Positions 1-64,000 of a DNA stretch of 64,000 nt are shown in pieces (positions within the stretch are counted from its first letter, which is position 1; each line of letters begins with the position of its first letter). The notes under the pieces were generated by a model that had not been told where the DNA came from, made no database searches, and saw only the letters and a program-made list of their open reading frames with translations. Source of the DNA: Alphaproteobacteria bacterium (lineage in GTDB: Bacteria > Pseudomonadota > Alphaproteobacteria > JAAXGF01); contig CAUVXB020000002.1 in the NCBI GenBank assembly GCA_963555825.3, positions 2,016,001 to 2,080,000 of the forward strand. Direction: 5' to 3'. The translations under genes were made by a program, and so were the position numbers.

Positions 1-165
1 GCCCGGCTTCGAGGGCGCGTTGGTGCCCGCGCCGCCGGGCGAGAGCGGTTGGGGCATCATTTACAACAGCGCGATTAGCTCGCCGGGCCGAATTAATTTT
101 ACGCTCGGGCATGAGTTTGGTCATTACTTGCTGCACCGCATCGCCTACCCGAAGGGGTTTCACCG
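1..165 (+). pseudogene. ImmA/IrrE-family metallopeptidase (CapP-like) fragment; 5' end outside window, C-terminal half apparently lost
   Basis: PGFEGALVPAP..GWGIIYNSAISSPGRINFTLGHEFGHYLLHR contains an HExxH motif; similarity ends at ~165 and the ORF then runs antisense into the GFA gene. Confidence 0.65.
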
Positions 166-217
166 CCTAAGACCCTCTCGTCACCTCGTAACGGCGCCTT
201 CGCACCGTTCGTGCGAC

Positions 218-610
218 CTACTCCTCAAAGCGACCCGTGGCGTCACGATCGCGGTCGTATCGTCTCGTGAGCGGAAACGGCGGCAACCAGGACTCGCGAC
301 GGACGATCCAGCTTTCGTAGGTTGGCATCAGTTGGTCAGGGGCATCCAGGGATACTAAGTTCACTTCGATTTCGTCTGCGCTGCGTGCGAAAATGGACGA
401 GCCGCAGCGGGGACAGAACAACCGCCCGACGTAGTCGCGTGTTTCGCCATCGATCGTCACCGCATCCTGAGGGAACACCGCGGAAGCGTGAAAAAGGGCC
501 CCATGATGCTTGCGGCAGTCGAGACAGTGACAAAGGCCGACCCGGTATGGGAGTCCCGACGCCACAATTCGGACGTTGCCGCACAGGCAACCGCCGGTGA
601 ATCGGTCCAT
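218..610 (-). CDS. GFA (CENP-V/glutathione-dependent formaldehyde-activating) family protein
   Basis: GGCLCGNVR, CHCLDCRK and FCPRCGS zinc-binding motifs; GGAG RBS upstream. Confidence 0.9.
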   Translation of the reverse strand: MDRFTGGCLCGNVRIVASGLPYRVGLCHCLDCRKHHGALFHASAVFPQDAVTIDGETRDYVGRLFCPRCGSSIFARSADEIEVNLVSLDAPDQLMPTYESWIVRRESWLPPFPLTRRYDRDRDATGRFEE

Positions 611-948
611 GCTGCGTCTCCTCTAAAATCAAGCGGTCGGAATGGTTACAACGAACAGCACTGTCATTGCAATTGCCCGCTGCGGGCGACTTGCGACCCA
701 GACTGTGTAAAAACGCCGGCAAATACCACTAACAGGAGAGTGTCAAGTCAATTCTTCTATAGAGCCCTCATGATAAGATGTTGATTTGGTCGAACCTACA
801 AATTCGAGAATTCAGAGAAAATCGTGCCAATAGCGCTCGGGGGCGGTTTTTACACATGGCGTAACTCGGGGATCGGGCACTGCTCTCCTTAATGTAGCAA
901 CGACCGGCATGGGCCGGGCGAGCACACTGAAAGAGCAGGAGAGCAGCT

Positions 949-1978
949 ATGGAACTGTATGTTGGAATGGATGTATCGCTCAAGGAGACCTCGATCTGCG
1001 TGGTCGATGACAACGGCGAGATCGTGTCCGAGGGCGTGGTGATCTCGGAGCCGGCGGCAATCGCGGCGTATATCAGGACAACGGCGCCGCACGCAAAGCG
1101 CATCGGTCTGGAGACCGGTCCGACGACGACCTGGCTGTGGCATGAGCTCAGGGCGCTCGGCTTGCCGGTGATCTGCATCGATGCGCGTCATGCCAAGGCG
1201 GCGCTGTCGATGCAGATCAACAAGAGCGACCGGAACGATGCCGCCGGGATCGCGCGGGTCATGCAGTGCGGTTGGTACAAGGAGGTCCAAGTCGAGCGTG
1301 GCGTGCCACGAGATACGGGCCGTCCTGAACAGCCGGGCCCAGTTGGTCAAGATCAAGCGTGATCTCGAGAACCAGATCCGTGGCTTGCTCAAGAACCTCG
1401 GCCTCGTCATCGGCAAGGCGGGCGGCAATGTCTTCCGTCGCCGGGTCGAAGAGCTGCTTGGCGGGCAGGGTCTTTTGTCGGAGGCCGTTCGGCCCCTTCT
1501 GGAAGTCCGCGAGAAGGTCGGCCGAGAGATCGCCGCGCTCTATCGCAAGCTGCTGGGCCTGGCGCGGAACGACGAGGACAGCAGACGTTCCATGACGGTT
1601 CCAGGCATCGGGCCGATCACCGCCTTGGCCTTCCACTCGGCGATCGACGAGCCGAGCCGCTTCCGACGTTCCCGGAGTGTCGGCGCGTACATCGGGCTGA
1701 CGCCGCGCCGCCATGCTTCCGGCGAGGTCGATTGGACGGGGCGGATCTCCAAATGCGGCGATCGAATGCTCAGGACCTACCTCTTCGAGGCGGCCGGCGT
1801 GCTGCTCACCCGGGTGCCGCGATGGTGCGCGCTCAAGGCCTGGGGTCACAGGTTGTGGAAACGCATCGGCTTCAAGAAGGCCAAGATCGCCGTGGCACGG
1901 AAGCTGGCGGTCATCCTCCATCGCATGTGGCGTGATGGAACGGACTTCATCTGGTCAACCAAAGAGGCGGCCGCATAG
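949..1978 (+). pseudogene. IS110-family DEDD transposase/recombinase, frameshifted near 1291-1296
   Basis: N-terminal YVGMDVS..GLETGP..KSDRNDA in ORF 949-1362; C-terminal VPGIGPITA..GLTPRRHASGE..GRISKCGD..AVARKLA in ORF 1181-1978. Confidence 0.88.
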
Positions 1979-1984
1979 GGAAAC

Positions 1985-2190
1985 AACGTCCAAGCATTCC
2001 GCGAGAGCGGAACCGATGTCCCTGTCGGGACGGCGGCGTCGGCGAGATCGATCCAGGCTTTGCGATGCCTCACCGAGGCAAGCGCGCTTCACACATTGAT
2101 CCGCCAACGTCCTCCAACGCCATCATGCGGAGGGCCGAGCCCCTACCGCGGAGAGAACAGTGAACCCGGCAGGTACGTCACGGAGAGCTT
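1985..2190 (+). ncRNA. Putative bridge/seek RNA of the IS1111-type element
   Basis: Contains TCCAGGCT (2052-2059), TTCACACA (2088-2095), ACGCCAT (2117-2123) and AGAGAACA (2152-2159), matching both arms of the target and of the circle junction; RNA ends not determined. Confidence 0.75.
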
Positions 2191-2329
2191 GACAACCAAC
2201 CCCCGAGTTAGAGAACAGCCTGGACCCTCAGCAGACATTCATCGCTTTGAGTAAGGGGCACGATTCAGTGCCGATTGACATATAGTCTTCATGAATTTGA
2301 AGGTTATCTGGGAAATGTCGGCTTGATGT

Positions 2330-3643
2330 ATGACCTTAGGCAGCGGTGATTTTCCAACGGATCGACATGGCTGGGCGGAACTCCTGCCGGAACGGCAAGC
2401 GAGCCCGCCTTTAAGTGGAGCTCACAGGGTGTCGTGGGCGGTGATCGGGGCCGGGGTGACCGGTCTGGCCAGCGCCTGCCGTCTGGCCGAGCTCCACCCC
2501 GATCATGAGATCATGCTGCTGGATGCGCGTTTGGTTGGCCAGGGGGCCTCGGGGCGCAATTCCGGTTTTGCCGTCGCCGTCAGTCATTTCGATGGCGGCC
2601 TCGAGGCCGACGAGATGGCGAACTATCGTCGGGTCAATCGTATTAACCAAGCCGGTCTGGATCTGTTGCGAGTGCAAGTCGCCACGTCCGCGATTGATTG
2701 CCAATGGCAGGAAGATGGTTTTCACCATACCGCCGCTGATCGGCCGGCAATTCGCGAATGCCGCAATTTCCTGCGCTATCTTGAGGCCATGGAGATCGCC
2801 CATACGCCGCTTGATGCGGAGGCATTGAACGCGCGTCTGGGCACCACCCTTTACCAATCCGGCGTCCACGTCCACAAGGGGGCGCTCCTGCAACCGGCGG
2901 CCTTGGTGCGCGGGCTAGCGGACAATTTGCCCTCCAATGTCAGACTTCATGAACGAAGCCCGGTGCTCAGGATCGAGAATGGCACACCGCTGATTCTCCA
3001 CCTGCCAAATGGCGAGGTGCGGGCCGATAAACTTATTTTGGCGACCAACTACGAGGCGGCGAAACTTGGCTATCTGTGCCGCTATCTGATCGGCACCACC
3101 TTGTCGGGCAGTTTCACACGGACCTTAACTGATGATGAGCTTGCCAGCCTCGGCAGCCGGAAGGAATGGGGGGTTCTCTCGCTACACGGCGGCGGCGCGA
3201 CCGTGCGGCTGACGGCGGACCGGCGAATATGCCTGCGCAACGCGGCGGAGTATAATGGTGCCGCATTGCTGTCCGATAGGCAATTGGCCCATCGACAATC
3301 CATCCATCGGGCCGGGTTCGAGAAGCGCTTTCCGAAACTGGCCCATGTAGCGTTCGACTATGCCTGGTCCGGTGTCGAAGGGATCAGCCGCAACGGCGCC
3401 AATTTTTTCGGTCGCCAACGGGACAATATTTATCTCGCGGGCGGCTATAACGGTTCCGGCGTCAGCCGGGGGACGGCCTTCGGCACGGCGCTCGTAGACT
3501 ATGCCAGTGGCGGTCATTCACCGCTGATTGACGATTGTCTGGCCTCAGCACCTGGCGCCTGGATTCCGCCCAGGCCTTTCCTCGACATCGGCGCCCTTCT
3601 GACCGTCCGATCGCGTTTCCGGGGCGTTGGTTTGGATCGATAA
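2330..3643 (+). CDS. FAD-dependent oxidoreductase (DAO/PuuB-like)
   Basis: VIGAGVTG Rossmann motif, GASGRNSGF, GYNGSGV; paralog of 43197-44516. Confidence 0.88.
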   Translation: MTLGSGDFPTDRHGWAELLPERQASPPLSGAHRVSWAVIGAGVTGLASACRLAELHPDHEIMLLDARLVGQGASGRNSGFAVAVSHFDGGLEADEMANYRRVNRINQAGLDLLRVQVATSAIDCQWQEDGFHHTAADRPAIRECRNFLRYLEAMEIAHTPLDAEALNARLGTTLYQSGVHVHKGALLQPAALVRGLADNLPSNVRLHERSPVLRIENGTPLILHLPNGEVRADKLILATNYEAAKLGYLCRYLIGTTLSGSFTRTLTDDELASLGSRKEWGVLSLHGGGATVRLTADRRICLRNAAEYNGAALLSDRQLAHRQSIHRAGFEKRFPKLAHVAFDYAWSGVEGISRNGANFFGRQRDNIYLAGGYNGSGVSRGTAFGTALVDYASGGHSPLIDDCLASAPGAWIPPRPFLDIGALLTVRSRFRGVGLDR

Positions 3644-3754
3644 GGTCGCGAAGATGTACAGAGTCTGGAACGCGTCCTGGACCCTGAAGGAGCTCGGTTG
3701 GATGTAGTGCGTCGTGTCGGCGCGCGACTTCCCAAACAAACGGGGGGTTAAGGC

Positions 3755-3881
3755 AGGACGTTGCCCAGCGCCCCCATTTCTGCTGATGGCTACACTCGGA
3801 CCCAACGGCCACACCAGAACGATGACCGCTTTCGGACGATACGCCGACAGACAGGCCCACTTCGCGCTTTCAACACGTCAT
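3755..3881. repeat. Cluster of degenerate ~29-bp palindromes (family P) at island border
   Basis: e.g. ATGACCGCTTTCGGACGATACGCCGACAG (3822-3850), with more degenerate units at 3786-3815 and 3853-3881. Confidence 0.55.
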
Positions 3882-3976
3882 AGTGCCAACCGGGACACGG
3901 CCCATCGTTCGCCGCCTTTGACGCGCACCGGAACGCTCCAGTAGAGTGAGCGCCCTTTATTCGAGCCGGGCGGGAC

Positions 3977-6286
<2,310 letters not shown>

Positions 6287-6496
6287 GCAGGCGCCGCTAA
6301 GAGGCCAGACCGGCATGTATGACAGCCGGCGCCCGGCGCTGGCGCGCCCGGGTTGTCCTCTCGGACTGTTTATGGCATGATTACCGATGAAACAATGCAT
6401 TGAAATAGAATTATAAAACATCCATCGCCCTGGTCGGTCAGAGGCGTCAGTCGGGAAGCGCGGGCGAAAGCGACGCGCGCGGCGGCGCGACGGCGT

Positions 6497-6856
6497 ATGA
6501 CAATCGGCGCATGGGTGACCGGCGCCTTGACCAGCGCGGCGAACGCCGAACTGGGTGTCGGCGGGTCCGCGGCGCCGCACGGCGACAATGCCACGGCCGC
6601 GGGTCAACTGGTTGATCACGAGCGGCGCAACGCGCTGAAGCTCGATGAGCTGGCGGCGGCGATCGCGGCGCTCTCCGAACAGCTCGACCGGGCCGCCGGC
6701 CCGACCGCCCGCCTGGTCAGCGTCGACCAATTGGCGCGCGCGATCAAGCCGCTCGAACACGCGCTCGAGCGTGCCGAAAAGACCACCGGCGGCGACACCG
6801 GCGCGGGTCGCGTGACGGGACGTATCTCGAACCTGCCGGGCGCCCGCGGCGGCTGA
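6497..6856 (+). CDS. Hypothetical protein
   Basis: 119-aa ORF filling the gap after an AT-rich promoter-like stretch (6370-6420); no motif recognised. Confidence 0.45.
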   Translation: MTIGAWVTGALTSAANAELGVGGSAAPHGDNATAAGQLVDHERRNALKLDELAAAIAALSEQLDRAAGPTARLVSVDQLARAIKPLEHALERAEKTTGGDTGAGRVTGRISNLPGARGG

Positions 6857-6878
6857 CGCCCGGCCTTCGGCTGGTTCA

Positions 6879-6978
6879 TTGTCCGGTCATCTTTACGGGT
6901 AAAGATGACCTGCGCTCAATCGCCGCGCATGCCACTCTTATGGGATCAAAGCTGGCCGAACGGTCGGCGGCCGGCGGT
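6879..6978 (+). repeat. Structured intergenic repeat, family A copy 1
   Basis: GGTCATCTTT-ACGGGT-AAAGATGACC hairpin followed by TGCGCTCAATCGCCGCGCATGCC...TGGCCGAACGGTCGGCGG. Confidence 0.9.
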
Positions 6979-8096
6979 CAGGCGGCGATCGCCTCGCTGG
7001 CCGGCTGATACGGGTGGCCGAGGTCGCGCGCGACCGCCTCGTAGGTCACGTTGCCGTGGTGCACGTTGAGGCCCGCCAAGAGATGCGCGTCGTCGGCCAG
7101 CGCCTGCTTGTAGCCCTTGTCGGCGAGCGCAACGGTGAACGGCAGCGTCGCGTTGTTGAGCGCGAACGTCGAGGTCCGCGCGCAAGCGCCCGGCATGTTG
7201 GCGACGCAGTAGTGCACCACCGAATCGACGATGTAGGTCGGCTCGGCGTGGGTCGTCGCCTTGCTGGTCTCGGCGCAGCCGCCCTGGTCGATGGCGACGT
7301 CGACGAGCACCGAGCCGCGCTGCATCTTCGTGACCATCTCGGCGGTGACCAGCTTGGGCGCCTCGGCGCCCGGCACGAGCACCGCGCCTACCACGAGGTC
7401 GGCGCCCAAGACATGCTGCTCGACCGACTCGACGGTCGAATAGATCGTGTTGAGCGTCGGGCCGAACTGCATGTCGAGCTCCTGCAGGCGACGCACCGAG
7501 CGGTCGATCACCGTGACCTGCGCCTCGAGCCCCATCGCCATGCGCGCCGCGTTGGTGCCAACCACGCCGCCGCCGATGATCACGACGCGCGCCGCGGCGA
7601 CGCCCGCCACGCCGCCCAGCAGCATGCCGCGGCCGCCCTGTTCCATCTCGAGGCAGTGGGCCCCGGCCTGGATCGACATGCGCCCGGCGACCTCGCTCAT
7701 CGGCGCCAGCAGCGGCAGGCCGCCGCGGTCGTCGGTGACCGTCTCGTAGGCGATCGCGACGCAGCCCGCGCCCATCAGCAGCTCGGTTTGCCCGGGGTCG
7801 GGTGCGAGGTGCAAATAGGTGAACAGCAGCTGGCCCTCGCGCAGCATGCGGCACTCGTTCGGCTGCGGCTCCTTGACCTTGACCACCATGTCGGCGACAG
7901 CGAAGATTTCCTCGGCCGTGTCGACGATGCGCGCGCCGGACGTGACGTAGTGCTCGTCGTCGAGGCCGATGGCGCGACCGGCGTTGGCCTGAACGATGAC
8001 CTCGTGGCCGTGATGAACCAGTTCACGCACGCTCGACGTGATCAGTCCGACCCGGTACTCGTGCGTCTTGATCTCCTTAGGGACTCCTATCAGCAT
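6978..8096 (-). CDS. ald: Alanine dehydrogenase
   Basis: [46 protein letters not shown]. Confidence 0.96.
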
Positions 8097-8889
8097 GTCT
8101 CTCCCCACATCCCGCTGCGTTGAATTCGAAGGCCGTCATGGCCAAGGTCGCGTAAAGGAAGCTTGCGTGCAAGCGCCTTCCGCGCGCATCTGGTCCGGCG
8201 GCGCCCATGGCGACCAGAAGCGGCACATAGTGATCGGCGCTCGGGTGGTTACGCGCGGCGTCGGGCCCTTGCGCGAGGTAGTCGACGAGCGCGTCCTCGT
8301 CGCCCGTCTCGACGCGCGCGGTGAGCCAGTCGTCGAACGCCTGGGCCCAGGGTTGGGGCGGCTCGTCACGCCCGCCGCGTTCGCTCAGATTGTGCGTCGC
8401 GTTGCCGCTCGCCAGCACCAGCACGCCTTCGTCGCGCAAGGCGGCGATGGCATGGCCGAGAGCCAGGTGATGCGCCGCGTCGCCGTGGCGCTGGATCGAG
8501 AGCTGGGTGACCGGGATGTCGGCGTCCGGATAGATCATCATCATGGGCGCCCAGGCGCCGTGGTCGAGCCCGCGCGCGTCGTCGAGCGCACAGCCGATGC
8601 CGGCATCGTCGAGCAGCGCGGCGGTGCGGCGCGCCAGCTCGGGCGCACCCGGCGCAGCATAGCGCAGCCGATAGAGTGCATCGGGAAAGCCGTAGAAGTC
8701 GTATATCGTCTCAGGCGCGGCGACGGCGCTGACGCTGGGGCTTGCCGTCTCCCAATGCGCCGAGACGCAGAGCACGGCCTCGGGCCGGGCGAGCGTGTCG
8801 CCGAGGTCGCGCAGGAACCGCGCGCTCGGCACGTCCTCGATAATCAGCGGCGGCGGGCCGTGCGAGACGAACAGCGTGGGCAGGGGCAT
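8077..8889 (-). CDS. DODA/LigB-family extradiol ring-cleavage dioxygenase (YgiD-like)
   Basis: PTLFVSHGPP, VSAHWET, RGLDHGAW, SGNATHNL, HPSADHYVPL. Confidence 0.9.
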   Translation of the reverse strand: MPLPTLFVSHGPPPLIIEDVPSARFLRDLGDTLARPEAVLCVSAHWETASPSVSAVAAPETIYDFYGFPDALYRLRYAAPGAPELARRTAALLDDAGIGCALDDARGLDHGAWAPMMMIYPDADIPVTQLSIQRHGDAAHHLALGHAIAALRDEGVLVLASGNATHNLSERGGRDEPPQPWAQAFDDWLTARVETGDEDALVDYLAQGPDAARNHPSADHYVPLLVAMGAAGPDARGRRLHASFLYATLAMTAFEFNAAGCGERHADRSP

Positions 8890-9191
8890 GATCGGCGCGC
8901 CATCTTGTCGATTGCTTCGGTTCTCAATGCATAGACCACGTCGTCGAGGGCACCGCAACACGATCCGCCGACGGCCGCTTCCGGGCGCTCGGCGGGCGCC
9001 AATCATGCGGCGCTTCGACACCGGCTAACCGCCAAGCGGAGACCCTTCACGAGGCGACGCTATCCAAGCGCAGAAATGGCGATCACGGTCGGCCAGTGAC
9101 ATCCCGGCTAGGCTGCTGAATGTAAGCCGAGACTCTTCCTCTTCGGTTGGTTTAACGTCCCGATTACTTCCATTCGGGGATCGGGGCCGAC

Positions 9192-10310
9192 ATGCCGATG
9201 ACGCTGAATTATTGGACACGCCGGTCACCCTTCTTCGAAGCCGCGCGTCGCGCCGGATGCAAGGGGGCGTCGGTTGCCAACCACATGTACCAGCCGCATT
9301 CCTACGACGATCCGGTCACCGAGTATTGGCACCTGATCAATGGCGTTACCCTGTGGGACGTCGGCACCGAGCGACAGGTCGAGATCGCCGGACCGGACGC
9401 GGCGGCGTTCGTCGATCGGCTGACGCCGCGCGACGTCACCAGGGTCGCGCCGGGAAAGTGCCGCTACATCATGGTTACTTCGGAGGAAGGCGGCATCGTG
9501 AACGATCCCGTCATGCTGCGCCTCGCCGCCGACCGCTACTGGCTGTCCAGCTCCGATAGCGATCTCCTGTTGTGGGCCAAGGGCATCGCCGTCCACGCCG
9601 GCATGGATGTGCGGATCGAGGAGCCCGACGTCAGCCCTGTCCAGGTCCAAGGGCCGAAGTCGAAAGCGGTCATCGGCGCGCTGTTCGGTGAGGCCGTCGC
9701 GGGTCTCGCCTACTACACCCTGGTCGAGACCACCCTGGACGATATCCCGGTGGTCGTGACGCACACCGGCTGGAGCGGCGAGTTCGGCTATGAGGTGTTC
9801 CTGCGCGACAGCCGCTTCGGCGACGCCCTGTGGGACCGCATCCTGGAAGCCGGAAAACCCCACGGCATTGCCGTTACCGGGCCATCCGACATTCGCCGCG
9901 TCGAGGCCGGCATTCTCGGTTACCGGTCCGACATCGACCTCGATGTCAACCCGTTCGAGGCGGGCATGGAACGGCTGCTCGATCTCGACAGCGACCGCTC
10001 GTTCGTCGGCAAGCGGGCTTTGTTGGGCATCAGGGAGGCCGGTGTCGCGCGCCGGATCGTCGGCGTGGAACTGGCCGGGGAACCGCTCCGCCACGGCATA
10101 TTCACCGAGCGGTGGCCGGTCATCAAGGGCGGGCGGATCGGCGACGTTCTCGTCGCGCTCCATTCGCCGCGACTGGCAAAGAACATCGGCTACGCCATGG
10201 TCGCCATCGAACATGCGGCTCTCGGCGCGACCATGACCGTCGTGACGCCGCTCGGCGACTTGGCCGCACGCGTCGTCGAGATGCCATTTGTCAATGCGGT
10301 GAAGGTCTGA
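9192..10310 (+). CDS. GcvT-family aminomethyltransferase, DmdA-like
   Basis: RRSPFF..NHMYQP..LWDVGTERQVEIAGPDA, HTGWSGEFGYE, RRVEAG. Confidence 0.85.
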   Translation: MPMTLNYWTRRSPFFEAARRAGCKGASVANHMYQPHSYDDPVTEYWHLINGVTLWDVGTERQVEIAGPDAAAFVDRLTPRDVTRVAPGKCRYIMVTSEEGGIVNDPVMLRLAADRYWLSSSDSDLLLWAKGIAVHAGMDVRIEEPDVSPVQVQGPKSKAVIGALFGEAVAGLAYYTLVETTLDDIPVVVTHTGWSGEFGYEVFLRDSRFGDALWDRILEAGKPHGIAVTGPSDIRRVEAGILGYRSDIDLDVNPFEAGMERLLDLDSDRSFVGKRALLGIREAGVARRIVGVELAGEPLRHGIFTERWPVIKGGRIGDVLVALHSPRLAKNIGYAMVAIEHAALGATMTVVTPLGDLAARVVEMPFVNAVKV

Positions 10311-10337
10311 GACCGGTGCGTCACGAAAGGAACGAAG

Positions 10338-11243
10338 ATGGGAATTCTCGACGATAAGGTCGCACTGGTCACCGGCGCCAGCCGGGGAATTGGGCGGGGC
10401 GTCGCGATCGGGCTGGCGCGCGAGGGCGCGCGGCTCGCAATCACGGCGCGAACCATGACGCCGGCCGATGCTCCCGGCCTCGATGGCGGCGACCGGCGGG
10501 TGCCGGGCACGCTCGTCGAGACACGAGAGGCCCTAGACGAGATGGGCGCCGGGGTGCTTGCTTCGCCCGCCGACTTGGCCGATGTCGAAAGCGTGCGCGA
10601 CCTGGTGAGCCAGACGATCGAGACGTTCGGCCGTATCGACATCGTCGTAAACTGCGCCATGGGGTTCGCCGACGACTTCGAGGGCACGTCGTTCTGGCAG
10701 AGCCCGGTAACCGATTGGGATATGCAGAACACCGTCGGCGTTCGCTCCCACTACATGACCGGCTATTTCGCCGCGCCCCACATGGTCCGTCAAGGTAGCG
10801 GCCTGATCGTCAATATATCGTCGGCGGGGGCGATCGGGGAGTACTACAACGTCGGTTTCCGCGTCGCCCATGCCGCCAACAGCCGACTCGCCAAGGCGAT
10901 GGCCTTCGACTTGAAGAGCCACGGTGTCGCCGCGCTGGCGCTTTGGCCGCGCTGGGTGTTGACCGAAAGGGTGAAGCTCGCCGCCGCGAACAGCCATCCC
11001 GGCTTCCACGTCGAGGAGGCCGAGTTGGCCGACGCCGACACGCCCGAACTGATCGGTGCGGCGATCGCCCGGCTGTCCGTCGACCCCGAGCTGATGGCGA
11101 AGAGCGGACACGTTCAGCTCATCGCGGAACTGGCCGACGAATACGGTTTGGTCGAGGCCGACGGGCGGCAGCCCCGGATCGACGACTTTACGCGCGAATT
11201 GCGCGAACGGCTCGACCGTATCGAGGCGGCGTTGGACTGGTAG
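10338..11243 (+). CDS. SDR-family oxidoreductase
   Basis: VALVTGASRGIGRG, GRIDIVVN, IVNISS; canonical YxxxK not seen. Confidence 0.85.
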   Translation: MGILDDKVALVTGASRGIGRGVAIGLAREGARLAITARTMTPADAPGLDGGDRRVPGTLVETREALDEMGAGVLASPADLADVESVRDLVSQTIETFGRIDIVVNCAMGFADDFEGTSFWQSPVTDWDMQNTVGVRSHYMTGYFAAPHMVRQGSGLIVNISSAGAIGEYYNVGFRVAHAANSRLAKAMAFDLKSHGVAALALWPRWVLTERVKLAAANSHPGFHVEEAELADADTPELIGAAIARLSVDPELMAKSGHVQLIAELADEYGLVEADGRQPRIDDFTRELRERLDRIEAALDW

Positions 11244-11293
11244 CCCGAGCGCTGGTCATGGCGCTCGTGCAATTCTAAGGTTTTTCGCCGATA

Positions 11294-11369
11294 TCGCCTG
11301 CTTCCGAGCAGATTGCGGACCTCGCGCCGCTGGGCGCCGGATGTCGGCTCATAGCCACAGGCAGACATT
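11294..11369. repeat. Two family-P palindromes at left border of accessory island
   Basis: TCGCCTGCTTCCGAGCAGATTGCGGACCT (11294-11322) and ATGTCGGCTCATAGCCACAGGCAGACATT (11341-11369). Confidence 0.7.
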
Positions 11370-11379
11370 GAGACCTCGT

Positions 11380-11413
11380 CGTTAGACTCGCTTCTCGAGC
11401 ATCTATAGACTGC
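11380..11413 (+). promoter_or_regulatory. Putative sigma70 promoter TAGACT-N17-TAGACT, copy 1
   Basis: CGTTAGACTCGCT...ATAGACTGC, repeated at 11926-11959; lies ~30 bp before the GFA start. Confidence 0.55.
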
Positions 11414-11440
11414 AACCGACGCCTACTGAGGAATGCAGCG

Positions 11441-11908
11441 ATGGATGAAGACCACATCGTCGAAGGCGGCTGCATGTTCGGTGCTGTGCGGTATCGGGCA
11501 AGCGGAGAACCGTTTTGGGTCGGTCATTGCCACTGTCCGAGTTGCCGACGCCATACCGGGGCGCCCGTGGTCACTTTCGCCGCATTCAAGGCGCATCAAG
11601 TCGCGTTCACCAAGGGCGAACGCCGGATCTATAACTCGTCGCCCGGCGTCAAGCGCGGCTTCTGCGGCGACTGTGGCACGCCGCTGACGTGGGAAGGGCA
11701 GAGCGAAGTCCCGGAACGCGGCATGATCGTCGAGTTCTACATCTCCTTGTTCGACGACCCCGACGCGTTCATGCCGACCAACCACCTCTGGTACAAGTAC
11801 CGGATCGCTTGGTTCGACGTCGCCGACGACCTGCCGCGCTATAACGAGTTCGATTCGACCAGCGACATTGACCGCCACGGACCGGCGACCGACGGCTTAC
11901 CCGGCTAA
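11441..11908 (+). CDS. GFA family protein
   Basis: GGCMFGAVRY, HCHCPSCRR, FCGDCGTPL; GAGGA RBS; close paralog of 54946-55410. Confidence 0.9.
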   Translation: MDEDHIVEGGCMFGAVRYRASGEPFWVGHCHCPSCRRHTGAPVVTFAAFKAHQVAFTKGERRIYNSSPGVKRGFCGDCGTPLTWEGQSEVPERGMIVEFYISLFDDPDAFMPTNHLWYKYRIAWFDVADDLPRYNEFDSTSDIDRHGPATDGLPG

Positions 11909-11925
11909 GGGCGGTGCAACGACCC

Positions 11926-11959
11926 CGTTAGACTCGCTCCGTCCGCTTCCATAGACTGC
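11926..11959 (+). promoter_or_regulatory. Putative sigma70 promoter TAGACT-N17-TAGACT, copy 2
   Basis: Same hexamers and 17-bp spacing; upstream of the original GTG (11994) of the cyclase gene. Confidence 0.55.
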
Positions 11960-12015
11960 CATCGACAACGAATTCGGATCGGGGGGCACTCCCGTGGCAG
12001 GGGGGACTGTCGAAC

Positions 12016-13669
12016 GGGTGTGGGTCTGGTATGGAAAATCTAAGTCATTGATTTAGTGCGTTTTTTGTGTCGAGACGAACGGCCGAAATCGGCTATTCGT
12101 GACAATGGGCCGCTCCAAGGCAGGATTTTGTTACGACGGCAGGGTCGAGCAGGGGAAGGTGGGAACGCTCCGCACCGCCAGAAGCGGTACGATGCCGTGT
12201 CTCGAAACCCAACATCGGGAGCATTCCCATGGCAGTATCCCCGCCTCCGGCGCCTTCGTCCATCGATCTTTCCGGCCTGCCTCCTCGGGTCGTCGAGGCG
12301 GCCGCCCGGGTGCTCGCACTGTGTCGCGAGGAGCTTCGTTCCGAGCCGCGCCCCGAGGCGCCCGAGGAGGTCGAGTTGCGGGTGCGTGAGGCCACGAACG
12401 AGTTCGCTCGCGATGTCATGGGCGCCGTCATCGAGAACCGGGACGATGGCGCTTCCCGGATCGAGCGGGACGGGCAGAGCTGGTTCCGGGTCGCGGTGAC
12501 GCCGAAGACGATCATGACCTCGCTCGGTCCGGTGACCTACCGGCGAGCGCGTTACCGCAGCGGCGCGAGCGGGGCATCGCCGGTGCCGGTCGACGAGAGC
12601 CTGGGCCTCGTCGACGATTACCTGACGCGGCCGGCGGCCGAGCTCGGTCTGCTGATGATGGGTCACTGCACGGCCCGGGAAGCGGCGGCGTTCTTTGCGA
12701 AGACCGGCGCCATGACGCCGTCGGTGAGCACCCTGCAGCGCCTGACCCTGAGCATGCACGAATGCTGGGAGAGCCTCGGCCCGGAGACGCTGGGCAGCAT
12801 CCGTGAGGCCGAGGGCATACCGCAGGACGCGACCACCGCCTCGGTCTCCCTCGACGGCGTCATGGTGCCGCTGAGACCCGGCGAGGACGGTCGCGCCAAG
12901 GCCTCCTGGCGCGAGGCTGCCTGCGGCACGGTCTCCTTCCACGACGCCGAGGGCAAGCGCCTGAAGACCCTCTATCTCGGCCGCATGCCGGAGAGCGGCA
13001 AGCTCACGCTGAAGGCGCAGCTTGCAAGCGAAGTCGCACACATCAGGCGAGCACGCCCCGAGATCGGGATCGTCGCTATCGCCGATGGCGCCGCCGACAA
13101 CTGGACCTTCCTGGAGACCCTGTCGCCCGAAACCGAGGTGATCGACTTCTGGCATGCTTGCGAACATCTGCAAACCGCGTCCGACCATGCCGTGGCGCCC
13201 GGCTGGTTCGAGAAGTACCGCGAGATCCTCCGTCACGATCCCCGTGGCGTCGCCAAGGTGATCCGGGCGCTGCGCCACCTTCGCGATGCCGCCGCTGCGC
13301 CGGACCGGGCCGAGACCGAGCGGGAACTCGCCTTCTTCCGCAAGCATCGCCATCGCATGCGCTACCACGCCCTGAAGGAAGAGGGCATCGCCATCGGCTC
13401 AGGCGTGGTCGAAGCTGCCAACAAGACCCTGGTGACACAGCGCATGAAGCGCTCCGGCATGCGCTGGCGGATCGTCGGCGGACAGGCTGTTCTGACCTTC
13501 CGCGCCCTGATCAAATCCGGCCGCTTCGAGCGGGCATGGAAGGCCCTGATCAGCGCAACCGACACACCGGCCAACGACAACATCAGTCCACGTGCAGCAG
13601 CCATGGCAATCGCTGCCTGAACTCAACGAACCAAGCCGCAGACATCACTGCCATGCGAGACTCGCACCC
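12016..13669 (+). mobile_element. ISKra4-like insertion sequence inserted in the 5' end of the cyclase gene
   Basis: Imperfect IRs GGGTGTGGGTCTGGTATGG / CCATGCGAGACTCGCACCC; 8-bp TSD TGTCGAAC at 12008-12015 and 13670-13677. Confidence 0.85.
12229..13620 (+). CDS. ISKra4/UPF0236-type DDE transposase
   Basis: SLDGVMVP, IADGAADNW, IDFWHACEHL, IGSGVVEAANK..RMKRSGMRW. Confidence 0.85.
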   Translation: MAVSPPPAPSSIDLSGLPPRVVEAAARVLALCREELRSEPRPEAPEEVELRVREATNEFARDVMGAVIENRDDGASRIERDGQSWFRVAVTPKTIMTSLGPVTYRRARYRSGASGASPVPVDESLGLVDDYLTRPAAELGLLMMGHCTAREAAAFFAKTGAMTPSVSTLQRLTLSMHECWESLGPETLGSIREAEGIPQDATTASVSLDGVMVPLRPGEDGRAKASWREAACGTVSFHDAEGKRLKTLYLGRMPESGKLTLKAQLASEVAHIRRARPEIGIVAIADGAADNWTFLETLSPETEVIDFWHACEHLQTASDHAVAPGWFEKYREILRHDPRGVAKVIRALRHLRDAAAAPDRAETERELAFFRKHRHRMRYHALKEEGIAIGSGVVEAANKTLVTQRMKRSGMRWRIVGGQAVLTFRALIKSGRFERAWKALISATDTPANDNISPRAAAMAIAA

Positions 13670-15434
13670 TGTCGAACGGCGACTCGCGGCTATCCTGTGC
13701 GCCGACGTGGTCGGTTACAGCCGGCTCATGGAAGGCGACGAGGAGGCGACCATCCGTGCCCTAAGCGCGTGCCGCCGTATTGTCGATGATATGGTCGAGC
13801 GCCATCGCGGCCGGGTCTTCGGAAGCGCCGGCGACAGCGTCGTCGCCGAGTTTGCGAGCGCTGTCGAGGCTGTGCGTTGCGCCATCGAAATTCAGCGCCT
13901 CCAAGGGGCGCAAGACGCCGACGTTTCCGAGGACCGGCGCATGCGCTTGCGCATTGGCATCAACCTCGGCGATATCGTCGTCGAAGACAGCAATCTGCTC
14001 GGCGACGGCGTCAATGTCGCCGCCCGGCTGCAAGCGCTTGCCGAGCCTGGCGGCCTGTGCATCTCGGCCAATATTCACGAACATGTGGGAGGCAAGCTTG
14101 ACCTAGTCTTTGATGATCTCGGCGGCCGGACAGTTAAGAACATCGCAAGGCCCATACGCGCCTACCGCGTTCGTTTCGAAACTCCCATCGGCCACTCCGA
14201 TGGTTCGCAGCGTGGACCACTGGGATTGCCTGACAAGCCTTCGGTCGCCGTCCTTCCGTTCACAAACATGTCTGGAGAGCCCGAACAGGGGTACTTTTCG
14301 GACGGTATCACCGAGGACATCATCACCGGTCTCAGCCGCTTCCGTGAATTGTTTGTCATCGCACGTAACTCTGCCTTCACCTACAAGGGCCGAGCAGTAA
14401 AGGTGCAGGACGTCGGCCGCGAACTAGGCGTCGGCTACATCGTCGAGGGCAGCGTGCGCAAGGCGGGCAACCGCGTGCGCGTCACCGCTCAGCTCATCGA
14501 GGCGGCGACCGGAAGTCACGTGTGGGCCGAACGCTATGATCGGGAACTAGAGGACATCTTCGCCGTCCAAGATGATATCACCGAGACGGTGGTCGCCACG
14601 CTTGCGGGGCGGCTTGGCGAACTGGGCGTCGATCGTGTGAAACGCAAACCAACCGAGAGCCTGACGGCCTTTGATTACGTCTTGCACGCGAGACAACTGA
14701 TCTATCGGTACGGGCAAGAAAGCATCGCCGAAGCCACGGGTCTGCTCGAAAGGGCCGTCGCCCTCGACGCCGATTACGCGGCCGCCCACGCCTGGTTGGC
14801 GGAAGCATATTGGGTCGAATGGTGGGCCGGCTGGACCGCCGATGACGTCGGTAGCTACGAGACCAGCGCGCGTCACGCCACGCAAGCTGTGGCGCTCGAC
14901 GACACTGACGGCCGAGCTCATATCCAAGTGGGCCAGATTCATTTGTACCGACGCCGGTATGACGATATGCGCCTCAGTTTCGACAAGGCTCAATCACTAA
15001 ATCCCAATGATCCCGATGCGATGATGAGCCGTGCTTTTGGCAGCGTGTATGTAGGTGAGCCCGAACGCGCCCTAGAACAGATAGACGAAGCAATCCGGAT
15101 CGATCCCTTGGGTCATTATGGGTATATCCGAGGCCTTGCCTCCTATGGGATGCGAAACTACGAAGACGCCTTAGCTGCGTTCAAGACCGTGCGGGGAGAA
15201 GCGCAGGGCGTCCAGGCCTGGTTGGCTGCCTGCTACGGGCAAATCGGCAACCGCGATGATGCCAAGGGCGCATCTGCCGAGTTCGTTGCTGTCACAACGA
15301 GGCTAATGGGCCAGGTAGGTGCACGAGTGCCCACAATCTGGACCAGCTACTTCACGGAGCGCCATCCTTACGAGCGCGCTGATGACCAAGATCACATGCT
15401 TGAAGGGCTGCGCAAAGCCGGGCTACGTGCATAG
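13653..15434 (+). CDS. Class III adenylate/guanylate cyclase + TolB-like + TPR protein; native start at 11994 separated by the IS
   Basis: ERRLAAILCADVVGYSRLM, RIGINLGD, GDGVNVAARLQ, PSVAVLPFTNMSG, YFSDGITEDII, C-terminal TPR-like helices. Confidence 0.85.
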   Translation: MRDSHPVERRLAAILCADVVGYSRLMEGDEEATIRALSACRRIVDDMVERHRGRVFGSAGDSVVAEFASAVEAVRCAIEIQRLQGAQDADVSEDRRMRLRIGINLGDIVVEDSNLLGDGVNVAARLQALAEPGGLCISANIHEHVGGKLDLVFDDLGGRTVKNIARPIRAYRVRFETPIGHSDGSQRGPLGLPDKPSVAVLPFTNMSGEPEQGYFSDGITEDIITGLSRFRELFVIARNSAFTYKGRAVKVQDVGRELGVGYIVEGSVRKAGNRVRVTAQLIEAATGSHVWAERYDRELEDIFAVQDDITETVVATLAGRLGELGVDRVKRKPTESLTAFDYVLHARQLIYRYGQESIAEATGLLERAVALDADYAAAHAWLAEAYWVEWWAGWTADDVGSYETSARHATQAVALDDTDGRAHIQVGQIHLYRRRYDDMRLSFDKAQSLNPNDPDAMMSRAFGSVYVGEPERALEQIDEAIRIDPLGHYGYIRGLASYGMRNYEDALAAFKTVRGEAQGVQAWLAACYGQIGNRDDAKGASAEFVAVTTRLMGQVGARVPTIWTSYFTERHPYERADDQDHMLEGLRKAGLRA

Positions 15435-15481
15435 ACCGCTGCCCCTATTGTTAATGTCTACTGCGGGTCCAGACTGTGTAA

Positions 15482-16656
15482 TACCAGTGAGCCTATGAAA
15501 TCACCTTCATGATCCATGGATAGGCGCAGAGGGTTCGCATACGATCCGGTTCTGCGATGAGGTCGATCCATGCTTGGCAACAGGCGTCGATGATGGCCTC
15601 GGTGTCGTCGAGGACGCGGAGCGATAGGAAGCGTTCGCGTAGGTAGAGCCAAACCCGCTCGACGGGGTTGAGTTCGGGACTGTAAGGCGGCAACAGCGCC
15701 AAGGTGACGTTGTCGGGGACGGTGAGGGCGCGCTCGTCGTGCCAACCGGCGCCGTCGCACATCATGACGGCGTGCGCATCCTGGTCCAGGGTATCGGCGA
15801 AGTGTGCGAGAAACAGGTCCATGACCTTGGCGTTGACGCTCGGCATCACCAGGGTGACGTCGTCGCCGGTGTCCGGGCGCACGGCGGAGAAGATGTAGGC
15901 CCACTGGTAGCCGATTTGACGCGTCCCGGGGGCACGCTCGCCCCTGCGCCACCACCGGTGACACACCCGGCCCTTGTTGCCGACGCGCGCTTCATCCTGA
16001 AACCACAGCTGTAGGCGCTTGTCGGGATGCGCCGCGGCGGTCGCCTTCAGGATGTCGCGAAGCCCCCTTTTTTGAAGCGCTCCTGCGCTTCGGCGTCCCT
16101 TCGCGGGTGGCTCGGGCGCGCCTTCTGGCGGGAAAATCCCATCCGCCGTAGAACCCGGGTCATGCTCGAGGGGTGGTAGGTCTTGGCGAAGCGCTCCTCC
16201 AGCCAGCGGCACAGATCGGCCCGGGTCCAGGCGCAAACCCCGTCGCGCTCAGGCTCCGGCCCGGCGATGATGACCGCCGCCAGCGCCGCTTCCTCGTCTG
16301 CCGTCAGCCGCCGCGGCGAGTAGCCCTTTGGACGGTCGTGAAGCCCCTCCAATCCCTTTGCATTGTAACGAACAACCGCGTCGCGAAGCGTTTGGCGATC
16401 CATCCCCGCAAGCCGCGCGGCATCAGCCCGGGGCATCTCCTCCAAAGCATTCGCGATCCCATAGGCCCGCGCCGCCGCTCGACCGTACGATTCCACGCGA
16501 GCCCAGCGCCGAAGCTCCAAAGGCGTCAAATCATCCCGTATCTTGAGTGCTGATCCCATGACATCCCCCACATCTGGTGGGAGACCATAGAATCACAATC
16601 CGCCATCATCCGCCATCAATGAATATCCCGAGAGTCAATTCAGGCGCTCACTGGTA
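15482..16656 (-). mobile_element. IS630-family element, copy 1 (1175 bp)
   Basis: IR TACCAGTGAGC / GCTCACTGGTA; two overlapping ORFs. Confidence 0.9.
15493..16571 (-). CDS. IS630 transposase; OrfA (HTH) and OrfB (DDE) joined by probable -1 frameshift
   Basis: WFQDEARVG, CDGAGWH, LPPYSPELNPVE; slippery AAAAAAG at 16067-16073 (minus strand). Confidence 0.88.
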
Positions 16657-16659
16657 TTA

Positions 16660-17834
16660 TACCAGTGAGCCTATGAAATCACCTTCATGATCCATGGATA
16701 GGCGCAGAGGGTTCGCATACGATCCGGTTCTGCGATGAGGTCGATCCATGCTTGGCAACAGGCGTCGATGATGGCCTCGGTGTCGTCGAGGACGCGGAGC
16801 GATAGGAAGCGTTCGCGTAGGTAGAGCCAAACCCGCTCGACGGGGTTGAGTTCGGGACTGTAAGGCGGCAACAGCGCCAAGGTGACGTTGTCGGGGACGG
16901 TGAGGGCGCGCTCGTCGTGCCAACCGGCGCCGTCGCACATCATGACGGCGTGCGCATCCTGGTCCAGGGTATCGGCGAAGTGTGCGAGAAACAGGTCCAT
17001 GACCTTGGCGTTGACGCTCGGCATCACCAGGGTGACGTCGTCGCCGGTGTCCGGGCGCACGGCGGAGAAGATGTAGGCCCACTGGTAGCCGATTTGACGC
17101 GTCCCGGGGGCACGCTCGCCCCTGCGCCACCACCGGTGACACACCCGGCCCTTGTTGCCGACGCGCGCTTCATCCTGAAACCACAGCTGTAGGCGCTTGT
17201 CGGGATGCGCCGCGGCGGTCGCCTTCAGGATGTCGCGAAGCCCCCTTTTTTGAAGCGCTCCTGCGCTTCGGCGTCCCTTCGCGGGTGGCTCGGGCGCGCC
17301 TTCTGGCGGGAAAATCCCATCCGCCGTAGAACCCGGGTCATGCTCGAGGGGTGGTAGGTCTTGGCGAAGCGCTCCTCCAGCCAGCGGCACAGATCGGCCC
17401 GGGTCCAGGCGCAAACCCCGTCGCGCTCAGGCTCCGGCCCGGCGATGATGACCGCCGCCAGCGCCGCTTCCTCGTCTGCCGTCAGCCGCCGCGGCGAGTA
17501 GCCCTTTGGACGGTCGTGAAGCCCCTCCAATCCCTTTGCATTGTAACGAACAACCGCGTCGCGAAGCGTTTGGCGATCCATCCCCGCAAGCCGCGCGGCA
17601 TCAGCCCGGGGCATCTCCTCCAAAGCATTCGCGATCCCATAGGCCCGCGCCGCCGCTCGACCGTACGATTCCACGCGAGCCCAGCGCCGAAGCTCCAAAG
17701 GCGTCAAATCATCCCGTATCTTGAGTGCTGATCCCATGACATCCCCCACATCTGGTGGGAGACCATAGAATCACAATCCGCCATCATCCGCCATCAATGA
17801 ATATCCCGAGAGTCAATTCAGGCGCTCACTGGTA
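16660..17834 (-). mobile_element. IS630-family element, copy 2 (tandem, apparently identical)
   Basis: Same IRs and identical ORF translations, offset 1178 bp. Confidence 0.9.
16671..17749 (-). CDS. IS630 transposase (frameshift-joined), copy 2
   Basis: Translations identical to copy 1; slippery site at 17245-17251. Confidence 0.88.
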
Positions 17835-18006
17835 TAAGAACGTTTGCTGCGTGATCTGTACGGCGCGTCTTTGGCTTCGATGATCCGTCGCGGCGGGTAT
17901 TCCGGGATTAAGGATTTTCGCCACTCGTGCGGACCTGTCGGCCGGCTGGCGCCGGTGTGAGCTGCGATTTGGCCGGATATGGGCGCAATTTGCGGCGCAG
18001 AGAGGC

Positions 18007-19449
18007 CTATGCGGTCCTCATCGCCGCGATCAGCGGGTCGATGCCCGTGATGTTCATGACGCGCTTGAGATTGTAGGCCAGCACGTGCAGGGCCATCTCG
18101 GTCCTCACCCGTTTCAGCGTCTTCGTCTGGAAATGCGTCGCGCCCATCCAGGACTTGATGGTGCCGAAGGGATGCTCGGCCGTCTCGCGCCGCCGACGCA
18201 TCGCCTCCGGGTGCTCGTCGAGCCGCCTCTCGACGGCCTCGAGAACATGCTCGTGCTGCCAGCGGGTGATGCGGCGCTGCTTGGCCGTGGTGCAGCGATG
18301 CTTGATGGCGCATCCCTGACAGGCGTTGGTCCAGTAGCGCCGCATGCTCAGCCCCCTCTCCTGGCTGGTGAAGCGGTAGACCAAACGCTCGCCGGCCGGG
18401 CAGCGATAGACATCGTCGGCGGCCAGATAGACGAAGTCCTGTTTGCCGAAGCGGCCCTTGGCCTTGGCTCCAGAGGTCAGCGGCTTAGGCAATGTGACGG
18501 TGATGCCGGCCTCATCGCAGGCCAGAATCTCCTTGCCGTTGTAGTAGCCGCGATCGGCAACGACATCCAACTCGTCGGTCTCCAGAGCCGCCTTGGTCCG
18601 CTTCGCCATGGCTGAGAGCTGGGCGCGGTCGGTGCCCTGATTGGTCACCTCGTGGGCGACGATCAGGTGGTGCTTGGTGTCGACGGCGGCCTGAACGTTG
18701 TAGCCGACCACGCCGGAACCCCGGCCGCTCGTCGCCATCGAGCGGGCATCGGGATCGCTCAGAGAGATCTGCTGGTCCGGGCTCGCACGCCGCTCGACTT
18801 CAAGCGCCTTCAGGCGCCGCATCTCCTCCTTGAGGATCGCGATCTTGTCGGCCAGACGAGTCGTCTTGGTCGTGCGCGCCAGCGACGGCTCTTGCCGGTC
18901 GGCGCTGTCCAACTGGTCCAGATAGCGCGCAACGCTCTCCTCGATCTGCGCCACCCGCCGCGCCATCTTGGCCCGCGTGAAGTTCCTGTCCCGGCTGTTG
19001 ACCGCCTTGAACTTCGAGCCATCGATCGCCACGCTCGCCTCGGCGAACAGCCCGAGTTGCCGGCACAGCGCGACGAACCGGGCGCAGACCTTGCGGATCG
19101 CACGGCCGTTGTCCTTGCGGAAGTCGGCGATCGTCTTGTGATCCGGCGCCAGCCGGCCGACCAGCCACATCACTTCCACATTGCGCCCGGCCTCCCTCTC
19201 GAGCCGACGGCTCGACTGAACCCGGTTGAGATAGCCGTAGATGTAGAGCTTCAACAAATCGCAAGGATGATAGGCCGGCCTGCCGGTCGCCAGCGGCTCG
19301 ACCCGGTCGAACCCGAGGCCGCCAAGATCGAGCTCATCGACGAAGACGTCGATCGCCCGAACCGGGTTGTCGTCGCCGATCCAGTCTTCCAGGCGCTCCG
19401 GAAACAACGTGCCCTGGCTGCGATCGACACCCTCGACAAAACGCTTCAT
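18007..19449 (-). CDS. IS1182-family transposase
   Basis: GRPAYHP..LLKLYIYGY..SSRRLE, PDHKTIADFR, AIDGSK, SDPDAR, GYNVQ, ADRGY, EHPFGTIK. Confidence 0.92.
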   Translation of the reverse strand: MKRFVEGVDRSQGTLFPERLEDWIGDDNPVRAIDVFVDELDLGGLGFDRVEPLATGRPAYHPCDLLKLYIYGYLNRVQSSRRLEREAGRNVEVMWLVGRLAPDHKTIADFRKDNGRAIRKVCARFVALCRQLGLFAEASVAIDGSKFKAVNSRDRNFTRAKMARRVAQIEESVARYLDQLDSADRQEPSLARTTKTTRLADKIAILKEEMRRLKALEVERRASPDQQISLSDPDARSMATSGRGSGVVGYNVQAAVDTKHHLIVAHEVTNQGTDRAQLSAMAKRTKAALETDELDVVADRGYYNGKEILACDEAGITVTLPKPLTSGAKAKGRFGKQDFVYLAADDVYRCPAGERLVYRFTSQERGLSMRRYWTNACQGCAIKHRCTTAKQRRITRWQHEHVLEAVERRLDEHPEAMRRRRETAEHPFGTIKSWMGATHFQTKTLKRVRTEMALHVLAYNLKRVMNITGIDPLIAAMRTA

Positions 19450-19544
19450 CAGACCCTCCCGCCAAAGCACGAGAGAATCATAACACCATCGACGTTTTTA
19501 CACAGTCTGGGTCAGCTGCAGACCTACGGCGAAGTTGGGTTGGG

Positions 19545-19573
19545 CGTCCGCTTTCGAGCGGTAGGCGGGCATT
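19545..19573. repeat. Family-P palindrome at right border of island
   Basis: CGTCCGCTTTCGAGCGGTAGGCGGGCATT. Confidence 0.7.
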
Positions 19574-19605
19574 GGCGGCGCAGATCAGCCGTTGGATTTG
19601 TACGA

Positions 19606-20271
19606 CTACCCGTCCATGCCGGGCCGCAGCATGGTGAATACGTTGTCGACCGTCGTGTAATCCATGTAGCCGAGCCGCGCGACCGGGCGGAACTTCGCCA
19701 TGTCGATCATGCCGTCGGTGACGATCGAGCGGTCGATGTGGACGCCGACGACGGTGCCGAGGACGATCGCGTTGGTCGACGCCGGATCGTCTGAGGGCAG
19801 CTCGACGGTCCGCCAATAGGTGCACTCGAAGTGGATCGGCGCGCCGGCGACGCGCGGCGGCTTGACCCGGCGCGACGGCAGCGTCGCGAGGCCGGCGAGC
19901 GCCATCTCGTCGACCTCCGGGTCGACGTCGGCCGACGTCGCGTTCATGACCTCGCGCTGGGCGTGGGTAACGATGTTGCAGACGAACTCGCCGGTTTCCT
20001 CGGCGTTGCGCCGCGAATCCTTGTGCGGGCCCGGCTGGTGGGCGCCGCCTGGGCAGAACATCACCATATGGGGGGCGGTCGAGACCGCGTTGAAGAAGCT
20101 GTACGGCGCCAGGTTGACGACGCCGTCGCGGTCCAGCGTGGTGACCCAGCCGATCGGCCGCGGCACCACCAGGCTCTTGAACGGATCGCGCTTGAGGCCG
20201 TGGCCGCCGGCCGCCGGGTCGTAGAAGATCGCCGCCGCCGCGTCGGCCGCCTGTCCCGCGTCAGGCGGCAT
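19606..20271 (-). CDS. Flavin reductase family protein
   Basis: VVPRPIGWVTT, NLAPYSFFN, ARLGYMDY. Confidence 0.9.
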   Translation of the reverse strand: MPPDAGQAADAAAAIFYDPAAGGHGLKRDPFKSLVVPRPIGWVTTLDRDGVVNLAPYSFFNAVSTAPHMVMFCPGGAHQPGPHKDSRRNAEETGEFVCNIVTHAQREVMNATSADVDPEVDEMALAGLATLPSRRVKPPRVAGAPIHFECTYWRTVELPSDDPASTNAIVLGTVVGVHIDRSIVTDGMIDMAKFRPVARLGYMDYTTVDNVFTMLRPGMDG

Positions 20272-20914
20272 CGGCGTATTGCTTGTAGGAATTGATGTAG
20301 TAGTCGAGGCCGTGCTCGGTCGCCTTGACGCTGGGCCGCTCGCGCATCGCCGCCTGCCAGGCGGCGAGCCTGGGGCAATCGTCCGGCACGTCGATGCCGC
20401 GGTAGTGCGTCAGCGCGCCGAGCCGCTCGAAGTGCGGGTAGAAGGCGATGTCGACCAGCGAGACCGCATCGCCCAGCCAATACGGATCGGCGCCGAGCCG
20501 CGTCATGCCGTCTTCCATGCGGCGAAAATGGCCCGTGAGCTTGTCGCCCGCCTCGGCCCGCGCGGCGGCGTCCTTGGCGCTCAATACCGCGTAGAAGGCG
20601 CCGACCAGCCGGGTGTTGCAGAAGTCGATCCAGGCGCGCGCCTGGGCGCGGCGTACCGGGTCGGACGGCATCAGCGCCGGCTCGGGGTAGGCTTCCTCGA
20701 TATATTCGTTGATGATCGCCGATTCGTAGATCACTTCGTCGCCGACCTTGAGCACCGGAACCTTGGAGTAGGGCGAGACCTGCTCGAACCAGGCCGGCTT
20801 GTTCGAGAGATCGACTTCGGTGTGCTTGTAGGCGAGACCCTTCTCCCTGAGCGCCAGGTGAGTGCGCTGGGCGTAGGGGCAGACTTCCGCCGTGATGAAC
20901 TCGATTTCGGACAT
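20261..20914 (-). CDS. Glutathione S-transferase family protein (omega-like CPYA)
   Basis: VCPYAQR, KVPVL, ESAIINEYI. Confidence 0.9.
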   Translation of the reverse strand: MSEIEFITAEVCPYAQRTHLALREKGLAYKHTEVDLSNKPAWFEQVSPYSKVPVLKVGDEVIYESAIINEYIEEAYPEPALMPSDPVRRAQARAWIDFCNTRLVGAFYAVLSAKDAAARAEAGDKLTGHFRRMEDGMTRLGADPYWLGDAVSLVDIAFYPHFERLGALTHYRGIDVPDDCPRLAAWQAAMRERPSVKATEHGLDYYINSYKQYADAA

Positions 20915-20948
20915 GATCACGTATCCTTTCCTGTTTAGGCCGCCGCGC

Positions 20949-21941
20949 TCAACCGAAAGTATCGGCCATCAGTTGGCCGAGGTCGGCTTCGGCGCGCGCG
21001 CCGATATGGCTGATGACCTCGGCCGCCGCGAGACCGCCGAGGCGGCCCGCGCTGGCCAGGTCCCAGCCATGGGTCAAACCATAGAGCACGCCGGCGGCAT
21101 AGAGATCGCCGGCGCCCGTCGCGTCGACGACCTCGGCAACCGGATGGGCGTCGATGACGTGCACCGTGTCGCCGGCAACGATCACCGAGCCCTGCTCGCT
21201 GCGCGTCAGCGCGGCCACGGCGCAGTCTTGGCGCACCCGCTGCAATGCCGCGTCGAAGTCGTCGACCTCGTAGAGTGAAATAATCTCGGCCTCGTTGGCA
21301 AACAAGATGTCGATATGTTCCGCCGCCAGTTCGCGGAACTCGGCGCGGTGGCGGTCGACGCAGAACGGGTCGGACAGCGTCAGCGCGACGCGCCGGCCGT
21401 TGGTATGCGCGATGCCGAGCGCCTTGCGGAAAGCCTGTTTGGCGCTTGGCGGGTCCCACAGATAGCCTTCGAGATAGGTGATCTCGGCGGCCGCGATGAG
21501 CGCCTCGTCGACGTCGTCGGGGCCGAGTTCGACGCAGGCGCCGAGATAGGTGCACATGGTGCGCTGCGCATCGGGCGTTACGATCACCAAGCACCGCGCC
21601 GTCGACGCCCCGTCGATGGCCGCCGGCGTGTCAAATTGCACGCCGGCGGCGCGGATGTCGTGGCCGAAGACGCCGCCGAGCTGGTCGTCGCGCACCTTGC
21701 CGATGAAGGCGCCCTTACCGCCAAGCGCCGCGATGCCGGCCATGGTGTTGCCGGCGGAACCGCCCGAGATCTCGACGCCCGGGCCCATGGCGTCGTAGAG
21801 CGCGTCGCTTTGCGCGGCGTCGACCAGCGTCATGGCGCCCTTGGCGAGGCCGTGCGTCTCCAGAAACGCGTCGTCGGCGCGGGCCAGCACGTCGACCATG
21901 GCGTTGCCGATTCCCACGACATTGAGCGTCGCATCCGTCAT
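20949..21941 (-). CDS. PfkB-family adenosine/carbohydrate kinase
   Basis: GIGNAMVD, GGSAGNT, DATGAGDLYAAG. Confidence 0.92.
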   Translation of the reverse strand: MTDATLNVVGIGNAMVDVLARADDAFLETHGLAKGAMTLVDAAQSDALYDAMGPGVEISGGSAGNTMAGIAALGGKGAFIGKVRDDQLGGVFGHDIRAAGVQFDTPAAIDGASTARCLVIVTPDAQRTMCTYLGACVELGPDDVDEALIAAAEITYLEGYLWDPPSAKQAFRKALGIAHTNGRRVALTLSDPFCVDRHRAEFRELAAEHIDILFANEAEIISLYEVDDFDAALQRVRQDCAVAALTRSEQGSVIVAGDTVHVIDAHPVAEVVDATGAGDLYAAGVLYGLTHGWDLASAGRLGGLAAAEVISHIGARAEADLGQLMADTFG

Positions 21942-22074
21942 CGGCGTTGTCCTCCCCGGTTCGGCAGCTCGTCAAGGCGGGCCGCAGTATAGTCGGCGGT
22001 CATGGCCCGGCAAGCGGTCTCTATACATGCCAGGCATGCTGATCGATACTCGCGGCGAACCGGGAGAGGAGCTG

Positions 22075-23481
22075 ATGGACGGGCTGATCGGCATGACCGC
22101 GCGACAGGCGGTCGACGCGCTGCGCGAGGGTCGGGTCTCGCCGCTCGAGCTGATCGACGCGGCCGAAGCGCGCATCGCCGCGGTCGACGGCGCGATCAAC
22201 GCGCTGCCGACGCGCTGTTTCGAGCGTGCGCGCGCACACGCGCACCGGCTGATGGCGCTGCCGGTCGCCGAGCGCGGCCTGCTGGCCGGTCTGCCGTTCG
22301 CGGTCAAGGACCTCTCCGACGTCGCCGGCGTGCGCACGACGCGCGGCTCGCCGATCTACGCCGATGCAGTGCCCGAGCGCTCCGACATCATGGTCGAGAC
22401 GCTCGAGGCGCGCGGCGGCATCGTCATCGCCAAGTCGAACACGCCCGAGTTCGGCGCCGGCGCCAACACCTTCAACGAGGTGTTCGGCAAGACGCGGAAC
22501 CCGTGGAACACCGAGTTGACCTGCGGCGGCTCGTCGGGCGGCGCGGCGGCGGCGCTGGCGGCCGGCGAGGTGTGGCTCGCGACCGGCTCGGACCTCGGCG
22601 GCAGCGTGCGCATCCCGGCCGGCTTCTGCTCGGTGGTCGGCCTGCGCCCCGGTCCCGGGCGCATCGCCGGCGGGCCCGATCCGATGCCCTTCGCCGATCA
22701 GTCGGTCAAGGGGCCGATGGCGCGCACCGTCGGCGATGTGGCGCTGATGTTCGACGCCATGCTCGGCGCGCATCCGGAAGACCCGCGCAGCTTCGATCCC
22801 CCCGCGCGGCCGTTCCTCGCCGCGGTCGACGAACCGGTCGCGCCGATGCGCATCGGCTTCAGCCGCGACCTCGGCATCTCGCCGGTCGAGCGCGAGACCG
22901 CCGAGATCTGCGCCGCCGCCGCCGGCCGCTTCGCCGAAATGGGCGCAACGGTCGAGCACGCCTGCCCCAATTTCTCGGGCGCGATCGAGACCTTCCAGAC
23001 GCTGCGCGCATCGCGCTTCGCGGCCACCATGGCCCCGCTCCTCGAAAGCCATCGCGACCAGCTCAAGCCCGAGGTGATCTGGAACATCGAGGCCGGCCTG
23101 GCGCTCTCGGCCGACGACGTCGGTAAGGCCGAACGGATGCGCGCCACGCTGTTCCACCGGGTCGCGGCGTTCTTCGGCGAGCATGACCTGCTTCTGTGCC
23201 CGACCACGGCGGTGCCGCCGTTCGACGTCGACATCCGCTATCTGACCGAGATCGGCGGCGTCGAGTTCGACAACTACGTCGACTGGCTGGCGATTACCTT
23301 TGTGCTGACCCTGACCAGCTGCCCGGTCTTGAGCGTGCCCTGCGGCTTCACGAAGGCCGGTTTGCCGGTCGGCCTGCAGATCGCCGGGCCGCCGCGCGCC
23401 GAGGCCGCCGTGCTTAGCGCCGGCACGCTGTTCGAGGATCTCGCCGGGCTCGCCGGCCGCGTGCCGATCGATCCGCGCTAG
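22075..23481 (+). CDS. Amidase signature family protein
   Basis: AVKDL, GGSSGG, GSDLGGSVRIPA, GLPVGLQI. Confidence 0.92.
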   Translation: MDGLIGMTARQAVDALREGRVSPLELIDAAEARIAAVDGAINALPTRCFERARAHAHRLMALPVAERGLLAGLPFAVKDLSDVAGVRTTRGSPIYADAVPERSDIMVETLEARGGIVIAKSNTPEFGAGANTFNEVFGKTRNPWNTELTCGGSSGGAAAALAAGEVWLATGSDLGGSVRIPAGFCSVVGLRPGPGRIAGGPDPMPFADQSVKGPMARTVGDVALMFDAMLGAHPEDPRSFDPPARPFLAAVDEPVAPMRIGFSRDLGISPVERETAEICAAAAGRFAEMGATVEHACPNFSGAIETFQTLRASRFAATMAPLLESHRDQLKPEVIWNIEAGLALSADDVGKAERMRATLFHRVAAFFGEHDLLLCPTTAVPPFDVDIRYLTEIGGVEFDNYVDWLAITFVLTLTSCPVLSVPCGFTKAGLPVGLQIAGPPRAEAAVLSAGTLFEDLAGLAGRVPIDPR

Positions 23482-23485
23482 AATT

Positions 23486-23598
23486 TTGTCCGGTCACCTT
23501 TGACTCGCGTTAAGCTGACCTGCGCTCAATCGCCGCGCTTGCCAATCGTATGGGATCAAGGGTGGCCGAACGGTCGGCGGCCCGCAGTCGCGGGCTGG
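23486..23598 (+). repeat. Family A repeat, copy 2
   Basis: GGTCACCTTTGAC..GTTAAGCTGACC-TGCGCTCAATCGCCGCGC..TGGCCGAACGGTCGGCGGCCCGCAGTCGCGGGCTGG, immediately after the amidase stop. Confidence 0.9.
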
Positions 23599-23700
23599 AA
23601 GAATCGGTCCATACTCGAGCGATCGGATCATGCGTTGGTCGTTGTAGCGGCGGCGTCGAGCCATTACATATGACGCCGCCCCGACATTTCCCCGCCGGAT

Positions 23701-24438
23701 ATGCTTAACGGATACCTCGCCGCGCTGCGCCAGCTCCCCGACCCGCCGATCCTCGCCGTGATCTGGCGCGTCGCGCTGTGGACCGCACTGATCTTCGGCG
23801 CGCTTGCCTGGGGCCTGATCGTGGCTGTTCTCAGCTTCGACCCGACGTTCAGCTTCGCCTGGGTGCCCTTCGAGTGGCTGCGCGACGCGGTGATCTGGAT
23901 GGCCGAGTTCGTCTTCTGGCTACTCGGCGGCTTCATCTTCTTCGTCGTCTTGTGGCTGTTGTTCGCCGCGATCGTTCAGTTCGTCGCTGGCTATTACCTC
24001 GAGCGCGTCATTGCGGCAGTCGAGGCGCGCCACTTCCCCGACCTGCCGCCGGCGACGCCGCCGACGCTCAGGGCGACGCTCGGCGCCATGCTGCGGCTGT
24101 TCGCCTCGATGCTGCTGTTCAATCTGGTGGCGCTGCCGATCTATTTGATCCCGACCGTCGGCGTTGTCGTCTTCTACGTCCTCAACGGCTATCTGCTGGG
24201 CCGCGAGTATTTCGAGATGGTCGCCATCAGGCGGTGCGACGCGGCAGCGATGCGCGCCATGCGGCGTGCCCATAGCGGCCCGCTGATGGGCGCCGGGTTG
24301 ATCACGACGCTGCTGCTTTCGCTGCCCCTGGTCAACCTGATCGCGCCGATCGTCGCCGCCGCGGCGATGGTGCATATCTACGGGCCGCAGGCGCGCGAGG
24401 CGGGCGTCGCAGCGGCCATCACGGCGCAGCCGTCATGA
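23701..24438 (+). CDS. EI24/CysZ-like membrane protein
   Basis: Several hydrophobic segments; NGYLLGREYFEMVA and PLVNLIAP motifs. Confidence 0.82.
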   Translation: MLNGYLAALRQLPDPPILAVIWRVALWTALIFGALAWGLIVAVLSFDPTFSFAWVPFEWLRDAVIWMAEFVFWLLGGFIFFVVLWLLFAAIVQFVAGYYLERVIAAVEARHFPDLPPATPPTLRATLGAMLRLFASMLLFNLVALPIYLIPTVGVVVFYVLNGYLLGREYFEMVAIRRCDAAAMRAMRRAHSGPLMGAGLITTLLLSLPLVNLIAPIVAAAAMVHIYGPQAREAGVAAAITAQPS

Positions 24439-24929
24439 GAATCCGGGTCGCGATCGCCGGGCTCGCGCTGCTCGTCGCCGGCTGTCCGGCGACCCAGAAC
24501 CCGGCCGGCGCGCCGCCCGAGACCAAGCCGCCCAAGACCCAGCAGATGGTGACGATCGAGCCGGCGCCGGCGCCCACACCCGCCGATCCGGCGGTGGTGA
24601 CTGTCGCGCCGGCCGCCGAGCCCGAGGCGATCGCCCGGTTGCCCGAGGCCGAACCGATCGACGACGACCCGGCGCAGCTCATGGCGCTCGACGGCGCCGC
24701 GCTCGCGGCGCTGCTCGGGCCGCCCGGCCTGTTGCGCGAGGAGCCGCCGGCCGAGGTCTGGCTCTACCGAGGGGCGGGGTGCGCGCTGCATGTTTTCCTC
24801 TACCCCGAGCGCGCCGGCGCGCCGCACCGCGTCACCTACTACGAGGTGCGCGGCGGCAGCAGCGGCACGGCGGCCGAACGCCGCTGCCTGCGCGGCCTTC
24901 TCGCGGCCAAGCGCGGCGCCGCGTCCTAG
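24435..24929 (+). CDS. Putative lipoprotein
   Basis: Lipobox VAGC; LLGPP..R.E..AEVWLY..C.L.VFLY domain; ATGA overlap with upstream gene. Confidence 0.75.
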   Translation: MRIRVAIAGLALLVAGCPATQNPAGAPPETKPPKTQQMVTIEPAPAPTPADPAVVTVAPAAEPEAIARLPEAEPIDDDPAQLMALDGAALAALLGPPGLLREEPPAEVWLYRGAGCALHVFLYPERAGAPHRVTYYEVRGGSSGTAAERRCLRGLLAAKRGAAS

Positions 24930-25199
24930 CCCGGATTTCTCACCAAGGACAGGCGCGTCATCGCGCCGCGCGGAGTCGATCCGCCAGGAGAAGGCCGCAG
25001 AGCATGGCCTGGGCTACGGTCAAGACCTTCGACGACGCGGGCGGCCCGCCCGGCGCGACCCTTAAGGGCGGCGGATCTCGGACGACAGGCCGCGTCGAAG
25101 CGCTTGCCCGATGCGATAGCATCGCGCTGCACGCTTTTCCTAGCCTGTCGGCCGATATCCGCCGTGCCGCACCTGTCCTTGGTGAGAAAGCCGGGCTAG
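24926..25199. mobile_element. MITE family B, copy 1 (~270 bp)
   Basis: Long terminal IRs CTAGCCCGGATTTCTCACCAAGGACAGG / CCTGTCCTTGGTGAGAAAGCCGGGCTAG; homologous to 55993-56269. Confidence 0.82.
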
Positions 25200-25231
25200 A
25201 CGTGGCCATGCCTCGAGCCGCCAGTCTCTCT

Positions 25232-25318
25232 TAAACGTAAGCAGTATACGTTTACATGCGGCCGCGTCGTGAGCGGTCAAGCATGTCATGACCAATAAAT
25301 ATATACTGCTTACGTATT
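25232..25318. repeat. Family C: inverted pair of AT-rich 8-7-8 dyad sites, locus 1
   Basis: TAAACGTA-AGCAGTA-TACGTTTA ... TAAATATA-TACTGCT-TACGTATT. Confidence 0.75.
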
Positions 25319-25329
25319 GTGCGGGTCTC

Positions 25330-25968
25330 TCATTCCGCCGTCGTCTTGCCGCGCCAGCGGCAGAACTCGTTGACCGCGCAGCTCGGGCAGTCGGGTTTGC
25401 GCGCGGTGCAGACGTAGCGGCCGTGCAGGATGAGCCAGTGGTGTGCGTGCTGCTTCCACGTCGCCGGCACGACCTTCTGCAGCTTGTCCTCGACGGCGCG
25501 CGGCGTCTTGGCGGGCGCCAGACCGGTCCGGTTGGAGACCCGGAAGACATGGGTGTCGACCGCGATGGTCGGCTCGCCGAAGGCCGCGTTGAGCACCACC
25601 GACGCCGTCTTTCGCCCGACCCCGGGCAGCGCCTCGAGCGCCTTGCGTTCGCCCGGTACTTCGCCACCGTGCTGGTCGATCAGCTGGTGGCTCAGCGCGA
25701 TGACGTTCTTGGCCTTTGCGTTGTAGAGACCGATCGTCTTGATGTAGCCGCGCAGTCGCTCCTCGCCGAGCGCGACCATCGCCTCGGGCGTGCCGGCGAC
25801 CGCGAACAGCGGGCCGGTCGCCTTGTTGACCGAGACGTCGGTCGCCTGCGCCGAAAGCACCACGGCGACCAGCAGCGTGTAGTGGGTGGAGAATTCGAGC
25901 TCGGTTTCGGGCGCCGGATTAACGACGGCGAGGCGGCGGAAAAATTCACCGACATGGGCGCGTTTCAT
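25330..25968 (-). CDS. nth: Endonuclease III
   Basis: LVAVVLSAQATD, LPGVGRKTA, AVDTHVFRV, C-terminal 4Fe-4S cysteines. Confidence 0.95.
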   Translation of the reverse strand: MKRAHVGEFFRRLAVVNPAPETELEFSTHYTLLVAVVLSAQATDVSVNKATGPLFAVAGTPEAMVALGEERLRGYIKTIGLYNAKAKNVIALSHQLIDQHGGEVPGERKALEALPGVGRKTASVVLNAAFGEPTIAVDTHVFRVSNRTGLAPAKTPRAVEDKLQKVVPATWKQHAHHWLILHGRYVCTARKPDCPSCAVNEFCRWRGKTTAE

Positions 25969-26080
25969 GGCCCGGCACGATAGCCGGGCGCCGGCGCCGC
26001 GCAAAGCACTAACCGGCCGCGCGTCACGCGCGCCAAGCGGGTCTTTGACGGCGCCGGCCGGTGCGCCGTATTGTTCGGCC

Positions 26081-26596
26081 ATGGTCTCTGCCTTGCCGGC
26101 ACCGGCGGCCCGGCCGCCCCTGATGTTCGACGCGGTGCTGACGCCACACCGTTCGCTGACGCGCGTCGGCTTCGCGGTGCTGATCGCCGTGTTCGCGGTG
26201 CTCAGCTTCGCGGTCGGCCTGTTCTTCTTCTTGATGGGCGCCTGGCCGGTGATCGGCTTCTGCGGCCTCGAGGTCGTCGCGCTCTACGCCGCGTTCCGGC
26301 TGAGCTATCGAAGCGGCCGGTTGCGTGAAACGCTACAGCTCTCGGCCGAGCGCCTGACGGTGCGCCGCTTCGCGCCGTCGGGAACCATGCGCGAGTGGCG
26401 CTTCGCGCCGTTCTGGTTGCGCGTCGACATCGACGACCCACCGGCCAACGACAGCCGGTTGACGCTCAGCTCGCACGGCCGCAGCCTGACGGTGGGAGGG
26501 TTCCTCACGGCGCCCGAGCGCTTCGCGCTAGCCCAGGCGTTGCGCGCCGCGCTTGAGCGCCTGCGCGGCGGGGCCAACCCCGCGCCCGCGGCCTGA
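26081..26596 (+). CDS. DUF2244-like integral membrane protein
   Basis: LTPHRSL, GAWPVIGFCGLE; divergent from nth as is usual in Alphaproteobacteria. Confidence 0.82.
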   Translation: MVSALPAPAARPPLMFDAVLTPHRSLTRVGFAVLIAVFAVLSFAVGLFFFLMGAWPVIGFCGLEVVALYAAFRLSYRSGRLRETLQLSAERLTVRRFAPSGTMREWRFAPFWLRVDIDDPPANDSRLTLSSHGRSLTVGGFLTAPERFALAQALRAALERLRGGANPAPAA

Positions 26597-26646
26597 ACGC
26601 GCCGACCCGCGGCAGGCACCCCGACAAGCGAATTCGAGAGGCGAAG

Positions 26647-29061
26647 ATGGAAACCCATGCGAAGGTCGTGGTCATCGGCGGTGGCGTCGTCGGCTGCTCG
26701 ATCCTGTTTCATTTGGCGAAGTTCGGCTGGCCGAACGTCGTGCTGCTTGAGCGCGCCGAGCTGACCTCGGGGTCGAGTTGGCATGCGGCGGGGCAGATTC
26801 ACACGATCAGCTCCGACCCCAACATCTCGCGGCTGCAGGGCTACACGATCAATCTCTACAAGGAGATCGAGGAAACCTCGGGCCAGTCGGTAGGCATGCA
26901 CGAGACCGGCGGCTTCTACCTCGCCTCCAACGAGATTTGGCACGACTACCTCAAGCGCGAGCGTTCCAAGGCACGCTACATGGGCCTCGATCAGGAATTC
27001 ATCTCGGTCGAGGAAGCCGCTCGGCGGCACCCATTGATCGATCCCAGCCGTTACGTCGCCGCGCTGTGGGACCCGCTCGACGGCGACATCGACCCCTCGG
27101 GCGTGACCCATGCCTACGCCAAGTCGGCCCAGCACTACGGCGCCAGCGTCCATAGCCGGACGCCGGTCGTCGAGACCAACCAGCGGCCCGACGGCTCATG
27201 GGACGTCGTCACGCCCTCGGGCACGATCAACGCCGAGATGATCGTCAACGCCGGCGGTCTCTGGGCCCGCGAAGTGGGCCGCCTGGCCGGCCTCGATCTG
27301 CCGGTTCAGCCGATGGAGCACCACTACCTGATCACCGAGGCGATCCCCGAGATCGTCGAGCGTGGCGCGGAGCGGCTACCCGCCGGCATCGACTACGAAG
27401 GCAACATGTACTTCCGGCAGGAACACCAGGGCATGCTGCTCGGCACCTACGAGCCGAGCTCGACGCCGTGGATGGTGGCGGGAACGCCGCAGGCGTTCGG
27501 ACACGAGCTGCTGCCGCCCGATCTCGACCGCATCTCGGAGCGGCTCGAACTCGGCTTCGAGCGCATCCCGGCACTCGGCCGCGCCGGCATCAAGGACGTC
27601 ATCAACGGCCCGTTCACCTTCGGCCCGGACGGCAACCCGTTGATCGGCCCGGTACCCGGCATGCGCAACTACTGGGTCGCGGTCGGCGTCATGGCCGGTT
27701 TCTGCCAGGCCGGCGGCGTCGGTCTCTGCATGGCCGAATGGATGATCGACGGCGAGCCGTCGATCGACGTCTGGGCGATGGACGTCGCCCGCTTCGGCGA
27801 TTTCGCGACGCCTGACTGGGGTACCGTGAAGTCGTCGGAGAACTACGAACGCCGCTTCGTCATGACCTTCCCGAACGAGACACTGCCGAAGGGCCGCCGC
27901 CAGAAGACGACGGCGCTCTACGACCGTTTCGTCGCGCGCGGCGCGGTGATGGGCGACGCCTTCGGTCTCGAATCGGTGCTCTGGTTCGCCGATGGCCCCG
28001 ACGACGCCCACGAGGAGCCGACCTTCCGGCGGTCGCGCGCGCATGACTACGTCGCCGCCGAGGTGAGGGCCGTGCGCGAGGCGGTCGGCGCCGTCGAGAT
28101 CGCCAATTACGCCAAGCACGAATTCACCGGCGACGGCGCGCGCGCGTTTCTCGATCACATCCTGGCGGGGCGGGTGCCGAAGCCGGGGCGGCTGACGCTG
28201 ACGCCGATGCTGACGCCCAAGGGCAAGCTGTACGGCGACCTCACGGTGGCCTGCCTCGACGACGAGACGTTCATGCTGTTCGGCTCCGGCGCCGCGCAGG
28301 AGATGCATCGCCGCTGGTTCGAAGGACGGTTGCCGGAAACCGGCGTCCGCTATCGCAACCGCTCCGACGAGTTTCACGGCATGGCGATTGCCGGCCCGAA
28401 CGCGCGTGAGCTGCTGGCGCGCATCTGCCGCGACGACGTTTCGGGCGAGGCGCTCAGGTTCCGCGATATCCGCCGCAGCTTCGTCGGCGGCGTGCCGGTG
28501 ATCCTGGCGCGGCTTTCGTTCTCGGGCGAGCTGGGTTACGAGATCTACTGCGCGCCGCAATACCAGCTCAGGCTGTTCGAGGCGATCGAGGCAGCCGGCG
28601 CGGACCTCGGCTTGAAGCTCTATGGCGCGCGTGCCCTGATGGCGCTGCGCCTGGAGAAGAACTGGGGCGCCTGGACGCTCGACTTCCGGCCCGATTTCAC
28701 GGCCGCGCAGTCGGGCCTCGACGCCTTCATCGACTGGGACAAGGATTTCGTCGGCAAGGACGCCGCGCTGGCCGAACGCAAGGCCGGTCCGGACAAGAGA
28801 CTGGTCACGCTGGTCGTCGGCACCGAGGACATCGATGTCTCCAACGACGAAGCGATCATGAGGGACGGCGCGGCGGTCGGCTATGTCTCATCGGGCGGCT
28901 ACGCCCACTGGGTCGAAAAGAGTATGGCGCTCGGCTATGTGCCGCCCGAGCTGGCGGCCGACGGCACCGAGGTGGAGATCGAGATCAACGGACGCTTCTA
29001 TCCGGCGACCGTGACGGCGCATCCGCTCTACGACGCCAACGGATCGAAGATGCGCGGCTGA
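26647..29061 (+). CDS. Dimethylglycine dehydrogenase-like FAD oxidoreductase/GcvT fusion
   Basis: [42 protein letters not shown]; 804 aa. Confidence 0.9.
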   Translation: METHAKVVVIGGGVVGCSILFHLAKFGWPNVVLLERAELTSGSSWHAAGQIHTISSDPNISRLQGYTINLYKEIEETSGQSVGMHETGGFYLASNEIWHDYLKRERSKARYMGLDQEFISVEEAARRHPLIDPSRYVAALWDPLDGDIDPSGVTHAYAKSAQHYGASVHSRTPVVETNQRPDGSWDVVTPSGTINAEMIVNAGGLWAREVGRLAGLDLPVQPMEHHYLITEAIPEIVERGAERLPAGIDYEGNMYFRQEHQGMLLGTYEPSSTPWMVAGTPQAFGHELLPPDLDRISERLELGFERIPALGRAGIKDVINGPFTFGPDGNPLIGPVPGMRNYWVAVGVMAGFCQAGGVGLCMAEWMIDGEPSIDVWAMDVARFGDFATPDWGTVKSSENYERRFVMTFPNETLPKGRRQKTTALYDRFVARGAVMGDAFGLESVLWFADGPDDAHEEPTFRRSRAHDYVAAEVRAVREAVGAVEIANYAKHEFTGDGARAFLDHILAGRVPKPGRLTLTPMLTPKGKLYGDLTVACLDDETFMLFGSGAAQEMHRRWFEGRLPETGVRYRNRSDEFHGMAIAGPNARELLARICRDDVSGEALRFRDIRRSFVGGVPVILARLSFSGELGYEIYCAPQYQLRLFEAIEAAGADLGLKLYGARALMALRLEKNWGAWTLDFRPDFTAAQSGLDAFIDWDKDFVGKDAALAERKAGPDKRLVTLVVGTEDIDVSNDEAIMRDGAAVGYVSSGGYAHWVEKSMALGYVPPELAADGTEVEIEINGRFYPATVTAHPLYDANGSKMRG

Positions 29062-29082
29062 ACATCGCGCCGCGCGCTTTAT

Positions 29083-29159
29083 TAAACGCAAGCAGTATAT
29101 ATTTATTCGGCGGCTCCGGCACGGCGCGGCGGTCTTAAAATATATACTGCTTATGTTTA
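29083..29159. repeat. Family C: inverted pair of AT-rich 8-7-8 dyad sites, locus 2
   Basis: TAAACGCA-AGCAGTA-TATATTTA ... AAAATATA-TACTGCT-TATGTTTA. Confidence 0.75.
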
Positions 29160-29171
29160 TTGAGGGTCGAC

Positions 29172-29984
29172 TTAGTCGTCGAGCCCAAGCACGTCGGCCA
29201 TGCCGTAGAGACCGGCCGGCTTGTCGCGCGCCCAGAGCGCGGCGCGCACGGCGCCGCGCGCGTAGATCTCTCGGCTGGTCGCGCGGTGGGTCAACTCGAA
29301 GCGTTCGCCGTCGGCCGCGAAGATCACCGTGTGCTCGCCGACCAGGTCGCCGCCGCGCAATGCAGCCATGCCGATGGCGCCGCGCTGGCGTGGCCCGGTG
29401 ATGCCGTCGCGGCCACGCATCGCCACCGCGTCGAAGTCGACGCCGCGCCCGGCCGCCGCGGCGCGGCCGAGACCGAGCGCGGTGCCCGACGGCGCATCGG
29501 CCTTGTGGCGGTGATGGATCTCGACGATCTCGATGTCGTAGTCGTCATCGAGCGCGGCGGCGACCCGCTCGGTCAGGCGCATCATCAAATTCACGCCGAG
29601 GCTCATGTTGGGCGCCCAGACAATCGCGCAGCCTTGCGCCGCGGCCTCGAGCGCGGCGGCCTGATCGGCGTCGAGCCCGGTCGTGCCGATGACGTGGATC
29701 GTGCCTGCCTGGGCGGCGAGGCGGGCATGTTCGACGGTCGCCGCGGGCGCGGTGAATTCGAGCACCGCGTCGGCGGCCGCGAACAGCGCGGCCGCGTCGT
29801 CGCCGACCGTCACGCCGGCCGCCGCGAGGCCGGCCAGCACGCCGACGTCGGCGCCGATCGCGTCGCTACCGGCCGGCTCGGTGCCGCCGACCAGCGCGCA
29901 ACCCTCGGTGGCGTCGATCTGGCGCACCAGCATGCACCCCATGCGCCCGGCGCAGCCGACGATACCGATCTTCAGCTCAGCCAT
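29172..29984 (-). CDS. dapB: 4-hydroxy-tetrahydrodipicolinate reductase
   Basis: [27 protein letters not shown]. Confidence 0.96.
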
Positions 29985-30094
29985 GTCGCCCCCTTGGAAT
30001 TGCAATCCGTCTCACAGGGTATCATGAGGGCAAACGATAACGTCGAATGGACCATGGGTATAGCTTGGTGACGCGGTAGAGGCGGCCGTCGAAG

Positions 30095-31216
30095 CTAGTC
30101 GCGCAGGTCTTCCCAGAATTCTTTGACCTTGTCGAAGAAGCCGGCCGATTCGGGGCTGATCTCGGCGCCGCCCGAGCGCTCGAACTCGCGCAGAATTTCC
30201 TTCTGCTTCTTGTTCAGATTGACCGGCGTCTCGACCACCGCCTCAATGTACATGTCGCCGCGGCCCGCGCCGCGCAGGCCCGACATGCCCTTGCCCTTGA
30301 GACGGAACTGGCGGCCCGACTGGGCGCCCGCCGGGATGGTGACGCGCGCCCGGCCGCCATCGACTGACGGCACCTCGATGGTGCCGCCGAGCGTCGCCGT
30401 GGTCATGGTGATCGGCACCCGGCAATAGGTATCGGCGCCATCGCGCCGGAAGAAGCGGTGCGGCTTGATCGTCAGGAAGATATAGAGATCGCCCGGCGCC
30501 GCGCCGCGCATGCCGGCCTCGCCCTCGCCAGCGAGCCGGATGCGCATGCCGTCGTCGACGCCCTCGGGGATGTTGACCGAAAGCGACTTCTCGCGCCGGG
30601 TGCGGCCGTTGCCGCGGCAAGTGCCGCAGGGGTCGGTGATGATCTGGCCGGCGCCCTGGCAGTTCGCGCAGGTGCGCTCGAGTGTGAATAAGCCCTGCTG
30701 GGTGCGCACCTTGCCGGCGCCGCCGCAGGTACCGCAAGCGCTCGGGCGTGAGCCCGAGGCGGCGCCCGCGCCGCCGCAATCGTCGCACACCACCAGCGTC
30801 GGCACGCGCACCTTGGCGCGCTTGCCGTGGTAGGCCTCCTCCAGCGTGATCTCCATGTTGTAGCGCAGATCCGCGCCGCGCGCCGGGCCGGCCCCGCCGC
30901 GCCGGCCGCCACGGAACTCGCCGAACAGGTCGTCGAAGACGTCGGCGAAGCTGGAGGTGAAGTCGAAGCCGCCGGCATTGGCGCGGGCCTGGTCGAAGGC
31001 GGCGTGGCCGAAGCGGTCGTAGGCTTGGCGCTTCTCGCCGTCCTTCAGGACTTCGTAGGCCTCGGAGGCCTCCCTGAAGGACTTCTCGGCCGCCGCGTCG
31101 TCGGGGTTGCGGTCGGGATGGTGTTTCATCGCGAGCTTGCGATAGGCCCGCTTGATCGCTTCCGCATCGGCATCGCGGCCAACGCCGAGGACCTCGTAAT
31201 AATCGCGCTGAGCCAT
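30095..31216 (-). CDS. dnaJ: Chaperone DnaJ
   Basis: J-domain HPD motif; four CxxCxGxG repeats. Confidence 0.97.
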
Positions 31217-31293
31217 ACCGCTTCACGGACACGCCGTCCCGACGCCGGGCGACCGCCTGCCTCCGCCTGTTCCCGACCGTCCGCCGCCGCGCT

Positions 31294-33234
<1,941 letters not shown>

Positions 33235-33356
33235 TGCGTCCCCTCGAACATATGGCGCCGGCCGTGGTCCTCGCCTCGGGCGTCGCCGAAAAATCCGGTC
33301 ATTCGATCACGTGCCGCCCGGGATACCCCGAAATTCCGCCGGGCCGACGCCGGAAT

Positions 33357-33385
33357 ATATAAGAAGCGCCGGGGGCCGCCGCAAC
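33357..33385 (-). promoter_or_regulatory. Putative RpoH (sigma32) promoter of dnaK
   Basis: GTTGCG-N16-CTTATAT resembles the alphaproteobacterial RpoH consensus CTTG..-CCTATAT. Confidence 0.55.
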
Positions 33386-33425
33386 CCTGGCCCGGCATCG
33401 AGCGTGGCGAAAATGTCGCTGGACC

Positions 33426-34181
33426 TCAGGCCGCGCCATCTTCGGCGGGCTCGGCTGGTTCGGCTGGTTCGGCTGGTTCGGCGGCGCCCTTGGGCGCTCT
33501 GGCGACGCCGACCATGGCCGGGCGCAGCAGCCGGTCGGCGATGGCATAGCCCGGCTGCATGACCTCGACCACGGTGCCGGGCGGCGTTTCGGTGGTTTCG
33601 ACCTCGAACATCGCCTGGTGAAAGTTGTGGTCGAACTTTTCGCCCTTGGGCTCGATGCGCCTGATGCCGTGGCGCTCGACCACCGCGAGGAACTCGCGTT
33701 CGGTCATGTCGATGCCGGCTAGCGTACCGGCCAGCGTCTCGTCGGCGCGCGCCGCCTCGGGCACGCTGTCGATCGCGCGGCGCAGGTTGTCGACCACCGA
33801 CAAGAGGTCGCGGGCGAAGTTGCTGATGGCGTATTTGCCGACGTCCTCGCGCTCGCGCTGGGCGCGCCGGCGGACGTTTTCCGTCTCGGCGAGTGCACGC
33901 AGCAGCGCGCCGCGCAGCTCGGCGACTTCGGCGCGCAGCACGTCCGTTTCGTCCTCGGGCTCGGCCGCGTCGTTGTCAACGGCGTCGGCCTCGTCGGCGT
34001 CGGCCTCGTCGGCGTCGACCGTTGCCGCGTCGGTGTCGGGTCCGAATTGGATCTCTGAGATCACCTCGGCCGGCGCCGCGTCGTCGGCCGAAATATCGCT
34101 CGCCGGTGTCGCGGCCTTGGGCGCCTCGGTTTGTGGCGCTGTCTTGTCGACGTCGTTCATACTGGATTTCCGCTTGCTCAC
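33426..34181 (-). CDS. grpE: Nucleotide exchange factor GrpE (start may be the downstream Met)
   Basis: AETENVRRR, FDHNFHQAM, GY...RLLRPAMV. Confidence 0.94.
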   Translation of the reverse strand: MSKRKSSMNDVDKTAPQTEAPKAATPASDISADDAAPAEVISEIQFGPDTDAATVDADEADADEADAVDNDAAEPEDETDVLRAEVAELRGALLRALAETENVRRRAQREREDVGKYAISNFARDLLSVVDNLRRAIDSVPEAARADETLAGTLAGIDMTEREFLAVVERHGIRRIEPKGEKFDHNFHQAMFEVETTETPPGTVVEVMQPGYAIADRLLRPAMVGVARAPKGAAEPAEPAEPAEPAEDGAA

Positions 34182-34185
34182 GTGA

Positions 34186-35226
34186 CTATCCCAACAGGCG
34201 GCCGAGCACCTTGGCCGTATAATCCACCATCGGTACGATGCGTGCGTAATTCAGGTGCCGGGGACCGATCACCCCGATCGCGCCGACGAAGCGCGATTCG
34301 GTATCGGACACCGGCGCCAACACGGTCGAGCAGCCCGATAGGCCGAACAGCTCGCTCTCGGCGCCGATGAAGATCTTGACGCCCGCCGCGCCCTGGGCGA
34401 GCTCGAGCAGGCGCATCAGGTCGCGCTTGGTCTCCAACAACTCGAACAGGTTGCGGATCCGCTCGAGCTCGCTCAGCGCGGTGATGTCGTTCAAGAGGTT
34501 CGCCTGGCCACGTACGATCAGCGTGCCGGTTTCCTCGTCGCCAGCCCAGGTCGCGAGCCCCGCCTCGACGACGCTCGCGGTCAGCTCGTCGAGCTGGGCA
34601 GTGTGCGCGTCGAGCTCGCGTTGGGTCTCCTTGAGCGCTTCGTCGAGCGTGCGCCCGGTGAGCCGTGAATTCAGATAGTTGGTGGCGCGCGTCAGCGCCG
34701 ACGGCGTCATGCCCGCGGGCACATCGATGATCCGGTTCTCGACGTCGCCGTTCTCGGCGACCAGCACAAGAAGCGCGCGGCCCGGCGTCAGCGGGACGAA
34801 CTCGACATGCTTGAGCGGCACTTCCATCTTTGGCGCCAAGACGACGCCGGCGCAGCTCGAGAGACCCGACAGCAGGCCGGACGCCTCGGTCAGCACCTCT
34901 TCGTAGTTGCGCCCGGCGTTGGCGCACTGCCGGTCGATCGTCGCGCGCTCGTCGGGCGACAGATTGCCGACCTCCAGCAGGCCGTCGACGAACAGGCGCA
35001 GGCCGCTCTCGGTCGGCATGCGTCCGGCCGAGGTGTGCGGCGCGAACAAGAGCCCGGCGTCCTCGAGGTCGGCCATGACGTTGCGGATGGTCGCCGGCGA
35101 CAGCGTCGAGTTGAGCCGGCGCGACAGGGTGCGCGAGCCGACCGGCTCGCCGGTGTCGACATAGGCCTCGACGATGTGTCGGAATATTTCGCGCGAACGC
35201 TCGTTGAGTTCGTGTATCACGGCCAT
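34186..35226 (-). CDS. hrcA: Heat-inducible transcription repressor
   Basis: [37 protein letters not shown]. Confidence 0.96.
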
Positions 35227-35398
35227 TGGTCACATTGCTGGTCCCGCCGCATCCGCGCGCGGGCGCATGGAATGTAATCAGCCGACCCGCCGGCGTCAAC
35301 GGCAGCGCGCCGAGTGGTCTTTACGGCCCCGACGATGCGCGTTAGCCTGCGATTTTTCCGCCTCAGCGGCAGGAGCCGCGCCGGACACCATGGAAGCC

Positions 35399-36115
35399 AT
35401 GCGACCCTCGGGGCGCGCCCGCGACGAGATGCGCGCCGTCAGCCTGGAGCCCAACATCGCGAAATACGCCGAAGGCTCGTGCCTGGTGCGTTTCGGCGAC
35501 ACGCGGGTGTTGTGCACCGCCTCGGTCGAGGAGCGTGTGCCGCCTTTCCTGCGCAACTCCGGCGCCGGCTGGGTGACCGCCGAGTACGGCATGCTGCCGC
35601 GCTCGACCCACACGCGCACCGACCGCGAGGCCACCCGCGGCAAGCAATCGGGCCGCACGCTCGAGATCCAGCGCCTGATCGGCCGCAGCCTGCGCGCCGT
35701 GACCGATCTCGCGGCGATGGGCGAGCGCCAGATCAAAATCGACTGCGACGTGCTGCAGGCCGACGGCGGCACCCGCACGGCGGCGATCACCGGCGGCTGG
35801 GTCGCGCTGCGCCTCGCCTTCGACGGGCTGGTCGCCAAGGGACTGATCGATGCCGTGCCGCTGACCGACCAGGTCGCCGCGGTGTCCTGCGGCATCTACC
35901 GCGGGCATGCCGTCTGCGACCTCGACTACGACGAGGATTCGAACGCCGAGGCCGACGCCAACTTCGTGCTGACCACCGGCGGCGCGATCATCGAGGTCCA
36001 GTGCACTGCCGAGTCGGCGCCGTTTGCGCGCGCGCGCCTCGGCGAGCTGCACGACCTCGCGGAGCACGCCGTGGTCGAACTGGGCGCCCTGCAGCGCCAT
36101 GCCGTTGGCCTCTAG
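35399..36115 (+). CDS. rph: Ribonuclease PH
   Basis: [28 protein letters not shown]. Confidence 0.96.
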
Positions 36116-36731
36116 TCCTTCGAGTACCGATCCGCGCCGCTTCGCCGCCGACAAGCTGGTCATCGCGACGCACAACCCGGGCAAGCTCGAGGAGATCGCC
36201 GCGCTTTTGGCGCCGTTCGGCGTCGCCGTCGTCGGCGCCACGGAACTCGGCCTCGACGAACCGGAAGAGACCGGCCTGAGCTTCACCGAGAACGCCGAGA
36301 TCAAGGCGCGCGCGGCCGCCGTAGCGACTGGTCTGCCGGCGCTGGCCGACGATTCGGGCCTCGCTGTCGCGGCGCTCGGCGGTGCGCCGGGCATCTTTTC
36401 GGCGCGCTGGGCCGGCCCGGCGGGCGATTTCGGCGCCGCCATGGCGCGCGTCGAGGCCGAACTCGGCGACGCGCCTGACCGACACGCATATTTTGTTGCC
36501 GCATTGGCGCTCGCCTGGCCCGATCGCCATTGCGAGACCTTCGAGGGCCGCGTCGACGGCACGCTGGTCACGCCGCCGCGTGGCACGCGCGGCTTCGGCT
36601 ACGACCCAATGTTCCTGCCCGACGATCGCGCCGAGACCTTCGGCGAGATGGCGCCTGCGGAGAAGCACCGCATCAGCCACCGCGCCGACGCCTTCCGCAA
36701 GCTCATCGCGGCGTGCTTCGAGGACGGATGA
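36099..36731 (+). CDS. rdgB: Non-canonical purine NTP pyrophosphatase
   Basis: [25 protein letters not shown]. Confidence 0.95.
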
Positions 36732-36739
36732 GGATAAAA

Positions 36740-37282
36740 ATGAGCTACCCCGAACGTCTCGCTGGAAAGATCAAGAGGCAACTTGAAGAAGCGGCTGCGC
36801 AGTCGTCCGAGGCTGATTGGACGACCAGCTTTTTGCTGAAGCACTTGTGTAAGTTAGGACATTGCGAGGGCTTGCTCGTCTATGCCAGCAATTGTGAAGG
36901 AGCTGATGGCGGAGAGTGGCTCTACGATATGTGCTGGCTCGACTACGGTGAAATGTATGAGGACGGCTCGAATCGGAAATTCTTCGACACCGTCCTGGTC
37001 GTCGAGTCCGAATGGAGCACGAAGGATGGCGATCTTGAGGACGATTTCGAGAAGCTCGTCCAAGCACGTTCCGGGTTGCGCGTCATGGTTTTCCAAGCCC
37101 AGACAAAGTCCAAAGCTATCGACACAATTCAGAGGCTCTTTGTCCGGGATATCAAGGCGTATCGACGGGGCCAGCCCGACGACACCCACCTCTTCTGCGC
37201 ATATTTGGCTCCGAACGATAAGGTTTTCCGACATTGGATCGTGCGAAACACGTACCCGTGGGAGGTAATCGAGCTGTATTGA
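36740..37282 (+). CDS. Lower-GC hypothetical protein, possible PD-(D/E)xK-like fold
   Basis: GAGGA RBS; EWLYDMCW..LVVESEW..DDFEKL; inserted between rdgB and hemW. Confidence 0.65.
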   Translation: MSYPERLAGKIKRQLEEAAAQSSEADWTTSFLLKHLCKLGHCEGLLVYASNCEGADGGEWLYDMCWLDYGEMYEDGSNRKFFDTVLVVESEWSTKDGDLEDDFEKLVQARSGLRVMVFQAQTKSKAIDTIQRLFVRDIKAYRRGQPDDTHLFCAYLAPNDKVFRHWIVRNTYPWEVIELY

Positions 37283-37287
37283 TAGCG

Positions 37288-38475
37288 ATGACCGCACAAA
37301 CCCGTCCGCAGTCACAGGTAACTGACGACACCGGCTTCGGGGTTTACGTCCATTGGCCGTTTTGTCTGCAGATGTGTCCGTATTGCGACTTCAACAGCCA
37401 TGTCCGCGAGGGCGTCGACGAAGCGCGCTGGCGCGGAGCGCTCTTGGCGGAGATCGACCACGCGGCCGGCGAGACCGGCGGGCGGGTCGTTACCAGCGTC
37501 TTCTTCGGCGGCGGCACGCCCTCGCTGATGGGCCCGGCGACCGTGGCCGCGCTGATCGAGCGCATCGCCGAACGTTGGACGCTCGACCCGGGCGTCGAGA
37601 TCACGCTCGAGGCCAACCCGACCTCGGTCGAGGCCGGGCGCTTCGCCGGCTACCGGTCGGCCGGCGTCAATCGCGTTTCGCTCGGCGTCCAGTCGCTCGA
37701 CGACGTGGCGCTACGCTTCCTCGGCCGCGGCCACAGCGCGGACGAGGCCCGCGCGGCCGTCGCGACGGCGCACGCCCATTTCGACCGCGTCTCGTTCGAC
37801 CTGATCTATGCGCGGCCCGAGCAAACCGTCGCCGCCTGGCGCGCCGAACTGGCCGAGGCGCTCGGCCTCGCGGGCGAGCATCTGTCGCTCTACCAGCTGA
37901 CCATCGAGCCGGGCACGCGGTTCCACAATCTGGCGGGGCGCGGCCTGCTCGCGGTACCCGACGGGGACGCCGCGGCGGCGCTCTACGACGCGACGCAAGA
38001 CGCGATGGACGCGGCCGGGCTGCCGGCCTACGAGATCTCGAACCACGCGCGGCCGGGCGCCGCGTCGCGCCACAACCTGACCTATTGGCGGGCTGGCGAC
38101 TACGTCGGCATCGGGCCAGGCGCTCATGGCCGCGTCACCGACCGGTCGGCGACCCATGCGGTACGCCGCATCCGTTCGCCCGAGCGCTGGCTCGCCGCGG
38201 TCGAGCGCGACGGGGTCGGCACCGATGAATGCGTCGTGGTCGCGCCCGATGATCGGGTCGCCGAAGTGCTGATGATGGGCCTCCGCCTCACCGAGGGCGT
38301 GCCGGCGGACCGCTTCCGGGCGCGCACCGGGCGCGGCCTCGGCGAGGCGCTCGCACCGGCACGGCTGGCGCCGCTGGTCGAGGGCGGCCTAATCGAGAGT
38401 GACGCCGACGGCCTGCGCGCCAGCGCCGCCGGCCGGCGCGTGCTCAACGCCGTGCTCGGCGCCCTGCTCGCATGA
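37288..38475 (+). CDS. hemW: Radical SAM heme chaperone HemW
   Basis: [36 protein letters not shown]. Confidence 0.93.
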
Positions 38476-38531
38476 CCCCGAATAAATTATAATGCGGTCA
38501 GATTCCTTTATTTGACCTTTAAACATCTGTT

Positions 38532-38547
38532 TTAAAAAGTAATTAAC
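38532..38547. promoter_or_regulatory. CtrA-type box TTAA-N7-TTAAC in AT-rich intergenic region
   Basis: TTAA-AAAGTAA-TTAAC. Confidence 0.4.
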
Positions 38548-38599
38548 GGAGTCTGGCCTCATTATGAAGAATGTTTGATGATGAAGGATTTTGCCGCGC

Positions 38600-39988
38600 C
38601 TAGAAGCCGGCGAAGCTGTCGGGCGCGGCGCTCACCGTCACGACGCCGTCGGCGCGCACCTCGAGTACCGCGAGGCCGCGCTGGTTGGTCCCATCGGCGG
38701 TGAAACGGAACAGCCCGTCGACGCCCCGGAAGCCGCCTGCGTTGGTCAGCACGGCCGCGCCAAAATCGGCGCCGCCGGGTTGACGGACCAACGTTCCGAC
38801 CAGCGCCACCGCGTCGTAGGCGAGCGTCGCGAGACGCGGCGGCGCCCGCCCGAACGCATCGGCGAAGCGTTGCTCGAAGCGGGCCCGGGCGGCGGGCGGC
38901 GGCGCGGCGTACCAGCCGCCATAGAGCGCCGACTCGGCGCCGATCGCCGCGGTCTCCCACTGCGCGGTGCCGAGGAAGCGCACCGCCGCTGGGTCGACGT
39001 CGTAGTAGGGCAGCATCGGCGCAACGGTCAGCAGGCGGCTGCCGCCCTCGGGCACCAGCACCGCGTCGAAATCGACCTCGCCCAGCGTATCGAGCGGCTC
39101 GAGCCGGGCCAGCGCGGCGCGCGACACCTCGTCGTCGCGCGCCGCGAGCTGCCGGCGCTGTTCGAGCAAGGCGCCGTGGCGCCGATCATAATCGGCGAAG
39201 GCGCGCACGATATTGAACAGGTCCGAGGCGGCCGTGACGTCGGCCGGATAGAACACCGGGCTGACGACCCGCACGCCGTTCGCCTGGGCCGCCCGGCGCA
39301 GCGCGCCGACCACCGTCTGGCCGTATTTCGACGACGGCGCGAGCGCCGAGAAGCGCGTGAAGCCCTGGCTCACGGCATAGCCGACGACGCGCGCGATCTG
39401 CTGCTCGGGCAGCAGCCCCATGATGAAGACGCCCGGCCCGGCGACGCTGCGGTCCGACGAGAAGCCGACGACGTTGACGCCGGCGCTGCGCGCCAGCGGT
39501 GCGACCGAGGCGACCGAACCGGCGAACAGCGGGCCGATAATCAGCGTCGCGCCCTCGGCGATCGCCGTCGCGGCGGCGCGCGCGGCACCCTCGGGCGTGC
39601 CGTTGGTGTCCTTCGGCATCAGCACGAGATCATCGGCACGGACGTCGAACAGCGCCATCTGGGCGGCATCGAGCAGGGCCTGGCCGAGCTCGGCCGAACG
39701 CCCGGTGAGCGGCAGCAGCAGCGCGACCCGGGCGACGCCCGGCATCGGCGGCGGGCCCGCCGGCGCCGGCGGCGGCACGGGCTCGGGCGGCGGCGCGAGG
39801 ACGACCGGCGCGGGCGCGGGCGGCGGCGCGGCGACCTGCGGCACCGGCTGGCTCTCTTGAACCGGGGCCTTGCGAGCCGTTACTGTCTGATGCTGGCAGG
39901 CCGCCAGCACCATTGCGAGGGCGAGCGCCCATGACGCGACGCAGGATCGCCGGCAGAGGTCAGCGCGAAGAGACGGGCGAAGAGGCAC
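38600..39988 (-). CDS. Penicillin-binding protein activator (LpoA/LppC-like) lipoprotein
   Basis: Lipobox LAAC, Pro-rich linker, VALLLPLTG, IIGPLF, LAYDA, GVDGLFRF; next to rsmI-yraN. Confidence 0.85.
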   Translation of the reverse strand: MPLRPSLRADLCRRSCVASWALALAMVLAACQHQTVTARKAPVQESQPVPQVAAPPPAPAPVVLAPPPEPVPPPAPAGPPPMPGVARVALLLPLTGRSAELGQALLDAAQMALFDVRADDLVLMPKDTNGTPEGAARAAATAIAEGATLIIGPLFAGSVASVAPLARSAGVNVVGFSSDRSVAGPGVFIMGLLPEQQIARVVGYAVSQGFTRFSALAPSSKYGQTVVGALRRAAQANGVRVVSPVFYPADVTAASDLFNIVRAFADYDRRHGALLEQRRQLAARDDEVSRAALARLEPLDTLGEVDFDAVLVPEGGSRLLTVAPMLPYYDVDPAAVRFLGTAQWETAAIGAESALYGGWYAAPPPAARARFEQRFADAFGRAPPRLATLAYDAVALVGTLVRQPGGADFGAAVLTNAGGFRGVDGLFRFTADGTNQRGLAVLEVRADGVVTVSAAPDSFAGF

Positions 39989-40887
39989 GAGCTCGCTTCA
40001 TCGAAGTTGGCGACAAGCCCGGTCAGGGTAGCGCCGCGGCCGGGCGAAGTAAACGGCTGGCGCCCGGTCTTTACATCGTCTCGACGCCGATCGGCAACGC
40101 GCGCGACATCACGCTGCGCGCGCTCGACGTGCTCGGCCAGGCCGACCTGGTCGCCTGCGAAGACACCCGCGTCACGACCAAGCTGCTGGCGATTCACGGG
40201 CTCGGCGCGCCGCTCACCGCCTATCACGATCACAACGCCCGGAAGGTGCGGCCCGGCCTCCTGAAGCGGCTCGCCGACGGCGCCGCGATCGCGCTGGTCA
40301 GCGACGCCGGCACGCCGCTGGTCTCCGATCCGGGCTTCAAGCTGGTCGCCGAGGCGGCCGCCGCCGGCATCGCGGTCTTCGCCGTGCCAGGCGCGGCGGC
40401 GCCGATCGCCGCCTTGACCGTCGCCGGGCTGCCGACCGACCGCGCCTTGTTCGCCGGCTTCCTGCCGCCACGCAGGCCGGCGCGGCTCACGGCGCTCGCC
40501 GAACTCGCCGCGGCGCCGGCGACGCTGGTCTTCTTCGAAGTGCCGCGCCGTCTCGCCGCCGCGCTCGACGACATGACGCAAGCGCTCGGCGATCGGCCGG
40601 CCGCGGTGGCGCGCGAGCTGACCAAACTCTTCGAGGAGACCCGCCGCGGCACGCTCGCCGGGCTCGCCGCGCACTACCACGCCGAAGGCCCACCCAAGGG
40701 CGAGGTCGTCGTCGTGATCGGTCCGCCCGAGAAGCGCGCCGTCACGCCCGAGGCGATCGATGCGCTGCTCACCGACGCGCTCGCCAGCGGCTCGGTGCGC
40801 GACGCGGCGGCTGCGGTGGCGGCGGCGACCGGCGCGCCGCGCCGCGCGGTTTACGCCCGCGCCCTCGAACTCGCGCGCGACCGGTGA
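39931..40887 (+). CDS. rsmI: 16S rRNA C1402 2'-O-methyltransferase (start uncertain)
   Basis: LYIVSTPIGN, ACEDTR, LVSDAGTP, ARELTKLFEE. Confidence 0.94.
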   Translation: MTRRRIAGRGQREETGEEARARFIEVGDKPGQGSAAAGRSKRLAPGLYIVSTPIGNARDITLRALDVLGQADLVACEDTRVTTKLLAIHGLGAPLTAYHDHNARKVRPGLLKRLADGAAIALVSDAGTPLVSDPGFKLVAEAAAAGIAVFAVPGAAAPIAALTVAGLPTDRALFAGFLPPRRPARLTALAELAAAPATLVFFEVPRRLAAALDDMTQALGDRPAAVARELTKLFEETRRGTLAGLAAHYHAEGPPKGEVVVVIGPPEKRAVTPEAIDALLTDALASGSVRDAAAAVAAATGAPRRAVYARALELARDR

Positions 40888-41243
40888 GTCAGGCGCCGCG
40901 CCGCCGCGCCTACCGCTTCGGCCATCTCGCCGAGACGCTCTGCGTCTGGTCGCTGCGGCTGCGCGGCTACCGGGTGCTGGCGCGGCGTTTCGACGCGCGC
41001 GTCGGCGAGCTCGACATCATCGCCCGGCGCGCCGGCGTGTTGGCGTTCATCGAGGTCAAGGCGCGGCGCGCCGGCGATGACGGCGACATGCTCACGACAC
41101 ATCAGTGTTCGCGCATCGAACGCGCGGCCGAGGCCTACGTCGCCCGGCACCGCCAGCTCGCCGGGCTCGACATGCGCTTCGACCTGATGGTCGTGCGGCC
41201 CTGGCGGTCGCCGCGCCACTTGGCCGACTACTGGCGGCCTTAG
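40884..41243 (+). CDS. yraN: YraN family protein
   Basis: GELDIIA, FIEVKAR, RFD. Confidence 0.9.
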   Translation: MSQAPRRRAYRFGHLAETLCVWSLRLRGYRVLARRFDARVGELDIIARRAGVLAFIEVKARRAGDDGDMLTTHQCSRIERAAEAYVARHRQLAGLDMRFDLMVVRPWRSPRHLADYWRP

Positions 41244-41338
41244 TTGTTTCCGGTCACCTTCACTTCGTGAAGCTGACCTGCGCTCAGTCGCCGCGCATGC
41301 TTCCGCCGAACGGTCGACGGCCCGCAGTCGCGGGCTGG
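41244..41338 (+). repeat. Family A repeat, copy 3 (lacks the 14-bp loop module)
   Basis: GGTCACCTTCACTTCGTGAAGCTGACC-TGCGCTCAGTCGCCGCGCATGC..GCCGAACGGTCGACGGCCCGCAGTCGCGGGCTGG. Confidence 0.88.
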
Positions 41339-41474
41339 TGGCATCCAGCCGATGACAGTTGGCTGGATAGCGCGTTGATCGCGCGCGCGTACCGGTCGCA
41401 TCACGGGGCCAGTCGTGGTATGATGGCGCAGTCCACAACCCCAGTACCCCTATGCAGTTTCGGAGAGTATTCCC

Positions 41475-42065
41475 ATGACGCCCCGCCCCGTCATCTCATT
41501 CATGATTCCGCTCGCCCTGCTGATCGTCCTCGCTGCGCCCGGTTGCACCACTGTGGCGGTCGGCGCCGCGGGCACCACCGCCGTCGCCGCCGCGCAGGAG
41601 CGCACGATCGGCGATGCGATCGACGATTCGCTTATCTACACGGAGGTCAACCACCATCTGTTGCAGGCCGACATCGACCTGTTCAAGGACGTCGGCGTCA
41701 AGGTCGTCGAGGGCCGCGTGCTCTTGACTGGCAGCGTGCCGACGCCCCAGGACCGCATCGAGGCGGTGCGCCTCGCCTGGCAGGCCGAAGGCATCAAGGA
41801 GGTCCTGAACGAGGTCCAGGTGACCGACGCAACGGGCATCGTCGATTATGCCACCGACAGTTGGATCAGCGTCCAGATCAAGACCAAGCTGTTGTTCGAC
41901 CGCGACATCCGCGCCATCAACTACTCGGTCGAGACGGTCAACGGCGCGGTCTACATGATCGGCATCGCGCGTGACGCGGCCGAGCTGAAGCGCGCCACCA
42001 ACCACGCGCGCACCATCAAGGGCGTGCGCAAGGTGATCAGCCACGTGCGCATCCAGACGAGTTGA
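41475..42065 (+). CDS. Dual BON-domain lipoprotein (YraP/DolP-like)
   Basis: Lipobox-like APGC; two BON repeats (GRVLLTG, GAVYMIG). Confidence 0.88.
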
Positions 42066-42099
42066 GCCAGCCGACGCCAACAGCGCGCGGCAGCCGGCC

Positions 42100-43047
42100 A
42101 TGAGCCTCGCCGTCGCCTTCCAGATGGACCCGATCGAGGGCGTCGACATCGACGCCGATTCGAGCTTCGTCTTGGGCCTCGAGGCGCAGGCGCGGGGCCA
42201 CCGCCTCTTCCACTACCTGCCGCGTGACCTGGCGATGATCGACCGCCGGGTCGTCGCCCGCGTCCGGCCGATGGAATTGCGCCGCGAGAAGGGCAATCAC
42301 GCGACGCTCGGCGCGCCGGAAATGAGCGATCTGGCGCTGATGGACGTCGTCATGCTGCGCCAGGATCCGCCGTTCGATATGTCCTACATCACGACGACGC
42401 ATCTCCTCGAACACATCCACCCGGCGACGCTGGTGGTCAACGACCCGATGCAGGTGCGCAACGCGCCCGAAAAGCTGTTCGCCAACCACTTCGAAGGGCT
42501 GTTGCCGCCGACACTGATCACCGCCGACCCCGAGCTGGTGCGCGAGTTCCGCGCCGAGCATTTGGACATCATCTTGAAACCGCTCTATGGCAACGGCGGC
42601 GCCGGCGTCTTCCACGTCATGCCCGACGACGAAAACCTCAACGCGCTGCTGGAGATGTTCACACTGATGTTCCGCGAGCCGATCATCGTACAGCGCTACC
42701 AGCCCGAGGTGCGTCAGGGCGACAAGCGCATCATCCTGATCGACGGCGAGCCGGCCGGCGCGATCAACCGCGTGCCGCCGCCGGGCGAGGCGCGCGCCAA
42801 CATGCACGTCGGCGCGGTGCCGTTGAAATCCGACATCGACGGCCGCGAGCGCGAGATCTGCGCCGCGATCGGCCCGACGCTCAAGGAACGCGGCCTGATC
42901 TTCGTCGGCATCGACGTGATCGGCGGCTATCTGACCGAGATCAACGTCACCTCGCCGACCGGCCTGCAGGAGATCGACCGCTTCGACGACGTCAACCTCG
43001 AAGGCCGCATCTGGGACGCCATCGAGGGACGGATAGAGCGGCGATAG
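42100..43047 (+). CDS. gshB: Glutathione synthase
   Basis: [26 protein letters not shown]. Confidence 0.96.
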
Positions 43048-43054
43048 AGAATAA

Positions 43055-43173
43055 TTGTTACGGTCATCTTTGCTCTGCAAAGATGACCTGCGCTCAATCG
43101 CCGCGCATGCCAATCTATATCCCACAAGGACTGGCCGAACGGTCGGCGGCCCGCGGTCGCAGGCTGGTAGATT
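43055..43173 (+). repeat. Family A repeat, copy 4
   Basis: GGTCATCTTTGC-TCT-GCAAAGATGACC followed by the conserved core. Confidence 0.9.
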
Positions 43174-43196
43174 TCGACGGACGGCTCGGCCGGGGC

Positions 43197-44516
43197 CTAC
43201 GCCTCGTGCCTTGCCCGCAGCAGTTCCCAGGCGAAGCGGGCGCGGACGCCGAGGTCGAGGAAGGGCCTGGGCGGCAGCTTGTCGGGCGTGCCCAGGCTCG
43301 CCATGTCGGCGATAAGATGGTTGTCCTCGCCGCACGCCATGTCGGCGGCGAGGACGCCGGCGATGGTGCCCTTGGTGACGCCGACCGCGTTCTGGCAGAC
43401 CGCCGCATAGACGTTGGGCGCGACCCGGCCGAAGCCCGGCGCGCCGTTGCGCGCGAGGCAGAGGTAGCCGGTCCAGGTGTGCTCCATCTCGACCGCCGAC
43501 AGCATCGGAAAGCGCTTGTCGAAATGCCGCTTGTGGTCGCGCTGGATCTGGCGGCGGCGCGCGTCGGACTGGCGCATGCCGGGGCAGAAGTGGATGTTCT
43601 GGCGGATCAGCAGGCGGTGGTCGCGGGTCAGGCGCATGGTGACGCCGGCGAAGGCGTTGGCCGGCGTCAGGCCCCAGTCGTCGGCGCCGCCGAGCGCCGC
43701 GCGCTCGACCGCGCTCAGCCGCCGGCTCAGGCTGGCATGCGCGGCGAAGGCCAGCAGGCGCCCCCGGTAGAAGCCGAAGCGCTCGGCGAAGCCGTTGACG
43801 GCGATGATCATCTTGGGCGCGAAGACCCGCCCCGCTGGCGTCGTCAGCGTCACGCCGTTGCGGTAGTCGACCTCGGTGACCGGTGAGTGCTCATAGAGCG
43901 TAACGGCGGCCGGCAGGCTGTCGCCGAGGCCGCGGGTCAGCGCCGCCGGGTTCATCAGCGCGCCGCCCGGCGTGTAGATCGCGCGCGTGAAAAAGGGCGT
44001 GCCGATTTCGCCAGCGAGATCGTCTTTCTCGACCCAGCGGTAGGGTTCGCCGAGCGCCTCGAGCTCCCGGGCGAAGGGCTCGAGCACTTGCGCGACACCC
44101 TTGTCCGAGACCGCCGCGTGGTACTTGCCGCGCCGGCTCCAGTCGCAGGCGATGGCGTGGTCGGCGATCTGTTTCTCGAGGTAGGCGATGGCGGCGCGCG
44201 CCAGCCCCATGAAACGCCGCGAGCCGTCGAGTTCCTCCATCGAGCCGCCGATGTTGTGCGGCAGGTCGATGGCGAAGCCCGAGTTGCGGCCCGACGCGCC
44301 CTCGCCGACCTCTTGTGCCTCGATCAGCGCAATCCTGTCGTTCGGCCGGTTTTCGGCCAGCCGCCGCGCCGCGGCGAGGCCCGCGAAACCGGCGCCGACG
44401 ACCACCCAATCGGCGCGCACCTCGCCGGCGAGGCTCGGCTTGGGCGTGCGTTGGGGCAGGATGCGGCTCCAGCCATTGGCGCTGTCGTCGCTGGGCAGCA
44501 GATCGATCTTCGGCAT
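43197..44516 (-). CDS. FAD-dependent oxidoreductase (DAO/PuuB-like)
   Basis: VVGAGFAG, GASGRNSGF, NPAALTRGL. Confidence 0.9.
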   Translation of the reverse strand: MPKIDLLPSDDSANGWSRILPQRTPKPSLAGEVRADWVVVGAGFAGLAAARRLAENRPNDRIALIEAQEVGEGASGRNSGFAIDLPHNIGGSMEELDGSRRFMGLARAAIAYLEKQIADHAIACDWSRRGKYHAAVSDKGVAQVLEPFARELEALGEPYRWVEKDDLAGEIGTPFFTRAIYTPGGALMNPAALTRGLGDSLPAAVTLYEHSPVTEVDYRNGVTLTTPAGRVFAPKMIIAVNGFAERFGFYRGRLLAFAAHASLSRRLSAVERAALGGADDWGLTPANAFAGVTMRLTRDHRLLIRQNIHFCPGMRQSDARRRQIQRDHKRHFDKRFPMLSAVEMEHTWTGYLCLARNGAPGFGRVAPNVYAAVCQNAVGVTKGTIAGVLAADMACGEDNHLIADMASLGTPDKLPPRPFLDLGVRARFAWELLRARHEA

Positions 44517-44647
44517 GTCCCGGCCCTTGCGCTTCCAAGCCGCGCATCATAGGGCAGCCGCGGGTTCAGCGTATAGCGCCGCCGCCTTGGAGCGCCGAAG
44601 GTCGGGGCCGTGTGCGCCTGACGTCGTGCCTTGACGCGCGCCGCAAC

Positions 44648-44723
44648 CGTCCGCTTTCCGAGCAACAGCGGACGCCATCGCCTGTCATGTCGGAGGCCCG
44701 GAAAATGACCCGAACCCGCCATT
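44648..44723. repeat. Two family-P palindromes at left border of island
   Basis: CGTCCGCTTTCCGAGCAACAGCGGACG (44648-44674); minus-strand AATGGCGGGTTCGGGTCATTTTCCGGGCCT (44694-44723). Confidence 0.72.
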
Positions 44724-44767
44724 CCGGCCCGCCCGCCTGGCGCAGGCCGTCTACGGCGAGGCAACGA

Positions 44768-46285
44768 TTAGTCCAGGATACTCACTCTACGCAGGGCGTC
44801 TTGCAGGATCGGTGACATCGATGTCCAAGCACCCCAATTGCGAGTCAGATCGCGCCACTTCGATATCCTGAATTCCGGATTCTGGGCCTGAAACTTGTCC
44901 GCCGTGGCATGAGCATCCGCCAGACGGCCCAGCCGGACCAAACACGTTATCCGGCACATTTGAAAGAACGCGCTGCTTGGACTCTTCCGTAGCCCCTGAT
45001 CCGCGTATTCCAAGCTTTCTTCAAAATGATTGAGTACGAGATGTGCCTTGGAGATTGCCATCTCACAGCGAAAACTTTGAGGGTCCCGAGGACTGAGACG
45101 CAGCGCCGTCTCGGCAAGCTTGATCGCCCTTCGCGCATCGCCATGGTAAGATTCGAGCAGCGCTAGACTGGCCCAGGCCCACGCGAAGCTCGGACATTGA
45201 CGGGTCACGTCTTCTACCAGCGACATCGCGCGGTGATTTTCATCGCTCATGAATCCAATCGCGTATCCGGCATAGGCTCGCGTCTCGGCATCGGCTTCGG
45301 GACTCATGAGCGCCTCCTCGGCCAGGCGAATCGAGGTCTCGCGTTGCGCTTCGGTCGGTGCGACGTAATGCCACCCGATTAGGGTCGTGCACCAGGCCCT
45401 AACGGCTTTCGCTTTCGCGTAATCGGGCGCGTGTGCGATCGCCTGGTCCAGCAAGCCGATGGCAGCGTCGATCTGAACGCTGTTCAAGGCCGCACGCGCT
45501 CTCAGATAAAGATCATATGCGGTCAGATTGTTCGGGCGCTTTCGTGTGGCACGCTCGATCTCAGCGAGCTGGATCTTCGGTCCAATTGCATTGACAACGG
45601 CTTCCGTGATCTCGTCCTGGAGGTCGAACACATCGTCCAGTTTCGATTCGTAACGGTCGGCCCAAATTTGGGTGGCAGTCTCCGTATCGACCAACTGTCC
45701 ATTCACACGCAGGCGGCCGCCAGCACGACGAACGCTGCCCTCGAGCACATAGCGAATGCCCAGTTCGTCGCCGACTTCGCGGACATCAATTGCCAAGCCC
45801 TTGTATATGAACGAGGAATTTCGAGCGATGACGAACAACCACGGGACGAAGGATAGGGCCGTTATGATTTCCTCACTGAGTCCGTCCGCAAAGTACTCCT
45901 CCTCGGGAACGCCCGAGATATTCGTGAAGGGCAGTACCGCGATCGAGGGCCTGTCGGGACGCGCGTGTCTATCGACATCCACTGGTCGGTCAACGGACTC
46001 GATACCGCCGAGAAAACGGTAGCCGCGACCGCGTACGGTTTCGATAAATATGGGATGCTTGGGGTCGTCGCCAAGGGCCAGGCGCAGATCGTGGACGTAC
46101 TCCTTGATCAGCCCCTCGGACACGAAAAGATCGCGCCAGACGCCCTCGAGGATGTCGTCCTTGGTAAGCAAGCGGTTCGGATTACTGACGAACAAACGCA
46201 GCAACTGAAAGGCTTTGTTGCTGATCTGCACGGGCTGATCGCCATGCCAAAGGCGCTCATCCCCGAGATCGAGCCTGTAGGTCAT
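44768..46285 (-). CDS. OmpR-type winged-helix + TolB-like + TPR regulator
   Basis: LRLALGD..IETVRGRGYRF, PSIAVLPFTNIS, YFADGLSEEII, TPR-like C-terminus; GGAGG RBS. Confidence 0.87.
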   Translation of the reverse strand: MTYRLDLGDERLWHGDQPVQISNKAFQLLRLFVSNPNRLLTKDDILEGVWRDLFVSEGLIKEYVHDLRLALGDDPKHPIFIETVRGRGYRFLGGIESVDRPVDVDRHARPDRPSIAVLPFTNISGVPEEEYFADGLSEEIITALSFVPWLFVIARNSSFIYKGLAIDVREVGDELGIRYVLEGSVRRAGGRLRVNGQLVDTETATQIWADRYESKLDDVFDLQDEITEAVVNAIGPKIQLAEIERATRKRPNNLTAYDLYLRARAALNSVQIDAAIGLLDQAIAHAPDYAKAKAVRAWCTTLIGWHYVAPTEAQRETSIRLAEEALMSPEADAETRAYAGYAIGFMSDENHRAMSLVEDVTRQCPSFAWAWASLALLESYHGDARRAIKLAETALRLSPRDPQSFRCEMAISKAHLVLNHFEESLEYADQGLRKSPSSAFFQMCRITCLVRLGRLADAHATADKFQAQNPEFRISKWRDLTRNWGAWTSMSPILQDALRRVSILD

Positions 46286-46470
46286 TTCCTCCACCTTGGT
46301 CACCCGATAGCGATGGAATGCAATCGTCGTCACGGGCCGGCACGGCAACGCTAATCACCGGCGCCGGCCTCAGAATCCACCAAAATTCCACCCCGATTCC
46401 ACACGCCGCGCCTCAGGCAGGACGATGATAGACATTCGTACGACCTTACGCCAAGACAAGGAGGAAAACG

Positions 46471-47322
46471 ATGCGACTCGAAAGATTTCTTAGAGCGACA
46501 GCGCTGTTGGGTATGGTCGACCTTGCGCCAGGCATCGCTTGGGCGGCAACCACGACCGAGGTGCAAGAACGCCTCGCCGACGGCGCGGCGGACGTCACGT
46601 TCAGTGTGTTGGCGACGGTCTCGGTCGCCACCTCGGTGACCGGTGCCGAGGCGGTGACGGAGGTCGTGTTGCCGCCAGCCGCACAGATTCCTTTTCAGCA
46701 GTATCTGGACGCGCCGCGCACGCTTGGCTCCAAGGCATTTGCCATCGACCCCGAAAGCGGGCAATCGGGACAGAGCACACGGCTCAGCCGACCCGGAATT
46801 GCGGTCGACCAAGCGATCGAGGACTGTCGGCGGCGATCCGCGCGCGACTGTCGCCTCTATGCGGTCGGCGACATCGTCGTGCTCGGCCTGGCCGACTGGA
46901 AGACCGAGGTCGCGATTATGCTCGATCAGGTCATGCCCGGCGCGACCAACGGCGATCTAGAGGCGGTGACGTCGGGCGACGGCGGCAAGGTAGCCACGGC
47001 ACTCAGGCGCTCGGTGCTCCACGCCGCCGCCGAGATGGGCAGCACCGACGCGGTCGCCGCGATGCTCGATCGGGGCATCGACATCGATGCCGGTTCGGAC
47101 ATCGGCGCGACGGCGCTGTCCTACGCGGCGAGCCGCGGCCAACACGAGGCCGTCGCGCTGTTGCTCGAACACGGCGCCGACGTCAACGCTCGCAACCGCG
47201 TCGGCAAGACGGCGCTGGGCCTCGCCGTGCTGGCGAACAATTTCGCGCGGCACCGCGACTACCTCGCCGCCGGTCACGTCGCGGTCATCCGCCTGCTCGA
47301 GGACGCCGGCGGGACCGAGTGA
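46471..47322 (+). CDS. Secreted ankyrin-repeat protein
   Basis: Signal peptide-like N-terminus; LHAAA, TALSYAASRG..LLEHGADVN, TALGLA; AGGAGG RBS. Confidence 0.82.
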   Translation: MRLERFLRATALLGMVDLAPGIAWAATTTEVQERLADGAADVTFSVLATVSVATSVTGAEAVTEVVLPPAAQIPFQQYLDAPRTLGSKAFAIDPESGQSGQSTRLSRPGIAVDQAIEDCRRRSARDCRLYAVGDIVVLGLADWKTEVAIMLDQVMPGATNGDLEAVTSGDGGKVATALRRSVLHAAAEMGSTDAVAAMLDRGIDIDAGSDIGATALSYAASRGQHEAVALLLEHGADVNARNRVGKTALGLAVLANNFARHRDYLAAGHVAVIRLLEDAGGTE

Positions 47323-47329
47323 GCGTTGC

Positions 47330-47539
47330 AATTATGCGGCTGTGGGCGCCGACAACGTACAAGCCAAGACCGTCGAGGTTGCCTGAGTGGCAAATCGGTC
47401 GTCATGTCCGGCTGTGGCGAACAGGAGACCTCCAGCAAACCAGGTTGTGAGGTCCGCTCTCTGATCGGAACCAGACCGGGCCGCCGTGTCATCGCGCCTC
47501 GGCCACTCTGGGTCCGCTTAACGCGCTTCAGCGGACGTT
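47330..47539. repeat. Cluster of family-P palindromes between cargo genes
   Basis: ATGTCCGGCTGTGGCGAACAGGAGACCT (47404-47431), AGGTCCGCTCTCTGATCGGAACCAGACC (47450-47477), GGGTCCGCTTAACGCGCTTCAGCGGACGTT (47510-47539). Confidence 0.72.
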
Positions 47540-47907
47540 CATGGCACCGCGTGGCAAACGGTGAACTCTCGACAGAATTTAGCCCGCTTCACCGGCGCGA
47601 TATTCGACTCGGAGACCCTTCCCCCTTGCGCAAACTCGACCCCGCCGCCGCCCTCCGGTGAGGGCGACACGTGGCAGTGACATCGCGCTGATGTCATGTG
47701 GGGTTCTCGGAGCGGGTGAGGCGATCACCGGCTAATCGGTGGCAAGTCGGTGCGGGTCGAATGCGCGAGCGCTGCGAGGTTGCATCGTCGCGTTTTTGGC
47801 CAGCTGCGCAAGGGATGCCGTTTTCTCGCCGGTGGAACGGTGGTACGATTTCCCTGAATTTGGGGGTAATCTGGGAAATGCCCGCTTATGACATTCGTGG
47901 CCGCTCG

Positions 47908-48274
47908 GTGAAGTATCTGGTCGCGTTCCTTCTTGCGCTTGTGCCCGCCGGCCCAGCGGCCGCCGAAACGCACACGTCCGCAAGCGCGATGGCCACCTCG
48001 ATGGCGCAGCATTTCGTGCAGGAACAGTTCATGTTCGGAGCCATGGGCGATGTCCATTACCATATCGAGTTCGACATCTCCTACCTGGTGCCGCAGCCCG
48101 AACCGAATTACTGGGCCGTCGTCGGCGGCTTCGTATCCGACCAGAGTACCCCCCAACAGCTTCGTCGCCGCGGTCCGGCTCATTTGTCCGGACCAGGCCA
48201 GGGTAGCGTGTTGGCGGCTCGAGAAACTTGCCATAAACCGAAAGATCGTCGTCGATCTGGGACAGCCGCTTTGA
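47908..48274 (+). pseudogene. Secreted hypothetical protein, frameshifted in a C run near 48149-48154
   Basis: Signal peptide MKYLVAFLLALVPAGPAAA; protein-like reading continues in another frame (NSFVAAVRLIC..CWRLEKL). Confidence 0.5.
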
Positions 48275-48413
48275 GTATGGCCGGGCTGCCCAATACCCTG
48301 CCTTTTCGGGCCGACCAATGGTCGGTGGATGTACGCGAAACCCGGCGTCGGCGCGTCGCACAATAGATGGTTTTCGCGACAATCGATGCTCAAACGACGA
48401 ATAGGATAATGAG

Positions 48414-48764
48414 ATGACTGCAATCAATCTTTCAAAAAAGTTGGAAACCTTCTCTGAGTATTGGTCACCAAAAATCGTATCCTCATTTAATGGGCATGAT
48501 GTGATGGTGGTTAAGGTGAAGGGTGAATTTGTTTGGCACTCTCACGACGATACAGACGACTTTTTCATGGTGTTGGATGGCAATCTAAAAATCGAGATGA
48601 AAGAAGGCGATGTCACTCTAGAAGCGGGTGATTTGTATGTTGTTCCAAAGGGCGTTGAGCATCGACCTGTTGCGGAGGAGGAAGCCCATTTGCTTTTGAT
48701 TGAACCGCACGGGACACCAAACACTGGTGATGAAGCAACAGCCGCGAAGAAAGTGGGAATCTAA
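48414..48764 (+). CDS. Cupin domain protein (low GC)
   Basis: EYWSPKIV, GEFVWHSHDDTDDFF, VPKGVEHRP. Confidence 0.9.
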   Translation: MTAINLSKKLETFSEYWSPKIVSSFNGHDVMVVKVKGEFVWHSHDDTDDFFMVLDGNLKIEMKEGDVTLEAGDLYVVPKGVEHRPVAEEEAHLLLIEPHGTPNTGDEATAAKKVGI

Positions 48765-48810
48765 AATCCCTATCCGTTGCAAAAAGGATCCGATTCGAGC
48801 GGGCCTGCTT

Positions 48811-48884
48811 ATGACGGCTCTTGGTTGGTTGCCGACCTCGTGGAGCCTCGACCGCACTGTCCGTTTGCCGATCGGAAGCCGACG
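48811..48884. repeat. Two family-P palindromes at right border of island
   Basis: ATGACGGCTCTTGGTTGGTTGCCGACCT (48811-48838), TGTCCGTTTGCCGATCGGAAGCCGACG (48858-48884). Confidence 0.68.
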
Positions 48885-48940
48885 GCGGCGCGCCGTGTTC
48901 CCGCCCTTGCGTCGATCTCTGTACCACGGCGCGGCGATGC

Positions 48941-49309
48941 CTAGTACCGCTCGGCCCACCGGCTGCGGTCGTAGGGTGGTTCGCCGGCGTCGCCGAAGTA
49001 TTCGCGGGCGTGGGCCAGGCGGCCTGCGCGCATGGTGAAAACCGAGACGGCGTGCACCGTCGCCCGGCCGTCGCCGATCTCGACCTCGCTGATGACCGTG
49101 TCGCCCAACCCGTGAAGGTGCCGCAGATGGCAGCGCCAGCGGCCCGGATAGGCGGCGTTGAGCGCGATGAAGTTGTCGGGCCCGGCGATGCGCTCGCGGG
49201 TCTGCGGCCAGTCGGCCGAGAAGTCGTCGGCCAGCAGCGGGCGCACCGCGTCGAAACGCCCTTCGTCGAACAGCCGCCACAACGCACGCACCGCGTCTTC
49301 GCCGCTCAT
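48941..49309 (-). CDS. NTF2/SnoaL-like protein
   Basis: DWPQTRERIAG..NAAYPG.W, EYF. Confidence 0.82.
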   Translation of the reverse strand: MSGEDAVRALWRLFDEGRFDAVRPLLADDFSADWPQTRERIAGPDNFIALNAAYPGRWRCHLRHLHGLGDTVISEVEIGDGRATVHAVSVFTMRAGRLAHAREYFGDAGEPPYDRSRWAERY

Positions 49310-49412
49310 CGCCCTAGCCCCCGGAATTCCGATTTGGCGAGTCTAGCACGACCCTGGCCTGGCGGTGGTCCGCGGCCTAAACTCGCATCGACGGGCAATT
49401 CTGGAGGGCGTC

Positions 49413-49841
49413 ATGACCGGCTTCATCGAGAGCCACCGCGTGGTGGTCTATCCCTGGCATTGCGACCACCAGGGCCACATGACGACGATGCACTACGTCG
49501 GCATGTTCGACGCCGCGTTCTGGCACCATCTCTCGTCGATGGGCTTCACGCGGCCCTATCTGGAGGCCGCCAACCACGGCTTCGCCGACGTCAAGGACAC
49601 CATCGAGTACAAGGCCGAGGTGCCGGTCGGCGCGCGCATCGTCATCGAGAGCGGGCTCTTGAAGGTCGGCCGCTCGTCGATCACGGCGCTCCACGTGATG
49701 CGCGACGCGGACACCGGCGAGACCGCCGCGACGTCGGAGAAGATCACCGTCTACTTCGACTTCGCGACCCGCCAGAGCGCGCCCATCCCCGACGACATGC
49801 GCCCCGCGCTGGAGGCCTTCCTGGTCGAGCGGCCGGACTAG
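49413..49841 (+). CDS. Acyl-CoA thioesterase (4HBT/hotdog)
   Basis: VYPWHCDHQGHM, VGRSS; GGAGG RBS. Confidence 0.85.
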   Translation: MTGFIESHRVVVYPWHCDHQGHMTTMHYVGMFDAAFWHHLSSMGFTRPYLEAANHGFADVKDTIEYKAEVPVGARIVIESGLLKVGRSSITALHVMRDADTGETAATSEKITVYFDFATRQSAPIPDDMRPALEAFLVERPD

Positions 49842-49857
49842 GGGACCCGCGAGCCCC

Positions 49858-51249
49858 TCACTCTGGCGGCTGGTAGAGCTCGCTCTCGACGCCCATGTAA
49901 CCGTCCCAGGCGAACCAGTAGGCGACGTGGCCGGGCAGCCGGTCGAGCTGCGTGCCGTCGGGGCCGACGAGCGCAGCTTCCTCGACGCGCCAGAGCTCGC
50001 CGCCGGGGCCGCGAAGGGCGGCGTCGCCGATGCCGGCCTCGAAGGCCCGGTCGCCCCGGTCGTAGGCGCGCACGCTGCGCGTCGCGGCATCGCCGACCAG
50101 CACGACGCGGCGCTGCCCGATGCGGTCGTTGATCACCCGGCCGCCCTGGAAGGCGGCGAGCGGCCACGCCTTGGCGGCGGCGACGTCGCGGATGCCGAAG
50201 ACGTAGTCCTTGCCCTTGAGCCGCGCCTCGTCGACCCGGGTCGGGAACATCAGCTCGTCGCTCGCGAAATACTCGGCGTAGACGGCGCCCGAGCCGTAGT
50301 CGCGCGAATGACCGGTGTCGAGCGACAGCACGCGGCTGTCCGGGTGCGCGGCGCGCCACGCGGCCCAGCTGGTGATCAACACCGGGCGGATCGCGAGCAC
50401 GATGCCGCTATCGACCAGCGGGCCGACGACCGGCTCGCCGGTGAACTGGTTCCACAGGCTGTCGGTCTGGCGGTCGAACATCAGCTTGTTCGAGCGGTAC
50501 AACAGCCCCGACGAGCCGAACACGAAGGGCGTCTCACGGCCCTGAACCTGGCTCTCGAACAGGATACCCGAGCCGCACAGCGTGCAGTAGGCGAGCGCCA
50601 CCGGCACGCCGCCGATGACCTCGTTGAACATCTCGTGCCAGCCCATGATGCGCAGCGGATAGGCGCGCGCGTCGCCGTTGATCTCGACGCCGAACACCAG
50701 GTCGTCGCCGCGCAGGTAGCCGGCTTGCCTCCCGGCGATCAGCGTCGGGTTGTCGAGCGAGGGGATGCCGTCGACCGGGACGCCGCCCCAGGTGATCTCC
50801 TCGAGGCGGATGCGCATCGCCTCGGGGCGGACCCATTCGGGTCTGAAGAAACGCAGGAACTCGGGGTCGATGCGCTGGAGGACATCGAGCTTGAGCGCGG
50901 CGTAGCTCGGATGCGGCGCGATCTCGGGGTGCGCCTCCTGCCAGACCATCCAGTCGAACCAGCCGCGCGCCTGGTGGCCGGTCAGATCGCTCAGCACGCG
51001 CGACAGGTCGCCGCCGGCATAGCGCCGGTAGCGCAGCGCCAGGACCAGCGCGGCGGCGACGTCCGTGTTGCCGCGCCCGCGCAGCGCCGCGAGCGCGCCC
51101 TGCAGCTCGTCGCCGGCGCCGAACAACAGCGTCCGCGAATGCCGCGCGACCGCGTCGTCGTCGGCAGCGGCGAACGCCGCGCCTCCTACGAGCGATAGAG
51201 CGAGCACAATCGGCGCCAGGCGTCCGAGCCTCGATATCCGGGCGATCAT
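49858..51249 (-). CDS. DUF3179-domain exported protein
   Basis: Signal peptide; WGGVPVDGIPSL, RAYPL..WHE, YCTLCGS, GLLYRSN, YWFAW. Confidence 0.85.
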   Translation of the reverse strand: MIARISRLGRLAPIVLALSLVGGAAFAAADDDAVARHSRTLLFGAGDELQGALAALRGRGNTDVAAALVLALRYRRYAGGDLSRVLSDLTGHQARGWFDWMVWQEAHPEIAPHPSYAALKLDVLQRIDPEFLRFFRPEWVRPEAMRIRLEEITWGGVPVDGIPSLDNPTLIAGRQAGYLRGDDLVFGVEINGDARAYPLRIMGWHEMFNEVIGGVPVALAYCTLCGSGILFESQVQGRETPFVFGSSGLLYRSNKLMFDRQTDSLWNQFTGEPVVGPLVDSGIVLAIRPVLITSWAAWRAAHPDSRVLSLDTGHSRDYGSGAVYAEYFASDELMFPTRVDEARLKGKDYVFGIRDVAAAKAWPLAAFQGGRVINDRIGQRRVVLVGDAATRSVRAYDRGDRAFEAGIGDAALRGPGGELWRVEEAALVGPDGTQLDRLPGHVAYWFAWDGYMGVESELYQPPE

Positions 51250-51424
51250 GTCGACGGTCCTCCGAAACGGCCTCTCGCCAGAATATAGCGCCGCCACCGG
51301 CCGTCGGGGACCCCGCTCACCGCAACGTGTCCGGCCGTGACCGCGCCGATCGTCGGCGCTGGCAATTGTATGTCCCGGCGGCCTACACTCAGGCCGTCGC
51401 TTATTGCGGGAGGAACGGGCAAGA

Positions 51425-52951
51425 ATGGTCGCCCATGTGTCGACGGTCGCCTTCCACGGCATCGAGGCGCGCGCCGTCGACGTCCAGGTCCACATGGCCT
51501 CGGGCCTACCGAGCTTCACCATCGTCGGCCTGCCCGACAAGGCGGTCGCCGAATCGCGCGAGCGCGTGCGCGCGGCCTTGGGCGCGTTGGGCCTGGCGCT
51601 GCCGCCCAAGCGCATCACCGTCAACCTGGCGCCGGCGGACGTCTTGAAGGAGGGCAGCCACTTCGACCTGCCGATCGCGCTCGGCCTGTTGATCGCCATG
51701 GGCGCGCTGCCGGCCGACGGCGTCGCCGGCTTCGTCGCGCTCGGCGAGTTGGGCCTCGACGGCGCGATCCTGCCGGTCGCCGGCGTGCTGCCGGCGACGA
51801 TCGGCGGCGCGGCCACCGGGCGCGGCGTCATCTGCCCGGCGGCCAACGGCGGCGAGGCGGCCTGGGCCGACGGCCCCGGCGTGCTGGCGGCGCCCTCGCT
51901 CTTGGCGCTGATCAACCATTTCAAGGGCACGCAGGTGCTGAACCCGCCCGAGCCGCGCCTCGCCGAGCCGCCCGCCGCCTACCCCGATCTGCGCGACATC
52001 AAGGGCCAGGAGACCGCCAAGCGGGCGCGGGAGGTCGCCGCGGCGGGTGCGCACAACTTGCTGATGATCGGCCCGCCGGGCGCCGGCAAGTCGATGCTCG
52101 CGCTGCGCCTGCCCGGCCTTTTGCCGCCGCTGACGCCGTCCGAGGTGCTCGAGGTCAGCATGATCCAGTCGGTCGCCGGCCAGCTCGTCGACGGCGGCCT
52201 GACCCGGCGCCGGCCGTTCCGCGACCCGCATCATTCGTCGTCGTTGCCCGCCATGGTCGGCGGCGGCCAGCGCGCCCGGCCCGGCGAGGTCTCGCTCGCA
52301 CACCTAGGTGTGCTGTTTCTGGATGAACTCCCCGAGTTTGCCCGCCAGACGCTCGAATCGCTGCGCCAGCCGATCGAGAACGGGCGCGCCGTGGTGGCGC
52401 GCGCCAATGCGCATGTCGCCTATCCGGCGCGCGTCCAGATGATCGCCGCGATGAACCCGTGCCGCTGCGGCTATCTGGCCGATCCCGCGCGCGCCTGCAC
52501 GCGCGCGCGGCGCTGCGCCTTCGACTACCAGGCCAAGATCTCGGGCCCGATGTTCGACCGCATCGACCTCCACGTCGAGGTGCCCGACGTCAGCGCCGCC
52601 GATCTGACCCTGCCGCCGCCCGCCGAGGGCTCGGCTGAGGTCGCCGAACGCATCGCCAAGGCGCGGGCGATCCAGCGCGCCCGCTACGCCGGCGAGACCG
52701 ACGCGCAAGGCCGCCCGGTCCGCACCAACGCCGAGGCCGACGGTGAGCTCCTGGGCGCCGTCGCGACCCCGGACGACGCCGGCGCCGCGCTGCTGACGCA
52801 GGCGACCGAGCAACTAAAGCTCTCCGCCCGAGGCTATCACCGCGTGCTGAAGGTGGCGCGCACACTGGCCGACCTCGACGGCGCCGACGGCGTGGCGCGC
52901 CTGCACGTTGCGGAGGCGCTGAGTTATCGGCGGATTTTGTTGGGCCGCTAG
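51425..52951 (+). CDS. comM: YifB/ComM Mg-chelatase-like AAA+ ATPase
   Basis: RITVNLAPAD, GPPGAGKS, FRDPHH, LFLDELPEF, AAMNPCRCG, LSARG. Confidence 0.92.
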   Translation: MVAHVSTVAFHGIEARAVDVQVHMASGLPSFTIVGLPDKAVAESRERVRAALGALGLALPPKRITVNLAPADVLKEGSHFDLPIALGLLIAMGALPADGVAGFVALGELGLDGAILPVAGVLPATIGGAATGRGVICPAANGGEAAWADGPGVLAAPSLLALINHFKGTQVLNPPEPRLAEPPAAYPDLRDIKGQETAKRAREVAAAGAHNLLMIGPPGAGKSMLALRLPGLLPPLTPSEVLEVSMIQSVAGQLVDGGLTRRRPFRDPHHSSSLPAMVGGGQRARPGEVSLAHLGVLFLDELPEFARQTLESLRQPIENGRAVVARANAHVAYPARVQMIAAMNPCRCGYLADPARACTRARRCAFDYQAKISGPMFDRIDLHVEVPDVSAADLTLPPPAEGSAEVAERIAKARAIQRARYAGETDAQGRPVRTNAEADGELLGAVATPDDAGAALLTQATEQLKLSARGYHRVLKVARTLADLDGADGVARLHVAEALSYRRILLGR

Positions 52952-53142
52952 GCTCTTCGCTTTTTCCCACTGCCCCTATTAGCGGATGAACCTTCACTTA
53001 CTTGGGAAGAGGATGAACGCATGCTTGCTCCCGAAGCTTGCACATATTGACGCATTGCCTCGCGTTTCCAATCGTCCCATCCTTCAACTTCCCTTTTTGC
53101 CTCTCGTAGCTGGTGCCCTAGCCACCCCTGCTTTCGCGCCAC
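52948..53142 (-). CDS. Small hypothetical protein downstream of the dCTP deaminase
   Basis: GGAGGTG RBS before GTG; MARKQGWLGHQLREAKREVEGWDDWKR. Confidence 0.55.
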   Translation of the reverse strand: MARKQGWLGHQLREAKREVEGWDDWKREAMRQYVQASGASMRSSSSQVSEGSSANRGSGKKRRA

Positions 53143-53157
53143 AATACACCTCCCAGT

Positions 53158-54740
53158 TTACGTCGATATCGATGGTGGAATGAGTCCAAGTTCCTCAGCA
53201 CGTGCCTCTAGAAGATCAGTAAAACCAGCTTCTAAGTCTCGGTGAGCTGGTTAATGAATTCGTTTTTCCGGATTCAATCGCGGAATTGCTTTCGGTGCTT
53301 CCCAGTCAAGGGCAAAACCCTTTTCGTCTTTGCGTTCGGGTTTCTCAAACAGAGTTAGATACTTCCGAGGAGCGATTCCAACAAATCCAGAAAACATCAC
53401 TGCATCGTCATCAGACGCACCTTGATCAATCGAAACCATTTTTTCATACAATTTTTGGTCATGCTTTTTGGATAAGGTTCAATATAAATCACTCGATCAA
53501 ATCCAGAAGATATTATATGTCTAGCACACATATGACAGGGGAATGTAGTGCAATAAAGTGTTGTTCCCCTAACCGAATTACCTCTTCTTGCTGCATCTGA
53601 AATCGCAGCCATTTCCGCATGAACTATTCTTCCAAATTCTATTACACTGGCTAGTCTCGTATCGCGAAGATAGCCTTCATTTCCTGCTCCCAATAATTCT
53701 TCGGCAATTTTCTCAGAAAGAGTATCCTTGGCCTTCTTCGTAACCCATTGATTATCTTTTAATTTGTCAAAAATTTCGGCGATCATCTCCCGTTGCATTA
53801 ATGCGCTTGTATCCCACCCAAGTCGAAAGTCTCGATAATCCTTGTCACTAGCAGTTTTTCCTTCCCAAACAGACCCACCGGTAGCCTTAGGAACTTCGTT
53901 GCAACCTGTAGCAACAATCTCGCCATCGTGTGTAGCAATTACTGCGCCCACTTGACGCGATAGGTCGCTCGACCGTAGTGCCGCAGCCTTTGCATGAAAC
54001 ATTCCATATTCGTCAACTGAAGGAGTTGTAAACTGATAGCCAAATATTATTTCAATGAACCGTCTAATTTGTTTTCTTATGTTATTTTTTTCATTAATGA
54101 ATATATCGCCAGAAGGAAAAGTGTCTCTAACATCTTGGCCGAAATCGTCACCAACTTCTTTGGAATCTTTGTCGACCAAAATTTTTGCGACTTCTATGAA
54201 TTTTTGTGTGTTTCGATCATTTCTAGATTTTGCAATTCGTTTTGCCAAATTTTCCAATCTGTCGCTTTCCGGTGCATACACCGAAATCAAGAAAAATGAG
54301 TCACCATATATTTCACGGAGTGTGCGAATTTCATCGGGATGTTTTAGGGAATTGAAAATTTAGGCTTGTCTAGGGATCAGTTGTTTCGGACTCTGAGTTT
54401 TATCCTCTCGAAAATTGCGAACTGCGCTTACTGCCAAATGCGCGACCGCGTCCCCTCGTTTGGAACAACGTCGGAGATCGTCACCTGCCTTCATATGTTC
54501 ATCAATTCGAACATCTTCGGGGCCAGAATGTGTCGCCTTTAGGTTTTTGTATTTGTGACAGCTCGCAAGAAGTTGACTGAGACGAATTTCATGTGAGCTG
54601 TATCTTACCGCCTTAAGCTCTTTGTCGAGAACCCGCGAGATTTTTTGCAAATCGGAGCCCACTGCGCCAACCAACCCAAACTGGAGCTCGGGAGTGGAGT
54701 CTACTTGAAACTCCGTATTGGGCCGCGTCGAGCCTACCAC
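53158..54740 (-). pseudogene. Anti-phage dCTP deaminase (P-loop kinase + deaminase, AvcD-like), disrupted
   Basis: GLVGAVGS, SLKHPDE, RSSDLSRQVGA, GCNEVP, VHAEMAAI, TFPCHMCA, IEPYPKS; in-frame TAA at 54360-54362, frameshift in A run at ~53451-53456, probable TAA at 53251-53253; low GC. Confidence 0.85.
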
Positions 54741-54945
54741 AACAAACTACTCATAGATCGGTGCAGTGCTGATCGGCGACTCAGATTTGGATGGTATCTT
54801 GGGGGCAACATGCGCCATTGAATCAGATTCTCGTCAATTGGGGAAGCCCCGAGATACAGACGGGTCCATGCATCCACGTTGCGGAGGCGCCGCGTTATCG
54901 GCGAATATGGCTCAGGCGCTAACCACAACCAACCAGGAGGACGCG

Positions 54946-55410
54946 ATGAGCGAAGCGACGGACAAGGCGAGCGGCGGCTGCATGTGCGGCGCGGTGCGCT
55001 ACGAGGCGACGGGGGAGCCGTTCTCGGTGACCCATTGTCACTGTCTCAGTTGCCGGAAGCATACCGGGGCGCCGGTGGTCACGCTGTTGGGCTACACGGC
55101 CGATCAGGTGAAGTTCAGCGGCGACGAGCGGAAGATCTACGAATCATCGCCCGGGGTCGGGCGGGCGTTCTGCGGCAAATGCGGCACGCCGCTGACCTGG
55201 GAGGGCGACGGCGGCGAGATGGGCCCGCTGGTCGAGATCCATATCTCGACGCTCGACGCGCCGGATGCGTTCGTGCCGACCAGCCACGCGTTCCACCCGG
55301 AACGCATCGCCTGGTTCGACATCGCCGATGGCCTGCCGCGCTATGCCGGTTTCGCGGGCGACAGCGAGACGATCCAAGACGGCCCGGTCGGCGACGGCCT
55401 GCCCGGTTGA
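54946..55410 (+). CDS. GFA family protein
   Basis: GGCMCGAVRY, HCHCLSCRK, FCGKCGTPL; AGGAGG RBS. Confidence 0.92.
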   Translation: MSEATDKASGGCMCGAVRYEATGEPFSVTHCHCLSCRKHTGAPVVTLLGYTADQVKFSGDERKIYESSPGVGRAFCGKCGTPLTWEGDGGEMGPLVEIHISTLDAPDAFVPTSHAFHPERIAWFDIADGLPRYAGFAGDSETIQDGPVGDGLPG

Positions 55411-55521
55411 CGCTCGATCCGGCGGCGTCGCCGACGAGGTCGAGGACTTGACGGAAAATGCGGGATGGGTAGCGCTGGTGCCCGAGTACGGCTAGAGCCT
55501 AATCGGATCGGGCTCGAACCG

Positions 55522-55650
55522 AATCTACCAGGCCGCGCCAATCTTATTGGGACAAGAGGGGGCCCGCCGACCGTTCGGCCAGTCCTTGTGGGATATAGAT
55601 CGGCGAGCGCGGCGATTGAGCGCAGGTCACCAAAGGTGACCGCACAAAAG
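55522..55650 (-). repeat. Family A repeat, copy 5
   Basis: Minus strand: GGTCACC-TTT-GGTGACC-TGCGCTCAATCGCCGCGC..TGGCCGAACGGTCGGCGG. Confidence 0.88.
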
Positions 55651-55652
55651 GA

Positions 55653-55802
55653 CTAGCGGTTCGGGCGGCCGAGGATGGCGGCGGCGAGATCGCGGCCGAC
55701 GGCGCCGAGATAGGCGCTGCGGCGGGTCCGTGCATCGACCGTGATGTCGCACCAGTCGTCGACCGCGCGGCCGGCGCGGGCCGTGCTTGTGGGCTTGGAC
55801 AT
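55653..55802 (-). CDS. Small hypothetical protein (49 aa)
   Basis: CAGGAG RBS 7 nt before ATG; MSKPTSTARAG..ARTRRSAYLG. Confidence 0.5.
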   Translation of the reverse strand: MSKPTSTARAGRAVDDWCDITVDARTRRSAYLGAVGRDLAAAILGRPNR

Positions 55803-55992
55803 GGCTTTACTCCTGAATGGCGAAGGATGACGCGGCGGCGTACGCCGCGCCCTATGGTCAGGAGATGGCCATCGCGGCCCGGCTTGCCAACGCCGATAGC
55901 GCAGCGCAGCAAAGCGCTGGGCGCATGGCTCCGGTGGGGGGTGCCGGAACGGTGAAGCGCGCCACGGCGCGCTTGGGGGTCGACCCCTCACC

Positions 55993-56269
55993 TTAGCCCG
56001 GACTTCTCATCATGGACAGGCGCGTCATCGCGTCGGGCGGTCGCCGATCCGCCAGGAGAAGGCCGCAGAGCGTAGCCTGGGCTACACGCAAGGTCTTCGA
56101 CGCCGCGGGCGGCCCGCCCGGCGCGACTCTTAAGGGCGGCGGATCTCGGACGGCAGGCCGCGTCAAAGCGCTTGCCCGATGCGCAAGCATCGTGGCCTGC
56201 GCGCTTTTCCTAGCCTGTCGTCCGATATCCGCCGTGCCGCACCTGTCCATGATGAGAAGGCCGGGCTGA
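55993..56269. mobile_element. MITE family B, copy 2, inserted in a CCCTCACC..CCCTCTCCC..GGGAGAGGG REP-like palindrome
   Basis: IRs GCCCGGACTTCTCATCATGGACAGG / CCTGTCCATGATGAGAAGGCCGGGC; flanks join to CCCCTCACCT..ACCCTCTCCCCC-GGCCA-GGGGAGAGGGT. Confidence 0.8.
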
Positions 56270-56319
56270 CCCTCTCCCCCGGCCAGGGGAGAGGGTGCGT
56301 GATTGGTGGGCCTGCTGGA

Positions 56320-56880
56320 TTATTCGTCCACGTCGGCCGCGACTTGCATTTTCACGATGACGTCGGGGTCGGCGACGGCGCCGTTCTGCGCGGACGAGCC
56401 CTTCTTGATCCGGTCGACGTGCTCCATGCCCTGCGTGACCTGGCCCCAAACCGTGTACTGGCCGTCCAGGAAGGTGGCATCGTCGAAGACGATGAAGAAC
56501 TGCGAGTCCGCGCTGTCGGGGCTCGCCGAGCGCGCCATCGAGAGGATGCCCCGGACATGCGGCTCGTCGGAGAATTCGGCCGCCAGGTTCTTTCCCGAGC
56601 CGCCCGTGCCGTCGCCGCGCGGATCGCCGGTCTGCGCCATGAAGCCGTCGATGACGCGGTGGAACTTGAGCCCGTCGTAGAAGCCCAGGCGGACCAGCTC
56701 GCGGATGCGGTTGACGTGGTTGGGCGCGAGGTCGGGGCGCATCTGAATCGTCACGCGGCCCGTCTTGAGGTCGAGAAAGAGGATGTTTTCCAAGTCTTGG
56801 CTCCACGAGGTCGAGGCGACGGCAAGGAATGCCGCGGCCAGGGTGATAGAACGAAGCAGCGACCGTAGCGTACGGTTCAT
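56320..56880 (-). CDS. Cyclophilin-type peptidyl-prolyl isomerase with signal peptide
   Basis: FHRVIDGFMAQTGDP, SMAR, SQFFI, LDGQYTVWG. Confidence 0.93.
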   Translation of the reverse strand: MNRTLRSLLRSITLAAAFLAVASTSWSQDLENILFLDLKTGRVTIQMRPDLAPNHVNRIRELVRLGFYDGLKFHRVIDGFMAQTGDPRGDGTGGSGKNLAAEFSDEPHVRGILSMARSASPDSADSQFFIVFDDATFLDGQYTVWGQVTQGMEHVDRIKKGSSAQNGAVADPDVIVKMQVAADVDE

Positions 56881-56928
56881 CGTAAATCTCTCCTGTTGTC
56901 GGATGTGAAGGGTCGCGGCGCGGGGCGC

Positions 56929-57297
56929 CTATTTTCCGGCCGGCTTGATCATGCGCCCCAAGGGCTCGCCGCCGAAGATGTGAATGTGCAGGTGCGGCAC
57001 TTCCTGGCGGCCGTCGTCGCCATTGTTGACCAGCGCGCGGTACCCCGTCTCGGCGATATCCATTTCGCGCGCGATGTGGCCGACGGCGCGCACCAGTGCG
57101 GCGATCTCGGTCTCGCTCGCACTCGTCGAGAAATCGTCCCACGAGACGTAGCGGCCCTTGGGGATGACCAGCACGTGGACCGGCGTCTGCGGGTTGATGT
57201 CGCGGAACGCGAGCACGTGCTCGTCCTCGTAGACCGTGTCGTTGGGGATCTCGCCGCGCAGGATCTTGGCGAAGATATTGCTGTCGTCGTAGGCCAT
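56929..57297 (-). CDS. hinT: Histidine triad nucleotide-binding protein
   Basis: IFAKILRGEIP, HLHIH. Confidence 0.9.
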   Translation of the reverse strand: MAYDDSNIFAKILRGEIPNDTVYEDEHVLAFRDINPQTPVHVLVIPKGRYVSWDDFSTSASETEIAALVRAVGHIAREMDIAETGYRALVNNGDDGRQEVPHLHIHIFGGEPLGRMIKPAGK

Positions 57298-57355
57298 GAT
57301 GTCTCGTGTTCCCGTCCCGAGTTAGCGCATTATGCGATCGATCCGAATTGGTCGA

Positions 57356-57510
57356 AATCTACCAGCCCGCGCCAGTCTTATTGGGACAAGCGGCGGGCCG
57401 CCGACCGTTCGGCCAACCTTGATCCCATAAAAATCGTCTTGATTCCATAAGACTGGCATGCGCGGCGATTGAGCGCAGGTCATCTTTACAACGTAAAGAT
57501 GACCGCACAA
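57356..57510 (-). repeat. Family A repeat, copy 6 (three loop modules)
   Basis: Minus strand: GGTCATCTTTACG-T-TGTAAAGATGACC followed by the core; modules at 57377-57390, 57418-57431, 57438-57451. Confidence 0.9.
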
Positions 57511-57514
57511 TGGC

Positions 57515-57847
57515 CTAACGTCGCGCCGCCTTCTCGTCGAGCCCCGGGGTGCCGAAACGGCGTTCGAGCTCGGCCAGCACCTCTTCGGGCGCGACGCCCG
57601 CGTCGGCCCAGACCATCAGCAGGTGCAAAAGCAAGTCGGCGCTCTCGTTGACGACCTCCTGGCGATCACCGCTCACGGCGGCGATCACCGTCTCGACGGC
57701 TTCCTCGCCGAGCTTCTGGGCGATCTTGGGCGTGCCCTCGGCGAGGCGTCGGGCGACATAGGAGGTCTCGGGATCGCCACTCTCGCGCCGCTGCTCGATC
57801 ACCGCAAAGAGCCGCGCCAGCACGTCGCCCGGGCTATCGCTCGCCAT
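57515..57847 (-). CDS. hisE: Phosphoribosyl-ATP diphosphatase
   Basis: [23 protein letters not shown]. Confidence 0.94.
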
Positions 57848-58238
57848 AGAGCGCCTCCGGGTCGGCGATCGGTTCGGCGAGCGTGACCAGCCGGCCGTCG
57901 GCGAGCGCGCGGAAGAAGCAGCTGCGCTGACCGGTATGGCACGCCGCGCCGGTCTGGGCGACGCGCAACAGCAGCGTGTCGCCGTCGCAGTCGATGCGCA
58001 GCTCGACCAGACGCTGGTGCTGGCCCGAACGTTCACCCTTGCGCCATAGCGCGGCGCGCGAGCGCGACCAATAGCAGACCCGGCCGGTCGCCAGCGTCTC
58101 GGCAAGGGCGGCGCGGTTCATCCACGCCATCATCAGCGTCTCGCCGGTGTCGTGTTGCTGGGCGATCGCCGGCACCAGCCCGTCGGCGTCGAAGACGACG
58201 GCGTCGGCGATCTCTTGGGGCAGCGGGGTTTCGGTCAC
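57834..58238 (-). CDS. hisI: Phosphoribosyl-AMP cyclohydrolase
   Basis: YWSRSR..LWRKGE.SG, DCDGD, ACHTG..SCF. Confidence 0.95.
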
Positions 58239-58335
58239 ATCGGCCTCCTCGTGGCGGCCCTGAGGTAGCAGATTTCGCCAGGCGGGGCTAGGAGCGAGAG
58301 CGCCATCGAATCGATTGGGATCGATCGGTTTACTT

Positions 58336-58448
58336 CAGCCCGCGACAGCGGGCCGCCGACCGTTCGGCCAGCTTTGATTCCATAAGATTGGCATGCGCGG
58401 CGATTGAGCGCAGGTCATCTTCACGAAGTGAAGGTGACCGCACAAAAA
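58336..58448 (-). repeat. Family A repeat, copy 7
   Basis: Minus strand: GGTCACCTTCACTTCGTGAAGATGACC followed by the core. Confidence 0.9.
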
Positions 58449-58465
58449 GTCCGCCGCACAACGAA

Positions 58466-59224
<759 letters not shown>

Positions 59225-59227
59225 GGT

Positions 59228-59953
59228 CTAGGCGGCCAAAAGATCGATGGCCGCGGTGGGGTCGATGCGGCCGTCGTAAAACGCGCGGCCGACGATGACG
59301 CCCGCGACGCCGTCGCCCTCGAGCGCCTTGAGCGCCGCCAGATCGCCCAAGCCTGCGACGCCGCCCGAGGCGATCACCGGCGCGTCGACGGCTTGCGCGA
59401 TGGCGCGCGTCGCGGCCAGGTTGGGGCCTTCGAGCGCACCGTCGCGCGCGATATCGGTGTAGACGATCGCCGCCGCCCCGGCTTGCGTAGCGCGCCGGGC
59501 GAGGTCGAGCGCCGGGATGTCCGAGGTTTCGGTCCAGCCGTCGATCGCGGCGCGACCGGCGCGCGCGTCGATACCGACGGCGACGCGGCCCGGGTGGGCG
59601 GCGCAGGCGGCCGCGACGAAGGCGGGATCGCGCACCGCGGCGGTGCCCAGCACGACCCGCGCGACGCCGGCCGCGAGCCAGGCTTCGAGGACGCCAAGGT
59701 CGCGCACGCCGCCGCCCAGCTGGACCGGCACCTCGACCGCCGAGACGATCGCCTCGATGGCGTCGCGATTGACCGGCCGGCCGGCGAAAGCACCGTCGAG
59801 GTCGACGACATGGAGCCACTGGCAGCCGGCTTCAGCGAAGGCGCGCGCTTGCGCCGCCGGGTCGTCGGCGTAAACCGTCGCCTGCGCCATGTCGCCGCGC
59901 AGCAGGCGGACGCAGGCGCCGTCCTTGAGATCGATCGCCGGGTAGAGGATCAC
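59228..59953 (-). CDS. hisA: ProFAR isomerase
   Basis: [24 protein letters not shown]. Confidence 0.96.
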
Positions 59954-60501
59954 GCCAGGCGCTTGGTGTAGAATTGGCCGGCGATCGTCTCGCCGCCGAC
60001 ACGGGCGTACGCCGGGTGGCTGCCCCAGCGTTGGTAGCCGAGGCCCTCGTAGAGCGTGATCGCGGCCTCTTGCGTCTCGCGCACGTCGAGGTTCATGACC
60101 TCGAAGCCATCATCCCTTGCGGCGCGCTCGACCGCCTCGACGAGACCGCGGGCGAGGCCATGGCCGCGCGCCCAGGGCGCCACGAACTGGGTCGTCAGCG
60201 TCACGGCGAAGGACGAGGATTCCTGGTTCGGCGCCGGCTTGGCAAGCTGCGCCGAGGCGGCGATGACGCCGTCGAGCCGGCCGACGAAGATTTCGCGCCG
60301 GGGCATCACCAGCACGCCGCGCCAGTAGCTCTCGAGTGTCGCGCGCGGCGGCGGGGTCAGCCAGCCGAAGCCGTTGCCGTCGACGATCGCGGCCTCGGCG
60401 GCGTCGCACAGGTCTTCCATGTCGCCGCGGCCGAGTTCGGTGATGTGTTCGACGAAGACCGAGACGGGGGGTTCGATTGCGTGTGTGCTCACGGTGTCCA
60501 A
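59950..60501 (-). CDS. GNAT-family N-acetyltransferase
   Basis: [25 protein letters not shown]. Confidence 0.88.
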
Positions 60502-61127
60502 CTCAGAAAATTGGCGAGCAGGCGCAAACCGGCGGCCTGGCTCTTCTCGGGGTGAAACTGAACGCCGGCCAGGTTGTCATGGGCGACCATGGCGGTGACC
60601 GGCCCGCCATAATCGGCATTCGCCAGCACCGCGCCCGGCTCGGCCGCGCGCAGGTGATAGCCATGCATGAAATACATATGCGCGCCGTCCTCGATGCCGG
60701 CTAGGAGCGGGTGCGCCGCCGCGATGCTCAGCTCGTTCCAACCCATATGCGGCACCTTCAATCCGCCTCCGGGCGCCAGCCTGACGACGTCGCCGCGAAG
60801 CCACCCCAAGCCAGCGGATTCACCGTGCTCGAGGCCGCGTGACGCCATCAGCTGCATGCCGACGCAAATGCCGAGGAAGGGCCGGCGCCGGCCGATCACC
60901 GCCTCGCGCAGCGCGTCGGCGAGGCCGGGCCGCTGAGCCAGCGCCGCCATGCAATCGCCGAAGGCGCCGACGCCGGGCAGCACGATGCGCTCGGCCTCGC
61001 TCAGCACCCGCGCCTCGCCGCTCACCGTTACCGACGCGCCTGAGCCGCCCTCGACCGCCGCGCGCGCGAGCGCCTTGGCGGCCGATCGCAGGTTGCCCGA
61101 GCCATAATCGACGACGACGACGTTCAC
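60489..61127 (-). CDS. hisH: Imidazole glycerol phosphate synthase glutaminase subunit
   Basis: VDYGSGNL, LPGVGAF, GICVGMQ, QFHPEKS. Confidence 0.96.
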   Translation of the reverse strand: MNVVVVDYGSGNLRSAAKALARAAVEGGSGASVTVSGEARVLSEAERIVLPGVGAFGDCMAALAQRPGLADALREAVIGRRRPFLGICVGMQLMASRGLEHGESAGLGWLRGDVVRLAPGGGLKVPHMGWNELSIAAAHPLLAGIEDGAHMYFMHGYHLRAAEPGAVLANADYGGPVTAMVAHDNLAGVQFHPEKSQAAGLRLLANFLSWTP

Positions 61128-61510
61128 CGCGCCAATGCGCCCCTGAGCTCGAAGAAACGTTGCTCGGCGGCGACCCGGTTGCGGCCGAGGACGACGCCGG
61201 CGTCGAGATGGCCGCGCCGCGCCAAGCGCGCGCGGCGCCAATCGTTGGCGCTGAAACCGACGACCACGTGATAGCCGATGAGCAGCGCCGCCCATGTCAC
61301 CGGATCGAAGCCGATCCAGGCGTTGAGGCTCGCCATCGCGATCTCGACGACCAGCAGCACCGCGGCCCAGACCCAGAGCCCGCGCCAGGCCGCCCACAAC
61401 ACGGTGAACAACGCCGCGCCCCACGAGAACCCTTCGCGCAGGAAGACCGCGCCCTGGTCGTCCTCGTGCGACACCGGGTCGGTCTGCACGGTGTAAAGCC
61501 GCGTTCTCAT
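61124..61510 (-). CDS. DUF2628-like membrane protein
   Basis: EGFSWGA, hydrophobic core, AEQRFF; position between hisB and hisH. Confidence 0.8.
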
Positions 61511-62118
61511 GTCTCGTCGTCCGTCGCGCTCTCCAGGCTGCCCTTGGTCGAGGGCACCTGGCCGGCCTCGCGCGGATCGATTGCGATCGCCTGGCGCAGC
61601 GCCCGGGCGAGGCCCTTGAAGCAGCTCTCGATGATGTGGTGGTTGTTGACGCCATAGAGGTTCTCGACGTGCAGCGTCAGCCCGGCGTGCTGGGCGAAGG
61701 CCTGGAACCATTCCTTGAACAGCTCGGTGTCGATGTCGCCGAGTTGCGTGCGCGTGAATTCGACCCGCCATACCAGATAGGGCCGGTTCGAGGCGTCCAG
61801 CGAGACCCGCGTGCACGTCTCGTCCATCGGGATGACCGTGGCGCCGTAGCGCGTGATGCCCTTGCGGGCCCCGAGCGCCTTCGAGATTGCCTGGCCCAGC
61901 GCGATCGCCGAATCCTCGGTCGTGTGGTGGCCGTCGATGTGCAGATCGCCCTTCACCGTGAGCGCGATGTCGATCAGACTGTGGCGCGACAGCTGCTCGA
62001 TCATGTGGTCGAGAAAGCCGATGCCGGTCGAGACCTCATAGGCGCCCGTGCCGTCGAGCTCGACGGTCGCGCTGATCTCGGTTTCCTTGGTGGCGCGCGC
62101 GACGCTCGCCTGGCGCAT
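61507..62118 (-). CDS. hisB: Imidazoleglycerol-phosphate dehydratase
   Basis: [29 protein letters not shown]. Confidence 0.96.
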
Positions 62119-62218
62119 GACCCGATCCCCGATGTGAGAAAGCGGGCGCTCTTCTAGCAGGTCAGAGGATGAATCACCAGCCCGTTGGCGCGGACCGGCC
62201 ATGTGCGAGCGCCGTTCC

Positions 62219-62246
62219 CTTGACGCCGGGGCCCAAACACCCACAT
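62219..62246 (+). promoter_or_regulatory. Putative RpoH promoter of hslVU
   Basis: CTTGAC-N15-CCCACAT upstream of hslV. Confidence 0.5.
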
Positions 62247-62296
62247 GCTGGGGACGCAAACCGGGGATGCCGACCACCCCAAACAGTCGAGACGCG

Positions 62297-62875
62297 ATGA
62301 CCCAAGAAACCCAGACGCCGTGGCACGGCACGACGATCATTTGCGTGCGCAAGGGCAATTCCGTTGTCGTCGCCGGCGACGGCCAGGTGACCATGGGCGC
62401 GACCGTCGTCAAGGCGGGCGCGCGTAAGCTCCGCCGTCTCGGCGAGGGCCGCATCATCGCCGGTTTCGCCGGCGCCACGGCCGACGCCTTCACCCTGTTC
62501 GAACGGCTCGAGGCCAAGCTGGAGCGCCACCCGGCGCAGTTGACGCGCGCCTGCGTCGAGCTCGCCAAGGACTGGCGCACCGACCGCTACCTGCGCCGGC
62601 TCGAGGCGCTGATGGCGGTCGCCGACGCCAAGACCTCGCTGCTCTTGAGCGGCACCGGCGACGTGCTCGAGCCCGACGACGGCATCGTCGCGATCGGCTC
62701 GGGCGGCAACTACGCGCTCGCCGCGGCGCGCGCGCTAATCGACCGCGACGATCTCGACGCCGAGGCGATCGCGCGCAAGGCGATGGCGATCACCGCCGAG
62801 ATCTGCATCTACACCAATACCGAGGTCACGCTCGAGAAGCTCGATTTCGACGCGCAAGGATCGAGCGAGCGATGA
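62297..62875 (+). CDS. hslV: ATP-dependent protease subunit HslV
   Basis: [24 protein letters not shown]. Confidence 0.96.
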
Positions 62876-64000
62876 CCGCCTTCAGCCCGCGCGAGATCGT
62901 CTCCGAGCTCGACCGCTTCATCGTCGGCCAGAACGACGCCAAGCGCGCCGTCGCCATCGCGTTGCGCAACCGCTGGCGGCGCCAGCAGCTCGACGACGAG
63001 ATGCGCGAGGAGGTGCTGCCGAAGAACATCCTGATGATCGGTCCGACCGGCGTCGGCAAGACCGAGATCGCGCGTCGCCTGGCGCGCCTCGCCCACGCGC
63101 CGTTCCTGAAAGTCGAGGCGACCAAGTTCACCGAGGTCGGTTATGTCGGGCGCGACGTCGAGCAGATCGTCCGCGACCTGGTCGAGATCGCCATTTCGAT
63201 GACGCGCGAGCAGATGCGCAAGGAGGTCACGGCCAAGGCCGAGATGAACGCCGAGGAACGCGTGCTCGACGCCCTGGTCGGCCAATCGGCGTCGGCCGAG
63301 ACGCGTCAGAAGTTCCGCAAGATGCTGCGCGAGGGCCAGCTCGCCGACAAGGAGATCGAGGTCGAGGTCTCCGAATCGGGCGCCGGCGGGTTGCCGACCT
63401 TCGACATCCCCGGAATGCCCGGCGCGCAGATGGGCATGATCAATCTGAACGACATGTTCGGCAAGGCGTTCGGCCAGCGCACCACGGCCAAGAAGATGCT
63501 GGTCGGCGATTCCTACGAAGTGCTGATCGCCGAGGAGAGCGACAAGCTGTTGGACGAGGACAGTATCGTCAAGACGTCGATCGACCTGGTCGAACAGAAC
63601 GGCATCGTGTTCCTCGACGAGATCGACAAGATCTGCGCGCGCTCGGAACGCGTCGGCGCCGACGTCAGCCGCGAAGGCGTGCAGCGCGACCTGCTGCCGC
63701 TGATCGAGGGCACCACGGTCGCGACCAAGCACGGCCCGGTCAAGACCGACCACATCCTGTTCATCGCCTCGGGCGCGTTCCACCTCGCCAAGCCCTCGGA
63801 CCTGCTGCCCGAACTCCAGGGCCGGCTGCCGATCCGCGTCTCGCTCAAGGCGCTCGACGCCGGCGACCTCAAGCGCATCCTGGTCGAGCCCGAGGCGAGC
63901 CTAGTCAAGCAATATGTCGCGCTCCTCGGCACCGAGCAGGTCACGCTCGACTTCGCCGACGAGGCGATCGACGAGATCGCGACGCTCGCCGCCGAGATCA
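62872..64000 (+). CDS. hslU: ATP-dependent protease ATPase HslU (runs off window end)
   Basis: Translated by hand: [54 protein letters not shown]. Confidence 0.96.

What the first reader, a model, noticed from the sequence alone, without database searches (positions are those of the whole stretch)
641..48884. ~29-bp palindrome family delimits accessory genes: candidate undescribed gene-cassette system
Seen: about 15 imperfect palindromes of similar length, consensus roughly (A)ATGTCCGCTTT-N7-9-AAGCGGACAT(T). They lie at 641-668, 682-698+2227-2239, 3786-3881, 11294-11322, 11341-11369, 15453-15469+19514-19525, 19545-19573, 44648-44674, 44694-44723, 47404-47431, 47450-47477, 47510-47539, 48811-48838 and 48858-48884. 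They come in pairs or clusters at both borders of the 11.3-19.6 kb and 44.6-48.9 kb islands, at the right border of the 0-3.9 kb island and between cargo genes (GFA, FAD oxidoreductase, cyclase-TPR, wHTH-TPR, ankyrin, cupin). I did not see them in the 20-44 kb or 55-64 kb core stretches. Several cargo genes are visibly lower in GC than the core. The units are not attC (no long GTTRRRY-bounded hairpin), not CRISPR and not GTAG REPs, and no recombinase is encoded in the window. Inference: they are recombination or insertion sites through which 1-2-gene cassettes accumulate, served by an enzyme encoded elsewhere.
Basis: partly seen in the sequence, partly recalled or inferred. Interest (0 to 1): 0.82.

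Follow-up and report, generated by a model that had tools for sequence, protein, structure and literature searches.

The report
Palindromic repeats that attract insertion sequences
The short palindromes are a real family of between-gene repeats, found mainly in the foreign-looking, transposon-rich parts of this alphaproteobacterial genome, and they serve as landing sites for insertion sequences; nothing found shows that they capture gene cassettes.

Summary
The family is real. An iterated 33-nt matrix finds 146 copies at 18 bits or more, against 3 in a simulated genome, and 145 of 146 lie outside called genes. In the window, 7 listed sites are strong members, 4 are weak, 1 fails, and one of two "split" units is verified on both sides.

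The window does hold recombinases: five transposase genes. An IS1182-family element and its miniature derivative insert at the palindrome axis with a 4-bp duplication. 18 of 20 full copies show this, and 28 of 41 ends carry the half-site at one fixed offset.

The units sit in IS-rich, low-GC3 DNA, whereas a second repeat family sits in native DNA. Relatives show that window 8.9-19.6 kb and 43.05-51.4 kb are insertion zones, with units at most seams.

The cassette tests failed:
- no units at empty sites or beside shared cargo in relatives
- duplication ends do not coincide with units
- no associated RAYT, integrase or IntI

Verdict: these are REP/BIME-like repeats that act as IS targets, a new member of a known kind.

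The parts
699..2222 (.). Miniature element with IS1182-type ends (about 160 nt; its left part is 699-856). It is interrupted by an IS110-family element (842-2216, transposase frameshifted: 949-1362 and 1181-1978). The 4-nt direct repeat GACC lies at 695-698 and 2223-2226.
   Evidence: blast: 698-856 recurs alone at 6 loci; 842-2216 recurs at 99% identity; sequence; IS110 family RNA-guided transposase.
2227..2239 (+). Right half of a unit cut by the element above. GCAGAC lies at 2231-2236, 7 nt from the element end.
   Evidence: The proposed left half (682-698) does not fit.
3786..3900 (+). Copy of a ~115-nt composite repeat whose centre is a subfamily unit (3820-3852, CGATGACCGCTTTCGGACGATACGCCGACAGAC, 26.9 bits).
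   Evidence: 13 further copies at 75-90% identity.
8969..9001 (+). Weaker unit (17.9 bits) about 80 nt beyond the end of LigB homology, at the left border of the 8.9-19.6 kb insertion zone.
   Evidence: hit at C2:2024969; homology with relatives ends at 8873-8901.
11292..11324 (+). Unit (23.1 bits) between the SDR gene and the GFA gene.
11341..11369 (+). Unit of the third class (loop TAGCC): ATGTCGGCTCATAGCCACAGGCAGACATT. It is weak on the main matrix (0.6 bits).
   Evidence: same loop class in G001: ATGTCCGCTAATAGCCATAAGCGGACAA.
15453..15469 (+). Left half of a unit split by the IS1182-family element. The direct repeat GGTC is at 15466-15469.
15470..19509 (-). IS1182-family insertion sequence (transposase 18007-19470). 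It is itself interrupted by two tandem IS630-family copies (about 15477-17832).
   Evidence: NF033551, 452.9 bits, cut-off 270; NF033545; D1; 23 near-identical copies in the genome.
19514..19525 (+). Right half of the split unit (AGCTGCAGACCT). The direct repeat GGTC is at 19510-19513.
19542..19574 (+). Unit (32.5 bits), 33 nt from the stop of the flavin-reductase gene, at the right border of the insertion zone.
44645..44677 (-). Unit (23 bits) between the DAO gene and the wHTH-TPR gene.
47404..47540 (-). Three-unit module: 47508-47540 (24.3 bits), 47448-47480 (23.1 bits) and a degenerate third unit at 47404-47431.
48811..48887 (-). Unit 48855-48887 (21.3 bits) plus a degenerate neighbour at 48811-48838.

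Best explanation
The units belong to a lineage-restricted family of repetitive extragenic palindromes of the REP/BIME kind. They are 25-33-nt imperfect palindromes with arms (A)YGTCYGC...GCRGACRT. They are copied as small multi-unit modules and number about 150 in this genome.

Shown: they are the specific landing site of an IS1182-family insertion sequence and of a ~160-nt transposase-less derivative. [quoted passage not shown] IS110-family elements also sit at or near them.

Inferred: in a genome where 22% of the DNA is multi-copy IS, these landing pads collect ISs. IS-rich spots then become the seams where foreign or relocated 1-3-gene segments are joined, through IS-mediated or repeat-mediated rearrangement or through import together with the units. 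That would explain why the units appear to delimit accessory genes.

Not identified: the enzyme that copies the units themselves. No dedicated transposase is associated with them.
For: Family and placement:
- 146 hits at >=18 bits against 3 simulated.
- 145 of 146 lie outside called genes.

Modules:
- 28 neighbouring pairs, 22 at exactly 61 nt and 3 at 60 nt.
- The aligned spacers looked to me like three recurring types; this was read by eye from the alignment, not computed.
- G001 has clean triplets with a 46-47-nt period.

IS targeting:
- 28 of 41 IS1182/MITE ends carry GCRGACVT (<=1 mismatch), all at offset 7. The controls are 435 of 20,000 random positions and 1 of 136 ends of an IS630-like element.
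- 18 of 20 uninterrupted copies have identical 4-nt direct repeats. The variants AGCC, GGAC and GTTC change together on both sides.
- Flanks differ between copies while the IS is 99-100% identical, so the flanks are target, not IS.
- Reconstructed empty sites read like intact units, for example AATGTCCGCTTCGGGTCACCTGCGGACAT.

Genome context:
- 22% of the genome is >=3-copy repeat.
- 53 of 146 units lie within 50 nt of such a repeat, against 6.8% of random intergenic positions; 124 of 146 lie within 2 kb, against 56%.
- Flanking genes have median GC3 0.827, against 0.876 genome-wide (p 1e-9) and 0.901 for a control repeat family (p 2e-27).

Precedent:
- REPs as IS targets broken at the palindrome axis with short direct repeats (PMC1525189, abstract and Results read).
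- IS1182-family IS1272 targets inverted repeats (PMC5678879, passages).
Against: - IS targeting explains closeness to ISs. It does not by itself explain the low GC3 of the non-IS neighbours.
- Units lie at both borders of the 8.9-19.6 kb zone and at 3 of 3 internal seams of the 43-51 kb zone. A recombination-site model predicts this as well.
- The arms show no compensatory change. Watson-Crick counts equal the expectation for independent arms (58 against 59.7; 88 against 95.5; Fisher p 0.68). So a hairpin kept by selection is not shown.
- What multiplies the units is unknown.
- Only 9 of 20 IS copies have recognisable halves on both sides (10 have one half, 1 has none).
- Gene calls come from a crude caller of my own.
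Confidence: 0.78

Rival explanations
1. The units are core sites of a site-specific recombinase encoded elsewhere. In G001 the clean units are 11-nt arms around a 6-7-nt centre, and three centre classes stand in tandem. Like-with-like recombination could therefore insert or swap 1-3-gene cassettes.
For: - The 28-29-nt units in G001 have three recurrent centre classes (GGGTCA, CGGGGGT, TAGCCA) in fixed order, and they flank single genes, once in inverted orientation.
- Units lie at the borders and seams of the insertion zones in the window.
- Runs of single genes separated by units occur elsewhere, for example C2:2640484-2648804.
- The arms vary independently, as expected for protein-binding half-sites rather than hairpins.
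- The GFA gene (208-656) is 96% identical in another genus whose core is about 77% identical.
Against: - No unit beside the shared GFA, DAO or wHTH-TPR/ankyrin genes in relatives, and none at 13 empty-site loci.
- The 96% GFA segment is not bounded by units on its left side in the window. In G001 only a truncated unit lies 29 nt away.
- 11 of 2120 duplication ends lie near units.
- One of 45 tyrosine-recombinase genes lies next to a unit, and it is a pseudogene. There is no IntI.
- Unit orientation relative to genes is mixed in the window.
- The outer borders of the 43-51 kb zone have no unit.
- A roughly 1%-divergent strain keeps the same arrangement across two unit clusters (record 26).
Confidence: 0.07
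2. The units work mainly as RNA or DNA structure at gene ends (terminators, mRNA 3' stabilisers, as proposed for many REPs). Their link with accessory DNA and ISs would then be secondary.
For: - Extragenic placement (145 of 146).
- Excess between convergent genes: 30 of 116 clusters, against 651 of 4225 gene pairs.
- Several strong units fold as hairpins of -11 to -13 kcal/mol.
- The literature reports REPs downstream of ORFs (PMC3733652, passages).
Against: - No compensatory change in the stems.
- Fold z-scores of single units are modest (-0.5 to -2.5).
- No Rfam match.
- The units are almost absent from native, high-GC3 gene neighbourhoods, where a second repeat family sits. A general terminator role does not predict this.
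- No expression data were examined.
Confidence: 0.1
3. The listed palindromes are chance GC-rich hairpins and not a family.
For: - A loose two-half-site definition is at chance level (5704 against 5512).
- One listed site (641-668) fails outright and four more are weak on the matrix.
Against: - 146 against 3 hits at >=18 bits.
- An IUPAC pattern with <=3 mismatches gives 84 real, 0 simulated and 0 for the reversed control.
- Fixed 61-nt spacing.
- Fixed position relative to IS ends.
Confidence: 0.01

Closest known systems
REP sequences as specific IS targets ('type 1 association': ISPsy8, ISPa11, ISPpu9/10, ISRm22, ISRm19; Tobes & Pareja 2006, PMC1525189; abstract and Results read)
   Same: [quoted passage not shown]
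- Insertion is at the palindrome axis with a short direct repeat.
- The broken unit often lies inside a cluster of units.
- REPs act as hot spots of plasticity.
   Different: - The IS here belongs to the IS1182 family and a miniature derivative uses the same site.
- The association is not 100%: 19 of 20 copies have at least one recognisable half and 9 of 20 have both.
- The palindrome family is a different sequence in an uncharacterised alphaproteobacterial lineage.
IS1272 and other IS1182-family members that target inverted repeats or stem-loops (PMC5678879; passages read)
   Same: - Same transposase family (NF033551).
- The target is a palindrome.
   Different: IS1272 is reported to replace the target stem-loop without a target duplication and without sequence specificity. 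Here both arms are kept, 4 bp are duplicated, and one sequence family is used.
CGTC-tagged REPs of Alphaproteobacteria (Di Nocera et al. 2013, PMC3733652; abstract and passages read, figures not held)
   Same: - Alphaproteobacterial host.
- A YGTC motif at the end of the unit.
- Dimers and clusters.
- Extragenic, with an excess between convergent genes.
- No dedicated transposase known.
   Different: - There the tag is described as unpaired at one end, stems are 8-9 bp and start with A/T pairs, and loops are 4-5 nt.
- Here YGTC pairs with GACR at the other end, the next stem positions are CG, and the centres are 6-13 nt.
- I could not compare with the consensus figure.
REPIN-RAYT systems (Bertels & Rainey 2011, PMC3116915; seen in search listing and abstract only)
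   Same: Short extragenic palindromes occurring as doublets with a fixed spacer and in high copy number.
   Different: - Doublets are in the same orientation in 25 of 28 pairs, not inverted.
- There is no GTAG head.
- None of the three Y1 transposase genes is flanked by units.
Integron gene cassettes (attC/IntI) and Xer-dependent pdif modules of Acinetobacter plasmids (both recalled, no paper read here)
   Same: - Short imperfect palindromes between 1-2-gene segments of accessory DNA.
- The 11-6/7-11 layout of the clean G001 units resembles Xer-type core sites.
   Different: - No IntI.
- No fixed orientation.
- No array next to an integrase.
- No sequence likeness to dif was tested.
- Shared cargo genes in relatives lack the units.

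Membership tests
REP/BIME-type repetitive extragenic palindromes (general kind) | Short (20-40 bp) imperfect palindrome present in many copies | tested here: met
   25-nt core within a 33-nt matrix; 146 copies at >=18 bits against 3 simulated.
REP/BIME-type repetitive extragenic palindromes (general kind) | Extragenic location | tested here: met
   145 of 146 outside genes called by my own codon-usage caller.
REP/BIME-type repetitive extragenic palindromes (general kind) | Clustered, mosaic arrangement with fixed spacers | tested here: met
   28 pairs, 22 at 61 nt. The aligned spacers appeared to fall into three types by eye, not computed. Triplets in G001.
REP/BIME-type repetitive extragenic palindromes (general kind) | Restricted to particular lineages | tested here: met
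   Pattern counts: own genome 84, G001 35, and the other 11 genomes of the family/order 0-3. The stem pattern occurs in 7 of 401 genomes sampled from the class and is multi-copy only in family f51.
REPIN-RAYT system | Single-copy RAYT (Y1 transposase) gene flanked by the REPs | tested here: not met
   3 Y1_Tnp genes. No unit at >=8 bits of relevance within 1.5 kb of any. Y1_Tnp found in 2 of 4 other unit-bearing genomes and not flanked there.
REPIN-RAYT system | Two REPs in inverted orientation forming a long hairpin | tested here: not met
   25 of 28 neighbouring pairs have the same orientation by the asymmetric loop.
REPIN-RAYT system | GTAG-type 5' head | tested here: not met
   The consensus begins YGTC.
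CGTC-tagged REP superfamily | Unpaired CGTC/TGTC/CCTC motif at one end | tested here: inconclusive
   YGTC is present but is complementary to GACR at the other end. The definition comes from passages of PMC3733652; its consensus figure was not seen.
CGTC-tagged REP superfamily | Stem of 8-9 bp starting with A/T pairs; loop of 4-5 nt; CCA-like tail | tested here: not met
   After the tag the stem reads CGCTT and the centres are 6-13 nt.
REP-specific IS insertion (type 1 association) | [quoted passage not shown] | tested here: met
   28 of 41 ends carry the half-site, all at offset 7, against 2.2% of random positions.
REP-specific IS insertion (type 1 association) | Direct repeat generated at the insertion point | tested here: met
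   18 of 20 copies have an identical 4-nt repeat; the variants co-vary on both sides.
REP-specific IS insertion (type 1 association) | All copies of the IS associated with a REP | tested here: not met
   9 of 20 copies have both halves, 10 have one half and 1 has none.
Integron cassette system | Integron integrase IntI in the genome | tested here: not met
   TIGR02249: best match 79 bits, cut-off 265.
Integron cassette system | attC sites of one orientation at the 3' end of each cassette | tested here: not met
   Unit orientation relative to the upstream gene is mixed in the window. No attC model was run.
Xer/pdif-type modules | 28-bp sites with 11-nt arms and a 6-nt centre, resembling dif | tested here: inconclusive
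   The clean G001 units are 28-29 nt with an 11-6/7-11 layout. Likeness to the genome's dif site was not tested, and the definition is recalled.
Xer/pdif-type modules | The same module found in different contexts between such sites | tested here: not met

The most novel reading that the evidence does not exclude
The units are not mere hairpin repeats. They would be core sites (11-nt arms, 6-7-nt centre) of an unidentified site-specific recombinase. Three centre classes stand in tandem, so matching classes on two molecules could swap or insert 1-3-gene segments, a natural form of cassette exchange. This would build the accessory compartment in this genome, in G001 and in a distant alphaproteobacterial family. 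The IS1182 element would exploit the same sites.
Probability: 0.07. Interest if true: 0.8.

Novelty: new member of a known kind. Interest (0 to 1): 0.35.

Why it matters
This is a clear natural example of how a short palindromic repeat family steers transposition. One IS1182-family element, a miniature derivative and IS110 elements use it as a landing pad in a genome that is 22% IS.

Two extragenic repeat families divide the genome between them. One marks native DNA (flank GC3 0.901). The other marks foreign-looking, IS-rich DNA (flank GC3 0.827). That split is less ordinary, and it gives a cheap marker of the accessory compartment in this lineage.

Palindromes with the same stem also occur in a distant family of the class. 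That points to horizontal spread of the repeat or of whatever copies it, and this copying activity is still unknown for alphaproteobacterial REPs. For the cassette idea itself the result is mostly negative.

Tried and rejected
- Rfam: no family at gathering score in the window. None at E<=1 on a canonical module, L072:1200-1700.
- A loose half-site definition is at chance level and was dropped.
- An automatic look at IS110 borders mostly picked up neighbouring ISs. Only subfamily B was usable: 4 of 6 left flanks end in (A)TGTCYGCT or the like. The IS110 link is therefore stated only as partial.
- First count of direct repeats used a 5-nt register and gave 0 of 20. The register was off by one base. 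The 4-nt count is 18 of 20.
- SDR protein as a synteny anchor: its only close relatives are two MAGs at 80-82%, so the gene is itself accessory and was no use as an anchor.
- AlaDH scan: this only showed that the relatives are unnamed alphaproteobacterial MAGs.
- Public runs: 4 runs, all assembled contigs, cover 42000-52500 colinearly. One roughly 1%-divergent record spans 43197-47536. The listed joints have sides of 21-66 nt and none lies at a unit. Contigs cannot show rare forms, so this neither supports nor excludes excision.
- Literature: full-text searches for GTCCGCTTT with AAAGCGGAC (10 papers, none on bacterial repeats) and for GTCCGCTTT with 'palindrom' (5 papers, none relevant) found no description of this sequence family. 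The REP lists in the supplements of PMC3733652 and PMC1525189 might hold it.
- Earlier-findings look-ups by place and by sequence gave nothing.
- The ARAGORN tRNA-Val was not pursued.
- No covariance model was built, because the matrix already separated real from simulated sequence.

Full report
WHAT IS THERE

The listed sites nevertheless look alike.

I took the 11 genomic sites of the form GTCCGC-N13-GCGGAC and iterated a 33-nt matrix. This gave 146 hits at >=18 bits, against 3 in a 3rd-order Markov copy of the genome. An IUPAC pattern with up to 3 mismatches gives 84 real hits, 0 simulated and 0 for the reversed control. The family is therefore real.

Scored site by site:
- Seven listed intervals are strong members (21-32 bits; the null 99.9th percentile is 6.3).
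- Four are weak.
- 641-668 fails.
- A loose definition of the arms is at chance level.

ANATOMY

145 of 146 units lie outside called genes. They come in modules. Of 28 neighbouring pairs, 22 start exactly 61 nt apart and 25 share orientation. By eye, the aligned spacers fall into three types, so whole modules appear to have been copied.

In relative G001 the family is much cleaner. Triplets of 28-29-nt units have the same arms and three different centres (ACGGGTCAA, CGGGGGT, AATAGCCA). They start 46-47 nt apart and stand between single genes. The window's copies are worn versions of it.

Window 3786-3900 is a copy of a separate ~115-nt composite repeat built around a subfamily unit.

The arms show no compensatory change. 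Rfam has no match.

THE WINDOW HOLDS TRANSPOSASES

Pfam and NCBIfam name the following:
- an IS110-family RNA-guided transposase, frameshifted (949-1978)
- an ISKra4-like gene (12229-13620)
- two tandem IS630 copies (about 15477-17832)
- an IS1182-family transposase (18007-19470)

The genome is swamped with ISs. 22% of it is a repeat of >=400 nt present at >=3 copies, in 720 intervals, and there are 47 IS110-family matches.

THE UNITS ARE IS TARGETS

The IS1182-family element (1684 nt when intact) is flanked on the left by ...AATGTCYGCTYNGGTC and on the right by GGTCANNNGCAGACNT.
- 28 of 41 ends of the IS, or of a ~160-nt derivative with the same ends, carry the half-site at one fixed offset. 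The controls are 2.2% of random positions and 1 of 136 ends of an IS630-like element.
- 18 of 20 uninterrupted copies have identical 4-nt direct repeats, and rare variants change together on both sides.
- The flanks differ between copies of an otherwise 99-100% identical IS. They are therefore target, not IS.
- Joined flanks read like the intact Ua-type units of G001.

In the window:
- The derivative, itself hit by the IS110 copy, occupies 699-2222 with the direct repeat GACC. Only its right flank is a recognisable half unit.

This matches the 'type 1' REP-IS association of Tobes & Pareja (PMC1525189). It also fits the known taste of IS1182-family members for inverted repeats (PMC5678879).

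WHERE THE UNITS LIE

- 53 of 146 units are within 50 nt of a multi-copy repeat, against 6.8% of random intergenic positions; 124 of 146 are within 2 kb, against 56%.
- They are over-dispersed: across 62 bins of 100 kb the mean is 2.35 and the variance 9.1, and 21 bins are empty.
- Their non-IS neighbour genes have median GC3 0.827, against 0.876 for all genes (p 1e-9).
- A second extragenic family serves as a control. This is the ~115-150-nt mosaic repeat of the window's core stretches, with 187 hits. It behaves the opposite way: flank GC3 is 0.901 and only 54 of 187 copies are within 2 kb of an IS (p 2e-27).

SYNTENY

No genome of the same genus is held. The 12 genomes of the family share 70-85% DNA identity with the window's core.
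- In 6 of 12, LigB abuts the flavin-reductase gene directly. In 2 more, AlaDH abuts it. Window 8.9-19.6 kb is therefore an insertion zone. It has a 17.9-bit unit at its left edge and units at its right edge.
- In 7 of 12, the gene ending at 43047 abuts ComM. Window 43.05-51.4 kb is therefore a second zone. Its outer borders have no unit, but its three internal seams do.

TESTS OF THE CASSETTE MODEL

- Relatives' empty sites and their copies of shared cargo carry no unit in 78,220 nt. The shared cargo is GFA at 96%, DAO at 83% and wHTH-TPR at 84%. Most of these relatives lack the family altogether, which weakens the empty-site test.
- The 96% GFA segment has no unit on its left in the window.
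- Low-copy duplications do not end at units (11 of 2120 ends).
- No Y1 transposase, tyrosine recombinase or IntI is associated.
- Contigs of four public runs are colinear with the window across the second zone.

DISTRIBUTION AND KINSHIP

The stem pattern GTCCGCTTT-N5-9-AAAGCGGAC occurs in 7 of 401 genomes sampled from the class. It is multi-copy only in family f51, in 3 of 3 genomes, where units also cluster.

The family resembles the CGTC-tagged alphaproteobacterial REPs, which also lack a known transposase. It does not meet their stated stem and loop features. I found no paper that gives this sequence.

VERDICT

This is a REP/BIME-like repeat family that serves as an IS landing pad and marks the accessory compartment. 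It is a new member of a known kind. The cassette reading keeps a small probability.

Noticed in passing
whole genome; window 15477-17832: 22% of the genome (1.34 Mb in 720 intervals) is a repeat of >=400 nt at >=90% identity and >=3 copies. An IS630-like element of ~1185 nt has about 60 copies, several in head-to-tail tandem arrays. One such tandem pair lies inside the window's IS1182 copy.
   Followed up: partly
window 6880-6992, 23490-23634, 41244-41373, 43058-43171, 55522-55629, 57326-57510, 58300-58447: A second, unrelated extragenic mosaic repeat family. It has 187 blast hits, 185 of them intergenic. It sits beside high-GC3 native genes, far from ISs, and is not next to any Y1 transposase gene. 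In the sponge-metagenome contigs its summed depth is 50-200 times that of the flanks.
   Followed up: partly
window 24926-25199 and 55995-56267: Two copies of a ~270-nt element with ~40-nt terminal inverted repeats (91-93% identical to each other). It looks like a MITE.
   Followed up: no
window 208-656; G001:C99:11628-12076: A single GFA-family gene is 96% identical to one in a genome of another genus whose core genes are about 77% identical, which indicates recent horizontal transfer of a ~450-bp one-gene segment. The window holds three GFA paralogues (218-610, 11441-11908, 54766-55410).
   Followed up: partly
window 52951-54907: A stretch of 45-47% G+C in a 65-70% G+C genome encodes a cytidine/deoxycytidylate deaminase-like protein (53397-54290, also matching MafB19-like deaminase) and a 126-aa ORF with no family.
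   Followed up: no
window 51102-51194: ARAGORN calls a 93-nt tRNA-Val(GAC) on the minus strand inside the DUF3179 ORF (49858-51249). It is probably a false call.
   Followed up: no
G000:C2:601578-603959, 2326091-2329931, 3600917-3603298 and others: Tyrosine recombinase genes occur in repeated groups of three adjacent genes, like recombinase-in-trio elements. There are 45 Phage_integrase matches in all.
   Followed up: no
window 44600-48900: Four public runs labelled sponge metagenome hold 0.90-0.96 of the sampled words of this stretch. Runs of three coded organisms hold 0.83-1.00. The ankyrin and TPR genes and the IS load would fit a host-associated lifestyle.
   Followed up: no
G062, G234, G362 (family f51); loci L160, L161: Palindromes with the same arms (ATGTCCGCTTT...AAAGCGGACAT), also clustered, occur in 3 of 3 sampled genomes of a distant family of the same class. 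They are absent from nearly all other sampled families.
   Followed up: partly

Follow-up and report, generated by a model that had tools for sequence, protein, structure and literature searches.

What directs the insertion sequence at 857–2217 of the window, the whole 64,000-nucleotide stretch of DNA that was analysed, into the end of another mobile element? The original prediction was that this is an IS1111-type element with a readable bridge RNA, programmed against the terminal repeat of an IS1182-family transposon. Our analysis makes it very probable that the 3′ non-coding region of the element (about 1997–2177) encodes a two-loop bridge RNA (seekRNA), which would guide the recombinase to the tip of a repeat carried by MITE and IS1182-family elements. 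The element, its gene and its insertion site are laid out as follows:

703–856, no strand assigned: body of a MITE of about 154 bp, with terminal inverted repeats CTGTGTAAAAACGCC (703–717) and GGCGGTTTTTACACA (842–856)
849–856, + strand: predicted left target half together with the core, TTTACA-CA, 7/8 to TTCACACA
857–2217, + strand: IS1111-group insertion sequence, with boundaries made ambiguous by the shared CA/ACA
862–871, + strand: left subterminal inverted repeat TAACTCGGGG, the reverse complement of 2201–2210
949–1978, + strand: broken transposase/recombinase gene, with the N-terminal DEDD part from 949 and the C-terminal part in the frame that stops with TAG 1976–1978
2201–2210, + strand: right subterminal inverted repeat CCCCGAGTTA
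2218–2224, + strand: predicted right half of the target, GCCTGGA, consisting of the last base of the MITE repeat and conserved adjoining sequence

The 1361-bp element is assigned to the IS1111 group of the IS110 family, as had been claimed, and the family profiles, the subterminal repeats and the 3′ non-coding region all agree on this assignment. It is flanked by TTTACACA on the left and GCCTGGA on the right. The left junction reads ...GGCGGTTTTTACACA|TGGCGTAACTCGGGG, with CA at 855–856 and the element starting at 857, and the right junction reads ...GAGTTAGAGAACA|GCCTGGACCC, with CA at 2216–2217. A CA core had been proposed, and CA is indeed present at both junctions; however, nearly every homolog has ACA both in its left flank and at its right end, and ACA fits the sequence equally well, so that the core is ambiguous between CA and ACA. 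The homolog set comprised 79 loci with 67–90% protein identity, and both element ends are conserved in 72 of the 80 loci examined, the window included; the left subterminal repeat is kept in homologs as TAA(C/T)TC(G/C)GGG. Terminal extensions of 5 and 7 bases lie outside the 10-bp subterminal repeats, and subterminal inverted repeats of the IS1111 group are described as ranging from 7 to 17 bp (PMC11208160). With 92 non-coding bases ahead of the start codon and 239 beyond the stop codon, the RNA side would be downstream of the gene, as in the IS1111 group.

The two pieces of the gene match Pfam families PF01548 (N-terminal DEDD/RuvC-like domain, E 6.7e-10) and PF02371 (C-terminal Transposase_20 domain, E 9.9e-23), and on the NCBIfam model NF033542 ('IS110 family RNA-guided transposase', cut-off 140) an intact 343-aa copy reaches 252 bits. 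The N-terminal part contains GMDVS, GLETGP and KSDRNDA with D-x-x-D spacing, and the phmmer alignment to the solved enzyme, IS621 (8wt6, E 3e-9), is confined to the C-terminal domain, covering residues 193–336 only (144 residues). Within this domain, the A-S-G of ...GLTPRRHASG... in the intact copy (...IGLTPRRHASGE...) aligns on the E-S-G of IS621 chain 8wt6_A, which holds the catalytic serine (S241-G242; PMC11208158), and the motif GL-P----SG is given as a trait of IS1111-group transposases (PMC11187229). The frameshift that had been suspected near 1291–1296 corresponds, in an alignment of the six full-length copies in this genome, to a loss of 2 bases after window position 1293, common to the window copy and C2:3487055 and not found in the other four. 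Three of those four contain an uninterrupted 343-aa frame, and the fourth has a 34-bp insertion. Because of the two lost bases, the window copy would be mobile only with enzyme supplied in trans by the three intact copies.

The six full-length copies are 99.7–100% identical over aligned stretches, the one with the 34-bp insertion included. All of them, as well as one truncated relic, are inserted directly after (T/C)T(T/C)ACACA, as expected if other copies sat at the same word. The right flanks of the six are GCCTGGA in four cases, GCCTAGT in one and GTCTGGA in one, and the copy at C2:1372882 sits at TTCACACA, an 8/8 match to the left-half guide described below. No target duplication was found beyond the core, only CA/ACA being common to flank and right end, as in the site-specific insertion of the IS1111 group.

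Four ordered segments had been reported downstream of the gene, and all four words are present in the positions and order claimed. They are listed here together with the helices and other parts of the predicted RNA region:

1997–2012, + strand: 5′ stem-loop TTCCGC-GAGA-GCGGAA, opening the non-coding region
2017–2029, + strand: 5′ strand of P0, the long closing helix, pairing with 2165–2177
2035–2049, + strand: 5′ strand of P1, which closes the target-binding loop and pairs with 2098–2111
2052–2059, + strand: target guide T, TCCAGGCT, complementary to the top strand over core-A and right flank (AGCCTGGA), 8/8
2061–2086, + strand: inner hairpin of the target loop, with P2 (TGCG/CGCG) and P3 (TGCCTC/GAGGCA)
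2088–2095, + strand: target guide B, TTCACACA, in the same sense as left flank plus core, 7/8 at the window site
2117–2123, + strand: donor guide D1, ACGCCAT, complementary to core-A plus the first 6 left-end bases (ATGGCGT), 7/7
2126–2150, + strand: P4, hairpin in the donor-binding loop, TGCGGAGGG / CCCTACCGCG
2152–2159, + strand: donor guide D2, AGAGAACA, the same as the final 8 right-end bases including the core, 8/8
2165–2177, + strand: 3′ strand of P0
2189–2194, + strand: TTGACA, a possible −35 box, then an 18-nt spacer, GAACA, and T from the left end

Chance occurrence of the four words was assessed with 20,000 mononucleotide shuffles of 1979–2200, which never held more than two of the four (none in 18,941 shuffles, one in 1,041 and two in 18). 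Guide B reads in the sense of the left flank and core and is therefore complementary to the bottom strand. When compared over 8 positions, D1 matches at 7/8 in 61 of 72 loci, and in 50 of these the mismatch falls at left-end base 4, where the DNA has G and C is expected; this mismatch, fixed in 50 of the 72 loci, means that donor pairing would be imperfect across the clade. D2 matches at 8/8 in 50 of 72 loci and at 7/8 in 20 more. Since the donor words barely vary, they show agreement without covariation.

The target words could be read against their own insertion sites in 67 usable loci, which between them use 22 different right-half and 14 different left-half guides. The T guide matches the right flank at 6.49 of 9 positions, compared with 4.72 after shuffling, and the B guide matches the left flank at 7.78 of 9, compared with 6.19; in neither case did any of 10,000 shuffles reach the observed value, although these counts overstate independence because the homologs are related to one another. 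The covariation holds when each distinct guide is given one target (22 and 14 guides). A match of at least 7/9 was found for the T guide in 46 of the 67 loci and of at least 8/9 for the B guide in 60, while the T guide fell to 3/9 or lower in six loci, four of which have an altered right end and two of which (L019 and L084) have no such alteration. Both target words thus covary with the flanks, and insertion at sites unrelated to the guide words was not the pattern seen in these loci. The comparison also shows that mismatches are often tolerated at the two positions adjoining the core on its right, and that the ninth position is unread on either side.

In the consensus fold of 34–35 homologs, both target words are fully unpaired within an internal loop closed by conserved helices, and the donor words lie largely in an internal loop, unpaired except for 1–3 invariant marginal pairs. 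In the consensus the segments are thus looped rather than paired, the target words wholly and the donor words largely. The stem predicted earlier (GATCGA at 2046–2051 with TTGATC at 2096–2101) and the hairpin inside it (TGCCTC at 2066–2071 with GAGGCA at 2075–2080) are both present, falling within the consensus P1 and P3, respectively. In this fold, 98.3% of 1117 cells are paired, compared with 35–49% when the partners are slid, and seven pairs are changed on both sides where 2.1 would be expected, a number reached by none of 500 shuffles. P0 comprises 11 pairs (RNAalifold, 34 sequences), of which pair 2017:2177 is C-G in 15 sequences, U-A in eight and U-G in four. P1 has 12 pairs with 99.3% of cells paired, P4 has nine pairs with 99.0% of cells paired, and each contains two pairs changed on both sides. 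The P3 hairpin was found in 35 of 35 sequences and the P2 helix in 34 of 35, 32 of these sequences being distinct. A hairpin with other stem letters occupies the position of the 5′ stem-loop in homologs, e.g., CCTGCC/GGCAGG and CCCGCC/GGCGGG, as read by eye from the alignment. Single-sequence folding gave z-scores of −2.57 for 1979–2217 and −1.16 for 2030–2175, and the minimum-energy fold partly pairs the two target words with each other; we relied on the comparative fold because single-sequence folds are weak evidence.

A scan of 600–2500 with Rfam 15, with E up to 1, returned no match to a bridge-RNA family. A minus-strand match to an Rfam miRNA model was set aside as chance, scoring 23.5 bits where the gathering score is 44. 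No sigma-70-like site was found in a promoter scan of 650–2350 in the integrated state. The sequence CTTGAC is nearly invariant among homologs, and TTGACA may be the −35 box of a promoter that would be completed only in the excised circle.

The insertion site lies at the right end of the MITE, whose last base (G) is now at 2218, separated from the rest by the inserted element. Examples of MITE copies that share these ends and are unoccupied, with pattern starts spaced 151 bp apart, are C2:579217/579368, C2:1506306/1506457 and C2:3549011/3549162, and the exact empty 15-mer TTTACACAGCCTGGA has three unoccupied occurrences elsewhere in the genome. The flank beyond the right half reads CTGGACCC-TCA-GCAGAC, a pattern common to most IS1182 and MITE ends. 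The MITE ends resemble those of an IS1182-family insertion sequence of about 1.67 kb, which ends in ...CGACGTTTTTACACAG and ...AACGTTCTTACACAG; within the window, the DDE transposase frame between such ends, at positions 18007–19470 on the minus strand, scores 453 bits on NF033551 (IS1182 family, cut-off 270) and matches Pfam DUF772, DDE_Tnp_1 and DDE_Tnp_1_6. The claim that the target is the IS1182 terminal repeat therefore needs qualification: its left half is the tip of the repeat common to the IS1182-family insertion sequence and the MITE, but the window copy sits in a MITE, and none of the 51 IS1182 ends in this genome is occupied. All seven occupied sites here are MITE ends. Five composite ends are likewise unoccupied, and no IS1182 or composite end in this genome matches the right-half guide at 8/8. 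The base just past ...CACAG is C in MITE ends and T or G in IS1182 ends; one base past the repeat tip separates occupied from unoccupied sites in this genome. The connection to IS1182 is plainer in other genomes, where an IS1182-family transposase frame was found within the 1.5-kb flank at 27 of the 79 homolog loci, and relatives are located at the ends of several IS1182-family subfamilies, with the B guide tracking the end (CACACA, TCAACA or GCAACA).

A further level of nesting, in which the transposon end would itself interrupt a palindrome of a repeated family (family P), was borne out in one part only. The flanks are indeed members of a conserved family, CTGGRYCM-N3-GCRGAC, that lies beside REP-like units, but the empty palindrome was not found: a strict pattern search gave no matches in this genome, and a loose one gave 79, mostly of one unrelated high-copy repeat with the rest scattered, none being an empty site. 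No orthologous empty site was found among 30 relatives, of which G001 has the neighbouring oxidoreductase gene (83% identity) with an unrelated upstream region. Among six publications found on IS1182 together with IS1111, none concerned this targeting by title or abstract.

Taken as a working mechanism, the bridge RNA would consist of the 5′ stem-loop and a long closing helix around two arms, with a large internal loop in each. In the target loop, TCCAGGCT would pair with the top strand (core-A and right flank) and TTCACACA with the bottom strand (left flank and CA core). [quoted passage not shown] The DEDD/serine recombinase, probably bound to the RNA once this is made, would then join the putative excised circle to TT(T/C)ACA-CA-GCCTGGA, that is, to the tip of the repeat common to the IS1182-family insertion sequence and the MITE plus conserved adjoining bases, the exact crossover point being likewise predicted.

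The transposase could instead read the transposon end by protein–DNA contacts, with the four words arising as by-products (captured target or end sequence) that play no guiding role. We regard this as extremely improbable, because the target words change with the flanks through 22 and 14 guide variants and lie in the loops of a conserved fold that shows compensatory changes, and because four IS1111-group members are described as experimentally shown to need such an RNA (PMC11187229); what speaks for it is that the donor words, being almost invariant, could be plain repeats of the ends, and that the small RNA downstream of ISPpu9 is reported as not required for transposition (PMC12288879). The right half of the target, which falls in the flank family beside REP-like GTCCGCTT..GCGGAC units, could also suggest that the element targets a host family of REP-like palindromes and that the MITE/IS1182 link is incidental, and REP targeting is known in this group from ISPpu9 (PMC12288879). 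Yet in every copy the MITE/IS1182 terminal repeat encloses the left half and core, the REP-like units occur without an insertion sequence in 16 of 27 cases and then lack the target word, and the relatives elsewhere change their B guide according to the IS1182 subfamily whose end they occupy; such a host-repeat target is accordingly a very unlikely one.

RNA-guided targeting of the repeat tip could also belong to the past, the window copy and its RNA being inactive now and the copy family recording former activity only. The gene is frameshifted in two copies and interrupted by the 34-bp insertion in a third, and three perfect target sites are still empty. The near-identity of the copies, half of which retain intact 343-aa frames, points rather to recent movement. 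Moreover, the window copy shares its RNA region without any change with four of the five other full copies (C1:344233 differs at window position 2019), and this region could therefore serve in trans. A dead relic is thus an unlikely account, albeit one that deserves real weight.

Four of the six full copies carry 3′ tails, and solo and tandem 3′ modules of the element occur in this genome. At C1:935108, a full copy runs straight into another 3′ end of the element, which starts exactly after TTCACACA. The element has 83 CA sites, of which this TTCACACA site is the single best guide match, with 6/6 to the left-half guide and core and 0/7 to the right-half guide. On a speculative and rather improbable reading, the DNA encoding guide B would act as a half-target, and recombination at a site that fits a single guide plus the core, with homologous collapse afterwards, would give tandem bridge-RNA modules, which might explain the tails on four of the six copies; on the same reading, the right-half guide, by reading the base just past ...CACAG, would let the element land in non-autonomous MITEs and spare the autonomous IS1182 copies of this genome. 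Slippage at microhomology (GAAC, AC, ACA) was also considered and may account for three of the four tails.

Insertion into another transposon's terminal repeat is reported for an insertion sequence of this group in the title of Partridge and Hall (2003), and IS4321 and IS5075 ride on the ends of Tn21. In contrast to these two, the hosts here are an IS1182-family insertion sequence and a MITE instead of a Tn3-family element, and the site spans the repeat tip and adjoining bases. The element is like ISEc11, ISPa11, ISKpn4 and ISPst6 as described by Siddiquee et al. (2024, PMC11187229) in its DEDD transposase (330–350 aa in that group), the GL-P----SG motif, the subterminal repeats and the long 3′ non-coding region, and like ISEc11, ISPa11 and ISKpn4 of the same report in having the top-strand word 5′ of the bottom-strand word, with overlap in the target. 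It differs from them in its target sequence and guide words, and its RNA is a predicted one. With IS621 (Durrant et al. 2024, PMC11208160; Hiraizumi et al. [quoted passage not shown] On the other hand, the IS621 RNA is described as lying in the left end, upstream of the gene, with core CT, whereas here it would lie in the right end, with core CA (or ACA). ISPpu9 of Pseudomonas putida, according to PMC12288879, sits in a repeated palindromic sequence and has a 3′ RNA module that is also found by itself or joined to a 3′ part of the transposase gene, resembling the solo and tandem modules found here; the ISPpu9 modules are bounded by repeated end boxes and their RNA is dispensable for transposition in that account, whereas the tails here abut the right end directly.

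That IS110/IS1111 elements are guided by a bridge RNA or seekRNA was described in 2024, and the finding is therefore not new in principle. Its value lies in a clean natural data set, in which 72 loci with one RNA scaffold offer 22 right-half and 14 left-half guides readable against their own sites. Should the self-targeting of guide-encoding DNA at which the 3′ tails hint be confirmed, it would have consequences for the off-target rules of bridge recombinases as tools. For the family itself, the clade appears to ride on the ends of IS1182-family elements and MITEs, much as IS4321 and IS5075 do on those of Tn21.

The ends of the element could be read directly from the window, with the left junction, ...GGCGGTTTTTACACA/TGGCGTAACTCGGGG..., at 842-871 and the right junction, ...CCCCGAGTTAGAGAACA/GCCTGGACCC..., at 2201-2227. 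The 1361 bases between them contain two overlapping reading frames, the first matching the IS110-transposase DEDD domain (PF01548, E 6.7e-10) and the second the C-terminal Transposase_20 domain (PF02371, E 9.9e-23). An alignment of the six full-length copies in the genome (99.7-100% identity across aligned stretches) bore out the predicted frameshift in the recombinase: two bases are missing after position 1293 in the window copy and in C2:3487055 (C1 and C2 are contigs of this genome), and half of the six have an uninterrupted 343-aa frame. One of the six, otherwise near-identical, carries a 34-bp insertion near the transposase gene start (C1:935246-935280, window-equivalent 994). On NCBIfam NF033542 ("IS110 family RNA-guided transposase"; cut-off 140) the intact protein reaches 252 bits. 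Over its C-terminal 144 residues it can be aligned with the IS621 recombinase (entry 8wt6, E 3e-9), and there the A-S-G of its ...GLTPRRHASG... stretch corresponds to the E-S-G of IS621, the site of the catalytic serine. There are 92 non-coding bases ahead of the gene and 239 behind it; the subterminal repeat, the long 3′ non-coding region and the 343-aa length match the IS1111-group traits described in PMC11187229 and PMC11208160. The element thus belongs to an already known kind, the IS1111-group RNA-guided insertion sequences. The following features were located:

703-856 plus G2218: MITE of ~154 bp carrying the targeted repeat
862-871 and 2201-2210: subterminal inverted repeat, 10 bp
1997-2012: 5′ stem-loop, its shape kept with differing letters in the alignment (judged by eye, not by pair count)
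2017-2029 with 2165-2177: closing helix P0, 11 pairs, one switching C-G/U-A
2035-2049 with 2098-2111: helix P1
2052-2059: right-half guide, TCCAGGCT
2061-2086: inner hairpin P2/P3
2088-2095: left-half guide, TTCACACA
2117-2123: donor guide D1, ACGCCAT
2126-2150: hairpin P4
2152-2159: donor guide D2, AGAGAACA

The original prediction had placed four guide words behind the gene, and all four were recovered at its coordinates and in its order; when 1979-2200 was shuffled 20,000 times by mononucleotide, no shuffle contained three or all four of the expected words. The right-half guide is complementary to the top strand formed by the core A plus GCCTGGA, and the left-half guide has the top-strand sense, TT[C/T]ACA plus CA. 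The donor pair follows the same design, built on the predicted circle junction, and D1 shows a fixed mismatch to the fourth base of the left end in 50 of the 72 loci. Both the word order and the one-base overlap are as reported for ISEc11, ISPa11 and ISKpn4 in PMC11187229.

A consensus structure was obtained with RNAalifold from 35 sequences and then from 34 longer ones. Within it, the two target words form the strands of an internal loop and are wholly unpaired, which leaves them looped, as predicted. The donor words lie on the strands of a second loop, around P4, and are touched by only 1-3 marginal, invariant pairs. In the 35-sequence alignment, 98.3% of the 1117 cells are paired, compared with 35-49% after sliding the partners, and seven pairs changed on both sides versus 2.1 in shuffles (0 of 500 reached seven). 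The P3 hairpin is present in 35/35 sequences (32 distinct) and P2 also in 34/35. Single-sequence folds were not relied on, because they were weaker and partly paired the target words with each other. No matching Rfam family was found in a scan of 600-2500, and no sigma-70-like promoter of the integrated state in a scan of 650-2350. A TTGACA at 2189-2194, conserved in homologs, stands 18 bases ahead of GAACA/T in the predicted circle, which suggests a candidate junction promoter.

Guide and flank were compared among homologs by scanning the intact protein against one genome per species, which gave 79 loci (67-90% identity). Both element ends were located in 72 of 80 loci, window included, and 67 were usable after five further loci with short flanks, N or a guide-column length change were left out. 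The right-half guide matched its own flank at ≥7/9 positions in 46 loci, 6/9 in 14, 5/9 in one and ≤3/9 in six; in four of these six the last element base is altered, which makes a rearranged right junction probable, and the remaining two (L019 and L084) have no altered element end. The left-half guide matched at ≥8/9 in 60/67. Over distinct guide-target pairs, the mean match was 6.49 of nine positions against 4.72 shuffled on the right, and 7.78 against 6.19 on the left, each value being reached by 0 of 10,000 shuffles, counts that overstate significance because relatives are not independent; the outcome did not change when each distinct guide (22 right-half, 14 left-half) was given a single target. 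Right-side switches are many and varied in kind (CCAGGCT, CCGAGGCT, CCCTGGCT, GTCTTGGCT, CAGATTTT), and left-side switches comprise CACACA, TCAACA, GCAACA and TACACA. The ninth position seldom matches on either side, and therefore each guide reads 8 bases; the most mismatch-tolerant positions are core-adjacent on the right side. Both target words thus change with their flanks, as covariation of guide and target had been expected to show. The original observation is confirmed, and its interpretation as a bridge RNA (seekRNA) is supported by these sequence comparisons.

Four of the six full copies run straight into an incomplete second copy of the element's 3′ part (C1:936502-936626, C1:345593-346225, C2:1372475-1372885 and C1:1666189-1666211), and one of the four has its tail twice. 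In one case the tail begins immediately behind the left-half guide TTCACACA, the best guide match among the element's 83 CA sites (left-half 6/6, right-half 0/7); this start would be accounted for if the element had inserted into its own guide-coding DNA and homologous collapse had followed. The other three junctions have only 2-4 bases of microhomology, and slippage may have given these tails. Separate 3′ modules have a loose parallel in ISPpu9 (PMC12288879). The genome also has stand-alone, diverged (81-91%) bridge-RNA modules, which belong to a second IS1111-type lineage, at C2:2842354-2842537, C2:840560-840645 and C1:346345-346465; two of the three have a ~45-base hairpin insert between P0 and P1, and the first shows CCGAGG/TCTTCAA-type guide words and the flank GCCTCGG.

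Together the MITE and the IS take up the space between a minus-strand, cysteine-rich frame of 130 aa (218-610) and a 437-aa frame (2330-3643) that, by reading the sequence, looks like a putative FAD-dependent oxidoreductase; in a relative genome, G001, the oxidoreductase gene is present (83% identical DNA) but is preceded by other sequence. Genome-wide, the flanks past ...CACAG at IS1182/MITE ends share CTGGRYCM-N3-GCRGAC (2218-2240 in the window), followed on one side, after about 20 bases, by REP-like GTCCGCTT-N3-AGCGG-N3-GCGGAC units; of 27 such units, 16 occur with no IS. Of the third nesting level originally proposed, a family-P palindrome, this conserved flank family stands, but no empty palindrome was found in pattern searches of the genome; nor was an orthologous empty site among the relatives compared. 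GCCTGGA may be either the outer extremity of the repeat or a conserved site of insertion. A high-copy repeat containing GATCCAGGCCCTGGACC occurs at about 70 places, some in arrays spaced exactly 1181 bp (e.g., C1:235851, 237032, 238213 and 239394).

The left half of the target falls within the final bases of a terminal inverted repeat. At its ends, ...CG(G)TTTTTACACAG, the MITE is similar to a ~1.67-kb IS of about 25-30 copies encoding an IS1182-family transposase (453 bits on NF033551 for the window's own copy). With tandem-tailed copies assigned to sites by hand, all 7 sites at which the element sits (six full-length copies, one copy truncated and diverged) are MITE ends, and it occupied 0/51 IS1182 ends and 0/5 composite ends in this genome. 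The predicted IS1182 terminal-repeat target therefore holds for its left half, whereas the copies here lie only in MITE ends: the target comprises the repeat tip that the MITE shares with the IS1182-family IS, together with the bases next to it. Occupancy tracks one base, mostly C after MITE ends (CAG-C-CTGG) and T or G after IS1182 ends, where the best match to the right-half guide is 7/8. Seven MITE sites match this guide 8/8 (four occupied, three empty), and among the other occupied sites one reads GTCTGGA (7/8) and one GCCTAGT (6/8). In one MITE (C1:1664437-1664826) each end carries an IS1111-type copy, the one full, the other truncated, diverged (85-93%) and inverted. The stretch 15468-19511 of the window combines an IS1182-family copy, its transposase on the minus strand at 18007-19470, with two IS630-like units in tandem that have DDE_3 and HTH frames (15493-16571 and 16671-17749); the ...TACACAG word at both outer ends is unoccupied. 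In other genomes, 27 of the 79 relatives have an IS1182-family transposase frame within the 1.5-kb flank, 13 of these at 67-78% identity to that of this genome, one at 48% and 13 at only 23-31%, and the left-half guide differs among these identity groups. The clade overall therefore rides on IS1182-family ends.
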